Notes under the pieces: generated by a model
The model's database searches: none
The model's input: the letters and a program-made list of their open reading frames with translations, nothing else
What the model was told of the DNA's origin: nothing
Part shown: one piece after another, positions 1-64,000 of the stretch
How the letters are laid out: each line of letters starts with the position of its first letter
How positions within the stretch are numbered: the first letter of the stretch is position 1
Translations under genes and position numbers: made by a program
Assembly (NCBI RefSeq): GCF_032444005.1
Contig: NC_091287.1
Coordinates: 36,580,001 to 36,644,000, forward strand
Origin: Ranitomeya imitator
Lineage: Eukaryota
Length of the DNA stretch: 64,000 nucleotides
Direction: 5' to 3'

Positions 1-735
1 CAATATACTACGTGGCTGGGCAATATACTACGTGGCTGGGCAATATACTACGTGGCTGGGCAATATACTACGTGGCTGGGCAATATACTACGTGGCTGGG
101 CAATATACTACGTGGCTGGGCAATATACTACGTGGCTGGGCAATATACTACGTGGCTGGGCAATATACTACGTGGCTGGGCAATATACTACGTGGCTGGG
201 CAATATACTACGTGGCTGGGCAATATACTACGTGGCTGGGCAATATACTACGTGGCTGGGCAATATACTACGTGGCTGGGCAATATACTACGTGGCTGGG
301 CAATATACTACGTGGCTGGGCAATATACTACGTGGCTGGGCAATCTACTACGTGGCTGGGCAATCTACTACGTGGCTGGGCAATCTACTACGTGGCTGGG
401 CAATCTACTACGTGGCTGGGCAATATACTACGTGGCTGGGCAATATACTACGTGGCTGGGCAATATACTACGTGGCTGGGCAACATACTACGTGGCTGGG
501 CAATATACTACGTGGCTGGGCAATATACTACGTGGCTGGGCAATATACTACGTGGCTGGGCAATATACTACGTGGCTGGGCAATCTACTACGTGGCTGGG
601 CAATCTACTACGTGGCTGGGCAATCTACTACGTGGCTGGGCAATATACTACGTCGCTGGGCAATATACTACGTGGCTGGGCAATATACTACGTGGCTGGA
701 CAATATACTACGTGGCTGGGCAATATACTACGTGG
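1..735 (+). repeat. 20-bp minisatellite (CAATATACTACGTGGCTGGG)n inside Helitron A
   Basis: About 36 near-identical head-to-tail units with no spacers; explains ORFs 12..862. Confidence 0.98.
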
Positions 736-785
736 ACATGCATATTCTAGAATACCCGATGCGTTAGAATCGGGCCACCATCTAG
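1..785 (+). mobile_element. Non-autonomous Helitron A, 3' part (5' part upstream of window), in NMT2 intron 1
   Basis: Ends with hairpin CCCGAT-GCGTTAGA-ATCGGG, then CCACCATCTAG|T (CTAG 782-785 followed by T), the canonical Helitron 3' end. The same terminus occurs reverse-complemented at 17909. Confidence 0.85.
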
Positions 786-1458
786 TATTCATTAGATGGT
801 GGGACAACAGGCCTACTTGTAAGAGCGTTTTACATTATGGCTGGACATATTTCAGAAGCTAAGTACAACTGTTTAACCTGATATAGGGCTTAAATTTTGC
901 TTTAAGAGACTGACGTCGACATTTAAGTGTCACACTCCTTGTGTGTTCTGGCATCCGTTGTCTCATCATTTGCTGTATTGCAATCGCCGTGTGCCGATGT
1001 ATTTTCAAGGCAGCTGGGGAACTATTGAATGTTCTTGTCTCCACTTTCTTGGTTCACCTATTTTTCTTATTAAGTTTGGCATCGCCATAATCGTACTGAC
1101 CTGAAGAATTCATGTTATACCGCACAATGAACAGTGTAAAATGGAAACCAAAAACACAAAGGCAGAATTCTGTTTTTTTTTTTTTTTACGTTTTTCCATG
1201 CGATAATGAAAATTGTCTCATATAGAAAGGAGTTAAGGGGTGGCTGTGTTTTATTATTTTTTTGACACACCGTAGTGTTGTTTTGATCTGTGGGTTTCCA
1301 TACGGTGTGCCCCTTTTTTCGTACAGCAGAACATGTTCTAAAATTCCGTAAACGGCACTCTCGGGTCTCCGAGGGAAGCTGAGCAAATAAAATAATTTAT
1401 TTTTTTTGACTGCATTGTAAAAATACTTAATTTAATCATCACATTTCTATTGGAATAG

Positions 1459-1594
1459 AAGTCCGTCCGGGGATCTCGGGGCTAAAAAGAAGAAGAAAAA
1501 ACAAAAGCGAAAAAAGGAAAAACCAAATTCTGGGGGCACCAAGTCCGACTCTGCATCCGATTCTCAAGAAATTCGGACACAACAGCCTTCAAAG
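1459..1594 (+). CDS. NMT2: N-myristoyltransferase 2, exon 2
   Basis: AG/GT bounded, 136 nt; encodes SPSGDLGAKKKKKKQKRKKEKPNSGGTKSDSASDSQEIRTQQPSK, matching the NMT2 poly-Lys N-terminal region. Confidence 0.95.
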
Positions 1595-2734
1595 GTAAGT
1601 AGCTCTCTTGTTAATTCCAAGGAGCAAAACCTTGTGGGGACCATTTACATTTACATAGGGGTGTAGATGTTCTCCTCTCGCAACCACATACGTTTCCTCC
1701 AGATACTGAACTTTTAACCACCACCGCAAAAGTTTGTAAACTGACGGGAATGTTTCTGATCTCCTTTCATCTGATTTATGACTTCATCAAAGTTCAGGTC
1801 AACTTTCATGTGGTCTTTAGTCATAAATAAGCACAGAGGAGTTCACAAAAAAAGATAGATAAAAGGGGAAACAAACTCTCCACCAGAAAAGGGCTCACTG
1901 ATTTGTTCACAGTTCACTCATTCTGCAGCCTAAGAGGAATGGGTCTTGTCTTTGAAGAGAAGACATAAGCCGTTTTTAAACATTTTTTTTTTTTTTTATT
2001 TAATTTATTTGTGTTTATTTTTTTGCAACCCCTATAATTGCTGCGTAGTGGATAATTGCACTGGCAGCGTCGCTGCCTCCATGGAACATATGATCTCTTG
2101 GTGCCTCCCAGGAATCGCTCTGCCAGTGATGAATAGCAATCAAAGGATGTGTTGATGTGTTTTTTTCCCCTGTAATTGGGACTAATATGGATGTCCCAGT
2201 AACAGTGGAAGACTGCAAAAAAAATAATTAAAAAAATAAAACGTAAATGACTTTCAGAGATCTTTTATGACGTTACTAGGGGGAGGAATCTTAAACCTTA
2301 TGTAAAAAAAAAAGAAGATTTTTCTAAAAAATCTATTAAAAAACAAAAAAAAGTATTTTGGTATTATCGAAAAGTGGAGGTCTGGCGATTGTTGGATTTT
2401 TTTTTTTTTTTTACTTTTCCCTATGATCTACTGATGTAATTTTTGACTTGAATATTAATTTTAGTATAAATGGCATAAATATCTCATCCAGAGCCGTCCT
2501 CCTCCCCGGACATTAACCAGCGCAGATGCTTCCAAATGTGAATGTGTTAGCCTGAAAGAGGGCTGTCCGTGTCATGGAGTGATGGCATATATTTAGGGTG
2601 ATTGCTGGGGGCGCAACTTGTGGGACATCCACTGATCCGTTAGTGAAGTGTTCCCTTCTATTATTTGTCCTGCACTTATGCATTCCCAATAGACTGCACC
2701 GCCCCATCTTCCCCAGTAGTCGCAGCAGTGACAC

Positions 2735-5020
2735 ATGCACACTTCCCGGTGGTCACAGCGGTGCCTCCCTTACAGACACACTTCCCGGTGGTCACAGCAG
2801 TGCCTTCCTTACAGACACCCTTCCCCGGTGGTCACAGCAGTGCCTCCCTTACAGACACACTTCCCGGTGGTCACAGCGGTGCCTCCCTTACAGACACACT
2901 TCCCGGTGGTCACAGCAGTGCCTCCCTTACAGACACACTTCCCGGTGGTCACAGCAGTGCCTCCCTTACAGACACACTTCCCGGTGGTCACAGCAGTGCC
3001 TCCCTTACAGACACACTTCCCGGTGGTCACAGCGGTGCCTCCCTTACAGACACACTTCCCGGTGGTCACAGCAGTGCCTCCCTTACAGACACACTTCCCC
3101 GATGGTCACAACAGTGCCTCCCTTACAGACACCCTTCCCCGGTGGTCACAGCGGTGCCTCCGTTACAGACACACTTCCCCGATGGTCACAGCAGTGCCTC
3201 CCTTACAGACACCCTTCCCCGGTGGTCACAGCAGTGCCTCCCTTACAGACACACTTCCCGGTGGTCACAGCAGTGCCTTCCTTATAGACACACTTCCCGG
3301 TGGTCACAGCAGTGCTTCCCTTACAGACACACTTCCCCGGTGGTCACAGCAGTGCCTCCCTTACAGACACACTTCCCGGTGGTCACAGCAGTGCCTTCCT
3401 TATAGACACACTTCCCGGTGGTCACAGCAGTGCTTCCCTTACAGATACACTTCCCCGGTGGTCACAGCAGTGCCTCCCTTACAGACACACTTCCCGGTGG
3501 TCACAGCAGTGCCTCCCTTACAGACACACTTCCCGGTGGTCACAGCAGTGCCTTCCTTACAGACACACTTCCCGGAGGCCACAGCAGTGCCTCCCTTACA
3601 GACACACTTCCCGGAGGCCACAGCAGTGCCTCCCTTACAGACACACTTCCCGGTGGTCACAGCAGTGCCTTCCTTACAGACACACTTCCCGGTGGTCACA
3701 GCAGTGCTTCCCTTACAGACACACTTCCCCGATGGTCACAGCAGTGCCTCCCTTACAGACACACTTCCCGGTGGTCACAGCGGTGCCTCCCTTACAGACA
3801 CACTTCCCCGATGGTCACAACGGTGCCTCCCTTACAGACACCCTTCCCCGGTGGTCACAGCAGTGCCTCCCTTACAGACACACTTCCCGGTAGTCACAGT
3901 AGTGCCTCCCTTACAGACACACTTCCCAGTAGCAACAGTAGTGCCTCCCTTACAAACACACTTCCCCGATGGTCACAGCAGTGCCTCCCTTACAAACACA
4001 CTTCCCCGATGATCACAGCAGTGCCTCCCTTACAAACACACTTCCCGGTGGTCACAGCAGTGCCTCACACAGTCACACTTCCCGGTGATCACAGTAGTGC
4101 CTCCCTTACAGATACACTTCCCCGGTGGCCACAGCAGTGCCTCCGATACAGACACACTTCCCCAGTGGTCACAGCAGTGCCTCTGATACAGACACACTTC
4201 CCCAGTGGTCACAGCAGTGCCTCCCTTACAAACACACTTCCCGGTGATCACAGTAGTGCCTCCCTTACAGATACACTTCCCCGGTGGCCACAGCAGTGCC
4301 TCCGATACAGACTCACTTCCCCAGTGGTCACAGCAGTGCCTCTGATACAGACACACTTCCCCAGTGGTCACAGCAGTGCCTCTGATACAGACACACTTCC
4401 CCAGTGGTCACAGCAGTGCCTCCGATACTGCACACTTCCCCAGTGGTCACAGCAGTGCCTCTGATACAGACACACTTCCCCAGTGGTCACAGCAGTGCCT
4501 CTGATACTGCACACTTCCCCAGTGCTCACAGCAGTGCCTCCGATACAGACACTTCCCCAGTGGTCACAGCAGTGCCTCCCTTACAAACACACTTCCCGGT
4601 GATCAAAGTAGTGCCTCACAGATACACTTCCCCGGTGGCCACAGCAGTGCCTCCGATACAGACACACTTCCCCAGTGGTCACAGCAGTGCCTCTGATACA
4701 GACACACTTCCCCAGTGGTCACAGCAGTGCCTCTGATACAGACACACTTCCCCAGTGGTCACAGCAGTGCCTCCGATACTGCACACTTCCCCAGTGGTCA
4801 CAGCAGTGCCTCTGATACAGACACACTTCCCCAGTGGTCACAGCAGTGCCTCCGATACTGCACACTTCCCCATTGGTCACAGCAGTGCCTCTGATACAGA
4901 CACACTTCCCCAGTGGTCACAGCAGTGCCTCCGATACTGCACACTTCCCCAGTGCTCACAGCAGTGCCTCCGATACTGCACACTTCCCCAGTGCTCACAG
5001 CAGTGCCCCTGATACAGACG
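2735..5020. repeat. 39(-40)-bp minisatellite CACTTCCCGGTGGTCACAGCAGTGCCTCCCTTACAGACA in NMT2 intron 2
   Basis: About 2.3 kb tandem array; 13-aa periodicity (VVTAVPPLQTHFP) in the ORF track; variant units change along the array. Confidence 0.97.
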
Positions 5021-6209
5021 TCTTCTCTTCCACTAGTGTCCCCATCCCCTATATCATCAGGCGATCACAAGACTCAGCTTGCCCCCCATATTCACACTAG
5101 TGACATGGTGATTGCTTATGGAGCGAATGGTCACTCCATTGAGCGCTACCTTATGTCTGTGGTCAGGGCAGTGACGGATTGCACCTCTCTGCCATCTTTT
5201 CACCATGTAGCAGCATAGATAAACCCATGTGAGTATAATATAAGTAAGAAAAGCAGAATATCTGGAGCTATTTTCCACTTGTTACTGACTGTACAAATAA
5301 TGCTCCAGGGTGTGAAATAAACAAAAAGCCCGACATCTCTGTATTTATATTTCCTATGCGCCGATCCACTGACAGACAGAAATGCGTTGTGTACCTTTGC
5401 TGTGAATAATTTATTTCCATTGGTTTCTAGCAGCAGCTGCGTTACACGGGGTCACGGGGGACAAGTTAGGTAAACAGATTATTTGTATAGAGAACACTGG
5501 GGCGTGCTTCATCCAGGCCGGGGTCGAGTATCTGACATTTAGGCATTTGTTAGTATGGGACATTAATATTTGATGTTGCAGCTTCATTGTATTTCAGTGC
5601 TTCATGTATTTACGTCTGCATGATTATAGAATATCAGTAGCTGATTGTGTCCCCCCTGCAGAGGCCTGTGCAGCTCACTGGTGCCCACCCTGTATTGGGG
5701 GGTGGTAATCTGCAGTATTCCTTTTTAGGCAGCCGTGGGGTCTCCCGTGGGTTACTGTAGGCAGAGTATGGTGGTCAGTGAAGGAGGAAGCTGTTATTAG
5801 GCGGCAGCCACACTGCTGTATAATGTGCATTAGAGGAATATGGGGGTCGTATGTAAGTACGGGGTACAGACCAAAAGACACTCCGCAAATTGTCAGAATC
5901 AAAATTTTAGAGTTGAGCAAAAACATGTACCGTATCCTGGTACAGCGGCCATGTAAGTAGACCTTGAGCACCAGACTAGAGGCCTGCAAACATCCTCTTA
6001 CCTGACGGCACCTTCTACTCCTTTTCTGATTAGCAGGCCCGCTGTGAAGGCATGCATGTGTTGGAACAGGCTTACTAATCAGAAGAGGCGCTGGGAATGC
6101 TGGATAGTAGGAGGAGGCTTCTAGGTCTTTGGTCTCGTGGCCATAGAATACCAATAGTGAAAATCTTCTACAACTCTGGAAACAGTTGCTGCATGTTACT
6201 GGACTGCAT

Positions 6210-8165
6210 TTCATTCTCTGACATCACTTCCTGCTTTGCAGTTATTGGCTGAAGCTGCAATTCCTTCTCTGACATCACTTCCTGCCTTGCAGTTATTGGC
6301 TGAAGTTACACGTCCCTCAGACATCACTTCCTGCTTTGCAGTTATTGGCTGAAGCTGCACGTCCCTTACTGACATCACTTCCTGCTTTGCAGTTATTGGC
6401 TGAAGCTGCACTTCCTTCATTTACATCACTTCCTGCTTTGCAGTTATTGGCTGAAGCTACACTTCCCTCACTGACATCACTTTCTGCCTTGCAGTTATTG
6501 GCTGAAGCTACACTTCCCTCACTGACATCACTTCCTGCCTTGCAGTCATTGGCTGAAGCTGCACTTCCTTCATTGACATCACTTCCTGTTTTTCAGTAAT
6601 TGGTTGAAGCTGCACTTCCCTCACTGACCTCACTTCCTGCCTTGCAGTTATTGGCTGAAGTTACACTTCCCTCACTGACCTCACTTCCTGCCTTGCAGTT
6701 ATTGGCTGAAGCTGCACTTCCCTCACTGTCCTCACTTCTTGCCTTGCAGTTATTGGCTGAAGCTGCACCTCCCTCACTGTCCTCACTTCCTGCCTTGCAG
6801 TCATTGGCTGAAGCTACACTTCCCTCACTGACATCACTTCCTGCCTTGCAGTTATTGGCTGAAGCTGCACCTCCCTCACTGTCCTCACTTCCTGCCTTGC
6901 AGTTATTGGCTGAAGCTGCACTTCCCTCACTGTCCTCACTTCCTGCCTTGCAGTCATTGGCTGAAGCTACACTTCCCTCACTGACATCACTTCCTGCCTT
7001 GCAGTTATTGGCTGAAGCTGCACCTCCCTCACTATCCTCACTTCCTGCCTTGCAGTCATTGGCTGAAGCTGCACTTCCTTCATTGACATCACTTCCTGTT
7101 TTTCAGTAATTAGTTGAAGCTGCTCTTCCTTCACTGACCTCACTTCCTGCCTTGCAGTTATTGGCTGAAGCTGCACCTCCCTCACTGTCCTCACTTCCTG
7201 CCTTGCAGTTATTGGCTGAAGCTGCACTTCCCTCACTGTCCTCACTTCCTGCCTTGCAGTCATTGGCTGAAGCTACACTTCCCTCACTGACATCACTTCC
7301 TGCCTTGCAGTTATTGGCTGAAGCTGCACCTCCCTCACTATCCTCACTTCCTGCCTTGCAGTCATTGGCTGAAGCTGCACTTCCTTCATTGACATCACTT
7401 CCTGTTTTTCAGTAATTGGTTGAAGCTGCTCTTCCTTCACTGACCTCACTTCCTGCCTTGCAGTTATTGGCTGAAGTTACACTTCCCTCACTGACCTCAC
7501 TTCCTGCCTTGCAGTTATTGGCTGAAGCTGCACTTCCCTCACTGACATCACTTCCTGCTTTGCAGTTATTGGCTGAAGCTGCACTTCCCTCACTGTCCTC
7601 ACTTCTTGCCTTGCAGTTATTGGCTGAAGCTGCACTTCCCTCACTGACATCACTTCCTGCTTTGCAGTTATTGGCTGAAGCTGCACTTCCCTCACTGACC
7701 TCACTTCCTGCCTTGCAGTTATTGGCTGAAGCTGCACTTCCCTCACTGTCCTCACTTCTTGCCTTGCAGTTATTGGCTGAAGCTGCACTTCCCTCATTGA
7801 CATCACTTCCTGCTTTGCAGTTATTGGCTGAAGCTGCACTTCCCTCACTGACCTCACTTCCTGCCTTGCAGTTATTGGCTGAAGCTGCACTTCCCTCACT
7901 GTCCTCACTTCTTGCCTTGCAGTTATTGGCTGAAGCTGCACTTCCCTCACTGACATCACTTCCTGCCTTGCAGTCATTGGCTGAAGCTACACTTCCCTCA
8001 CTGTCCTCACTTCTTGCCTTGCAGTTATTGGCTGAAGCTGCACTTCCCTCACTGACATCACTTCCTGCTTTGCAGTTATTGGCTGAAGCTGCACTTCCCT
8101 CACTGACATCACTTCCTGCCTTGCAGTTATTGGCTGAAGCTGCACTTCCCTCACTGACATCACTT
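6210..8165. repeat. 51-bp minisatellite CTGACATCACTTCCTGCCTTGCAGTTATTGGCTGAAGCTGCACTTCCCTCA in NMT2 intron 2
   Basis: About 38 units; 17-aa periodicity (LPSLTSLPALQLLAEAA). Confidence 0.97.
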
Positions 8166-9389
8166 TGTGCTCTACATGCCCCCTGTACATAATAGTGCCA
8201 ATGTTAAGAACTTCATTAAAGTCACAGTATTTTTGCCTAATTTTCTTCATTTTGGTTAAAGCACTGGTGCGGGTGCTGGTACTTGTTACAGAAAGATAGG
8301 GAGGGGGGATGAGGTTCCTGTTACAGAAGGCTGCTTCCCAGCCAGAGATCATTTTTCTAAAGTCTGTGAGAAATGGGGATGTCTCTTGATGAAAAATATA
8401 TAATTATTATTTTTTTTTTTTGCAATTATTTCAAGATGGGACAGGACAGAATCAAAGAAGAGGAGGATATCATGGTGAGTTTTGTTGTTTTTTATATATT
8501 TTGTTAATAAACTAAATAACTCCTCTTATGTTCGATTTTTGCCAAATTTTCCCGCTGCTGATATAATAAAGGGGTTATTAAAAATGTTCATCACATATGA
8601 ACAGACTAGGTGATAAATCACCAAGGCTCAGCCAGTGGAAACCCCACTGATTTCGAGAACCATGGTCCAAAAGTCTACCGTGTGAATTGAGTAGTCGTGC
8701 ACATGTGAGCCCCCTGCATTCATTGTCTATGAGAGTGGTGGTTACGCATGCGCTATTGCTGCTACAGACCCATAGATGTAGTTAGGATGGCCACCAAATA
8801 TTTGAATGGGTGTTTTTAGAACAATCCCTTTAATTCCATCCAATGAATCGGGGGCATAGGCAAAATTCACTACTGCAACCACTTTCTCCAAATAATAATA
8901 ATGTCACCAGTTCAAAAGTGACCAGTTTTTGTTCTCATTTCATTCCTGCAGTTCTCCTAAGTTTTCCTTTCTGTGATTTATTTATTTCCCCTCCTTCCCC
9001 CGCCCCCCAAATATATGGGCCTTTTTATTTAGTGCTCATTTTTATGGCTTTTACCAAGGGAATATTACTCACAGGTTCCTTGGGGGCGTGTGTTTAAGCT
9101 CCTCTATTCTGAGAGCACCGCCCCCTTAGGGAAAAAAATAGGCGCTTAATAAAATGCCCATATCTCTGGAACTGTATGGCATATTTAAAAAAAATTAAAA
9201 AACAGAATACTCGGGAGCAGCCGAAATAAAGTAAGAGCAAACAATATAGCGTCTAGCTCTACAAATTAAATTGACAGCCCTGAACCCCACCAACGATTGC
9301 TTGCATCATAGTGTCACATTAGTGCCGTATGTATCAGGTGTACTATTACTGTGCATATCTGTTCATCCGCATTCCCTGCTTTATCGCAG

Positions 9390-9534
9390 AACCCCGCTAT
9401 TCCAATGCAAAAGCTGCAGGACATTCAGAGAGCCATGGAGCTACTTTCCGCCTGCCAGGGACCAGCGAAGAACCTTGACGAGGCAAGCAAACGTAAATAC
9501 CAGTTTTGGGATACACAGCCGGTACCGAAACTTA
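9390..9534 (+). CDS. NMT2: NMT2 exon 3
   Basis: CAG/GTAAGT, 145 nt; [48 protein letters not shown]. Confidence 0.97.
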
Positions 9535-10573
9535 GTAAGTTGTCACCAGGGGACTCCCTATTCATCCAGTGCTTGTCATTGTGTGTTTTACATACATTCA
9601 CGTGTGATATTGAAGGACCATTATATAGATGAGATCTATTTAAAAAAAAAAAAGTACCTGTAGTTGTATGACATCTCCGGAAATATTGTCTTCCTTTTTT
9701 CATTTGGCATTGGAAATTTGCATAGTGAGTACGGAGATTTGGGGACAATCGCAAGCGCTCCTCTTTGCACTCTATGGGGCTTATGTATCAAGCAAAATGT
9801 ACAAAAAATCTGGAGTAATTTGCATAGAAAACCTGTTTTTCATTACTTACACCATATTTATTATGTGCTTTAGACACTTTCTGTATCTTGTCTGACAAGG
9901 GGCATGGATTACTGAGAAGGTCCGTGACCAGACATGTAACACTGATGTAAATTTCTGGCACAAACATAGCCAACAAATAGGTGGTAAAATACTCCAGATT
10001 TATCAAAATGCAGGAGCAACTATGATAAACCTGACTGTCTAGTCTAAGTTTATGCTGTTTTAAGAATTTGACAGAATTGATAAATATGCTCCTAGGTGTC
10101 CGGAGGATTCTTGGATTACTCTTTAGCCAAAAGTACAATATGTTGTCTGGATTCCATGCTGTACATTGCAAAGAGTAAAATTGGTTTGGTAAAATTTCAC
10201 CTTGCTAGTACTCTAATGATGTACGAAATTACAACTGGTAGGAAATGTTTGGTTTATCCACCACGTAGGAAAACTTAACCCGAGACTGCAAAATCAGACT
10301 ACATTGGTGTTGTTTGTAGTCTGTTACCATGGCGATGCCTTGTCCTGGATTCTAAATGTAAACACAAATGTTGTGGTGTTCCTATTTGTTGACACAGGTG
10401 GATAAGTTTGGGTTTAGAACAGAACGTAAGTTTTACGGTGGAATTTATATCCTTTACTAAAATATACTTCACACCACTGAGAACGTTTGCCATAGGATGG
10501 AGTTGAGGATAGAATCATTTTACATTGTGGATCTGCATATTTTGTTCTCTAATTCCCGCACTTTTCATTTTAG

Positions 10574-10692
10574 ACGAAATTGTAACTTGTCACGGTCCGA
10601 TCGAACCCGACAAGGACAACATACGCCAGGAGCCATACTCTCTGCCTCAGGGTTTCATGTGGGACACGTTAGACCTGAGCAACGCTGAGGTG
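10574..10692 (+). CDS. NMT2: NMT2 exon 4
   Basis: TAG/GTAAGT, 119 nt; [39 protein letters not shown]. Confidence 0.97.
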
Positions 10693-11024
10693 GTAAGTCA
10701 CCGACTCGCATTGATTGATGTAGCTGTGCCCCTTTTATCACATGTAGCATATTTAGGAGTACAGAGGGGTTGTCCAGTACTTGGATATCCTTAGGGTAGG
10801 TCATCAGTATCAGATTGGTGAGGGTCTTACATAGGACGCCAGACGGCCGCTAAAATGGTCTCAAAAATATTGTCAGGCTCCTAAGTTCTTAGAATTTGGA
10901 ACCTTTTTGCTGTCTGCAACCACCGGTTCCAGATTTTCACCATGTATTATGTTTAGGAAAGCCGGTTATTCCTTATTATTATCATTGATTCAACATATAT
11001 GTCCGGGCTTGGTAGTAACGGTGA

Positions 11025-11147
<123 letters not shown>

Positions 11148-12232
11148 TGAGTAGCCTGGGTTTCTATGAGATTTAGGTTCTCTTTCGCAGATTAATTTGT
11201 TTTTTCCCTGAAAATGGTGTTGTATACAGCACTGGTTATCCCCTCAAATGGATGGATACCCTGGCAGATGTCGCTGAGCCCCCAGTGTAAGTCATTGGGG
11301 TCTGTTTGGCACCTCCTGGTGTCCATCATGTTACGTACCTATCATACCTTTTTGGCTTTGAAGAGCAGGCTCTGTCTGATATCCCCCTATTTGTAGAATT
11401 AAAGGAGACTGAACATGAAGAAAGTGAGTAATGACCCTTTAAATGTCAATGAAAGGACATTAACCCTCTTGACGACATCCATCGTACTTCTTTGCGGACC
11501 ACATTCTTGGATTGGGCTCAAGAGATGCGTTATACAAGTTAACATTCTGTCAATTTCTAAGTCCATAGTATAAATTGCTTTTATAATTTTGCATTATAAA
11601 CTGCATTTTTTTTACTGCTTTTTATCTGCAGGTGTCAATGCCATAACACACAATAACAATGTGCTCTAATTATTGCATTTTTTAAATCAATTTTCCGTTT
11701 ATTTGCTGCATTTTTGGTTGAGTTGAAGTAGCATCCGGGCTTCATCCAAGATTATCAGTTTTATAATAGACCGCAATACTGTGTTAGTAGAGAGGTGATC
11801 TGAGGTTCACTAGGGGGACTTTATTTAAAAAAAAAAAAAAAAAGAGGAACAAATACACATATTTAAAGTTTGGATCACCTGCCATTTTCCTGAAACATGG
11901 ATAACAAAAAAAAAAGAACAAATTTGGAATATCTGAGTCTATAACTTTCAACTTTCGAAACTAATAAAATATCATATTTATTACTCCTGGTGAATGCCAA
12001 AGTAAAGAAATGATCTAATTTCAGAATCCCTGTATTTTGGTCATTTTGACTCCCCCAAAAATGGAATGAAAAGAGATCAGAAAGTTGTGTGAACACCAAT
12101 AAAAACCAGGATTCGTGCTAAAAGATAAGCCCTCTATAGAGTGAAAAATAAAGACGTTATGGCTCTCAGATTATGGGGACACAAAGCTATAAAGGGAATA
12201 TCCGGGACTTTGGGGAAAACAAAGAATGTGCC

Positions 12233-13392
12233 TGTGAAGATCTGAGGTTGTGAGTTGTAATAAACACACAGGCAGGTTAATAGTGCAACTATTTTTTATT
12301 CCTTACGTCCTTCGTTTTACAGGTAGATGTCCAAAATACAAGTTCCATTGACCCTGTACAAGGCGATGCCCACTGTCTACCAGCTTTTGGTTGACCTACG
12401 GCTTTTGCATCTCCCACCAGTCTGTAGTTACAGTCCATTCTCCTCCAGACTATAGACACCACAACCATAGCACATGTGTCCAGCTGGCAACAACAGTCCT
12501 TAGGATAGGTCCTCAAATCCTGACGACCGATACCATGACCGTAGCACTTATCTCCATCTCCAACAAGTGCACAAGATGGTGCCAATGAATGTCCCACCCT
12601 TCTGCTAGCTAGTTGGGTTTTAGAGCCTCGGTAACTTCAGGGCATCCAGGGCCAACTACCCCAACCAGTAACACCCCGCTTTTGGTCAGCACCCACAGAG
12701 AGTAGGTAGCGGTAACCTGGGTGTCCCATCCTAGATTCTCCAAGCGTGTTTGTGGGTTCAGTGATGGGCAGATCTGTATTCCCCCAGATGGAGCCATGGT
12801 TCCCTTGGGCTTTTTCTGAAGAGACTGCGCAGAGGGAGCCATCAACTTTATACCCACAGCTTCTATTCAGATCATTCTTCCACAGGATTGGGGGAAGGTG
12901 GGGGAGGCAATCCTTTATTGTTCGATTGATCAATTAACTTGAATATTTGTGTTGATTAGTAAACTGCAGGTGGCTGACGTAATACGTAATCAGTAGGTAT
13001 TCATACATTAACATACAACAAGAGTCGACTTATAGGCTCATATGAATCAATGGCTCAATGGAGGCCTCTGAGACACTTACAAGGGTAATGGACTGATTGC
13101 TTTACCTTATTACCGATCTCGTGTCTGGCCTTATGTATACGTAAAATCCAGTCTGCACATCATCCTCTGCTTACTGTCACTGAATGGAAACATCGATTCC
13201 TGAGGCTGAACATTTTCCAGGATAGATTTGTGCACCTTAAACTGAAAAGCAAGGAAATCTCTAGTAAAACACAATACTAGGATCGACACAACCGATGCTC
13301 GGCACTGGAAAAAGTCTGCATCCCTTAGAGCCTTTGACTCCGCTCTATATACATTAGTCCAATAGTCTTTAGATCGTGGCCAGCTCCTCACA
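12233..13392. mobile_element. Probable solo LTR (about 1.16 kb) in NMT2 intron 5
   Basis: Starts TGTGAAGATCTG and ends CAGCTCCTCACA (TG...CA, imperfect terminal inverted repeat); flanked by 5-bp direct repeat GTGCC (12228-12232, 13393-13397); no coding capacity; orientation unresolved. Confidence 0.7.
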
Positions 13393-13404
13393 GTGCCTAA
13401 GCAC

Positions 13405-13820
13405 TAGCAGGCAAGTAGTTGGTACTCACCTGCCTGTTGTGCACCACGCCGCTCTTCCCTGGCATAGAGAGGTCCCAGATCGCTCTTGCCAGCGATTCAG
13501 CTGCCTCTGCTGACGTCATGTCGACAGAGTAGCGCGGATTCTTCTCCACTCTGTCGACAAGGCTGGACTTCCAACGTCATTCTGATTGACAGCTGGATTC
13601 CCGCTGCCTAACTGGGGCAGCCGGCTGTCAATCAGAATGATGTCTGAAGTCCTGCCCAGTCAACAGAGCAGGGCGGATAAGAAGCCGCCATTCTGTCAAT
13701 GTGACATCAGCACAGGCAGCTGAATCGCTGGCAAGAGCAGTCTGTTACCTCTCTGTGTCGGGGAAGATCAGCGTTGTGAGCAGCTGTTAGGTACAGTAAG
13801 TAGCAACTACCTACCTGTTT
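13405..13820. mobile_element. Palindromic MITE
   Basis: Long imperfect inverted arms, e.g. CGCTCTTGCCAGCGATTCAGCTGCC versus GGCAGCTGAATCGCTGGCAAGAGC. Confidence 0.75.
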
Positions 13821-13910
13821 GATGCCTCTTTCAATCTCTGTGTAATCCATTGACACCGAAAGACGATATACGGTAGGTAGATCACTGACGGTAATACCTG
13901 TGTGTTACAG

Positions 13911-14027
13911 GGCGCTGCGTCCTCCAGGCTGGCTGTCTCAGTGGCATTGCGGTGTCAGAGTGTCTTCCAACAAGAAATTAGTCGGTTTTATAAGCGCTGT
14001 TCCAGCGACGATCCGTATTTATGACAA
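13911..14027 (+). CDS. NMT2: NMT2 exon 6
   Basis: CAG/GTAAGT, 117 nt; [38 protein letters not shown]. Confidence 0.97.
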
Positions 14028-14180
14028 GTAAGTGTTAGTGTTCTTATATTAATCTTCTGACTGTACTGCTTCATAAAATACGTCTCGCTGTACTGTCAGA
14101 GCCTTTCTTGGGGGGACGCTGGGGGTTTAGCGGGGTCATGGTGGGGGGAACGCTGAGAAACGCTGCTGTCGATCATGTAG

Positions 14181-14474
<294 letters not shown>

Positions 14475-14476
14475 TA

Positions 14477-14843
14477 AAGGAGTATTCCCATCTCCAATAT
14501 CCCATCCCAATATATGTAGTAGGTGTAATAATAACAATAATATTACCTAATACGTCAAATTAGAAATTTTGCATAGTTCTTCTGATTCTCTATGTTGCTT
14601 ACCCAATGTGCAGGGCATTGCAGTAGCTTAGGTATCCATGGTTACAACCAGTAACAACTCGCTAACTCACTATATGAGAGGTTGTAACCATGGATACCTA
14701 AGCTACTGCAATGCACATGGTGTAAGCAACACAGTGAATCAGAGGAACTATACTACATTTCTAATTGGGGGTATTTGCTAATATTATTAATTATTATTAC
14801 ACCTACTACATATTAAGTAGCATGGAGATGGAAATACCACTTT
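14477..14843. mobile_element. T2/Kolobok-like palindromic MITE
   Basis: AAGGAGTATTCCCATCTCCA ... TGGAGATGGAAATACCACTT terminal inverted repeats; internal arms CATTGCAGTAGCTTAGGTATCCATGGTTACAACC and its reverse complement. Confidence 0.7.
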
Positions 14844-15929
14844 ATTACACTCAGTGAATTTAATGGGAGAAGGCCCTTCATTAATGAGCATATTGTGTGT
14901 GTATTCTAAAGAATTTCTAAATAACTTTTTTTTTTTAAACTACCACCCCTACTATACTAACAGTGTAGTCCTGTATGTTGAAAAAAATACAAATGAAAAA
15001 ATCCTAATATAATAATGATGCCATTTGTGCCTAAAAAGTTGTATCGACCCAAACAAAATTTTAACAGATTTTTATTTTAAGGGTTTCTCTCTGTAATGTC
15101 ATAAACAGAAATCAGTAGTAGAAGCGCATAAAAGAAACTTTGTAATTTATATTAGCAGAGAAATATTTCTCCATTTCTCCTCCTCCTCCCCACCTCCTGA
15201 ACTCACCATCCATTCTAAAAAAAACTGGTAAAATCTGTATTGCTCAAGACTTTATGGGCTGCCAGCTCACCGAGGAATCAAAATACAGATATCAAATGAG
15301 AGTGAAAGCAGAGAGGACCAGAGTGAGGGAAAGGAGTAGAAAGATGGTGCTGGAATCACATATACACTGCTCACTACTACAATATAATGTCCTCCATGCT
15401 GCTGTTTCTGGACATGTGCTACCTAGAAAGGAAGAATTCCTCATGTCTGTGTGTGCTGTGTATGGGAGACATCATAGCAGCTAGTCTATAGCCACTAGCT
15501 TAGAGACATCTGAAAAATGCAGGATACGAAACATGTAGTGGCCAGAAATTGTTATTCGTCATGTGCACACTCAGGACGGCTTATTCTGAAAATATACCTG
15601 AAATTACAGGTGTGTTTTAAAAATGTTTTATCTATTTTTTGGTTAGGCCATCATTGTTAGATTGTGGATCCGGCTCTCTCTCTCCGTTTAAAGGCGCCAC
15701 AGCGCTCCTAAAGTCCCACACAAGGCCTTTAATAATAGTAATAATGTTAAGACTATTTCTAAGTTTCCTAACTTTTTTCAGACAGTGTAAGGCTTTATAC
15801 AGTTGTATCTGTATTATAGTCACAAACTGCATTCACTCTAAAGACTTTAGAGCGGATATCTACACCTGGGTTATTTGTGGATGTAACAAAATGTAAAAAA
15901 AAAGCCGTACGATATAGGAGCTAAGCTGT

Positions 15930-17439
15930 TTGGGATGTCTCTAAAAACAAGTCTGTTAATTGTTTCCAGTGATGTCCATAAATTAAGTTTTGAGAAATGA
16001 TGCGGTGAAAGTATTGAACACATTAAAAACAGAGAAGGGCAGAAAGCTGTGGAAAGTCTTGACACCAGCTGATATCTACCAGTGAGTTGTCTCAAGACCT
16101 TCACAACCTTATTGTTGCAAAAAATACTGATGATTACAGAAGAATTCCTAAAGTACAGAAGGTTCCAGTGAGCACTGTTGGGGCCATAGAATATTAATTT
16201 CACCATAAACCAGCCACAGCCAGGTGCTCACCCCAAGATTTCAGACAGATGAGTGAAAAGACTTACCAGAAAAGTTGTCCAAGAGCCAAGGACCACCTTT
16301 AGAAAGCTACATAAAGACCTGGAATCAGCAGCTACAACTGTTTCAAAGTGCTCACAGTTAAGTGCCAGAAAAATACCGTTCCTATAAAATGTAAATCTTA
16401 ATTGGTATTCATTAAAAATACCCCTTTTAAATAAAATAGAAATATATTTATATTGTTAAAGACCTTCAATCCAAATAGGATCAATAATACAGACAATCAC
16501 CCCTATAGAGAGAAACCCAAAAACGTGCATATTATTCTAAGTTCCACTTGTCCTGTGGCAGGTGAAAGTGTGGTTCATAGTTGCGGGGTTGATGTCCCCT
16601 TTGTATTTTCATGTGACATCAAGCCAAGCAGTGTCTAAAAGACACCCCTCCATTACTAACCCCACAGTCATATTGTCAGTAAAGAACACCCAGAATAAAG
16701 TCCTTTATTTGAAATAAAAATACACACCGTTTTACAAATTTATTTAAAAATAGCAAACACTGTTATACTCACTTAACACCTATTTCATTGAAGCCCTTGT
16801 CTCCTGTAAAAAAAAAAAAGAAAAAGATAACCAAATTCTTCACCTGTCAGACATACTGTCCATGTCTGTGATAATTGTTTTTCAACCTGCATGGTGCCAA
16901 GATGCGACTGTCCAGGCTGAGAACAACTGGGATAATGAGCTTCTGCGAGCGCAGCGTCAGTGACTAGCGGTAACATCATCGACGTTACCACGGGTCACTG
17001 AGACTGCTTTCTAGCACACTTCAGTGTGAGCTGGGCCAATGAACTTTGGTGACCTCAGTGAAATCACCACCAGCACCGTGAGAAAAAGTCTCAGGGAGCA
17101 GCGCTGAGCTCGGTGAGTTTACTGTAAGAAAATTTCTCACGGTGAACTGCGATGAACTCAGGAGGTTTCTCCATACAGGAGGCGTCTTGAAGCTTCATCA
17201 CCAACAAAGGCTTTAGTACGAAGTATTAATTAAATATCAGTAAGCGTGTTCAATACTTTTTTCCGGTGTCATTTCTCATTATTACACATAATTTATGGAC
17301 ATCTATGGATGATTTATCTGCCTGTGTGGATTGGTTGGGTTGTTACCGACATCTATTGAGAATTTCATGTCAATAGCATCACTAGAAATATATTTACTTA
17401 AAAAACAGGTGACGTATTCAATACTTATTTTACCTACTG
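15930..17439 (+). mobile_element. Decayed Tc1 transposon relic with an internal MITE
   Basis: 16080-16360 gives frameshifted Tc1 N-terminal peptide (ELSQDLHNLIVAK...VPVSTVGAI...RKVVQEPRTT...KDLESA); IR-like GTGTTCAATACTT motifs at about 16010 (reverse), 17245 and 17415. Confidence 0.65.
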
Positions 17440-17908
17440 CAGATATGGCTCTTCCCATTCCATTTTTACATTTTATTTTGCCCAGTTCCTGTGCATTTTT
17501 AGATATTTTTTTTGGAGAAGCCACAAGTGCGAAAGCAAAATATCGAAAAAAAAAAATTCCTTAATTCTAAAGGGACGATCTGCAAATATTATTTGTAGCT
17601 GGTGGGGGCGAGCCTTTCCTGTGTGCCGATTATTGCTTGTTTGCACATTCATGGGAACCTGTCACAGAAAGCAGCAGTGATGGAAAAATGGCTCATACAA
17701 AGGACCTTTATATGGTGGAGAAAAAAACTGTGCTGCCAAATTTCTTTTCATACGGTCTCCGGCATTACGTATGAGGCCATCATTTCCTATATACAATGAG
17801 TGTAGGCTATATACGGCACGCTACGTCTTTTATTCAGCGCAGATTTTTTATTTTTTTTTTTACGAGCTCACACTTTCAATAAATCTCGTCTATACATTTA
17901 TATACATA

Positions 17909-19538
17909 CTAGATGGTGGCCTGATTCTAACGCATCAGGTATTCTAGAATATGCATATCCACGTCGTATATTGCATAGCTACGTAGTATATTGCCCAGTC
18001 ACGTAGTATATTGCCCAGCCACGTAGTATATTGCCCAGCCACGTAGTATATTGCCCAGCCACGTAGTATATTGCCCAGCCACGTAGTATATTGCCTAGTG
18101 ACGTAGTATATTGCTGAGCTACGTAGTATATTGCCCAGCCACGCAGTATATTGCCCAGCCACGTAGTATATTGCCCAGCCACGCAGTATATTGCCCAGCC
18201 ACGCAGTATATTGCCCAGCCACGTAGTATATTGCCCAGCCACGCAGTATATTGCCCAGCCACGCAGTATATTGCCCAGCCACGTAGTATATTGCCCAGCC
18301 ACGCAGTATATTGCCCAGCCACGTAGTATATTGCCCAGCCACGTAGTATATTGCCCAGCCACGCAGTATATTGCCCAGCCACGCAGTATATTGCCCAGCC
18401 ACGCAGTATATTGCCCAGCCACGCAGTATATTGCCCAGCCACGCAGTATATTGCCCAGCCACGCAGTATATTGCCCAGTCACGTAGTATATTGCCCAGCC
18501 ACGCAGTATATTGCCCAGCCACGTAGTATATTGGCCAGCCACGTAGTATATTGGCCAGCCACGTAGTATATTGGCCAGCCACGTAGTATATTGGCCAGCC
18601 ACGTAGTATATTGGCCAGCCACGTAGTATATTGGCCAGCCACGTAGTATATTGCCCAGCCACGTAGTATATTGCCCAGTCACGTAGTATATTGCCCAGCC
18701 ACGTAGTATATTGGCCAGCCACGTAGTATATTGGCCAGCCACGTAGTATATTGGCCAGCCACGTAGTATATTGCCCAGCCACGTAGTATATTGCCCAGTC
18801 ACGTAGTATATTGCCCAGCCACGTAGTATATTGCCCAGCCACGTAGTATATTGCCCAGCCACGTAGTATATTGGCCAGCCACGTAGTATATTGCCCAGCC
18901 ACGTATGTAACAGGTTAAAAAATAAACATATACTCACCTTCCGAGGGCCCCTTGTAGTCATGTCGCCTGTGTGCAGTGCACTCGGCAGCTTCCGGTCCCA
19001 GGGTTGGTATGAGCGCAGGACCTGTGATGACGTCGCGGTCACATGACCGTGACGTCATGGAAGGTCCTTCTTGCATACCATCCTTGGCCCCGGAACCTGC
19101 CACTTGCACTGCCGAGGAGAGGACGCGACGACGGAGGGTGAGATTAGCAGGTTTTTTGTTTATTTATTATTTTTAACTTTACATTTTTTTTTTTTTTACT
19201 ATTGATGCCGCATAGGCAGCATCAATAGTAAAAAGTTGGGGACCCACAGGGTTAATAGCTGCGGTTACGGAGTGCGTTACCTGCGGCATAGCACGGTCCG
19301 TTACCACCGGCATTAACCCTGTGTGAGCGGTGACTGGAGGGGAGTATGGAACGGGCGCCGGGCACTGACTGCGGGGAGTAAGGAGCGGCCATTTTCTTCC
19401 GGACTGTGCCCGTCGCTGATTGGCCATGGCTGTTTTGCCGCGACCAATCAGCAACTTGGATTTCCATGAAAACAGAGGCCGTGACCAATGAATATCCGTG
19501 ACAGACAGACAGAAGTGACCCTTAGACAATTATATAGA
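17909..19538 (-). mobile_element. Complete non-autonomous Helitron B (1630 bp) with 20-bp minisatellite, in NMT2 intron 7
   Basis: On - strand: A|TCTATATAATTGTCTAAGGG ... 3' hairpin ... CATCTAG|T, no TSD. Array (ACGTAGTATATTGCCCAGCC)n at about 17960-18902 is the reverse complement of array A. Confidence 0.9.
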
Positions 19539-20615
19539 TTTTGTGTACCAGTTGACCTACAGCGCAGATTATTACGCCTGCAGCAGGTCAATCCTGTGTA
19601 TGGATTTTACCCTTCGCAATGGAACGGCTGAAATTTGCACCAATTCCGCAGCAAAATCTGCAGGTATCGCACACGGATTTTGCTGCAGATATGCAGCCGT
19701 ATCGATGGAAGAGCCTCATAAATTGCCTTATACCTAGCATGCCGCCGCCTCATTTTTGGATACATCCACGCGGGACGTATCCGTTAAAAATTCACTAAAT
19801 GTGCAGATTCTGCTGCTGCAGATTTCACCCCCTTTGCAGCAGGGGATATGCAAATGATCATTTTGACAGGTCCTGCAGCGATGACGTCACGTACATCATT
19901 CACACGGCCTTTGCAGTCAATCGCTGCCACATGAGACCTCTTCGGTAAGTGATTGTCTGCAGTGGTCACGTGAACGATGGATGTGAAAATAGCGATGCAA
20001 CATGGCTTTGCAGAATTTAGCATTTCCTCTAGGGTTAGTTATAGTAAGATACTGTTAAATGTATTGGTTTCTATAGGCTGTACAGTACACTGCCTTTATT
20101 TACAGCACAGACTTGTTTTAGGTCCCAGCAGGAAGCATAAAGCAGATAGAGGATTAATTGGCGTTGTATTGGATTGGTCCCCATTAATCCCTATTTCTGG
20201 ATTTCTGGATTCATTGGTGTTTTAGTCGCCTCATTATTTGGATAAAGAACCACTTTCCCGCTCCCCCGCCGGGGTCTGAAGATCCAATTTTCTGCCATTT
20301 CTGTTTTTCACTGTTGGCCTTTGTGTGGTTCACAAATAACCCTTGGGCCCGGGCTCAGTATACCGATGCCGTATGCTTCGGGGGGTAGGGGGGATCACGG
20401 TTTGGCAATGAAGACGTTTCTAAAAGTAGATTTCAGACGAAAAGGAAAACTTTGTATGCGGAAGTCGTCCTGAGATACAAAGAGCGTGTTTTACCAACAG
20501 TGTGCCTGAACTGAGAATCTAGGGCTTGTGCCGCCCGCCTCGGCGTCTCCGCAGGTTAACCTCCGCCTTGCTGGTACAGGGGAGCGATAATCATATATTT
20601 TTTTTTTTCCTGCAG

Positions 20616-20724
20616 GTACTGGCATCGCTCCCTGAACCCTAGAAAACTGGTAGAGGTGAAGTTCTCGCACCTTAGTCGGAATATGACGTTACAGAGGACG
20701 ATGAAGCTGTACAGACTGCCAGAT
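20616..20724 (+). CDS. NMT2: NMT2 exon 8
   Basis: CAG/GTAAGT, 109 nt; [36 protein letters not shown]. Confidence 0.98.
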
Positions 20725-20909
20725 GTAAGTAGCCACAGCTTGTTCTACTTCCACCAGTAACCACCCTGGAGACCATTTTGGATCAATTTTCAGGTGCTTA
20801 GCCCCTTCCCAACATAGGAAGTACTGATCTGTCCTATGTCGGATGCTCCTATGTGGACCAGGCTCTGGAGCTGAGCCTGCATCGGACACAGAGGGGGCTG
20901 GCTGTGTCA

Positions 20910-21230
20910 TACACTTAGGATAAAATATAACTTTTAATAGATACGGCAATAAAATAGAAATAAACCAAATAAAGTGCAAGGGACAAACAACACAAAAGTG
21001 GTGAAAACACACAAAAAAATAAGGAAAATCAGTAGCCTATATTTCCTTTACAATTCCTGTAAACACATAGTGATCGACACTCCCATAACAGAACCATCAA
21101 AGCCTCAATGGCAAGGATCAATACGACATATGGGCAAATACCCGAAACATAGCGAGTACGTCAATAGTTACTGTATTCCTCCTCCCGACGCGTTTTGTCA
21201 CTCCTAATCAGGGGAGTACTTCGGGGCTAA
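20910..21230 (-). mobile_element. Possible decayed Penelope-like pseudo-LTR
   Basis: Degenerate hammerhead-like CTCCC-CTGATTA...AAAACGCGTC-GGGAG at 21182-21216 (-), followed downstream by ATTAAA (about 20935). Confidence 0.4.
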
Positions 21231-21630
21231 TGCGACCTTGTCACTAAAGAAGTCGCCTTTACGACCATTCTCTTGACTTTGCCATATTTCTAAATTACGG
21301 TAAATGTCACAGTCGGCAATCCCCCGGCCAGTCCAGGTATTTGACGCGTTATTTTTGTGCTTGCGAGAATACTTGATTTGCAGTTGTGCGCTCTTATGTG
21401 GGATTCATAAATCTTGGAGAAACTGGCATTTAGTGATTTTGGAGAATCCACTTTAGATATCCAGTTAGTTATTAGTTGTGATGAACTATCTACATTGTTC
21501 TTATTTCATTAGTTTACTGCACAAAAGCCGCAATTGTGTAAATTTCTTGGGATAAAAACCCTTAAATTTGCAATGAGGGTCAAATAATTTTGATAATTTA
21601 TTTATTTTTTTTTACCGTCCTAATAATAAG

Positions 21631-21801
21631 GCTACAAAGACTGCCGGGCTAAGAACAATGGAGAAGAAGGACATCCCGATGGTCCAGCAGTTATTAAACA
21701 GCTACCTGAGTCAGTTCCACCTCGCTCCGGTCATGGATGAAGAGGAGATTTCACATTGGTTTTTCCCTCAGGACAGCATCATTGATACGTTTGTGGTGGA
21801 G
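21631..21801 (+). CDS. NMT2: NMT2 exon 9
   Basis: AAG/GTAAGT, 171 nt; [57 protein letters not shown]. Confidence 0.95.
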
Positions 21802-22057
21802 GTAAGTGTCTGTTCCGTCAGTCAGTCGTCTCGGTGCCAGGATCAGATCTCATCAAGGGAGAGGGTTCACCACTTGTAGCCCTGACCGCTACCGTCCCTA
21901 TGAAGACCCCTGGGACCGTCACTCTCTTGTAGGTCCTGTCCTAATAGAAACTTGTGCAGATTCCTTCCATAAAAAGGCACAGTGTAATGAATCGTGCCAT
22001 AAACATCCAGGGAACACCCTGGTTGACCTCTTCCCTGTGTGCACCCTTTCTTCGCAG

Positions 22058-22225
22058 AGCTCTCCAGGCGTATTGACGGACTTCTTCAGTTTTTACACAT
22101 TACCTTCCACGGTCATGCATCATCCGGTGCACAAAACTCTCAAAGCCGCTTATTCCTTCTATAACGTCCACACGGAGACGCCCCTGCTGGACTTAATGAA
22201 CGATGCACTGATTATCGCCAAATTA
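22058..22225 (+). CDS. NMT2: NMT2 exon 10
   Basis: CAG/GTAAGT, 168 nt; [56 protein letters not shown]. Confidence 0.97.
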
Positions 22226-22917
22226 GTAAGTGGATTTTCCGCTATTTTTTTTTCCCCCTCCTATTGAGATGTGTTCTTTAATAATTGTTGCAAGGAGAAT
22301 CCAGCAAACGCTTATTGTCAAACCTTAATCGTGTGAATCCTGCCGGAGGAAAAACATTGCAAATATTTCTATCGGAATTTTGCAATGTTCACCATGAACA
22401 TCAGTGATTTGACTGCAGGGTGGGAGTGTGCCCTAAGGGGGCTGCCAGGTATCGACCCATTCATTGCTCAGGCCCTTCTATAAAGTTGATATTTGAAGTA
22501 TATATTTGAGTTGACTTTGAGGTACATGGAGTCTTAAGGGGGGTCTGATTTATGATCTCTGAGGGGCCGTCCATTCAGACCGTCACTAATCAGACCCCAG
22601 GGGTCCCAAATGTTTCAGTATGAATGAAGGGTTATTGAGCATGTGCAACCACTGTCAATGGGAGTGATGGTCGCACATGCTCAGTAATGCTTTCTTAAAA
22701 CAGGGGAGTTTAAGACCCCTGTTCTTGCTTTTTTAAAACGGGAGTTTAAGACCCCTGTCCTTTTAATTGGTTGGGATCCTGGCACATGGATGCCTATCTA
22801 TCCTGTGAACAAGTGATACATGTTGTCTTTAGGACGAGTTCCAAATTCTGCTTGTTTCCTGGTGCCAGAATGGGGTCTTCTTCAGCAAGTGATGGCTTCT
22901 TGCAAGGTCATCACTTA

Positions 22918-23343
22918 AAGGGGCTGTCCACTACTAGGGCACTCCCTTCGTGATCAAAATGTTTGACCTCATAAAATAATAAAGCCTATAGTCGTCTCCC
23001 GTGCTGGCGCCATTCCTGCAGTGTCGGCGGTCGCTCTACTCGAGGTTCGCGTGCTGTGTTGTGACACATGAGCCTGGCCGCCAGTCAGCACTGGCATTGT
23101 GGTCTACGTCTCCGGACAAATCGAACGTGAAGAGGAAGGTCGGGCTGCAGAAGATCCCTGGCTTCCTCTTCATGTTCGATTTGTCCGAAGGCGAAGGCAG
23201 TGACGCCAACGTTAATTGGGCACCGGTGTCACAACACCGCATGCGAGCCCCGGGGAGAGTGCTGACACCGCGGGTACGGTGCCGGAGGTGAGTATAAACT
23301 TTATTGCGGTGTGAGAAGTTGTCCAAGTAGTGGACAACTTCTT
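22918..23343. mobile_element. T2/Kolobok-like MITE
   Basis: TTAA-AGGGGCTGTCCACTACT ... AGTAGTGGACAACTTCTT inverted ends; internal palindromes. Confidence 0.65.
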
Positions 23344-23635
23344 CGATGATGGCCGGTTGTCTGTCCTCTGGGGAAACCACCAATCCTAAGACTGAAGGGG
23401 GCGCTACATGCTCTTCATGGAGGATCGGAAAACCAGCGATTATTACATGATGACAGATCTTACTGATATGGGATTGTGGGTTTATGAGGCACATCTTGGG
23501 TCAGGAAAAGGACTTCTTACAAGTCAGGGATAAGTCTTGATTATGGCCGTAGAAACTTAGGAGGACAAAAGTGTAAAAACTGCATTGTGTGAATTCTAAA
23601 TCGAATTATTCAACTTATTCCCGTTTCTCGTGCAG

Positions 23636-23773
23636 AAAGGGTTTGATGTTTTCAACGCTCTGGATCTGATGGAAAACAAAACTTTCTTGGAAAAACTAAA
23701 GTTTGGCATAGGAGATGGCAATCTGCAATACTACTTGTTCAACTGGAGATGCCCAGCTATGGAGTCTGAAAAG
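23636..23773 (+). CDS. NMT2: NMT2 exon 11
   Basis: CAG/GTGAGA, 138 nt; [46 protein letters not shown] (NMT signature KFGxGDG). Confidence 0.98.
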
Positions 23774-23904
23774 GTGAGAGTAGAGCTACAATGGGCAGGA
23801 ACATCTCACCCGGAGGCTGAGATCCAGGGAGACGCTTGGTGGGATCTACGCGCTATAGAATACCCTTAGCGGTTCCCAACTTGCCTCTGAATTTTAGGAG
23901 ATAA

Positions 23905-24302
23905 GGCTACTTTCACACTGGCGTTTTTTGCAATACGTCGCAATGCGTCGTTTAGGGGAAAAACGCATCCTGCAAAGTTGTTTGCAGGATGCGTTTTTGC
24001 CCCATAGATTAACATTAGCGACGCATTGACACACGTTGCAACCGTCGTGCGACGGTTGCGACGTGTTGTGGCGGTCCGCCGGGAGCAAAAAACGTTACAT
24101 GTAACGTTTTTTGCTGCTGACGGACCGCTTTTTCCGACCGCGCATGCGCGGCCAGAACTCCGCCCCCACCTCCCCGCACCTTACAATGGAGCAGCGGATG
24201 CGCAGGAAAAATGCATCCGCTGCCTCCGTTTCACTGCTAGCGTCGGAACCTCGGCCCGACGCACTGCGACGGGCCGAGTCCGACGCTAGTGTGAAAGTAG
24301 CC
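23905..24302. mobile_element. PIF/Harbinger (Tourist-like) MITE
   Basis: TIR GGCTACTTTCACACT / AGTGTGAAAGTAGCC with 3-bp TSD TAA; same family as 57159-57566. Confidence 0.9.
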
Positions 24303-25317
24303 TAAGGTCACAATTTTTTTGCTTTCAAGGGTCAAGGAACCAAAAAAATGACTATTTTCCTAGAAGCATTTATTTCACCTTTCCTTATCACATACTGACC
24401 TCAGACAATTAAAATAGGTTTGGGGAGAAGGAACAGGGCTGTATCTCTGGCTGGGTAGTAATTAAAGGGGTATACCACCATTAAATCAGTGTTAAAACAA
24501 AAAAATGGTCTAGTGAAGAATGACATTTACATAGTTTGGCGCCACCTGGTGTTCATAGTGTATGGCATGGTGCACGTCCACCTACTGAGCTGAGTGCTGG
24601 TGGTCACACATGCTCAGTTCACTCTCTCCACAGCTAGGTGACTACAAAGTGATCCACATACACTACAGACCAGCTTTCTGTTTGTTTGTTTGTTTGTTTG
24701 TTTGTTTGGGAAAGAGCAGAGTCTCTGAAGTAGCATAGCCTTGTGGCTTTGCGGGTGAAGTAATGAAATGGCTTTATTGTTAACTTCCAGAGGGGGAAGA
24801 GGACTGATTCTGTTCAAAGCTTTGCCCCCAGGAGCTTAGGGGATATATGAAAGCAAATGAAAACCATTTTTTTTTTTTGCTAGAAAAATATAGCATCAGC
24901 CTTTCCATACAAGATGTCAGAGATGACAGGAGTCCAGTTCTGTTCAGTGTGTGCCTCTTAGGAGCACAAATTACCAGCTTAACATAGGAGGTACATGAAG
25001 GCAAAATAATGATGCAAAACCCTTATGTTAGAAACATAGTAAATTACTATAAAATAAGTGCTAACTGCCTTTCACGACCATTATCAGCTGCCAGAGGTGG
25101 AAGGAGTGAGTGTCCAGTGAGTGGCCTTATGAACACAGATTAGCAGCAGAACATAGGAGATACATGACAGCAAATTAATGATACAAAATCCTTATGCTAG
25201 AAACATAGTGAATTACTTTAAAACAGCTGTGAACTGCCTTTTAAAATGATCAGCTGCCAGAAGTGGAAGGAGACCAATTCTGCCTATTGAGAACTATCTT
25301 TTTAATTCTTTTTTCAG

Positions 25318-25338
25318 GTCGGCCTGGTGTTACAGTAA
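25318..25338 (+). CDS. NMT2: NMT2 exon 12 (terminal, VGLVLQ*)
   Basis: Polypyrimidine tract plus CAG, then GTC GGC CTG GTG TTA CAG TAA, the invariant NMT C-terminus. Confidence 0.96.
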   Translation, partial: VGLVLQ

Positions 25339-25745
25339 ACTCCGCCATAGTAGACCGCCTCAGTCATTCGACGCATGGGTCAGGAGCTGCTCTTCAGGAG
25401 AGTCAAGCACAAAGCGAAGCCGTTGCTGGAGCCGCCAGGTGGTGTGAGGGGAAACGAAGCAGCGGCCTGGACAGCTTTGCCACCACACAGACATTATACA
25501 GCGCCGTCGTCATCGTCTCCTCCTGGCGCACATCCTTTTATGTACAGAACTAAAACCAACGAGAAAAATCTACCCCACAGAGAGAAAAATACGGAAGCAC
25601 ACATTCCTTTTCCTCTAAGCTTGGGAAGATCTAACTTTTCAAGGACATGACAGATCATGTGATCTTCTTTTCACCATCATTTTTTTTTTTTTTTTAGTTT
25701 TTTTTTTTTTATATATATACGGATCGGACTGCAGATTGCATGTGA

Positions 25746-25751
25746 AATAAA
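25746..25751 (+). terminator. NMT2: Candidate NMT2 polyadenylation signal AATAAA
   Basis: First AATAAA about 410 nt after the stop; further AATAAA near 25809, 26188 and 26345 are alternatives. Confidence 0.5.
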
Positions 25752-26837
25752 CTTTTCAGATTTGGCGATGCACCGTCGAATGCAGCATCTAAGACCATGT
25801 GGTTATCAAAGGGCCAAAAATAAGTTATGTACAATGGATCTCGGGCCAATTTTTGCCCAGGTGCCTGTAAGATTAGTTCCCTTCCCATTTTTTTTTTTTT
25901 TTTTTTTTTTTGCTTTTAAAGCTTTATTTTGTGTCATTTTAATACCGGAAATCAGTCGCCGCCGGGGAACGGTCAGTCCGAGGAAAAGATCGCAGGATCT
26001 CTATAATTGGGAAAACGAAAATCTTGTTGTTTGTGATAGAAGAATGGGTAGATACACGGGCGAGCTAGTGTGATGTCATAGTGAATCCGATAAGAACATT
26101 CATGGTGTGATCGCGGTGTCGCCTTCTCATGCACTTCCCCTGCAAAAGTATTACTTCCTTTCAGAGCTTTAAGGAAAGCGTATTTGAAATAAAAAAGATA
26201 AAAAATGTCACTTTTGTCACATATTCCTACGTCAAACCATGTATCGGATCATGATCTCTGACTATGTCCCCATGACAACCCTTCCTTTCCCCATGCTTTT
26301 TCTTTGGGTATCATAAAAGCCAAACACATCTGGGTTGAGAAAAAATAAAGCTGGATTCTAATTAGTAACGATGAGGTTCTGAGTCCCTGGTAAGGTGGTC
26401 AGGAAGTGTTATCATGGGGTCACAGAATGGCTTGTGGCTAGTCTGATCCACACGCAGCATGAATCAGACACTGTGTATGAGTTCAGTGTTCTAAGTTTTA
26501 CTCTGGAACGCCGCTGCAGTGCTCGTCTAATCCTAATAGCGTGCAATAGACATACTGTTAGGATTCGGCTCTGCTTTTCCATTTCAGCAATAATCGCATA
26601 CTTAAGGCCACACGCCGACTAGATTCGCATCTGCTGCTCTCAATAGCATGCTGAGCAAAGGGGATGAGAATATAGTCGGCATCTGACTGCAAATATGGAA
26701 ATCACATAGTGGCAGGGACTTGATGAATGGTGAAACCCAAGTGGAGCTGAATCCTAACAGTGTGTGTATTGAAAGATTACTTGAATGAAGTTTCAACAAA
26801 TATGACAGCTTGAAAAAAAAAAGGAATGGGTAAGCAG

Positions 26838-27116
26838 TAGTGATAAGCGAACGTGCTCGGATAAGGTGTTATCTAAGCATGCTCATGTGCTAAGTGTCTT
26901 CAGTGTAGAGTCCACAAGGCTGCATGTCTCACTGCTGTTCCGACAGCCGAGGAATTGCCGAAGAAGTAATCCCTGCATGTGTTGCGGCTATCAAACAGCC
27001 CAAGAGACATGCAGGTGTGAGGTCTCAAACATATTATTCGAGCACACCGAAATCACTCGGTTAGCGCCTGAGCATGCTCAGATAACACCTTATCCCAGCA
27101 CGACCGCTCATCACTA
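26838..27116. mobile_element. Palindromic MITE
   Basis: TAGTGATAAGCG...GATAAGGTGTTATCTAAGCATGCTC versus GAGCATGCTCAGATAACACCTTATC...CGCTCATCACTA. Confidence 0.8.
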
Positions 27117-27950
27117 AACAGCTTGCATGGTTGGGCCATGTTTGTGGCACATAACTATCATGGGTGACGCACATCCATGAGAAATGTGTCTGATAAGCGG
27201 TAAGGTTCATAATCTGGTGCAGTTTTCTCCAAATGAAGACTTATGCTCTCTACATAAGGAGTCCTGCATATGGGGAGGTTCAGAAATGTGCTTACGAGAC
27301 CAAATTATGCAACATTCTGAAACACATACACCATTCAACAACGGTTTGTCAGGTGTAAAATATTCTATATAGTAAGAATGATTTAAAAAATAGGATTAAT
27401 TAATAAAAATAAGCTAATAAAATGCAAAATGAATGAACAAAAGAGAAAGTTATTTAAAAAAAAAAATCCTTAATACAAGGACCCAGAAGAAGCGATGACT
27501 GCAAAGGAAAAGCCGTCAAATATTGATGTGACTTAGATTTCTCTTTTGTTCGCTTTAAATTGTTTCTTTATCAATTAACACTTATTTGTTTTTTAGCATT
27601 CTCACACATGCCTAAAGTTTTTGCACAGTACTGTATGTATGTTTAGGAAATGTAAAAAAATCCTCACTAATTTAGTATAAAATCTTTGGCCCTTTAAGAC
27701 AGGGAAGCCAAATCCAGGCTCTCTGCAGTCTGACTATCTCAACAGCTGTGTGATACTTCCCGCCTCTGAGCTGAGATACCACTGTGTACAGCATGGAAAC
27801 ACAAGTGTTAGTCAGTGTTACAGACCGCGCTCACTATACACTGAGAGGTGACTGTCCACTCCTATGACTGAAAGCCTCAGTCTGTCTGGAGAAATTTTTA
27901 CAATTCTGACCACTGTCAGTTTGAGGTTATTATAGCTCTGGAACGCTTCA

Positions 27951-28265
27951 GGCTATGTGCACACGTTCAGGATTTCTTGCAGAAATTTCCTGAGCAAAAA
28001 CGGACATTTTCTGCAAGAAATCCGCATGTGTTTTTTTAGCTTTCTCGCGCTTGACGCGTTTTTTGTGCGTTTGACGCTTCCCCATGCATTAAATAGCGGG
28101 GAAAACGCGAAAAATCCGCAAAATTAATGAACATGATGCGTTTTTCACCGCAATGCGTTTTTTTGTGGAAAAAAACGCATCATGTGCACAAAAATTGCGG
28201 AATGCATTCTAAATGATGGGATGCGGTTTTTATAGCAAAAAAAAACGCAACGTGTGCACACAGCC
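27951..28265. mobile_element. Harbinger-type MITE
   Basis: TIR GGCTATGTGCACACG / CGTGTGCACACAGCC; same family as 60668-60983. Confidence 0.8.
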
Positions 28266-28420
28266 TAAACGTATCCCACTGATTCTGAGATTATTTTTTC
28301 ATGACATATTGTACTTCATGTTAGTGGTAACATTTATTCGATATGACTTGCATTTATTTATGAAAAAATAGAAATTTGGAAAATTTTGCAATCTTCAAAC
28401 TTCTCATTTTGTGCCCTTAA

Positions 28421-29110
28421 AGGGAACCTGTCACCCTGTTTTTTAAGTATGAGATAAAAATACTGTTAAATAGGGCCTGAGCTGTGCGTTACTATAGTGT
28501 ATTTTGTGTACCCTGATTCCCCACCTATGCTGCCGAAATAACTTACCAAAGTCGCCGTTTTCGCCTGTCAATCAGGCTGGTCTGGTCAGATGGGTGTGGT
28601 GACATCACTGTTTCTTCCCCCAGATCTTGCATATCTTTCCGTTGGTGGCGTAGTGGTTTGCGCATGCCCAACTTCTGAATCCACTGCGCAGGCGAAGAAA
28701 AAACGCGCGATCGGCGCTATTTCCCTGGTGATCGGTGGGGGCGGCCATCTTCCTGAGGCTGCGCATATGGAGTCCTCTGCTGCCCGGGGCTTCAGGAAAA
28801 TGGCCGCGGGATGCCGCGCGTGCGCAGATGGAGATCGCTGCGGCCATTTTCCTGAAGCCGAGTTCGCATCTCGGCTTCAGGAAAATGGCCGCCGCGATTG
28901 CGTTTGCATGCATTTTGCGATGCATGCGTCTTTTTTGCCGCAAGCGTTCGGGCGCAGAGGACGCAGCAAGATGCATTTTTTTTGCGTCTAAAATCCGGCA
29001 AAAAAAGGACGCATGCGTCGCAAAACTATGCGTTTTGCATGCGTTCTTGTTTGCGTTGTGCGTTGTGTCACCGACGCAGCACTGCACAACGCAAATGTGA
29101 ACGTAGCCTT
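28421..29110. mobile_element. T2/Kolobok-like MITE left arm followed by a Harbinger-type MITE fragment
   Basis: TTAA-AGGGAACCTGTCACC start; 28421-28870 is the reverse-complement homologue of 41660-42079; fragment ends TGTGAACGTAGCC|TTA at about 29110. Confidence 0.7.
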
Positions 29111-29879
29111 ACCAATACCGTTGCTGCAGACTGGGATTAGGGGGTGTCCAGTGGTGCTACGTGGGTGTCCGGCGGTGCTGCTGCACGTGTCTCTGGTCAG
29201 ATGCTGCTGCGGGGAGCTCTGCCAACATTTTGTGAAAGGCCAGAGCCCCCACAGTGCCATGGTTTCCTGTGTGGACTCCAGGAAAATGGCCGCCAGGGTG
29301 GCGCATGCGCAGATGGAGATCTCGGGAGATGAGATGTCAGCGCTGAGATCTCATCTCCCTAGATAGGAATTAGGTATTCATATTGCAGACTGCTGACAGG
29401 ACACTGATCCCTCACTGACCTGCCCCCTAGTTTACACAATAAATATATGTAATGAAAAAAAGATATCCAGCAGCATGATCGCATTTATAATATGCATAAA
29501 TTGATTTAATCATATAAATTTATTGTGAAAAAATAAAATCTCTCAAAATGGCGCTCAGCGCAGTAGCATCTATCAGTGATCCGATAGATACTACTGTGCC
29601 GCCATCTTGCTGGAGACTGCAGCACCATTTTGAGTTGTTTTTTTACCCCAGGATCAATGTATATGACTAAATAAAACAATTTAATGCACATTATAGATGC
29701 GAGCATGCTGTAGTCAGGCGCAGGCCTGCTTGTATGTGAATGTTTTTTTTCTTCAATACATATATTTAGTATGTAAAATATTGGGCAGATCAGTGACCTG
29801 TCAGAATCCATACACATGAATCAGCTAATCAGAGCACCACATGAAGAGCGCCGAGGGACAGACAGCGGAAGGTAAGTAT

Positions 29880-30096
29880 GAAGTGTTTGTTGTTTTTTTA
29901 CTTTTACGCTGGTAACCAGGGTAAACATCGGGTTACTAAGCGCGGCCCTGCGCTTAGCAACCCGATGTTTACCCTGGTTACCGGCGTCTCTGGAGAGCGG
30001 TCTGTGTGACAGCTCTCCAGCGACCAAACAGCGACGCTGCAGCGATCCGGATCGTTGTCGGTATCGCTGCAGCGTCGCTCAGTGTGACGGTACCTT
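29880..30096. mobile_element. Harbinger-type MITE fragment (right half)
   Basis: Hairpin GGTAACCAGGGTAAACATCGGGTTACTAAGCGC / GCGCTTAGCAACCCGATGTTTACCCTGGTTACC; end GTGTGACGGTACC|TTA; related to 63337-63762. Confidence 0.65.
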
Positions 30097-31339
30097 AAAG
30101 CAACCACAAGATAGATTTCATCACCAGGTATCATTGTAATCAGTATAACGGCGCCGACCTGACACTGTCTGTAGGTTACTGTGCACAATCCTGCTGACAG
30201 ATTCCCTTTAAACTGAATGGATGAATAATTGACTCCATAAACATTTTTGAAGTGTTTTTTCTAGTTTTATATTCCACCACAATGTAACACAAATCACGTA
30301 ATACTCTATGAATGACAAAATCAATCCAGAAAAAATTTGGGATGTAAATATTTTGAAAGTGTAGTTGATGTACTACTACACTCAGACATTTAGTACAAAG
30401 TGCAAAGACAGGAAAAAGGAGGGTAATCCAGTGATTCTTTTCAGATGTCTGCTTCTTCTCCTTCCTGAAGGGACTGCCTCCACCTGCTTCTGTGAGCCCC
30501 ATTCCCAGGTGCCTGGGCTGTAAGTGACCTGGCTTCTGGTAGTGCTGGAGACCCCGACATGTAAAAATGGATGACAGTCCCATGTCACCTGCACCATCGC
30601 CTGCTCCCATATAGGTGGGGAACCCCAAGGACAGCCAGATCTCTCTGTGCCACCTTGAGGAGCCTTTCCCAGGAACTTGCATTTCGCAGAAAGGGTTCAT
30701 CCTGCTCACACCCACTGCATACCAGCAATGTTCCCCCTCCATTTTGAGGACCGTGATCCTGGTTCAAGCTTTCAGCTCTTGCAGCCTTCGAGGCAAGTGT
30801 TCCTTCTCTACTGCCCCCTGGTTGAAAGATGTGGCATGTACCAAACTCTTCTATGCACCCCCATCTCCACTGCTGGTCTTACCCCCGCAATGACAATTGT
30901 CGGTACCTTGCGGCTAGTGGCTAGGCCCCGACCAGCCTAGGCCCCGCAGTCGCTCACCAACTGATGGATCCAGACTCTCTCGTCCGCAAGAACCACAGCG
31001 GTGAAGGCTACAGCCTGGATTCGGGCCTTGGTGGTTCCAAGAAAACAGCCGGTACCAGACCACACGCTCCTGCCTACTCTGCTTTCACGCCAGCTTGGTC
31101 TGGCTCCGATATTCTTCCAGTCATTCCCTGTGGAGTCTCACGGGATTCTGCAGCCATCATCGCCCACCAAGCACTTAACACCATATGGATGAGTCCCAAA
31201 AAATTTGTAAAACTTTTTTTTTTTTTAGTGTTATACGCCAACGAAATGTACCACAAAGCCAGTAATACTTAATGGATGACATTATATTACATTTTTTCTC
31301 CTCCCCCCAAAAATAATGTGGGCACGTGACAAAGATATA

Positions 31340-32914
31340 TACTGCTCAAAAATAATAAAGGGAACACTAAAATCCCACATCCTAGATATCTCTGAATGAA
31401 ATATTCCAGTTGCAAATTTTTATTTATTGCATAGTGGAATGTGTTCAGAACAATAAAACATAATTATCAATGTAAATCAAAATGAATATTCCACCGACGT
31501 CTAGATTTGGAATGATGCTCAAAATCAAAGTGGAAAATGAAGTTACAGGCTGATCCAACTTCAGTGGAAATGCCTCATGACAAGGTAAAGATGCTCAGTA
31601 TTGTTTGTGGCCTCCACGTGCCTGTATGACTTCCCTACAACGCCTGGGCATGCTCCTGATGAGGCGGCGGATGGTCTCCTGAGGGATCTCTTCCCAGACC
31701 TGGACTAAAGCATCTGCCAACTCCTGGACAGTCTGTGGTGCAACGTGACGTTGGTGGATGGAGCGAGACATGATGTCCCAGAAGTGCTCAATCGGATTCA
31801 AGTCTGGGGAACGGATGGGCCAGTTCATAGCTTCAATGCCTTCATCTTGCAGGAACTGCTGAAACACTCCAGCCACATGAGGTCTGGCATTGTCCTGCAT
31901 TGGGAGGAACCCAGGGCCAACCGCACCTCCATATGGTCTCACACGGGGTCTGAGGATCTCATCTCGGGACCTAATGGCAGTCAGGCTACCTCTGGCGACC
32001 ACATGGAGGGCTATGCGTCCCTCCAAAGAAATGCCACCCCACACCATTACTGACCCACTGCCAAACTGGTCATGCTGAAGGATGTTGCAGGCAGATCGCT
32101 CTTCACGGCATCTCCAGACTCTGTCACGTCTGTCACATAGGCTTAGTGTGAACCTGCTTTCATCTGTGAAGAGCACAGGGCGCCAGTGGCGAATTTGCCA
32201 ATCCTGGTGTTTTGTGGCAAATGCCAAGCGTTCTGCACGGTGTTGGGCTGTGAGCACAACCCCCATCTGTGGACGTCGGGCACTCCGACCATCTTCATGG
32301 ACTTGGTTTCTAACAGTTTGTGCAGACACATGCACATTTGTGGGCTGCTGGAGGTCATTTTGCAGGTCTCTGGCAGAGCTCCTCCTGTTCCTCCTTGCAC
32401 AAAGGTGGAGATAGCGGTCCTGCTGCTGGGTTGTTGCCCTCCTACGGCCCCCTCCACATCTCCTGGTGTACTGGCCTGTCTCCTGATAGCGCCTCCAGCA
32501 TCTGGACACTACGCTGACAGACACAGCAAACCTTCTTACTACAGCTTCCATTGATGTGCCATCCTGGATGAGCTGCACTACCTGAGCCACTTGTGTGGGT
32601 TGTAGAGTCCGTCTCATGCTACCACGAGTGTGAAAGCACAACCAACATTCAAAAGTGACCAAATCATCAGCCAGAAAACATTGGTACTGAGATGTGGTCT
32701 GTGGTCCCCACCTGCAGGACCACTCCTTTATTGAGTGTGTCTTGATAATTGCCAATAATTTCCATCTGTTGTCTATTCCATTTGCACAATAGCATTTGAA
32801 ATTGATTGACAATCAGTGTTGCTTCCTAAGTGGATAGTTTGATTTCATAGAAGATTAATTTACTTGGAGTTATATTCTGTTGTTTAAGTGTTCCCTTTAT
32901 TTTTTTGAGCAGTG
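31340..32914 (-). mobile_element. Full-length Tc1 transposon (1575 bp)
   Basis: TIRs (C)ACTGCTCAAAAATAATAAAGGGAACACT / AGTGTTCCCTTTATTTTTTTGAGCAGTG; TA on both sides. Confidence 0.95.
31595..32617 (-). CDS. Tc1 DD34E transposase, 340 aa, open frame
   Basis: ATG at 32617 ([12 protein letters not shown]...); paired-like HTH; [21 protein letters not shown] with 34 residues between the second D and E. Confidence 0.9.
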
Positions 32915-33544
32915 TATATTTAGCAATGGACTACAAAGCCCTAAGCCCTGCCTAGAGAGCGTATTCTGCCACTCTCTCTGCTCCTGCAACTGTCCCTCCC
33001 CAGCCTAAATACAGAACGTATCTGATACAAACAGCCAAGCACAGAGTTAGCTCATACAAGGGCTGTTAGTATGATGGTTCAGGATCAGCACCAATGCTAG
33101 AGGACTGTTATTCATTCAACCGTGCCCACACAACCCTGGACAAGCTCTCTCCCTGGTGGTCAGCGCTCATACACACAGCCGATCTGATTATCTCATGTTA
33201 TTGCAGCTTATAGTCTCCTTTGGAGACAATTGAAGCAAGTTAAAAGTAAAAAAAATGTTTTGTTCAAAATACCCCCCTTTTGCCCCATCCAAAATAAAAC
33301 AATTAAAATATACACTTATTTGCTATCTTCGCATTCAGAATCGCCCGATCTATCAAGCTATGAAAAGAATTAATCTGATCGGTAAACGGCATAGCAGGAA
33401 ACAAAGTCAAAACGCATTAAAATGGAATAATGGGGGATCAAAAGACTATATCCACACCAAAATGGTAGAATTAAAAACGCCAGTTCGGCACGCATAATGT
33501 AAGCCCTCACCTGGCTCCAAATCACAAAAAATAACAACATCACG

Positions 33545-34150
33545 ATAGGTGATATCACAGTTCACCTCCTCCTCCTGTACAAAAACTGATAACATCTCTA
33601 TATACAGTAGATAACACAGGATCCACCATTCACAATAGGTGATGTCACAGCTCACCTCCTCCTCCTGTATAATGACTGATAACACCTCTATATACAGTAG
33701 ATACAGGATCCACCATACACAATAGGTGATGTCACAGCTCACCTCCTCCTCCTGTGCAATGACTGATAACACCTCTATATACAGTAGATAACACAGGATC
33801 CACCATACACAATAGGTGATGTCACAGCTCACCTCCTCCTCCTGTGCAATGACTGATAACACCTCTATATACAGTAGATAACACAGGATCCACCATACAC
33901 AATAGGTGATGTCACAGCTCACCTCCTCCTCTGCGATGACGGATAACACCTCTATATACAGTAGATAACACAGGATCCACCATACACAATATCTACTGTA
34001 CATAGAGGTGTATAACACAGGATCCACCATCCACAATAGGTGATGTCACAGCTCACCTCCTCCTCCTGTATAATGACGGATAACACCTCTACATACAGTA
34101 GATAACACAGGATCCACCATACACAATAGGTGATATCACAGCTCACCTCC
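33545..34150. repeat. 90-bp tandem repeat (CAATAGGTGATGTCACAGCTCACCTCCTCCTCCTGT...GGATCCACCATACA)
   Basis: About 6-7 units, period 90 (e.g. 33721/33811); 30-aa periodicity in ORF 33446..34036. Confidence 0.92.
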
Positions 34151-34534
34151 CACAGTTCTCTGTGCAGTGGAGCAACCAGGATCAGTGGGTGTCTCAGAGG
34201 CAGGACACAATTGATCATATTGTAGCGATATGCCATCAAGATAAGATATCCAAGTTTTAATACAGCCCTTTGAAAAGGATTTCTGGGGATGCTGTGTTCC
34301 AATATGAAGGCCGTCAATAATTGAGGGCAGAACAAATTTCTTGTTCTGCTTGGGTTTTGCTATTAATTAATACAGTTGGTTATGAGGGAAGAAGAGGTAA
34401 CACCTTGGAAAACATCTGTAGCAGTTTTATTATACACCCTGACACACGGAAACAACAGTTTTTGTTCCAATCCCTGAAAATTCATAAAAAAAACAAAAAA
34501 CTGCAGTTGCAGGTTAAAAAAAAAACCAAACATC

Positions 34535-35407
34535 TTATTTTTTCTCCGTTTTTTTCATGGATCCAGGAAGAGTTTTTGTCATTTTTTTCACAAGCGATTT
34601 CTTTACTTTAACTTTACGCTTCTTTTTTGGGTTTGGGACGATCTTCTTAACTTTTAGCTCCTGCAGCTTCACATCTGGCGGACGCTCAGAGGGGGAGAAT
34701 TTCCGTTTTCTGGAGGGAGTAGGAATAACGATTTTCTCCTCTTCAGATTCAGAGTTTTCCACTGAAACACAGACATCTTCAATTTGCCCAAGTCCGGTCG
34801 GTAGCCAAGGAACATGTAGAGGGGGAACTCGTGCCTTTATCGCTAACACTTGCTCTCGAAACACATCAGAGCTTTTTCGGAAGCCCAGTGCCAGCACAGA
34901 CTTCAGGCCGAGAGCTGGAGCCACGTTCTCGCTGAGTCGCGGCAGCTGACACGCAGGGGCCTCCCGGCTGTAGCTGAGCTCTATGATGTGCCTTGTGATC
35001 ATCTCCGGCTTTGCAGACTTACACACCATCACCATGTCCAGGTCATTCTTCTCCAGGGCCCGGGTGACCTCATTAATCCCTATGGCCAGCTGTTTCCTGA
35101 GATCTGCATAAGTCCAACCTGTCTTCTGTGCCTCCTTCTCCTCCGGGATCTCTGTGTCGGCGACTTTCTCTTTGTTTCCATCAGAAAGTTTTCCTTTTTT
35201 ACCCTTTTTGCCCTTTGATAATCTTGTATGGTTCTCTATCTTTTTTAGTCCAAGTTCCTCAAACTTTTTCAGTAAAGTCTGGAGGATGAACTGCATGTCA
35301 TCTCCAACCACCGGGGTCCAGATCTTCTCATATGGGCTGTTTAGAGACGTCTTCGACACAATTGGCTTTGATTTCCGTATGGGCCCTTTGGGGGTCTTGG
35401 CTGCCAT
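34535..35407 (-). CDS. RPP38: Ribonuclease P/MRP subunit p38, intact single coding exon (290 aa)
   Basis: KTSLNSPY, DMQFILQTL, L7Ae-type core LAIGINEVTRALEK...PACQLPRLSE...GLKSVLALGF, Lys-rich tail. Convergent with NMT2 as in other vertebrates. Splice acceptor (TTTTTTTTCTAG) at 35427-35428; AATAAA on - at 34426-34431. Confidence 0.95.
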   Translation of the reverse strand: MAAKTPKGPIRKSKPIVSKTSLNSPYEKIWTPVVGDDMQFILQTLLKKFEELGLKKIENHTRLSKGKKGKKGKLSDGNKEKVADTEIPEEKEAQKTGWTYADLRKQLAIGINEVTRALEKNDLDMVMVCKSAKPEMITRHIIELSYSREAPACQLPRLSENVAPALGLKSVLALGFRKSSDVFREQVLAIKARVPPLHVPWLPTGLGQIEDVCVSVENSESEEEKIVIPTPSRKRKFSPSERPPDVKLQELKVKKIVPNPKKKRKVKVKKSLVKKMTKTLPGSMKKTEKK

Positions 35408-38400
35408 GTTGTTGCTATTTTTTGCCCTAGAAAAAAAAAGAAATATATATTTTGATTAGTAGAGGAATATGTAATTCAACTCAACTCAACTCCATAAGTA
35501 GGAAGCTGACATTTTTCTGCAACACCTGAGGTTATGAGTAGCTCCAATCCCGGTTGTTTGTCCTTTAGATGCTATGGCCAAAAGCAAACAAGGCATCTAA
35601 GCAGTTAAAAAAAGGAAGAAGCTCCATAGGAGCCAATGGTACAAAGGGGTATCTGGTCTTCCTTGGCAACTAAGGGCCTGAGTTCAATGATCCTGTTTCC
35701 AGGTGTACCATCTTCTGAAAAAGGGAAGAGTCTCTAACTTGGGTGAGGATCACAACGTAATGCTCAGACTGGCCGGCGGCTGTCCTGACCCGAGCCTGAC
35801 CGCGTCATGTATTTCTATACAGCTTGCACGCTCAATTCATTAGAGCTGCCGGCCAGTCCGTGCACTGCGGTCTCATCTCACTTTAATTTATTTGGTCGTA
35901 TGACTGAACCTCCCACCAAAAAAATGTCTTGGGACTTGTTTTATTTGAAGACCTAGTTGTTCTGGATGACACCATTCATTTTACCATATAATTTAAAAGG
36001 GGTTGTCCAGATATATTAGGAAATTCTACAGTCACTCTACAGTGGCATATAAAGTTTGTGCACCCCTGGTGAAGATTACGGTTATTGCCAACAGTTAAGC
36101 AAGTTGAAGATGAAATGACCTCTAAAATGTCTAAAGTTAAAGATCACACATTTCATTTGTATTTTAGGCAAAAAATTTAAAAAAAAAAATGTAAACAAAA
36201 ATTACAAAACGGAAAGTGGGCCAATGCAAACGTTTGGGCACTCTTGGAGATTTGTGTGCTCAGATAACTTTTAAGGTCTGAAACCTTATTCAATGTTCAC
36301 CATTATGGTTAGGAAAGGCCAGGTGATGAAAATTTCCCAGCTTTTATAAAAACCCAGCCTCCTCTAACCTTTTGCTAAAACAGCAGTCATGGGTTCTTCT
36401 AAGCAGCTGCCTAGCCTATGAAAATGAAAATGGTGGAGGCCCACAAAGCAGGAGAAAGCTATAAGAAGAGAGCAAAGCGTTTTTAAGTTGCTCTTTCCTC
36501 AGTTCAAAATGTAATTAAGAAATGGCAGCTTACAGAAACAGTGGAGGTCAAGATAAGGTCTGGAAAACCAAGTCAAATTTCAGTGAGCGCTGCTCGTAGG
36601 ATTGCTAAAGAGGTAAATTAGAACCCTCGCTTGACTGCAAAAGACCTTCAGAAAGATTTAGAAGATTCTGGAGTTGTGGTACATTGTTCTACTGTTCAGA
36701 GACACCTGCACAAATATGGCCTTCATGTAAGAGTCATCAGAAGAAAACTTCTCCCGTGTCCTCACTATCAAATTCAGAGTCAGAAGTTCGCAAAAGATCA
36801 TCTAAACAAGCCTGATGCATTTTGGAAACAAGTCCTGTGGACCAATGAAGTAGAGCTCTTTGGTCACAATGATCAAAGGTATGTGTGGAGGAAAAAAAAT
36901 AAACCATCTTGCCAACCATTAAACACGGAGGTAGTTCAATCATGCTTTGGGGTTGTGTTTCAGCCAATGGCACGGGGAACATTTCAGGGGTAAAGGGAAG
37001 AATGAATTCAATTACATTTGAACAAATTGATGCAAACATAACACTATCTGTAAAAAAGTTGATGTTGAAAAGAGGAAGGATTCTAGAAATGGATAATGAT
37101 CATAAACACACGTCAAAATCCACAATAGACAACCTCAAAAGGTGCAACCTGAAGGTTTTACAATGGCCCTTACAGTCCCCTGATCTGATCATCATAGAAA
37201 TCTGTGGCTAGACCTCAAAATAGCAAAGGATGCAAGATGACCCAGGAATCTCACAGAACTGGTATGATTTTCAAAGGAAAAATGGATGAAAAACCCTCAA
37301 AAATAGGGATTTTTGTGTACTCACCGTAAAATCCTTTTCTCCGAGCCATTCATTGGGGGACACAGACCATGGGTGTATGCTGCTGCCACCAGGAGGCTGA
37401 CACTAAGTAATACAAAGAAAAAGTTAGCTCCTCCCCTGCAGTATACACCCTCCTGCTGGCTCCCAGCTAACCAATTCGGTGCAAAAGCAGTAGATCAATA
37501 ACGACATATAAGCGTAAAGCATGTCACATTATATATAAGAGTATAACATATCAAAAGATAAAAACAAAGCATAAGCTAATAACCGGGTGGGAGCTGTGTC
37601 CCCCAATGAATGGCTCGGAGAAAAGGATTTTACGGTGAGTACACAAAAATCCCTATTTCTCCTTCGCCTCATTGGGGGAGACAGACCATGGGACGTCCCA
37701 AAGCAGTCCCTGGGTGGGGACAACATCACTTCAGGCCGTGTAGCCGCTAATTACAAGTGCGCCACCGCGGCCTGCAAAGTCCACCTGCCCAGACTCACAT
37801 CTGTGGAAGTGAGTGAATTATAGTGCTTCAAGAATGCATGCGGCCTGGAGGAATTCGCAAGCCTGCGGTCGTGCTTGCCGACGTCTGGCGCCTAGAGCCC
37901 TCAGACAGGGAGATAGGCTGGCATCTAGCGCGAAAGGACTCCTGGATGGAGAAAAGAATCCACCAGGCTAACGTGGCCGAAGAAAAACGGCTAAACCCTT
38001 CCTGCGACCGTCAGGAAGTCTACTTACCATCGAAAAACCCGAGTAAAATGTCCAACCTTTGGAAGGACGTCGTCCTCGATACGTACCCACTCGGAGCACT
38101 CGCTTCTTCCAGATTATGGAGAACCCATTCCGCTTTGTGGACTAGAGCCGAAGGAGATGAGAGGACGATGCCCCTGCAACAGTGGAGATATAATACCCCT
38201 TGGCAACGAGGGAAGGGGATGGCTAGAGGGCAACCTTGCCTTGAAGGTAATAAGGAAAAAAGATAAAGAACACAGCGTCGAGATCTGAAGACTCATCAGG
38301 AGGACAAGAATGCAGAGAAAGAATGGGAGAGACCCTCCCTGATAGAAAAGTCTATCCGGATCAGAAAAGGAGTCCACTGTAAGATGCCCAGGACCATTAA

Positions 38401-40659
38401 GGTCCCACGGATTTAACGGTACGCAGTAGGGAAGAACTACAGGTTGAGGCCTGCAAGAAAGACCATATTTCCAGCTTGAGACAATAAGCTGGAAAAATAC
38501 TAGTACCGCAAGCGAGAAAAAAAACCTGACATGGTCAGTGCGGGTCTCCCGGGATCACTGGGGCCCTACCCGCTTCCGAAAAGGTTTCAGACGTAGTGGA
38601 AGAGGGGTTATGGAAATTGGTACCATGGAAGAATAGATCATGCACTGCAATGGTCTTGGATCGCGAGGCCAAACCATGAACTGGAGTACATTGGCGTTCA
38701 GCTTGGACGCCATCCGAACTACCTCTGGAGTACTCCAGTGAAGGCAGGTCCGATGGAAGATTTCCGAGTGAAGTTCCCACTCACTTGAGGAAAAACCCGG
38801 ACGGCTGAATATGTCTGCCGTCCAGTGTTCTACTCCAGGGAATGTACTGTTGAGATCACCGAAGATAGAACTCGGCCCATCAGAGAGTGCGAGGTACCTT
38901 AGCCATGGCGCTTGACTGAGGGTACTTGCTAGATGGCTAACTTGGGGCACAGCCGAGACATTATCCAACTGAAGACCCGCCAGAAGGCAGAGGGCCTGCT
39001 GAAGGAATAGCCGTACCGTTCGGATCTACAGAGAGATGATCGGGAGAAGAAAACTGGCAATGGTATCTCCCAATAGCCCTTGGGCCAGGAGAAGGCTCTG
39101 GAAGAGAAAGGAGCTCAGAGACTACCCTTTGAGAGCCTGATTGACTTGCAGAAAACGAGCGCAGCGAAGGAAACTGCTTCCGTAGACGTCCTTTCCCTCA
39201 GAACCCTCCTAGCGAATTGAAAGAACCGAGGGAATGAGAGATCGAGTGCGCAAGCTCCCTGTAGAAGGGCCACGACCTAGACCCGAGAGAGAATAACCAT
39301 CCTTCTTGGGCAGGATCATCCTCAAAGAGGATCTGCTGGGCTGAGAATGAGGGAAAAAAACTTGTCTAAGTTTAGCTGCTAGCCCAATAGAGAGGTAATT
39401 GCAAGTGATATGGACGACTCAGCGTAGTCCTAGGAGAGCGGCTACAAAGTCGACCAAATAGGGCAGGACGACCATGCTTCTAAGGTGCCAGAAGAACATG
39501 ACAACCGTCATGACCCTTGCGACCACTCTGGTGTGGTAGCCAGGCAGAAGGGCCAGGTCGTGAAAATACTGTTCGCGAATGGAAAGGCGAAGAGATTATA
39601 GTGGAGAGGAGAAATAGGTATGTGAGGGTAAGAATCCCGAATGACGATGGATGCCAGAAAACAACCACGTTTCTCTGTTGAAGTAGTGGCTGAGCGGAGG
39701 AACTCCATCCGAAAAAAGAAAGGGCCCTGTCAAAGGTTGTTAGAAGTTTGGGGTCCAGGAATGGAGATACTTTTCATTCCCTCCATTTTGGAACCAAGAT
39801 CCCTTAGATCTAGACTGTCCTGGCCAATGCTTCCACTGCTGGTTGAGCCTGAAGAAGAGATACGATCCCTTGCTAGTCTCCCGCTCAGAAGATTTGATTG
39901 GCCAGCTATACTGTGGAACGAAGTAGATAAGGTCTGGGACCCGGAGACTTTCATTCTCTCCCTTTGGTCAAGCAACCCATGTGGCGGCTAAGGAAGGGTA
40001 GAGCGCTGAACCCGAAACCACAAGATGGAACGAACTAGATTTTCTATCCGACCGTCTGTGGAATCTTAATTGATGATACACCGGCTAGGATACTGGTAGG
40101 AATACCGCAAGAAATTCTGCCCGGCAAGTCTGCCAAGTGACAGAATGCGGGACTGTAACCAGCAGGTCTCTGCCATCGTCGTGCAGAGAAGAAAATAAGG
40201 AAAAAACCTCGATCCACCATCTTCTTAACAGGGAAGTGGAGAGGAATCGTCCACTTTCTTGCATCTGATACAAAGGGGGGAAAACCTCCTTGTTGGGACG
40301 CCACAAATGTGGACGCCACATCCCCAGAATTGAGGTTTCTGAGTGGACAGGGCAGGTTGTGGCGATAGACCTGGATGCAGAAGAAGATACATGGAGGCGA
40401 CACTCCGTGTGCTCGTCTGTTGAAGGTGTGGGGGGAAATCGGAGCCCTTTAAGGGACCCGTCGCCCATAAAATTCCGACCAGGTATGGTATCCTACTTAG
40501 AGGTCTTCCAGTGCATCACCGTCAAATGTTGATGGAGATTTTCTAGAACCTGTACGTTTTTCTAGAATACTTGCGGCCCCTGCTAGCCGACGGCTCCCAT
40601 TGTAGGAGAGGGAGCATGTGAGTGCTCCAGAGCTCAGTTAGGGTGACCAGCTTAGGATA

Positions 40660-41585
40660 GATGATGTGCCCTTAAGACCAGTAAATACTGGTCATGCGCC
40701 TTTAAGGCTAGGGGTTACTGGCCATGAGCCTTTAAGACCAGGGAATACTGGTCTTGTGCCTTTTGTAAGATGACATACTGTTCATGTGCCTTTAAAAGCA
40801 GGGCATGCTGAAATCCAGGAGATAATGGTCATGTGCCCTTAAAACCAGGGTATGCTGGTCATTTGCGTTTAAGACCAGGGCGTACTGGTCCTGAGCCTTT
40901 AAGTCCAGGGCATAATGGTCACGTGCCTTAAAGACCAGGGCATACTGGTCGTGTGCCTTTAAAAGCCAGGGCATACTGGACATGAGCCTTTAAGACCAGG
41001 GCATACTGGTCATGTGCCTTGAAAACCAGGACGTACTAGTCATGTGCCTTTAAGACCAGGGCATACTGGTTATTGCGTTTAAGACCAGGGGATACTGGTC
41101 ACGTGCCTTTAAGACCAGGGCATACTGGTCATGGCCTTGAAAAACCAGGACGTACTAGTCATGTGCCTTTAAGACCAGGGCATACTGGTTATAGCGTTTA
41201 AGACCAGGGGATACTGGTCACGTGCCTTTAAGACCAGGGCATACTGGTCATGTGCCTTTAAGACCAGGAAATACTGGTCACGTGCCTTTAAGACAAGGGC
41301 ATACTGGTCATGTGCCTTTAAGACCAGGGTATATTGGACACGTGTCTTTAAGACCAGGGGATACTGGTCACGAGTCTATAAGACCAGGGCATGCTGGTCA
41401 CGTGCCTTTAAGACCAGGAATACTGGTCATGAAAGGAATGTTGGAACAAGTGCCTTAAAGACCAGCAAAGCTGGTAATGTGCCTTTAAGAACAAGAATGC
41501 TGGTCATGCTCCTTTAAGACCAGGGATGCTGGTCATGTGCCTTTAAGACGAGGGCATACTTGCCATGTGCCTTTAAGACCAGTGC
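40660..41585. repeat. 30-bp minisatellite GTGCCTTTAAGACCAGGGCATACTGGTCAT inside DIRS
   Basis: About 30 diverging units; 10-aa periodicity (VPLRPGHTGH). Confidence 0.92.
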
Positions 41586-41659
41586 CTACTGGCCTGATTA
41601 AGTACTAAGGAAAAGGAGACCGGCTTCTGGCAGAGCAGAGAATGCTGGGGATGTGACCC

Positions 41660-42079
41660 GAGTTTGCATCTCGGCTTTGGGAAAATGGCCGCCGCGATCT
41701 CTAATGCGCACGCGCGGCATCCCGCGGCCATTTTCCTGAAGCCCCGTGCAGCAGAGCACTCGATCTGCGCACGCGCGGCCCCAGGAAGATGGCCGCCCCC
41801 ACCGACGAAAGGGATGACAGCGCAGATCGCGCGCTGTGTCTTCACCACTACGCCACTACGCCACCAACGTAAAGCTGAGGAAGAACCAGCGATGTCACCA
41901 CGCCCTCCCGACCTGACCAGCCTGATTGACAGGCGAAAACGGCGACTTTGGTAAGTTATTTCTCAGCATACATGGGGAATCGGGGTACACTACATACACT
42001 ATAGGAACACACAGCGCAGGCCCTATTTAACAGTATTTATAGCTCAATCTCAAAAAACGGGGTGACAGGTTCCCTTTAA
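41660..42079. mobile_element. T2/Kolobok-like MITE right arm inside DIRS
   Basis: Ends GGTGACAGGTTCCCT-TTAA; reverse-complement homologue of 28421-28870. Confidence 0.8.
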
Positions 42080-44084
42080 GTATATAAAAAACAGGGAAAG
42101 CTAGTCCCTTAATGCTGCCGGGATGCGTGCCGGGGGGGGAGATATTGGGGCGATTCACCTTACTCAGGTTCTGAGTCCCCCGTCTGGAATAGCGCTGACT
42201 TCAGCGCTGAAAAACCGCCGGCCGCAGCCCCCTCCAGAAGAAATAGTGACCGCAATGGAGGAGGAAGAAGATGGCCGCCGAGATCTCGTCTGGAACGAGA
42301 AGCGCCTGAATAGGGGGGCGGAGCCGCTAGAAGGGAGCAAGCAGTGGGCGGGGCTTCCCGGGATGCGGCCTAAACAGGGCCGAAGCCGGGGACTAAATTT
42401 ATGGCTTCGGCCGGCGCGCACCCGCAGACTGAGGGGAAAAGTGCCGCGAAGCTCTATGGGGACCCAGTCGCTATGGAGCCCTCCTCTGACCGCCGGAAAA
42501 CCCAAATCTCACGGAGCACTTACCCCAATATGGAGGGGGTGGCAGATGCTGCAGGTAGGAGCTGTGCCCGGGTAGATAGGACGGTGCAGGGTTGGGGAGC
42601 CTCCATCCACCATCCCTGCAGAAGAGGGGTGGAGAGGAACCGTCTGCCTCCTTCCATCATCCGCTTTTTCAGTGGTGATGCAGTGGGGGCTGCTCGGACG
42701 CCACGTTGGAAGGTGCCTCTGTACAGCCGAGGGTAAAACCTGGTGGACAGGGCTGAATGTCCGGCTATAGGCCTGGCTGCAGAAGAGGATACTGAAGGTG
42801 AAACTCCAGTGCTCGTCTGATAAGGGAGGGGGGAGATCGGTGCCCTTGAAGGGGCCCGTCGCCCCTAAAATCAGCTCAGGCAGTGGCTTCCCACGTCGCA
42901 GGAGAGGATACGGAGAGGTAAAACTCCCGTGCTCGCCTGTTGATGGTTCGAGGAGATCGGAACATGAAAGAATCCGTCGCCCCATTCGACCGTAGTAAAA
43001 AGTAAAAAACGGTAAAAAAAAGTTCTTTGGGTCTGAATAGCAGACCCGTCCGTGTGCCTCCTACGGACACTAAGCAAGAACTGGTTAGCTGGGAGCCAGC
43101 AGGAGGGTGTATACTGCAGGGGAGGAGCTAACTTTTTCTTTGTATTACTTAGTGTCAGCCTCCTGGTGGCAGCAGCATACACCCATGGTCTGTGTCCCCC
43201 AATGAGGCGAAGGAGAAATTATTTATTATTATTATTATTTCATCTTCAACTCGCTTAACTGTTCACAATAACAGTAATTTTGACCAGGGGTGCCCAGACT
43301 TTTACATGCCACTGTATGTGACTGCAGACTTGTGAAACTTCACATCGTGCACCATGCGCGCTGTGAGGATTCTCCAGTGTTGCCACAGTCAGACTAGATG
43401 TGCACGGCCTCGCTCATTTCACTTGTATGGCAGGAAGTATGGCTGTCGCATACTTGTGGTCACATCCGCGGTCTCGCAGCTGGCACTGGAGGGTCCTCAC
43501 AGCACGCGCTGCAAATGCTGTGAGGTTTCACAGGTCTGCAGTCACATACAAGGACTGCAGACTTTCATGAAAAACCTGGACTACCCCTTTAATGAAAAAC
43601 GTCAAAAAGAATTCTAGTGAAAAAGGCAGAAATGTATAGTATTTTGGGTTTTGTTTTTATGACATTCTTTGTGCATTATGAAATCTATAGGGAAAATGCA
43701 ACAAAAAAAAAAAAAGTTGACATTTATGGGCTGCATCGCCGGTCAGTTTACACAGGGCCTCCAATATTAAAATTCACAGGGGGACATTATGCATTTCTAC
43801 TGTAGCCAGAGAACGTGTCCACCTGTGGTCTTCAATGTGTCTCTTTAAGGCCTAGTTCAGAGGTTTGTTTCTACACGTGTCCTACCCAAGAAAAACCGGG
43901 ATGTTATAAGTACATGAAAAGCAGACGTATCAGTCTATAGAGCTGTTCACTTGTCCATGGGTTTTTTGGGGGTCTGTGTGTATGCAAAAAAAATAAAAAT
44001 CTGTAGACATGTCTGTCTTTTGTTATCTATAATGAAAAGAACCTAGCACTCAACTTGATGCTTTTAGTGCATAATTTATTGTAG

Positions 44085-44138
44085 TAGTACCCAAACGTTT
44101 CGGTCCTTCATAACGGACCTTCATCAGTAAACGTACTA
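44085..44138 (-). ncRNA. Identical hammerhead ribozyme copy on the - strand
   Basis: Exact reverse complement of 44324-44377 within the left arm. Confidence 0.7.
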
Positions 44139-44323
44139 GTAAGTGGAAAATGAGACCATTAGCAGAGGAGAGTGAAGCCGCTGACAGACCAGCGGTGGAC
44201 ACCGCGTCTGTCAGCGGCTTCACTCTCCTCTGCTAATTTAGTATTACCATACCTATCCGGCCTTACTCTAAAGACGCTGCTCTTTTAGTGCCCCATGACC
44301 CTATGGTCTCATTTTCCACTTAC

Positions 44324-44377
44324 TAGTACGTTTACTGATGAAGGTCCGTTATGAAGGACCGAAACGTTTGGGTACTA
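44324..44377 (+). ncRNA. Minimal type I hammerhead ribozyme (PLE type)
   Basis: CTGATGA(44335-41)-A-GGTCC-gttatgaa-GGACC-GAAA(44361-64)-CGT-T; palindromic helix III AAACGTTT; helix I TAGTA(CG)TTTA / TGGGTACTA. Confidence 0.7.
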
Positions 44378-44625
44378 CTACAATAAATTATGCACTAAAA
44401 GCATCAAGTTGAGTGCTAGGTTCTTTTCATTATACTGTCTTAAGGTGTGGGAACCTAACCTTAGCACCATTTCACCAGTAGTGCATACGGTTATTCTGTT
44501 TGTCTTTTGTTATCTAACTTACGGCTCAAACTTGCCCACCGAAATCAATGCGGCCATGAAAACGGACAGCACGTGGTCGCCATCCTTGTATCGTCTGAGT
44601 GCTGCCTCTTATTTTTCAGTGGGTA

Positions 44626-46762
44626 TATAGCACCTACATAGTATATAGCACAGGCCGCGTAGTATATAGCAAATATTATGTGGCCTGTGCTCTATACTAT
44701 GTGGCTGCTATATACATACATACATACATATTGTAGAATACCCAATACGTTAATACAGGCCACGCAGTATATATCAGTGGCCACGCAGTATATAACACAG
44801 CCCAAACAGTATATACCACAGGCCATGCGCTATATAGCAGCCACGCAGTATATAACACAGCCCACGCAGTATATAACACAGCCCACACAGTATATAACAC
44901 AGCCCACGCAGTATATAATACAGCCCACGCAGTATATAACACAGCCCACGTACTATATAACACAACCTACGCAGTATATAACACAGCCCACTCAGTATAT
45001 AACACAGCCCACGTACTATATAACACAGCCCATGCAGTATATAGTAGCCACGCAGTATATAACACAGGCGACGTAGTATATAACACAGCCCACTTAGTAT
45101 ATAGCAGCCACGCAGTATATAACACAGCCCAAGCCCACGTACTATATAACACAGCCCACGCACTATATAGCAGCCAAGCAGTATATAACACAGGTGACGT
45201 AGTATATAACACTGCCCATGTAGTATATATTACTGCCCACGTAGTATATAGCAGCCACGCGGTGTATAACACAGCCCACGCAGTATATCACACAGCCCAC
45301 GCAGTATATCACACAGCCCACGCAGTATATCACACAGCCCACGCAGTATATCACACAGCCCACGCAGTATATCACACAGCCCACGCAGTATATCACACAG
45401 CCCACGCAGTATATAACACTGCCCATGTAGTATATAGCAGCCATGCAGTGTATAACACAGCCCACGCAGTATATAACACAGGGCACGTAGTATATAGCAC
45501 AGCCCATAGAGTATATAATATATAGCAGCCACGCGGTATATAACACGGCCCACGCAGTATAAAACACAGGGCACGTAGTATATAGCACAGCCCACGCAGT
45601 ATATCACACCGTGCCGAGAAGCGCGGCTGCCGCCATCTTCCGTTCCCAGGATGCATTACGAAATTACCCAGATGACTTAGCGGTCTCGCGAGACCGCTAA
45701 GTCTTCGGGGTAATTACGCAATGCATCTCTGGGAACGGCAGATGGCGGCCGGCGCAAGCGCATCGTCGGACTACGGAAGGTGAGAATAGCAGGTTTGTTT
45801 TTTTATTATTTTTAACATTACATCAGTTTACTATTGATGCTGCATAGGCAGCCTCAATAGTAAAAAGTCCCGCGGCAATGTCGCTGATTGGTCGCGACCA
45901 ATCAGGGAAGCAGGATTTAAATCCCGCGGCAATGACACTGATTGGTCGCGACCAATCAGCGAAGCAGGATTTAAATCCCACGCCAATGTCGCCAATTGGT
46001 CACGTGCGCCGGCTGGGCGCTACCAATCAGCGAAGCAGGATTTAAATCCCGCGCCAATGTCGCTGATTGGTCGCGCACACCGGCTGGGCGCTACCAATCA
46101 GCGAAGCGGGATTTAAATCCCGCGCCAATGTTGCTGACTGGTCGCACACGGCAGCTGGGCGCTACTAATCAGCGAAACGGGATTTAAATCCACTGGCAAT
46201 GTCGCTGATTGGTCGCGCGGTGTATTGCGGTCTTGCGAGATGATGACGTAGTGGTCTCGCGAGACCGCCACGTCATCATCTCGTGAGACTGCAATGCATG
46301 GACCGGTCACCGGAGCGTCGCGAGGAGCGGTAAAGGCCGGTTCTGGATGCGGGGGCCGACGGTGAGTATATAACGATTTTTTATTTTTTTTAATTATTTT
46401 TAACATTAGATCTTTTTACTATTGAGGCTGCATAGGCAGCCTCAATAGTAAAAAGTTGGTCACACAAGGTTAATAGCAGCGTTAAGGGAGTGCGTTACCC
46501 GCGGCATAATGTGGTCCGTTAGCGCTGCCATTAACCCTGTGTGAGCGCTGACTGGAGGGGAGTATGGAGCGGGCACTGACTGCAGGGAGTAAGGAGCGGC
46601 CATTTTTCCACCGGACTGTGCCCGTCGCTGATTGGTCTTGGCTGTTTTGCCGCGACCAATCAGCGACTTGGATTCCATGACAGACAGAGGCCGCGACCAA
46701 TGAATATCCGTGACAGACAGAAGGACAGACAGACGGAAGTGACCCTTAGACAATTATATAGA
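44626..46762 (-). mobile_element. Non-autonomous Helitron C (same family as A/B), 21-bp minisatellite, rearranged 3' end
   Basis: 5' end A|TCTATATAATTGTCTAAGGGTC identical to B; about 350 bp homologous to B. Array (GCAGTATATAACACAGCCCAC)n at about 44760-45610. The 3'-terminal segment lies inverted at about 44678-44762 and lacks CTAG. Confidence 0.85.
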
Positions 46763-48688
46763 TTTTTTTTGCAAAAATGAAATGCCACAAAAAAGGGATG
46801 AAAATCAGATCCAGCAAACTGATGAAAATGGTCCATGTGAATGATGTCAAAGTCAAGATTTAGAGGTCAATATAGGCAAAAAATGGCCAGTCGCATATCT
46901 GAAATGCGGACGTGTAGTCATTGCATACCCTACAAGGGTCTGTAATCTGGACCAGAATAGTGCATGCTGCCATTTTTTATTTCTATCTGGACCATTGGTC
47001 TTGGGTGCTGCCCGTGTGTGGTGCATCGCGCATGTAGCATCGAGCGCTCCGGTGTATGGGAAAGACGACAGATGGCGGGCAGACAAATTACCATCTAATG
47101 TGTATGGGGGGGGGGGTCTTAAGTTGTTTGCGGTACATGATTCAGCATCTTCTTTCTAAAAGAACACCATGGTCCAATTAGGTGATGTTGGGGGTCAGTG
47201 TCCCAAACTACGTATTGTCTATACCGCTACTGGTACATGCGTGAACCTTTCTGCACGTGGCAGTGGAGGGACGCTTGGCCGTCCTATGTCTGTTTAACGC
47301 AGTCCCAGGACTAAGTTTCTTGCACCGTCCATGTCTGCACAGAGAATCTTCTGCCCAAAGGAAGGCTGACGACATAAGGTGTGGAGATGCCAGCGACCAG
47401 GATCAGTGGGCTTCCCAGAGGCAGGACACAACTGATCATATTGTAGCGATATGCCATCAAGATAGGAATACCCAAGTTTTAATACAGACCTTTGAAAAGG
47501 ATATCTGGGGATTCCGTGTTCCAATATGAAGGCCGTCAGTAATGGAGGAACTAATTTCTTTTTCCTCTTGGGTTTTCGTATTAATCAATATAGAGGGAAG
47601 AAAAGGTAACGCCTTGGAAAATTACTCAACATCTGTAGCAGTTTTATTATACATCCCGACACAAGGAAACACAACAGTTTTTGTTCCAATCCCTGGAAAT
47701 CCAGCTTTAAAAAAATAAAATAAAAAAACACAACAACTGTAGTCGCAGGTTTAGAAATATAATAAAGAAACATCTTATTTTTTTCTCCGTGTTTTTATGG
47801 ATCCAGGAAGAGTGTTTTATATTTTTTCATCAGCGATTTCTTTACTTTAAATTTCTGCTTTTTGGGGCGGTTTGGGACGATCTTCTTAACTTTTAGTTCC
47901 TGCAGCTTCACATCTGGCGGACGCTGGGGGGGGGGAGAAGGTTTCTTTTCTGGAGGGGGTCAGAATAACGCTTTCCTCCTCTTCCGACCCATCATCTTCC
48001 ACTGTAACATAGACATCTTCATTTTGCCCACATTCGGTCGGTAGACAAGGGACATGTAGAGGGGGGATTCGTGCCATTATTGCTAACACTTGCTCTCTAA
48101 ACACATCAGAGCTTTTTCGGAAGCCCAGTGCCAGCACATGCCTAATCCCGAGAGCTGGAGCCACGTTCTCGCTGAGCCGCGGCAGCTGACACGCAGGGAC
48201 CTCCCGGCTGTAGCTGAGCTCTATGATGTGCCTGGTGATCATCTCCGGCTCTGCAGACTTACACACCATCACCATGTCCAGGTCGTTCTTCTCCAAGGCC
48301 TTGGTGACCTCATGAGTCCCTATGGCCAGATGTTTCTTGAGATCCGCAAAGGTCCAACCTGTTTTCTGAGCCTCCTCCTTGGTCTTCAGGTTGTCGATTT
48401 TCTTATTGATTTCATCCGAACGTTTTGCTTTATTACCCTTTTTGGATTTTGCTTGGCCCTTCATCTTTTTCATTCCAAGTTCCTCAAACTTTTTCATTAA
48501 AGTCTGCAGGATGGGGCGTGGCCTAGCGAGCGATGTGAGCGGACGTGCGACGGATCTCTCTCCCCGCACCGCTCCTAAATCCCCACCCTTGAAGGCGCCG
48601 CCGAGCGCCGAAAACCGGGCGAAGTTGCTCCGCAGGACCCCTGGGCACGGAGGAGAGTGCCGGAGGCAGCGAAAGGAGAAGAGCGGTA

Positions 48689-49810
48689 ATGCCGCGCAAA
48701 AGACAGTCAGCGCCCGCGGCTGGCGCGAAAATCCAAGATGGCGCCGTGGCAGAGGAGGAGGCGGCCAGAGCCAGCACCGCATACCGCCGGAGGCTTGAGG
48801 TAATCGCCAGGCTGGAGCGGTTTGCTCGGACAGAGGAGGGGGGTGCCCTGCTGCTGGGCCCTGAGGGGCCAGATGAGGAGGAAGTCCCGCAGAGACAGGA
48901 GAGAGGAGGGGATGACACCCTCAGTGTGGTGGAGGAGCGGCTTTCTCCAGGGAAGAGGCAGGAGATGCAAGAGACAACTAACATGTCACCCACCGCCAGT
49001 CCAGTGCAGGCTAAGGACTCTGAGGGTGCGCAGCAATCAAACGTGGGGGAACCTACACTGCAGGACATTTTCTCAGTCGTTATACACTGCAAATCTGCCC
49101 TGGCTGCGCTGAACCTAAGGGTAGACGATTTAACAGTTGAAATGAAGTCCCTTAATTCTGCTATGCGTAAAGTGGAGAAAAGAGTGGAGGTGGTGGAGGA
49201 GCGCGTGGGCAGTGTGGAAGATCAGACAAATGAACTGTTGAAAAGAGAAAAGAGATACATTCAGCGCACTGCAGAACTGGAATTTAAAACAGATGACCTG
49301 GAAAATCGTTCCCGTAGGAACAATCTAAGAATAATTGGGGTGCCGGAGAAGGTGGAGGGGAATAATCCTACGGAATACATTGAGGCATGGCTCAAAAACT
49401 CGGTGGGAGGAGCAGACCTTACCAACCACTTTTCCGTGGAAAGGGCCCATAGAGTCCCCACCCGGCCCCTGCCGCCTGGATCCCCCCCTCGAGCTCTGCT
49501 GGCAAAAATTTTGGACTATCGGGACCGGGAAACCCTACTAAGGAAGGCCAGGATCAGTGACGGACTGAGCATAGACGGAAATCGGATCTCCATTTATCCG
49601 GACTACTCGGCATCGGTGCAGAAACTGAGAATGAGGTTCGGCGAGGTCAAGAGGCGGCTCCGAGACCTGGACCTAAAATATTCGATGTTATACCCGGCTA
49701 AGCTCAGGGTGGTGGCGCTGGACCGTGTTCATTTTTTCCAGAACCCGGAGGAGGCTATGCACTGGCTAGATACCAATACTAAGAAAATTGGCGTGGATCG
49801 GAGCCGATGA
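48689..49810 (+). CDS. L1 ORF1p (373 aa)
   Basis: Coiled coil, LENRSRRNNLRIIGVPE, ERAHR, RRM/CTD, YSMLYPAKLRV. Confidence 0.96.
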   Translation: MPRKRQSAPAAGAKIQDGAVAEEEAARASTAYRRRLEVIARLERFARTEEGGALLLGPEGPDEEEVPQRQERGGDDTLSVVEERLSPGKRQEMQETTNMSPTASPVQAKDSEGAQQSNVGEPTLQDIFSVVIHCKSALAALNLRVDDLTVEMKSLNSAMRKVEKRVEVVEERVGSVEDQTNELLKREKRYIQRTAELEFKTDDLENRSRRNNLRIIGVPEKVEGNNPTEYIEAWLKNSVGGADLTNHFSVERAHRVPTRPLPPGSPPRALLAKILDYRDRETLLRKARISDGLSIDGNRISIYPDYSASVQKLRMRFGEVKRRLRDLDLKYSMLYPAKLRVVALDRVHFFQNPEEAMHWLDTNTKKIGVDRSR

Positions 49811-50151
49811 GACTGACGCTGAGACTTCGTCACTCATTTGTTTATACCCCCTGATGGTGATTTTTGAACTTGTCTTACAGAATGCACCCAAAAGTTTGAA
49901 ATAATGTGCTCGGCGGCGCAAAGAATATTTCATGTTGATAGCGGTGGGAGGGGGAGAGATGGACTGCAAGTGGCTCAGTTCTAGGTTGTATCAAGAGCTC
50001 TCAGTTCTCATACAGAGAAAGAAAGTTTGTACTAGTTGAATTCTATTGAGTTTTAGATGGGGAAGTTGGGAAAGGGGGATGGGAGGGGGTGGGGGGGTGT
50101 CGGGGGAGACCTGAAGGAGACTGCTCTAACTCATTGTTTTTTCTCTAGAAA

Positions 50152-53100
50152 ATGGGAGGGGACGTTAATATTATAAGCTGGAATGTTAGGGGGTTAGCGG
50201 ACGCCACTAAGCGCACGGCAATATTTCAGTATCTTCTGAAACAGAGGCCCTCGGTGATCTGCCTGCAAGAAACCCACCTAGTGGAGGAAAAAGTTGATAT
50301 ATTACAGAAACGGTGGGTGCGCAAGGCGTATCATTCGACGTTCTCTAGTTACGCGAGGGGAGTGTCAGTCTTAATTCACACTAATACCCCATTTGAGGAA
50401 GTGGAGGTTAAAATTGATACGGATGGTCAATACGTTTTGCTAGTGTGTAAAATCTTTGACTGTTTAATGTGCATAGTATCATTGTATATACCTCCGCCAT
50501 ACTCTGGAAGGAAGATCCAGGACATATTGGAGGCTATAAGAGGTTGGGATGGGATCCCCCTTCTGGTGGTGGGTGATGTAAACAATATAGCAAATGACCA
50601 CTGGGACAAGAGTAACCACGCATCACAGCGCAGGGACGGTAATGACACTCCCTTTGGTAACTATCTCAGAGAAATTGGTTGGATTGATTTATGGAGGGTC
50701 CGCAATGCCAATACATATTCCTATTCCTGTTACTCGACTACATACGGCTCGATGTCAAGAATTGATGTTGCCTTGGGTAACGATAGGATGAACGAACTGT
50801 TAAACGGGGTGGAATATAATCCCAGGATTTTATCAGACCATAGCCCAGTTCGGGTCTCTCTAAAGTTGTCAGGTCAGGTTGGTTTGAGGAGGGCGGGTTG
50901 GAAAATTCACCCAGTCTGGCTACAAATTTTGGACATGGCAAAGGTGGGAGTAGAGATAGAGGAATTTTTCAAAATTAATGAAGGGAGCGCGGAATGCCAT
51001 GTAGTGTGGGACACCATGAAAGCTTATTTAAGGGGAATTTTGTTTAGGGATATCTCAAGACATAAGACAAGGACCAAAGAGCGGGATCAGGGCGTTCTAG
51101 AGGAGTTGAAAGCAGCAGAGGCGGCATTGGGGGAACATCGTACCGGGGAATCTCAGAGTCGTATGAGGGCAGCTCAGCGGGAGGTCGATCAGTTATTTTT
51201 GAAAAAGGCGGAGAGGTTGAGGGCCTTCCAGAGAGAAACTTTCTACTCGGAGGGGGAGAAAGTGGGGCACTTGCTCTCGGTAGTGGCATCCGCGCAAAGA
51301 GACTCTTCACATGTTTACTCTATTAAGACGGAGGAGGGAACGTTGGTTACTCAGGGGGAGCAGATCCTGGAAGTGTTCAGGAAATTTTATGGAAAATTAT
51401 ATACGTCCAGTGTGGAGAAGGGATCCGAGGATATGGAGAGGTACTTGGAAGAAATTGATATGCCCCGGTTGAGTAGAGAGGAGTGTGAATTATTGGAGGA
51501 ACCGATTGGGGAGGAGGAATTGGGGGTGGCTTTGGCAGGTGTTGCGGGGGGTAAGGCCCCGGGAGCGGACGGCATTCCAGCTGAGGTTTATAAGACCTTG
51601 AAAGAAACTCTGTTGGCCAGGCTGGTGGGGGTGTACAATAGCTCGCTGGAAAGAGGGGAGTTGCCTTTGTCGATGAGAGAGGCTATAGTGGTGGTTATCC
51701 CTAAGGCTGATAAAGATCCACTGATGCCAGAATCCTATAGACCAATTTCACTATTGACTGCCGATATTAAGATTTTGGCAAAAGCCTTGGCAAATAGGTT
51801 GAGTAGGGTGATAGACAAATTGGTGCACCCTGACCAGTCAGGCTTCATGCCTAACAAGTCAACGGCAATCAACCTGAGAAGGTTGTTCTTAAATTTACAA
51901 ATCCCTTCAGATAATGCTGGCAAACGGGTTGTGGCATCTTTGGACGCCCACAAAGCCTTTGACTGTGTGGAGTGGAGTTATCTGTGGACAGTGTTGGAAC
52001 GTTTGGGGTTTGGACCTAGGTTCATCTCATGGGTGCGGCTGCTGTATTCTTCCCCGGTGGCAAAGGTAAGGGTGAATGGCGTCCTCTCTGAGACTTTCTC
52101 TTTGTCTAGGGGGACTAGACAGGGCTGTCCTTTGTCCCCACTGCTTTTTGCCCTGGCGGTGGAACCCCTTGCTGCAAAAATTAGAGGCTCCCGGGAGGTG
52201 AGGGGATTTATGTACGGGGATTCGGAAGAGAAGGTAGCGTTATACGCAGATATTTTGCTCTTCTTGGAGGATTCGGGGGAGTCCCTGACAGGGGCGGAGG
52301 CCATTATTGAAGAATTTGGGAGCTACTCTGGCCTGAGAATCAATTGGGAAAAGTCCAATATGATGTTAGTGGATGGGGATTATGAGAATAGTGCTATGAG
52401 GGAATCTCATGCAAAGTTGAGGTTGGTGGATAAATTTAAATATTTGGGGATTCAGATTGCGTTGCCTCTGACGAGTTTTGAGGAACTAAATTTGGCGCCA
52501 CTATTGCGGAAGATACGTATTAAGGTTCAGGCGTGGAAAAAGTTACACCTATCGGTCATTGGTAGAATAAATCTAATAAAGATGATTGTGATGCCGCAAC
52601 TTCTCTACGTGCTGCACAACTCCCCTATATGGATATCGCAGAATAGATTTCGGAGGATTAGATCTCAATTTGGCGAGCTGATTTGGGGAGGGAAAAGTCC
52701 TAGATTTAAACAGGAAATCCTACAAAGACCAAAGACGGAGGGGGGAGTGGCACTGCCCAACCCATGGTTATATTTTTTGGCTTCACAATGTCAGCATTTT
52801 AGGGGATGGGGTGTGGAATCGGGTTGGGAGCGGACACCCTGCAGTCTGAGGAAACTGATTGGGTCAAGGGTACTAGTTGAGGGTTTGGAGGGTGGGCATT
52901 TCCGAGAGAAGGGGACTAAATTTTGCACTGTTAGGCTCATCCATAAGGTTTGGGACAAAGTTAAAGGAATTAGGGGTGTGAGGACACTTACTAGGTTTTC
53001 GCCCATATGGAATAATTGTCTCTTGCAGGAGTTTAGACAGATGGAGGGATTCCATGTTTGGAAGGGAGCGGGAATCTCTCGGATAAGCCAAGTTTTGCAC

Positions 53101-53901
53101 CAAGGTAGAATTAAGAATTTTGAAACACTACAGGAGGAATTTCAGCTGCCAAGCTCTGAATTGTACCAATACAACCGCATCTCTCATGCATATCGGGCAC
53201 AATGTAAGAAGGGGCCTATGGAGATCCAGGTGGATCTAATGCTAGATTTTATCCTCATAGGGGAAGGCACGAAGGGGGTGATCTCAGGAATATATGAATT
53301 TCTTCTATTTTCCTTTTTAGAGGGGCACCCTATCAGAGCTAGAGCAAAGTGGGAGGCAGACCTGGGGGTGATTGACGGCGATCAGTGGGACTCAATATTG
53401 GAATACGTGCACAGGATCTCGATGAGTGAGCCTGGGAGGCTGTCACAGCTGTTGGTCATTCATAGGGCTTATAGAACTCCGGACATGTTGTATAAAGCTG
53501 GTCTAAGACCTAACTCCGAATGCCCTAGGTGCTCGCAGTCCGAGGCGGGTATCCTCCATATGATGTGGCAGTGCCCCAGGTTATCCTCGTTTTGGATCGT
53601 GGTGCTAAATAAAGTGGGACTAACATACAAATGTTCGATACCACGGGATCCTTTGGTATGCATATTGGGTTACGTAGAGGAGATTGTAACTGATAACTCG
53701 TACAAAATAGTCATTGCAAGATTGCTGTTTATTGCTCGAAAGTTGATCGCTAAGTTTTGGATAAGGGTAGAGCCACCAACGAGAAGTGATTTCATGACAC
53801 AAGTGGACTATATCGTGGCATTGGAGAAGAGCATTTATTCTAAAAGAAACAAGATGGACCTCTTCAACAAGTTGTGGAATCCTTGGCTCAAGTCGGCGTG
53901 A
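50152..53901 (+). CDS. L1 ORF2p (1249 aa): APE endonuclease, RT, CCHC; YADD reduced to YAD
   Basis: SWNVRGL, LQETH, SDHSPV; YRPISLL, LDAHKAFD, RQGCPLSPLLF, LYAD-ILLF, FKYLGI; CPRC-x7-H-x4-C. Confidence 0.97.
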   Translation: MGGDVNIISWNVRGLADATKRTAIFQYLLKQRPSVICLQETHLVEEKVDILQKRWVRKAYHSTFSSYARGVSVLIHTNTPFEEVEVKIDTDGQYVLLVCKIFDCLMCIVSLYIPPPYSGRKIQDILEAIRGWDGIPLLVVGDVNNIANDHWDKSNHASQRRDGNDTPFGNYLREIGWIDLWRVRNANTYSYSCYSTTYGSMSRIDVALGNDRMNELLNGVEYNPRILSDHSPVRVSLKLSGQVGLRRAGWKIHPVWLQILDMAKVGVEIEEFFKINEGSAECHVVWDTMKAYLRGILFRDISRHKTRTKERDQGVLEELKAAEAALGEHRTGESQSRMRAAQREVDQLFLKKAERLRAFQRETFYSEGEKVGHLLSVVASAQRDSSHVYSIKTEEGTLVTQGEQILEVFRKFYGKLYTSSVEKGSEDMERYLEEIDMPRLSREECELLEEPIGEEELGVALAGVAGGKAPGADGIPAEVYKTLKETLLARLVGVYNSSLERGELPLSMREAIVVVIPKADKDPLMPESYRPISLLTADIKILAKALANRLSRVIDKLVHPDQSGFMPNKSTAINLRRLFLNLQIPSDNAGKRVVASLDAHKAFDCVEWSYLWTVLERLGFGPRFISWVRLLYSSPVAKVRVNGVLSETFSLSRGTRQGCPLSPLLFALAVEPLAAKIRGSREVRGFMYGDSEEKVALYADILLFLEDSGESLTGAEAIIEEFGSYSGLRINWEKSNMMLVDGDYENSAMRESHAKLRLVDKFKYLGIQIALPLTSFEELNLAPLLRKIRIKVQAWKKLHLSVIGRINLIKMIVMPQLLYVLHNSPIWISQNRFRRIRSQFGELIWGGKSPRFKQEILQRPKTEGGVALPNPWLYFLASQCQHFRGWGVESGWERTPCSLRKLIGSRVLVEGLEGGHFREKGTKFCTVRLIHKVWDKVKGIRGVRTLTRFSPIWNNCLLQEFRQMEGFHVWKGAGISRISQVLHQGRIKNFETLQEEFQLPSSELYQYNRISHAYRAQCKKGPMEIQVDLMLDFILIGEGTKGVISGIYEFLLFSFLEGHPIRARAKWEADLGVIDGDQWDSILEYVHRISMSEPGRLSQLLVIHRAYRTPDMLYKAGLRPNSECPRCSQSEAGILHMMWQCPRLSSFWIVVLNKVGLTYKCSIPRDPLVCILGYVEEIVTDNSYKIVIARLLFIARKLIAKFWIRVEPPTRSDFMTQVDYIVALEKSIYSKRNKMDLFNKLWNPWLKSA

Positions 53902-56155
53902 TCTGGAGATTGTTTTCTAGTTTTTTGGGTACTCTGCCCCCGTGGGAGCAGTATTGACATGACACCTTCCTGTTCTTGGTTAAGGATAGACGTTTGGGAG
54001 GATCGGAGTGGTTCTTCTTGGGTCTCCGGGGATGGGGGGGAGGGGAGGGGAGGGAAGCTGGTTTGGGATTAAAAAGTTTATTGAAAATGCAGAACATATG
54101 TATGTACTGTTTACAGCAATGTAATCTACTTATATTTTTCTTACTGTTTAATAAAAATATTAGATTAAAAAAAAAGTCTGCAGGATGAACTGTATGTCAT
54201 CTGCAACCACCGGGGTCCAGATCTTCTCGCTAGGGCGTGTATTAGACACAATTGGGTTGGATTTTTGCATGGGCCCTTCGGGGGTCTTGGATGCCATGTT
54301 GCTGCTGTTTTTTTTCTCCTATAAAAAAAATACATATATATATATTTTTTTTTTTTCCCCATCAATAGAGACATATGTAATAAATTTCCTGACTTTTACG
54401 ACATCTGGAAACTCTAAACTCCAGCAATAGCAAGGTGACATTTTCCAGCGACACCCGAGGTCAGCGCCAGCTCCAATCCCTGTCGTTTGTCCTTTAGATG
54501 CTATGGCCAAAAGCAAATATGGCATCTAAGCAGTTAAAGAAGCTCCATAGGTGCCTGAGCAATGTTATCAAGGGGTGTCTGGTTTTCCTTGGCAACTGAG
54601 GACCTGAGTTCTACCATTTTCGGACAACCTCCACCGCGAGAAGGGATCGTTTACAGCTTCCGTACCATCTTCTGAATAAGGGAAGAGTCACAAACTTGGA
54701 CGAGGATCGCAACCAAATGCTCGGACTGGCCGACGGCTCTCCTGACATGAGAGTGTGTTATGCCGGCGTCCCTGCATGGGTCCTCTCTCTTCCCTAGGCA
54801 GGGACACCACCTCAATCGCCTAGCTGTGTCCTCTGCTCCAGCGCCCCAGGAACCTGATCGCTGTGCAGATCTGACTGCGTGCTTAGGATGCGAGCAATCC
54901 CCGATTCTTAAAGGGTTTGTGCACGCACTCCTGATCTGTTCCCCTATCCAAAAGCTGGGAAACGAGAAGTATTTAAGGCACATTCCCCTGTAGGGAGGTG
55001 CCTGAGCCATATTAGTGTTTAGTTAGTCTTCAAGTTGTTAAAGGGAACCTGTCACCTGAATTTGGTGGGACAGGTTTGCGGTCATATGGGCGGGGTTTTT
55101 GGGTGTTTCATTCACCCTTTCCTTAACCTTTCATACTGTGTCCTCTGAAGTACAAGCCTGCGCAAGGCAATCTTGCCATGCGCAGTATGCGTTGCCCAAC
55201 TGTGGGCAAAGCCGAAAAACATTAGTGCGCATGCGCCAGCGCACTATGTCCCGTAACACAGCGAAATACTTCCGGGACATATTGCGCCGGCGCATGCGCA
55301 CTAAGGCTTTTCAGCTTTACCCGCAGTTGGGCAAAGCATACTGCGCGTGCGCAAGGCAAGATTGCCTTGCGCAGGCGTGTACTGCGGAGGACACAGCATG
55401 AACTTCAACCCAATACCGGTGTAACGTTCCAGTACCCACACTGTCTGGACCAGCTTCAGCACCCAGTCCTGCTCTGGACTCCGAATCTGCATTGTGGACT
55501 CCGAAGCCGCAGTCTGAACCAGCTTTAGCATCCGTTCCCCCCCGGGGCTCAGACTCTGTGTCTGTTGTGACCGCGGCCCTGACCCTTTTATAGAATATCT
55601 AGGGGCCTCCTGAGTGAATCTCAATGTGTAAAAACAGATGTACCAAAAAATGTAAGAAAAAAAATACAAACTCAAGAACTGTCAGGTTTTTCCATATTTT
55701 GCCCCCAAAAATGTTATGAACAGAAATCAAAACATCATATGCACCCCAAAATGGTACCATGAAAAAAATCAGCTTGTCTCACACCAGAAAAAAACGAGTC
55801 TTCAAGAAAGACAGAAAATGGCAGCAGAAATTGTATGATTTTTTTGCAAAATAAATACCGTAAAAGCAAAACCCAAAATATAAACATAATGCATCATTTC
55901 CAATAAATTATTTCTGTCACTTGGTGATTATAGATACAAATATTTACTGCTGTCTTTCCCTTCTGGCTCTAAACTGGCAGTTGAAAAAGTATGGTATATG
56001 TGTGGAAACCATCAGCAAGGAGGAACAGAGGAGTGACTATTCTCCAGTACCAAATGCTGAGAGCGTGCTGGGTATTGTAGTGCACATAACGTAGGTTACA
56101 TTGCTTATTTCTCGTACAGCGCTATGTTCACGTTATTCTGACAAACACCATAATA

Positions 56156-56360
56156 ACTCACCGGCCGCTCTCGGTCCCATGCACCGATCGCATGGACCGC
56201 ACGCTACTGATACTAAAAGCAGCCAATCAGAACGCGCGGTCTACGCTGCGTTCCAAGTTTTCAATACATTTTGGAACGCAAAACAGGAAGTTATATCTGA
56301 TTGGTCGGTTCTAGTCCGACACCGAGGCTGTAGATCCGGGGATTGTGGGAGATGTAGTTT
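56156..56360 (-). promoter_or_regulatory. RPP38: Probable RPP38 promoter and non-coding exon 1
   Basis: On -: ZNF143/Staf-like AAACTACATCTCCCACAATCCCC (56337-56360), CCAAT boxes (about 56222, about 56300), ETS GGAAGT (about 56286), CpG-rich stretch, then donor CCG|GTGAGT at 56161. It lies 1.84 kb upstream of the copy-2 acceptor. TSS not determinable. Confidence 0.65.
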
Positions 56361-56509
56361 TAGCATGAAAATCCAGCACAGGTCTTATCTGCGCTGTCTC
56401 AAACAACCTGACTGTTCTGTTACTTACAATATACTATATATATATATATACTATATATAGATTGAGATATATCAGTTTAATTATATTTTATGGCAATTAC
56501 TACAGAATT

Positions 56510-56720
56510 ACCATCCACCTCTTGTGTCTCCCCTTTTCCTCATAGTCTGTAAGCTTGCGAGCAGGGCCCTCATTCCTCCTGGTATCTGTTTTGAACTGTA
56601 TTTCTGTTATGCTGTAATGTCTATTGTCTGTACAAGTCCCCTCTATAATTTGTAAAGCGCTGCGGAATATGTTGGCGCTATATAAATAAAATGTATTATT
56701 ATTAGTTTATTATTATAATT
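56510..56720 (+). mobile_element. L2-clade LINE (or L2-dependent SINE) 3' end
   Basis: TGTAAGCTTGCGAGCAGGGCC ... TGTAAAGCGCTGCGGAATATGTTGGCGCTATATAAATAAA plus (ATT)n tail. Confidence 0.8.
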
Positions 56721-57158
56721 ATGTCCTTTGTAGGGCGCTTTGTGATTTAGTTTATATTTTCTTTCTGCTCTCTGCATCATCCGCTATAGTACCGCCATCG
56801 GAAATATTTCATACTGTTCTCCATCTTTTATCTATACAATTATTAGATGATTGCTATAACAACAATCCATACTGAATTCATATAGCGATGCTTTCTGATA
56901 CATTCATGCACGAATAGTGACACTTCCCTGAGATTTTATGTGGATATAGAAGTCTCCGCCATAGATTTCTTATATCTCTTTTACTATGATAACTAAAAGT
57001 TAAGTTATATTAGTGGTTTGGAAATAGGTAGATTTTTGGGGCATATAGGAATAAAATTACTGACGTTTTCCACATCCGGGCCATAGGGCATGAATGTTTG
57101 TATAACTCTATAGCGCCACCTCTGGATGGCGTCGACCCCAGAGTCAGATGTCTGCTTA

Positions 57159-57566
57159 GGCTACTTTCACACTAGCGTCGGTACGGGGCCTTCGCGCTGC
57201 GTCGGCCGGACATACCGACGCATACTGTGCAAGCGCCGCACAACTGGGGCAGCGGATGCATTTTTCCAGCGCATCCGCTGCCCCATTGTGAGTTGCGGGG
57301 AGGTGGGGGCGGAGTTCCGGCCGCGCATGCGCAGTCGGAAATGGCGGTCACAACGCAGCAAAAAAGTTACATGCAACGTTTTTTGCTGCCGACGGTCCGC
57401 CACAACATTCGACGACGGTTGCGACGTGTGGCAAAGCGTCGCAATGCGTTGCTAATGATAGTCAATGGGGAAAAAACGCATCCTGCAAGCAATTTTGCAG
57501 GATGCGTTTTTTCTCCTAAACGACGCATTGCGGCGTGCAGTGCACGACGCTAGTGTGAAAGTAGCC
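57159..57566. mobile_element. PIF/Harbinger MITE
   Basis: TIR GGCTACTTTCACACTAGCGTCG / CGACGCTAGTGTGAAAGTAGCC, TSD TTA. Confidence 0.9.
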
Positions 57567-57810
57567 TTATAGTACATCCCTGTGAAGCTTCTGTGGTTGT
57601 ACTGTACTGACAATACAGACAGGGGGCGCTGGTGCTATGTCAGCAAATAAACGAGAGTCCTCAGGGTTTACAACAAGGATGAGGATGAGTGAAACCCTCC
57701 TTACATTTCTAAAACCCCTAGATAAATCCTAACTCCTTCCTGTAGCTCCAAATTTTCTCCTGTGCGCTTTTTTCCAGACCCATATCTTTACTTTTTCTGA
57801 AAGGGTACAG

Positions 57811-57972
57811 ATAAATCAGAGCGAGATCGGAACGCAGTGCGTGGACTGGCCGGCAGCTCTCCTGACCCGAGCGAGCGGCACAGCCTCATGTCTTTCTACT
57901 CAGCTGTCACGCTCAGGTTAGAAGAGCCGCCGGCCAGTCCACGCAGTGCGTTCTGATCTCGCTCTGATTTAT
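57811..57972. mobile_element. Small palindromic MITE
   Basis: ATAAATCAGAGCGAGATC...GGACTGGCCGGC versus GCCGGCCAGTCC...GATCTCGCTCTGATTTAT; related copies at about 54700-54750 and 35750-35885. Confidence 0.75.
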
Positions 57973-58074
57973 ACTGCCGTCTAACTGCGACAAAGATGTA
58001 CTAAGATTTGTTGTTTTTTTTGCAGGACTAGTTGCTGTTCTGAATGACTCCATTCATTTTACCATATAATTTAA

Positions 58075-58783
58075 AGGTGTTGTCCAGGTTTATCATGAAA
58101 ACCTACAGTCACTCTATGTGACTGCAGATTTGTGAATCCTCATATTTTGCGCTGTGAGGATTCTCCGGTGTCGGCCACAGTCAGACTAGATGTGCATGGC
58201 CTAGTTTATTTCATTTGTATGACCGGAAGTATGGACATCGTATACTTGTGGGCACATCCGCCGTCTCGCCACTAGCACTGGAGGATTCTCCGGTGTCCGC
58301 CACATTCAGACTAGCTGTGCACGGCCTAGCTTATTTCATTTGTATGACCGGAAGTATGGACATCGTATACTTGTGGGCACATCCGCCGTCTCGCCACTGG
58401 AGAATCCTCACTTTACGCGCTGTAATGATTCTTCAGTGTCGGCCACAGTCCAACTAGATGTGCGCGGCCTCGTTCATTTCACTTGTATGGCCGGAAGTAT
58501 GGATATCGTATACTTGTGGTCACATCCGCCGTTTCGCCACTGGAGAATCCTCACTTTACGCGCTGTAATGATTCTTCAGTGTCGGCCACAGTCCAACTAG
58601 ATGTGCGCGGCCTCGTTCATTTCACTTGTATGGCCGGAAGTATGGATATCGTATACTTGTGGTCACATCCGCCGTTTTGCCGCCGCCAATGGAGGATCGT
58701 CACAAGCTCTGTGAAGTTTCACAGGTCTGCAGTCACATACAAGGAGGGACTGCAGACTTTTGTGAAAAACCTGGACAACCCCT
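58075..58783. mobile_element. T2/Kolobok-like MITE with internal four-unit tandem expansion
   Basis: TTAA-AGGTGTTGTCCAGG ... CCTGGACAACCCCT-TTAA; marker TGTATG(A/G)CCGGAAGTATGG at 58216, 58341, 58484, 58627 (periods 125, 143, 143). Confidence 0.85.
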
Positions 58784-59160
58784 TTAAATGGTGAAAAATA
58801 AAATACCAAAAAATTCACCCCAAAGCGTCTCACCCTAATAAGACTTCACACATCCCGGATTCAAAGCAAGTTCAGATCTACATGCTGTGATAGAACTAAA
58901 CCTTCCACACAATAAGCCAGGAAATTGCCCAAGACTGGAAACTAAACCGAAATGTGCAGCTCTAGAAAGTCTCTACCAGCAGCAGGAGTTACAGACAGAG
59001 CTGCCAGAACATGGAAACCTTTTCTATATGTATACAGTATATACTGTGGGTGCAATAAGCTGTATATCTGCAGTGCGGAGCTGGCAGTGAATGGGTTACA
59101 CCTGCAGCCTCCCCTCCATGTCAGACACAATGGCTGATGTCATTGCACAAGACATGGGAG

Positions 59161-59197
59161 CCAATCAGGGGGTTGTGGAACCCTGACCCATATATAA
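59161..59197 (+). promoter_or_regulatory. ACBD7: CCAAT plus TATA promoter of putative ACBD7
   Basis: CCAAT 59161-59165; TATATAA 59191-59197, about 60 nt before the Kozak ATG. Confidence 0.6.
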
Positions 59198-59257
59198 GGG
59201 AGACAGCTGAGCTGCAGATTATTGCTGCTTGTGCTGCTGCTGAGTCCTGCACCCACC

Positions 59258-59269
59258 ATGTCTCCCCAG
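59258..59269 (+). CDS. ACBD7: Putative ACBD7 exon 1 (M-S-P-Q), remainder presumably beyond window
   Basis: CCCACC-ATG TCT CCC CAG|GT. Frog brain-type ACBP begins SPQADF; ACBD7 is divergent from RPP38 in mammals and, by recall, starts with a very short first coding exon. Exon 2 was not found in the window. Confidence 0.65.
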
Positions 59270-60352
59270 GTACAGCCCATTGCAGGGGCTCCATTGCTGC
59301 AGATGGGGCTATTGTTCTTTATTGGAATGCTATAACCTGTATGTATTTTTGTTTCTTCATGTCTGCTCTAGTTGGTGCTGAGGTAGCAGTCACACCTGTC
59401 TCTCTGCCATATAAGACCCCAGTGCTATACATGCACATTGTAGGGGAGGGGGCCCTATTACAGATCTAGCATTAGGCCCCCTGCGCTTCCAGCTGCACCC
59501 CCTGCTCCTGCTGCTCTGGTAGGGACTTGTGACTGACAACTGCTAGAGAAATGATTTGGTGTGTGGGGTGTCTTTATTTTATTTATAATGTGTCTTCAAA
59601 GATGTAAGTTACAAATCTGGCTCTGCTACATCTGTGTAAGGAAAGTCTTTCTTGCTTAGTAACATTATTTTATCAGTCTCTATTTATTTTTATTTTTGCT
59701 CATGTGATGGTAGTATAGAGCGCCTGGGGTGACCCTTCCATTTTGGGTGCGGTATCTGGTGATATGGACGGGATAGATGTGAGCGCAGCCGGGGGGAAGC
59801 ACTCAACTGCGTGAAGGAAAAATGGTCTTTGTTGTCCATAGCAACCAATCGGAGCGCAGCTTTCATTTTACCAGAGCTGTTTAAAAAAAAATAGCTGAGC
59901 AGTGATTGCTAAATGAGGCCTATATGTATAATGGGGAATGTCTGTCATATTTAGTTGGCGCACACATTTAGGGCAGTTGTCACAATAGCTGAATGCGGTT
60001 TGGTTTCCATTTTGTATGGTGAATCTCATCTCCATGTGACTCTGGTTACTTTTCCATATTTCTGCGGCTCATGTTCTGTGGGCAGTGTCATGGAAACGAT
60101 GTCTTCTAGATGTGTAGTGTTGGGCCGTGTGCACACTTTGTCACAACCTGAAGTGTTTTCTGATGCCAGTAAATGAGTTGAAGTCACCATGCACACGGTG
60201 CTTATCTTTGACATGAAAATCCGCAGCATGCCAATCCACTCAGTGTTATTGCTGCATCCTTCACCCATACTGAGTGGGGGATCTGCACAAAAATCGTTTA
60301 TTGTGCTTATTTCCTGCCAAGAGAAGCAGAAATGTCTACACTGAATACTTGA

Positions 60353-60665
60353 AGGGGTTGTCAAGTCCAAATCGATATCTAGTCACTGTGCACTGCTGGA
60401 TTTGCCGATTTCTGAGCCAGGGTGGTGGGTCTGTATGAGTCGTACGTATTCCGGGCCAAGCAGTTGCCCCGAATAGTTGTATGGAGCGAGGCTGTGCCCA
60501 CCGGCCGGCTACAAGTGTGTGGAGTGAGGCTGTGCCCACTTAGACGGGCTCTGGCCAGGAGTACATATAACAAATGCATACCCTCTGGTCCTGGCTCAGA
60601 AACCGGCAGGTTCCCACAGCGCACATTGACTGCAGACTTATCCATTTGGACTGGACAGCCCCCTT
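60353..60665. mobile_element. T2/Kolobok-like MITE
   Basis: AAGGGGTTGTCAAGTCCAAAT ... ATTTGGACTGGACAGCCCCCTT inverted ends. Confidence 0.65.
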
Positions 60666-60667
60666 TA

Positions 60668-60983
60668 GGCTATGTGCACATGTTCATGAATGTCTGCAGA
60701 ATTTTCCTGAAGAAAACCAGACTTTTTCTGCGGATTTCACTTTTTTTTTTCTGGAGCATCCCAATGCAATAATATAGCGACAAACGCAAAAAATCCCAAA
60801 TTAATGAACATGCTGCGTTTTTACCTCAATGTGTGTTTTTTTTTGCAGGGGAAAACACGCAGCATGTGCACAAAAATTGCAGGATGCATTAAAAATGATG
60901 GGATGCTTAATGTAAGGCTTTTTTTAGCGTCTCACAGAAAACAGCTGAAAAAAATGTGAAATGCTGACCGTGTGCACATATCC
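60668..60983. mobile_element. Harbinger-type MITE
   Basis: TTA|GGCTATGTGCACA ... TGTGCACATATCC|TTA. Confidence 0.85.
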
Positions 60984-62216
60984 TTAATTTGTGCAAATAC
61001 CCATGACAAGCTTTGCAGATAAATGTACAAGCTGAAATCTAGGTATTGCTTCCATGGCAGAAGAGAAGCATTGCCAAAAACTGTCATGAATGTCTCTTGT
61101 GAGACAACCCCCTTCAAGGGTCATGGAAAGGACTTTGTTGGGAAACCCTGGCACCATAATGAGTGTTGCTATGGGACCAGTGTCGGTGGTGGCACGGGAA
61201 TTTAGACAGGCTGAGGACTGTATTGTCCTTAGTAAAAAGGATGGATGAGGGGCACTTCTGTCGGCTCAGCTTCACCCCAGAAGGAGCCCCATATCTGCAC
61301 GCACTATAGGAAGTGTTGCTGTCTTTGGTTCTAAGTCTTCATGCCTGGAACTTGTGAATGATGGGCCCGGCACCAAGCAATGGTTGGAATCTCTTCTGTA
61401 TCTCCATTGTCTTGCGCTCACTTCTGCACCATGGTGCATTGATGGTGGCCATCTTGTGCTCTTGAATAAACTGCTCATGGCACCATGACCCTTTTCCCAT
61501 TTGTTCCCTGCTATAATAGAACAGGTGCCTCGATGTGTGGATTCTTGATTTTGCGATTTGGCTCCAGCTAGAGGCAATTTTTAGTGTGCACAATAGTGGG
61601 GGTCTCTGGGTTTATAGTGACCACATGCCAATTTTTTTGTTTTGTTTTTTTCTGGGTTTGCTTTTATAGCTCTCGTCTGACAATCTGCCTTAAAATAATT
61701 GCAAGTTCTAGTTGGGGGAAAACGGCTTCTACCTCACTTTTGCCTTTTTGACGGAGTCGGCCTGCATTCTGCTGCACCTGGGAAGTGACAGTCAGCACTT
61801 CCATGTTCTTCCTAAACCCAAATGAGGATCTGCCACACAAAGTACAACCTATGCATGTCAAGGAGAAATGTATTAATCATACAAATTCCACTAAATTACA
61901 GGAAATATTGAGATGCATACACAACTTGGTGTAATGCCCACTGCACTGCTGCATGTCTGCAACCTCTCCTGTGCATAAGACCTGATTGTGGCTCCCTCCT
62001 TTCCACTAGTTAAAGTTTTGGCTAACTATATAGCTCCTAGTAATGGTCATCTGGCAAAACCATGGCAAGCAGAAGCTGGAATACTCATCTCAAAATGTTA
62101 CCAGTAAACTTTAGGAATAAGTGTTACACCAAATTCAATCATGGGTGAATGGCTGCACTTGCAGCTCCCCTGCCTGACATATCACTTGTCAGTCAGACAT
62201 GACACTGGAGCATTAA

Positions 62217-62775
62217 CACTAGAACTACCGATGGAGTCACTCTGACTCCTTGCAATTTTTTTTTTTTTTCTCTTCTGTGACTAAATTTTTCCTAATTCTG
62301 GCTTGAGACTTGGTGACTTTTACTCATTTAGGATGTAAAAAAAGATTTTGTGACAAATAATTTTTGAAAAGAGAACTTTTTTTTTAAATTTACCTTTAAT
62401 TACCAAAGGGACTCATTTTGACTCCCTACTAGATCTTGCTAGTCTGTCGCTAAATGTTAGTTAAAACTTAAAGAAAAAAAACTTTCTTGTATATTTGCAA
62501 AAATGCTAATTATTCTAGACCTATACTGGACATCGATCAGTGGACTCCATAATTTCTGTAGAATATGGCCTGCAATTTTGCTAACTGCTAATATGGCTAG
62601 AAGAAGTGCGCTAAAGCCTGACGATATTCTTGCTATTTCGCATTCTAAACATTCTATAAATTAAAGTTACAACAATACCAGGAGCAAGAAACTCTAAAAA
62701 TAAACAAACAAGCCAGTAGTCAAAATGACTCCATTCAGTAGTTCTAGGGGAGTGACTAGTCTGGTAGTCCTAGTG
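62217..62775. mobile_element. piggyBac-like non-autonomous element
   Basis: TTAA|CACTAGAACTACC ... GGTAGTCCTAGTG|TTAA; subterminal GAGTCA..TGACTCC repeats. Confidence 0.75.
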
Positions 62776-63336
62776 TTAAGTGCAGCGCTGACCCCCTGCA
62801 CTTGCAACTCATTAACATGCAATTTCAACTATGGATTTCTCTAAAACTGCAAATCTAACTTTAAGAATGAGTAAAATTAAATCTGCATTATGGTGCCTTC
62901 TATGTAAATGCTATTAGTTTGGGGAATAAAAATCCTGATGATGGGTGCAGGATGCAGCACTACTGGCTGAGGTTAATTCCAGTCTGTGCACCACCAGCAT
63001 GGAGATGAATGGGCTCATTAATGTATTTGGTTTCCACATTTCCCAGTAACACTGTAACAACATTGTTTGGGCTCCTGGATATGCCTTCTGCCTGGGTCAG
63101 TGCTGATACAGTGACCCATTGTTTCTGATGAGGAACAAGTTTAAATTGGGAAGAATTTGTAGATAAGTTTAGTCCAACAAAGTATGGCCAAGCACTGCTC
63201 CATATATGAATGTAATGTGCTCAGTGTTGGACTGGGCAGCCAAGAGCCCACCATTAAGCAGCTCCAGGACCCCACTTTTCAGCTACATGCAAATTGCTTT
63301 ATCCTCATTCACAAAATTCTATAGCTGCAGACTTAA

Positions 63337-63762
63337 GCCCCCGTCACACACAGCGAGATCGCTAGCGAGATCGCTGCTGAGTCACAAGTTTTGTGACCCA
63401 ACAGCGATCTCCGTAGCGATCTCGCTATGTGTGACACGTAGCAGCGATCAGGCCCCTGCTGTGAGATCGCTGGTCGTGTCGGAATGGCCTGGGCCATTTT
63501 TTGATCGTTGAGGTCCCGCTGGGTAGCACACATCGCTGTGTTTGACACCTTACCAACGACCTCGCTGACAGGACGTCCCATTGAATCATCATGAAATAGC
63601 ATCGTTCTACAGGTCGCTACAGTTCGCCGCATCGCTGCTGCGTCGTTGGGGAGATCGCACTGTGTGACATCTCACCAGCGACCACATAGCGACGCTTGAG
63701 CGATCCCTGACAGGTCGTATCGTTGTCGGAATCGCTCAAGCGTCGCTATGTGTGACGGGGCC
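63337..63762. mobile_element. Harbinger-type MITE
   Basis: GCCCCCGTCACACACAGCGA ... TCGCTATGTGTGACGGGGCC terminal inverted repeats; internal hairpins. Confidence 0.75.
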
Positions 63763-64000
63763 TTTATAGAAAAATGTCACCAGAAAATTAACAAACCTGC
63801 CTGGCTCGTGCATGTAACCGAATGCTGCAGGGAGAAAATGCACTTTATTCACCACGAAGTCTACTGAGCGGCAGCTATAACTGCGCCTCCAGCCCTGATG
63901 GACACTGGCTCTACATTGGGGGTGCAGTCACAGCTGCTCTGGTGACTGAACCTTCAGCACAATGGCTCAGTGGTTAGCACTGTATGGTGGCTCAGTGGCT

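What the first reader, a model, noticed from the sequence alone, without database searches (positions are those of the whole stretch)
34535..56360. The intact RPP38 exon appears promoterless; the only recognisable promoter belongs to the L1-killed copy
Seen: upstream of copy 1, sequence aligns to copy 2's intron (35430-35790 with 54320-54750) and then jumps to 57844-58120. The 3.12-kb interval missing from copy 1 lies between two same-orientation MITE-like copies (GACTGGCCG.CGGCT.TCCTGAC at 54724 and 57844; hybrid at 35767). That interval contains the ZNF143/ETS/CCAAT promoter and exon-1 donor (56156-56360). Both acceptors are intact (35427, 54319), and the distal one has the cleaner pyrimidine tract. 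Copy 1 nonetheless keeps an open frame and the conserved motifs. Known: RPP38 is a subunit of RNase P/MRP, which is essential. Inference: exon 1 splices across about 20.7 kb, skipping the dead paralogous exon and the L1, so a tandem duplication became a shared-promoter alternative terminal-exon system. Otherwise a TE supplies a new promoter.
Basis: partly seen in the sequence, partly recalled or inferred. Interest (0 to 1): 0.9.

Follow-up and report, generated by a model that had tools for sequence, protein, structure and literature searches.

The report
One promoter, two RPP38 exons
In the mimic poison frog the RNase P subunit gene RPP38 carries two duplicated coding exons behind one promoter; a jumping gene (L1) has destroyed the near exon, and the intact far one is apparently reached by a 20.7-kb splice, which the public annotation already models, so this is a tidy example rather than a surprise.

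Summary
The window is Ranitomeya imitator, at the ACBD7-RPP38-NMT2 locus. Copy 1 (CDS 34535-35407, minus strand) is an intact 290-aa RPP38. Copy 2 is split at codon 41/42 by a full-length plus-strand L1 (48514-54172) with a perfect 15-nt target-site duplication. The only promoter-like block and exon 1 (donor at 56162) lie upstream of copy 2.

Copy 1 lacks 54747-57843. The switch point lies inside a MITE. So copy 1 lost its promoter.

RefSeq isoform X1 (307 aa) reads MRSVHGTESGR, encoded at 56193-56164, fused to copy 1's exon. RNA-like contigs from four studies cover copy 1 exactly up to its acceptor. Two run on for 45 and 67 letters that lie nowhere in 34350-40349; those letters were not shown, so their origin is unread.

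The architecture predates the L1. R. variabilis and Dendrobates tinctorius keep an intact copy 2 nested inside copy 1's coding span, and in R. variabilis NCBI calls both isoforms of one gene.

Verdict: a new member of a known kind, already annotated. Interest is moderate to low.

The parts
34535..35407 (-). Copy 1 coding sequence: intact 290-aa RPP38 with the stop codon included. It is the only intact RPP38 seen for this species.
   Evidence: ORF list. Pfam L7Ae PF01248 and Pop3 PF08228. 100% match to P0001. Best named hits are vertebrate RPP38.
34409..35426 (-). Copy 1 terminal exon as covered by RNA-like contigs. The acceptor AG is at 35428-35427 and the AATAAA signal at 34431-34426.
   Evidence: Contigs from runs X15 and X19 lie on 34409/34411-35427, and those from X1 and X3 lie within the exon. 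X15 and X19 run on 45 and 67 letters beyond the acceptor. Acceptor and poly(A) signal were read.
35427..56161 (-). Intron of 20,735 bp between exon 1 and copy 1's exon. It holds the dead copy 2, the L1, a Tc1-like composite element and satellite arrays.
   Evidence: CDS span of the RefSeq model P0121 together with the peptide mapping.
35743..35882 (.). Hybrid MITE with long terminal inverted repeats. Its left flank is homologous to copy 2's intron and its right flank to the region upstream of the promoter.
36040..43315 (+). A 7.28-kb Tc1/mariner-like composite insertion in copy 1's upstream flank. It has a TA target duplication, ends of the form CAGTGGCATA...TGCCACTG, and nested elements that include a roughly 420-bp MITE at 37300-37718.
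   Evidence: The empty site at 58104-58125 was compared with the filled site. Inverted ends were found. There is a HTH_Tnp_Tc3_2 hit for 36631-36993.
43316..43600 (.). Continuation of copy 1's duplicated unit, homologous to 58116-58800 at about 80%.
47392..48513 (-). The 3' part of copy 2: coding sequence from codon 42 onward, the 3' UTR and AATAAA at 47648-47643. A C10 run at 47926-47935 shifts the frame in this assembly.
   Evidence: The older assembly's model P0125 is in frame over 708 nt.
48514..54172 (+). Full-length L1 of 5,659 bp, antisense to RPP38. ORF1 is 48689-49810 and ORF2 is 50152-53901. It has a poly(A) tail and a perfect 15-nt target-site duplication, AAAGTCTGCAGGATG, at 48499-48513 and 54173-54187.
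   Evidence: ORFs. Pfam Exo_endo_phos and RVT_1. Target-site duplication and junctions.
54173..54318 (-). The 5' part of copy 2's exon, with the ATG at 54297 and 41 codons. The acceptor AG is at 54320-54319. ATTAAA follows on the minus strand at 54152-54147, inside the L1 tail.
54747..57843 (.). The 3.1-kb interval present upstream of copy 2 and absent from copy 1. It holds the promoter and exons 1 and 1b.
55983..56012 (-). Start of the candidate exon 1b. It encodes MVSTHIPYFF..., the N-terminus of R. variabilis isoform X1. In R. imitator a stop closes this frame. A second M4 motif lies just upstream at 56081-56069.
56162..56228 (-). Exon 1, with its 5' end not mapped. An in-frame ATG lies at 56193 and the donor GT at 56161-56160.
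   Evidence: P0121 N-terminus. Exon-1 words are held by runs X22 (4 of 7) and X23 (2 of 7). The 67-letter overhang of the X19 contig fits this length but was not read.
56221..56358 (-). TATA-less housekeeping-type promoter block: an M4/ZNF143-type motif at 56358-56346, CCAAT boxes near 56306 and 56221, and an ETS core at 56284.
57821..57963 (.). Complete MITE upstream of the promoter, in the same orientation as the MITE arm at 54700-54751 in copy 2's intron.

Best explanation
This is the ancestral RPP38 locus of Ranitomeya imitator, flanked by ACBD7 and NMT2.

Before the Phyllobates/Dendrobates/Ranitomeya split, a unit was duplicated in tandem. The unit ran from about 0.7 kb below the stop codon to about 2.5 kb above exon 1. 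The downstream unit (copy 1) then lost 3.1 kb holding the promoter and exon 1. The breakpoints lie in two same-orientation MITEs, so recombination between them is the likely cause.

Since then, one promoter and one exon 1 at 56.2 kb have served two alternative terminal coding exons: the proximal copy 2 and the distal copy 1. Copy 1 is the slowly evolving copy and so presumably the indispensable one.

In R. imitator a young full-length L1 landed antisense in codon 41/42 of copy 2 and destroyed it. RPP38 protein now comes from copy 1 alone. Exon 1 is joined to the acceptor at 35426 across a 20.7-kb intron that contains the dead exon, the L1 and copy 2's old poly(A) site.

Shown directly: the anatomy, the L1 insertion, splicing at copy 1's acceptor, the annotated junction, and the intact nested copy 2 in relatives.

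Inferred: the MITE recombination, the order of events, and that exon 1 is the main rather than the only 5' exon.
For: Junction. P0121 is MRSVHGTESGR (56193-56164) followed by AKNSNNMAAK (35425-35396), with a CDS span of 21,659 bp.

RNA. About 20 small RNA-like contig sets from 6 studies hold copy 1's exon, 15 of them at half or more of its words and the best at 87-96%. Contigs stop matching at 35427 and continue for 45 nt (X15) and 67 nt (X19). Depth is zero at 35550-35749 in all four runs, and up to 35949 in three of them. No joint to any place in 34350-40349 is listed for them.

Single promoter. The M4 motif occurs only at 56358 and 56081, next to CCAAT and ETS motifs and a consensus donor.

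Loss in copy 1. Homology exists on both sides of the gap, and it resumes after the Tc1-like insertion.

Age. The eight dendrobatid sequences form one clade with 100/100 support. An intact copy 2 is nested in copy 1's CDS span in R. variabilis (8,904 bp) and D. tinctorius (19,293 bp). NCBI names the R. variabilis products isoforms X1 to X3 of one gene.

Copy 1 conserved, copy 2 fast. Between R. imitator and D. tinctorius, copy 1 is 94.1% identical and copy 2 is 74.5%.

Young L1. It has a perfect 15-nt target-site duplication and intact ORFs. R. imitator's copy-2 pieces are still 93.4% identical to R. variabilis copy 2.

No other R. imitator RPP38 appears among the 120 best hits listed.
Against: The letters of the 45-nt and 67-nt overhangs were not printed. 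My own RNA data therefore show a splice into 35426 from outside 34350-40349, but not that it comes from 56162.

Exon-1 words were found only in X22 and X23. They were absent from X3 and X9, which do hold copy 1. The test had only 7 sampled words, and transcript 5' ends are poorly assembled, so it is weak either way.

RefSeq isoform X2 (290 aa) must have a different 5' structure that I could not see.

An older annotation (P0122) instead joins a MITE-borne exon at 37353-37327 to the same acceptor.

The stretch 40350-47391 was not examined with RNA.

DNA of the relatives could not be fetched, so whether they share the 3.1-kb loss is inferred from gene models only.
Confidence: 0.82

Rival explanations
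1. Copy 1 is mainly driven by a nearer, TE-derived promoter or first exon. Candidates are the MITE-borne ATG-plus-donor exon at 37353-37327, or an element in the CpG- and CCAAT-rich repeats at 45.5-47.0 kb. On this reading the 56.2-kb exon 1 is a minor or annotation-only partner.
For: The older assembly's model P0122 starts MNGSEKRILR, encoded at 37353-37327, followed by a consensus donor ACG|GTGAGT. Exon-1 words are missing from two runs that hold copy 1. CCAAT-bearing, CpG-rich arrays lie at 45.5-47.0 kb. The stretch 40350-47391 was not tested with RNA.
Against: No contig joins 35427 to 37327 or to anywhere else in 34350-40349, although 45-nt and 67-nt overhangs were available to place. The 37.3-kb exon sits in the inverted terminal repeat of a high-copy MITE. 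P0122 is also a truncated, frame-broken 141-aa model, which looks ab initio. RefSeq's model uses exon 1. In two relatives the copy-1 models likewise start upstream of copy 2.
Confidence: 0.08
2. An antisense promoter in the L1 5' end (about 48.5-48.8 kb) drives minus-strand transcription. That would yield an N-terminally truncated copy-2 protein (the annotated 218/235-aa 'p38-like' gene), or transcripts that read or splice down to copy 1.
For: A 298-aa minus-strand ORF (47886-48782) runs from the L1 5' end into copy 2. RefSeq and the older annotation both call a protein starting at MKKFEEL, 48497. L1 antisense promoters are known in human L1; this is my own knowledge, not tested here.
Against: The RefSeq model P0031 needs a 46-nt pseudo-intron to step over the C-run frameshift. 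That points to a homology-built model rather than a transcript-built one. I obtained no RNA evidence for this stretch. The truncated product would lack the first 45 or so residues.
Confidence: 0.05
3. The arrangement is an assembly artefact: mis-joined or collapsed paralogs, or an L1 placed wrongly.
For: The region is repeat-rich, and the homopolymer length differs between assemblies (C10 here, C15 implied by P0125).
Against: An independent older assembly gives a copy-2 model starting at the same post-L1 methionine. It also gives the same 2,327-bp spacing from the 37.3-kb exon into copy 1. The L1 has a clean 15-nt target-site duplication at a TT|AAAG site. The window has no Ns. Three other species show the same gene order.
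Confidence: 0.03

Closest known systems
Alternative last exons that arose by tandem duplication, where one transcription unit carries two paralogous terminal exons
   Same: One promoter and first exon, and two mutually exclusive terminal exons that are paralogs, each with its own acceptor and poly(A) signal. NCBI files the R. variabilis products as isoforms of one gene.
   Different: Each terminal exon here carries a complete coding sequence, so the two 'isoforms' are whole paralogous proteins. In R. imitator only the distal one survives, so the choice is no longer between two proteins.
Vertebrate RPP38 (RNase P/MRP subunit p38, L7Ae family) at the ACBD7-RPP38-NMT2 locus
   Same: L7Ae and Pop3 domains. 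A single coding exon preceded by a short 5' exon. ACBP-domain and NMT genes as neighbours in the expected orientations, and the NMT C-terminus ...GLVLQ* at 25338. Human gene order is from my own knowledge.
   Different: It is single-copy in the other frogs sampled (Bufo). The dendrobatids have two tandem copies, and here the first intron has grown to 20.7 kb.
UGT1A and clustered protocadherin loci (variable exons spliced to shared exons)
   Same: Tandemly duplicated exons are chosen one at a time and spliced over the others, across long distances.
   Different: This is the mirror image. There, each variable first exon has its own promoter and the 3' exons are shared. Here the 5' exon and promoter are shared and the 3' coding exons vary. 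This comparison is from my own knowledge.
Exon-disrupting L1 insertions
   Same: Full-length L1, poly(A) tail, 15-nt target-site duplication and an endonuclease-type TT|AAAG target inside a coding exon.
   Different: The hit is tolerated because a paralogous exon downstream supplies the protein.

Membership tests
RPP38 (RNase P/MRP protein subunit p38) | L7Ae-type RNA-binding domain with Pop3/Rpp38 signature | tested here: met
   For copy 1, PF01248 scores 29.2 bits (cut-off 22.1) and PF08228 scores 28.5 bits (cut-off 22). For copy 2's remnant, PF01248 scores 34 bits, while PF08228 at 21.3 bits falls just under its cut-off of 22.
RPP38 (RNase P/MRP protein subunit p38) | Orthology: nearest named relatives are RPP38, at the conserved locus | tested here: met
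   692 hits at E<=1e-10, and the named ones among the 120 listed are mostly RPP38 from frogs to mammals. ACBP and NMT genes are the neighbours.
RPP38 (RNase P/MRP protein subunit p38) | Assembly into RNase P/MRP and binding of the RNA subunit | not testable with these tools
   This needs biochemistry.
Shared-promoter alternative-terminal-exon gene | A single promoter and first exon upstream of both terminal exons, and none directly upstream of the distal one | tested here: met
   The promoter block and donor occur only at 56.16-56.36 kb. Copy 1 lacks 54747-57843. RNA depth is zero at 35550-35749 in all four runs, and up to 35949 in three of them.
Shared-promoter alternative-terminal-exon gene | RNA junction from exon 1 to the distal exon (56162 to 35426) | tested here: inconclusive
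   The junction is encoded in RefSeq model P0121. My contigs show a splice at 35426 with 45-nt and 67-nt overhangs from outside 34350-40349, but their letters were not shown.
Shared-promoter alternative-terminal-exon gene | RNA junction from exon 1 to the proximal exon (56162 to 54318) | not tested
In R. variabilis, NCBI lists copy 2 as isoform X3 of the same gene.
LINE-1 retrotransposon insertion | ORF1 plus ORF2 with endonuclease and reverse transcriptase, a poly(A) tail and a target-site duplication | tested here: met
   PF03372 and PF00078 in the 1,249-aa ORF2. An A-run and a 15-nt perfect duplication.
Tc1/mariner DNA transposon (36040-43315) | TA target duplication, inverted ends starting CAGTG, and a Tc1-type transposase | tested here: met
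   Filled versus empty site. Inverted ends at 86%. HTH_Tnp_Tc3_2 at 40.6 bits. The transposase is fragmentary, so the element is dead.

The most novel reading that the evidence does not exclude
In dendrobatid frogs one promoter makes two whole, divergent RPP38 proteins through a choice of terminal exon. One is conserved. The other evolves several times faster yet has stayed open in at least three species, so it may have a specialised RNase P/MRP role. R. imitator would then be a natural knockout of the fast copy. Its remnant (intact acceptor plus ATTAAA in the L1 tail) may still trap part of the transcripts of the sole remaining RPP38.
Probability: 0.3. Interest if true: 0.5.

Novelty: new member of a known kind. 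Interest (0 to 1): 0.35.

Why it matters
The locus is a clean, datable example of how a tandem duplicate that loses its promoter survives by becoming an alternative last exon of its neighbour. It also shows how that redundancy lets a presumably essential gene absorb a full-length L1 in a coding exon. For annotators, it explains why NCBI calls the two copies 'isoforms' in one species and nested 'p38-like' genes in others. For RNase P/MRP biology, a second, fast-evolving RPP38 kept for tens of millions of years in poison frogs and lost in one species is a small open question. None of this overturns anything, and the key junction is already in RefSeq.

Tried and rejected
Exact look-up of the 290-aa product found nothing, because only a gene's longest product is on record. 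The 307-aa isoform did work.

DNA of the same locus in the older R. imitator assembly, R. variabilis, D. tinctorius, P. terribilis and Bufo could not be fetched because the files are too large. Cross-species statements therefore rest on proteins and CDS spans.

The exon-1 word search had only 7 sampled words and was weak.

Read laying was limited to 6 kb and one call. I chose the copy-1 side. The loose ends at 35427 fell among the 91 rows not shown, so their letters are unknown.

The reading that the 35767-36039 / 57844-58116 match is mere TE-family resemblance was rejected. The match continues past the MITE into unique flank, and it resumes after the Tc1-like insertion.

A bidirectional promoter shared with ACBD7 was rejected. 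The ACBD7 coding start is about 3 kb away, at 59258.

CpG density does not mark the promoter here, and the richest windows are repeats.

The count of M4 motifs alone is not significant: 16 of 100 shuffles reach 2. The argument rests on their clustering and strand.

No paper on RPP38 duplication in frogs was found. No earlier notes of this scan were found either.
Full report
**Identity of the window.** The 290-aa ORF at 34535-35407 (minus strand) matches at 100% a protein on a 577.7-Mb NCBI contig. The other members of its cluster are named 'ribonuclease P protein subunit p38-like' of Ranitomeya imitator. It carries the L7Ae and Pop3 domains. In NCBI's annotation of that contig, an ACBP-domain gene lies head-to-head about 3 kb upstream of the RPP38 coding start. 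An N-myristoyltransferase gene lies tail-to-tail downstream. The NMT C-terminus ...GLVLQ* reads at 25338. As far as I know this is the gene order around human RPP38, so this is the ancestral locus and not a stray copy. No other R. imitator RPP38 appears among the 120 best hits listed.

- Copy 1 and copy 2 align at 83.5% over the coding exon and 3' flank (34171-35288 with 47392-48513).
- They align at about 81-87% over the exon start and intron (35274-35789 with 54173-54746).
- Copy 1 then jumps to 57844-58116.
- The three-way alignment shows copy 1 following copy 2's intron up to the motif GACTGGCCG.CGGCT.TCCTGAC. From there it follows the sequence upstream of the promoter.
- That motif is the inner part of a roughly 140-bp MITE with long inverted ends. 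It is complete at 35743-35882 and at 57821-57963. Only its left arm is present at 54700-54751.

The homology does not stop at 36039. At that point a Tc1-like element begins (TA|CAGTGGCATA...). Its other end (...TGCCACTG|TA) is at 43315, and the empty site is preserved at 58104-58125. It carries a Tc3-type transposase fragment and nested elements. Beyond it, 43316-43600 again matches 58116-58800 at about 80%.

So the duplicated unit spanned the promoter region on both sides, and copy 1 has lost 54747-57843. Recombination between the two same-orientation MITEs is the simplest cause. It requires that the intronic MITE was once complete, and I could not check this in relatives.

**The promoter.** On the minus strand, 56358-56221 holds these elements:

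- an M4/ZNF143-type motif ACTACATCTCCCA;
- two NF-Y-type CCAAT boxes;
- an ETS core.

These are followed by an ATG at 56193 and the donor CCG|GTGAGT at 56162/56161. The M4 motif occurs only twice in the 64 kb. Both copies are on the minus strand and lie 277 bp apart. The second sits just before a stretch (56012-55983) that encodes the N-terminus of an R. variabilis isoform. The motif count alone is not significant. The clustering next to a consensus donor is what counts.

**The L1.** A 5,659-bp plus-strand L1 (48514-54172) sits between codons 41 and 42 of copy 2. It has an intact ORF1, and an intact 1,249-aa ORF2 with endonuclease and RT domains. It also has an A-tail and a perfect 15-nt target-site duplication at a TT|AAAG site. 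Copy 2's tail also has a C10 run that shifts the frame in this assembly. The older assembly's model implies C15 and is in frame, so that lesion may be a homopolymer error or a polymorphism.

**Is copy 1 expressed, and from where?** About 20 contig sets of 59-213 Mb from six studies hold part or most of copy 1's exon. That size is far too small for a multi-gigabase frog genome, so they are transcriptome-like. Fifteen hold half or more of the exon's words, and the best hold 87-96%.

Reads were laid on 34350-40349 from four runs of four studies. Single contigs cover 34409/34411-35427 and stop matching exactly at the acceptor.

- The X15 contig continues for 45 letters and the X19 contig for 67 letters that lie nowhere in the 6-kb stretch.
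- Depth is zero at 35550-35749 in all four runs, and up to 35949 in three of them (X3 has a little there).
- No joint to the MITE-borne candidate exon at 37353-37327 is listed.

So copy 1 is transcribed and spliced to an exon lying outside 35.4-40.3 kb.

The link to 56.2 kb comes from RefSeq. Isoform X1 (P0121, 307 aa) begins MRSVHGTESGR, encoded at 56193-56164. It continues AKNSNNMAAK..., encoded from 35425. The CDS span of 21,659 bp equals 56193..34535. An 11-codon exon joined across 20.7 kb has no protein homolog to suggest it, so I take it to be transcript-derived. That is an inference.

Exon-1 words were found in only two runs (4 of 7 and 2 of 7) and not in two runs that hold copy 1. With seven sampled words and poorly assembled 5' ends, this neither helps nor hurts much.

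**Relatives.**

| Species | Copy 1 | Copy 2 | Arrangement |
|---|---|---|---|
| R. variabilis | 289 aa (isoform X2); 322 aa (X1) | 273 aa, intact | Copy 2 nested in copy 1's CDS span of 8,904 bp; NCBI names the products isoforms X1-X3 of one gene |
| D. tinctorius | 300 aa (X2); 309 aa (X1) | 273 aa, intact | Copy 2 nested in copy 1's CDS span of 19,293 bp |
| P. terribilis | 289 aa | 264 aa, intact | A thioesterase-gene model spans copy 2 and ends 67 nt into copy 1's CDS |

The P. terribilis model implies a long-range splice into copy 1's acceptor there too.

The eight dendrobatid sequences form one clade against other frogs with 100/100 support. Copy 1 orthologs are 88.6-95.2% identical to R. 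imitator's copy 1. Copy 2 orthologs are only 74.5-79% identical outside Ranitomeya. In the window, copy 1 versus copy 2 gives dS 0.25, dN 0.14 and dN/dS 0.56, or 0.39 in the L7Ae core. Copy 2 therefore evolves fast but has stayed open in three species.

R. imitator's copy-2 pieces were read with X at the breaks. They are still 93.4% identical to R. variabilis copy 2, and their branch is no longer than R. variabilis's. Together with the perfect target-site duplication and the intact L1 ORFs, this says the insertion is recent. The separation of copy-1 and copy-2 clades is weak (54/78), and D. tinctorius paralogs are 87.8% alike, so some gene conversion is possible.

**Mechanism.** One TATA-less promoter fires at about 56.2 kb. 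The short exon 1 is spliced to one of two terminal coding exons. In relatives the choice yields two paralogous proteins. In R. imitator only the distal choice yields RPP38. The transcript must run through the antisense L1 and past copy 2's old AATAAA (47648-47643), both now intronic.

The dead exon keeps a good acceptor, and ATTAAA follows 25 nt into the L1 tail (54152-54147). It could therefore still capture some transcripts. This was not tested.

**Comparison and verdict.** This is an alternative-last-exon gene born from a tandem duplication, plus an ordinary exon-disrupting L1 insertion buffered by the paralogous exon. It is the mirror image of the UGT1A and protocadherin layouts. I found no paper describing it, but the key junction is already in the public annotation. 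The one correction is that the architecture predates the L1. I rate it a new member of a known kind, with moderate-to-low interest.

Noticed in passing
window 37300-37718, with a partial inverted copy at 43078-43205: A roughly 420-bp MITE has 65-bp perfect inverted ends, each carrying an ATG and a consensus donor (ACG|GTGAGT). Many RNA contigs begin or end exactly at 37300 and 37718, at very high summed depth. The family therefore looks abundant in transcripts and is a ready source of false or real first exons. The older annotation used one for RPP38.
   Followed up: partly
window 37750-40349: Tiled RNA contigs from three studies (X1, X3, X15, but not X19) cover this stretch inside the Tc1-like composite without a break. 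They share about 1% differences from the window. None of the four ORFs tested there has a Pfam hit. This may be a transcribed repeat of unknown type, or another copy of it elsewhere.
   Followed up: partly
window 58156-58800 and 43350-43600: A 125-143-bp tandem repeat carries a CCGGAAGT (ETS) core in each unit (58223, 58348, 58491, 58634). It lies 0.5-1 kb upstream of the ACBD7-like coding start at 59258. One unit was carried along in the RPP38 duplication. It may be part of the ACBD7 promoter.
   Followed up: no
window 47926-47935: The C homopolymer in copy 2's tail is C10 here, which shifts the frame. The protein model from the older R. imitator assembly implies C15, which is in frame. This is either an assembly error or a length polymorphism.
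   Followed up: partly
window 6200-8200: About 30 ETS-core matches (CMGGAAGT, minus strand) are spaced about 51 bp apart, with CCAAT motifs among them, in a region of strong negative GC and AT skew. This is a 51-bp satellite inside the NMT2 gene range.
   Followed up: no
window 33535-34150, 40815-41592, 44751-45609 and 45868-46218: There are several tandem arrays, with periods of 90, 30, 21 and 54-71 bp. The last is CpG-rich with paired CCAAT/ATTGG motifs. They fill much of the space downstream of copy 1 and between the two RPP38 copies.
   Followed up: no
P. terribilis locus (no DNA held): NCBI's thioesterase (OLAH-like, 262 aa) model has a CDS span that runs across RPP38 copy 2 and ends 67 nt inside copy 1's coding sequence. 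That suggests read-through or long-range splicing from a gene beyond ACBD7 into copy 1's acceptor.
   Followed up: no
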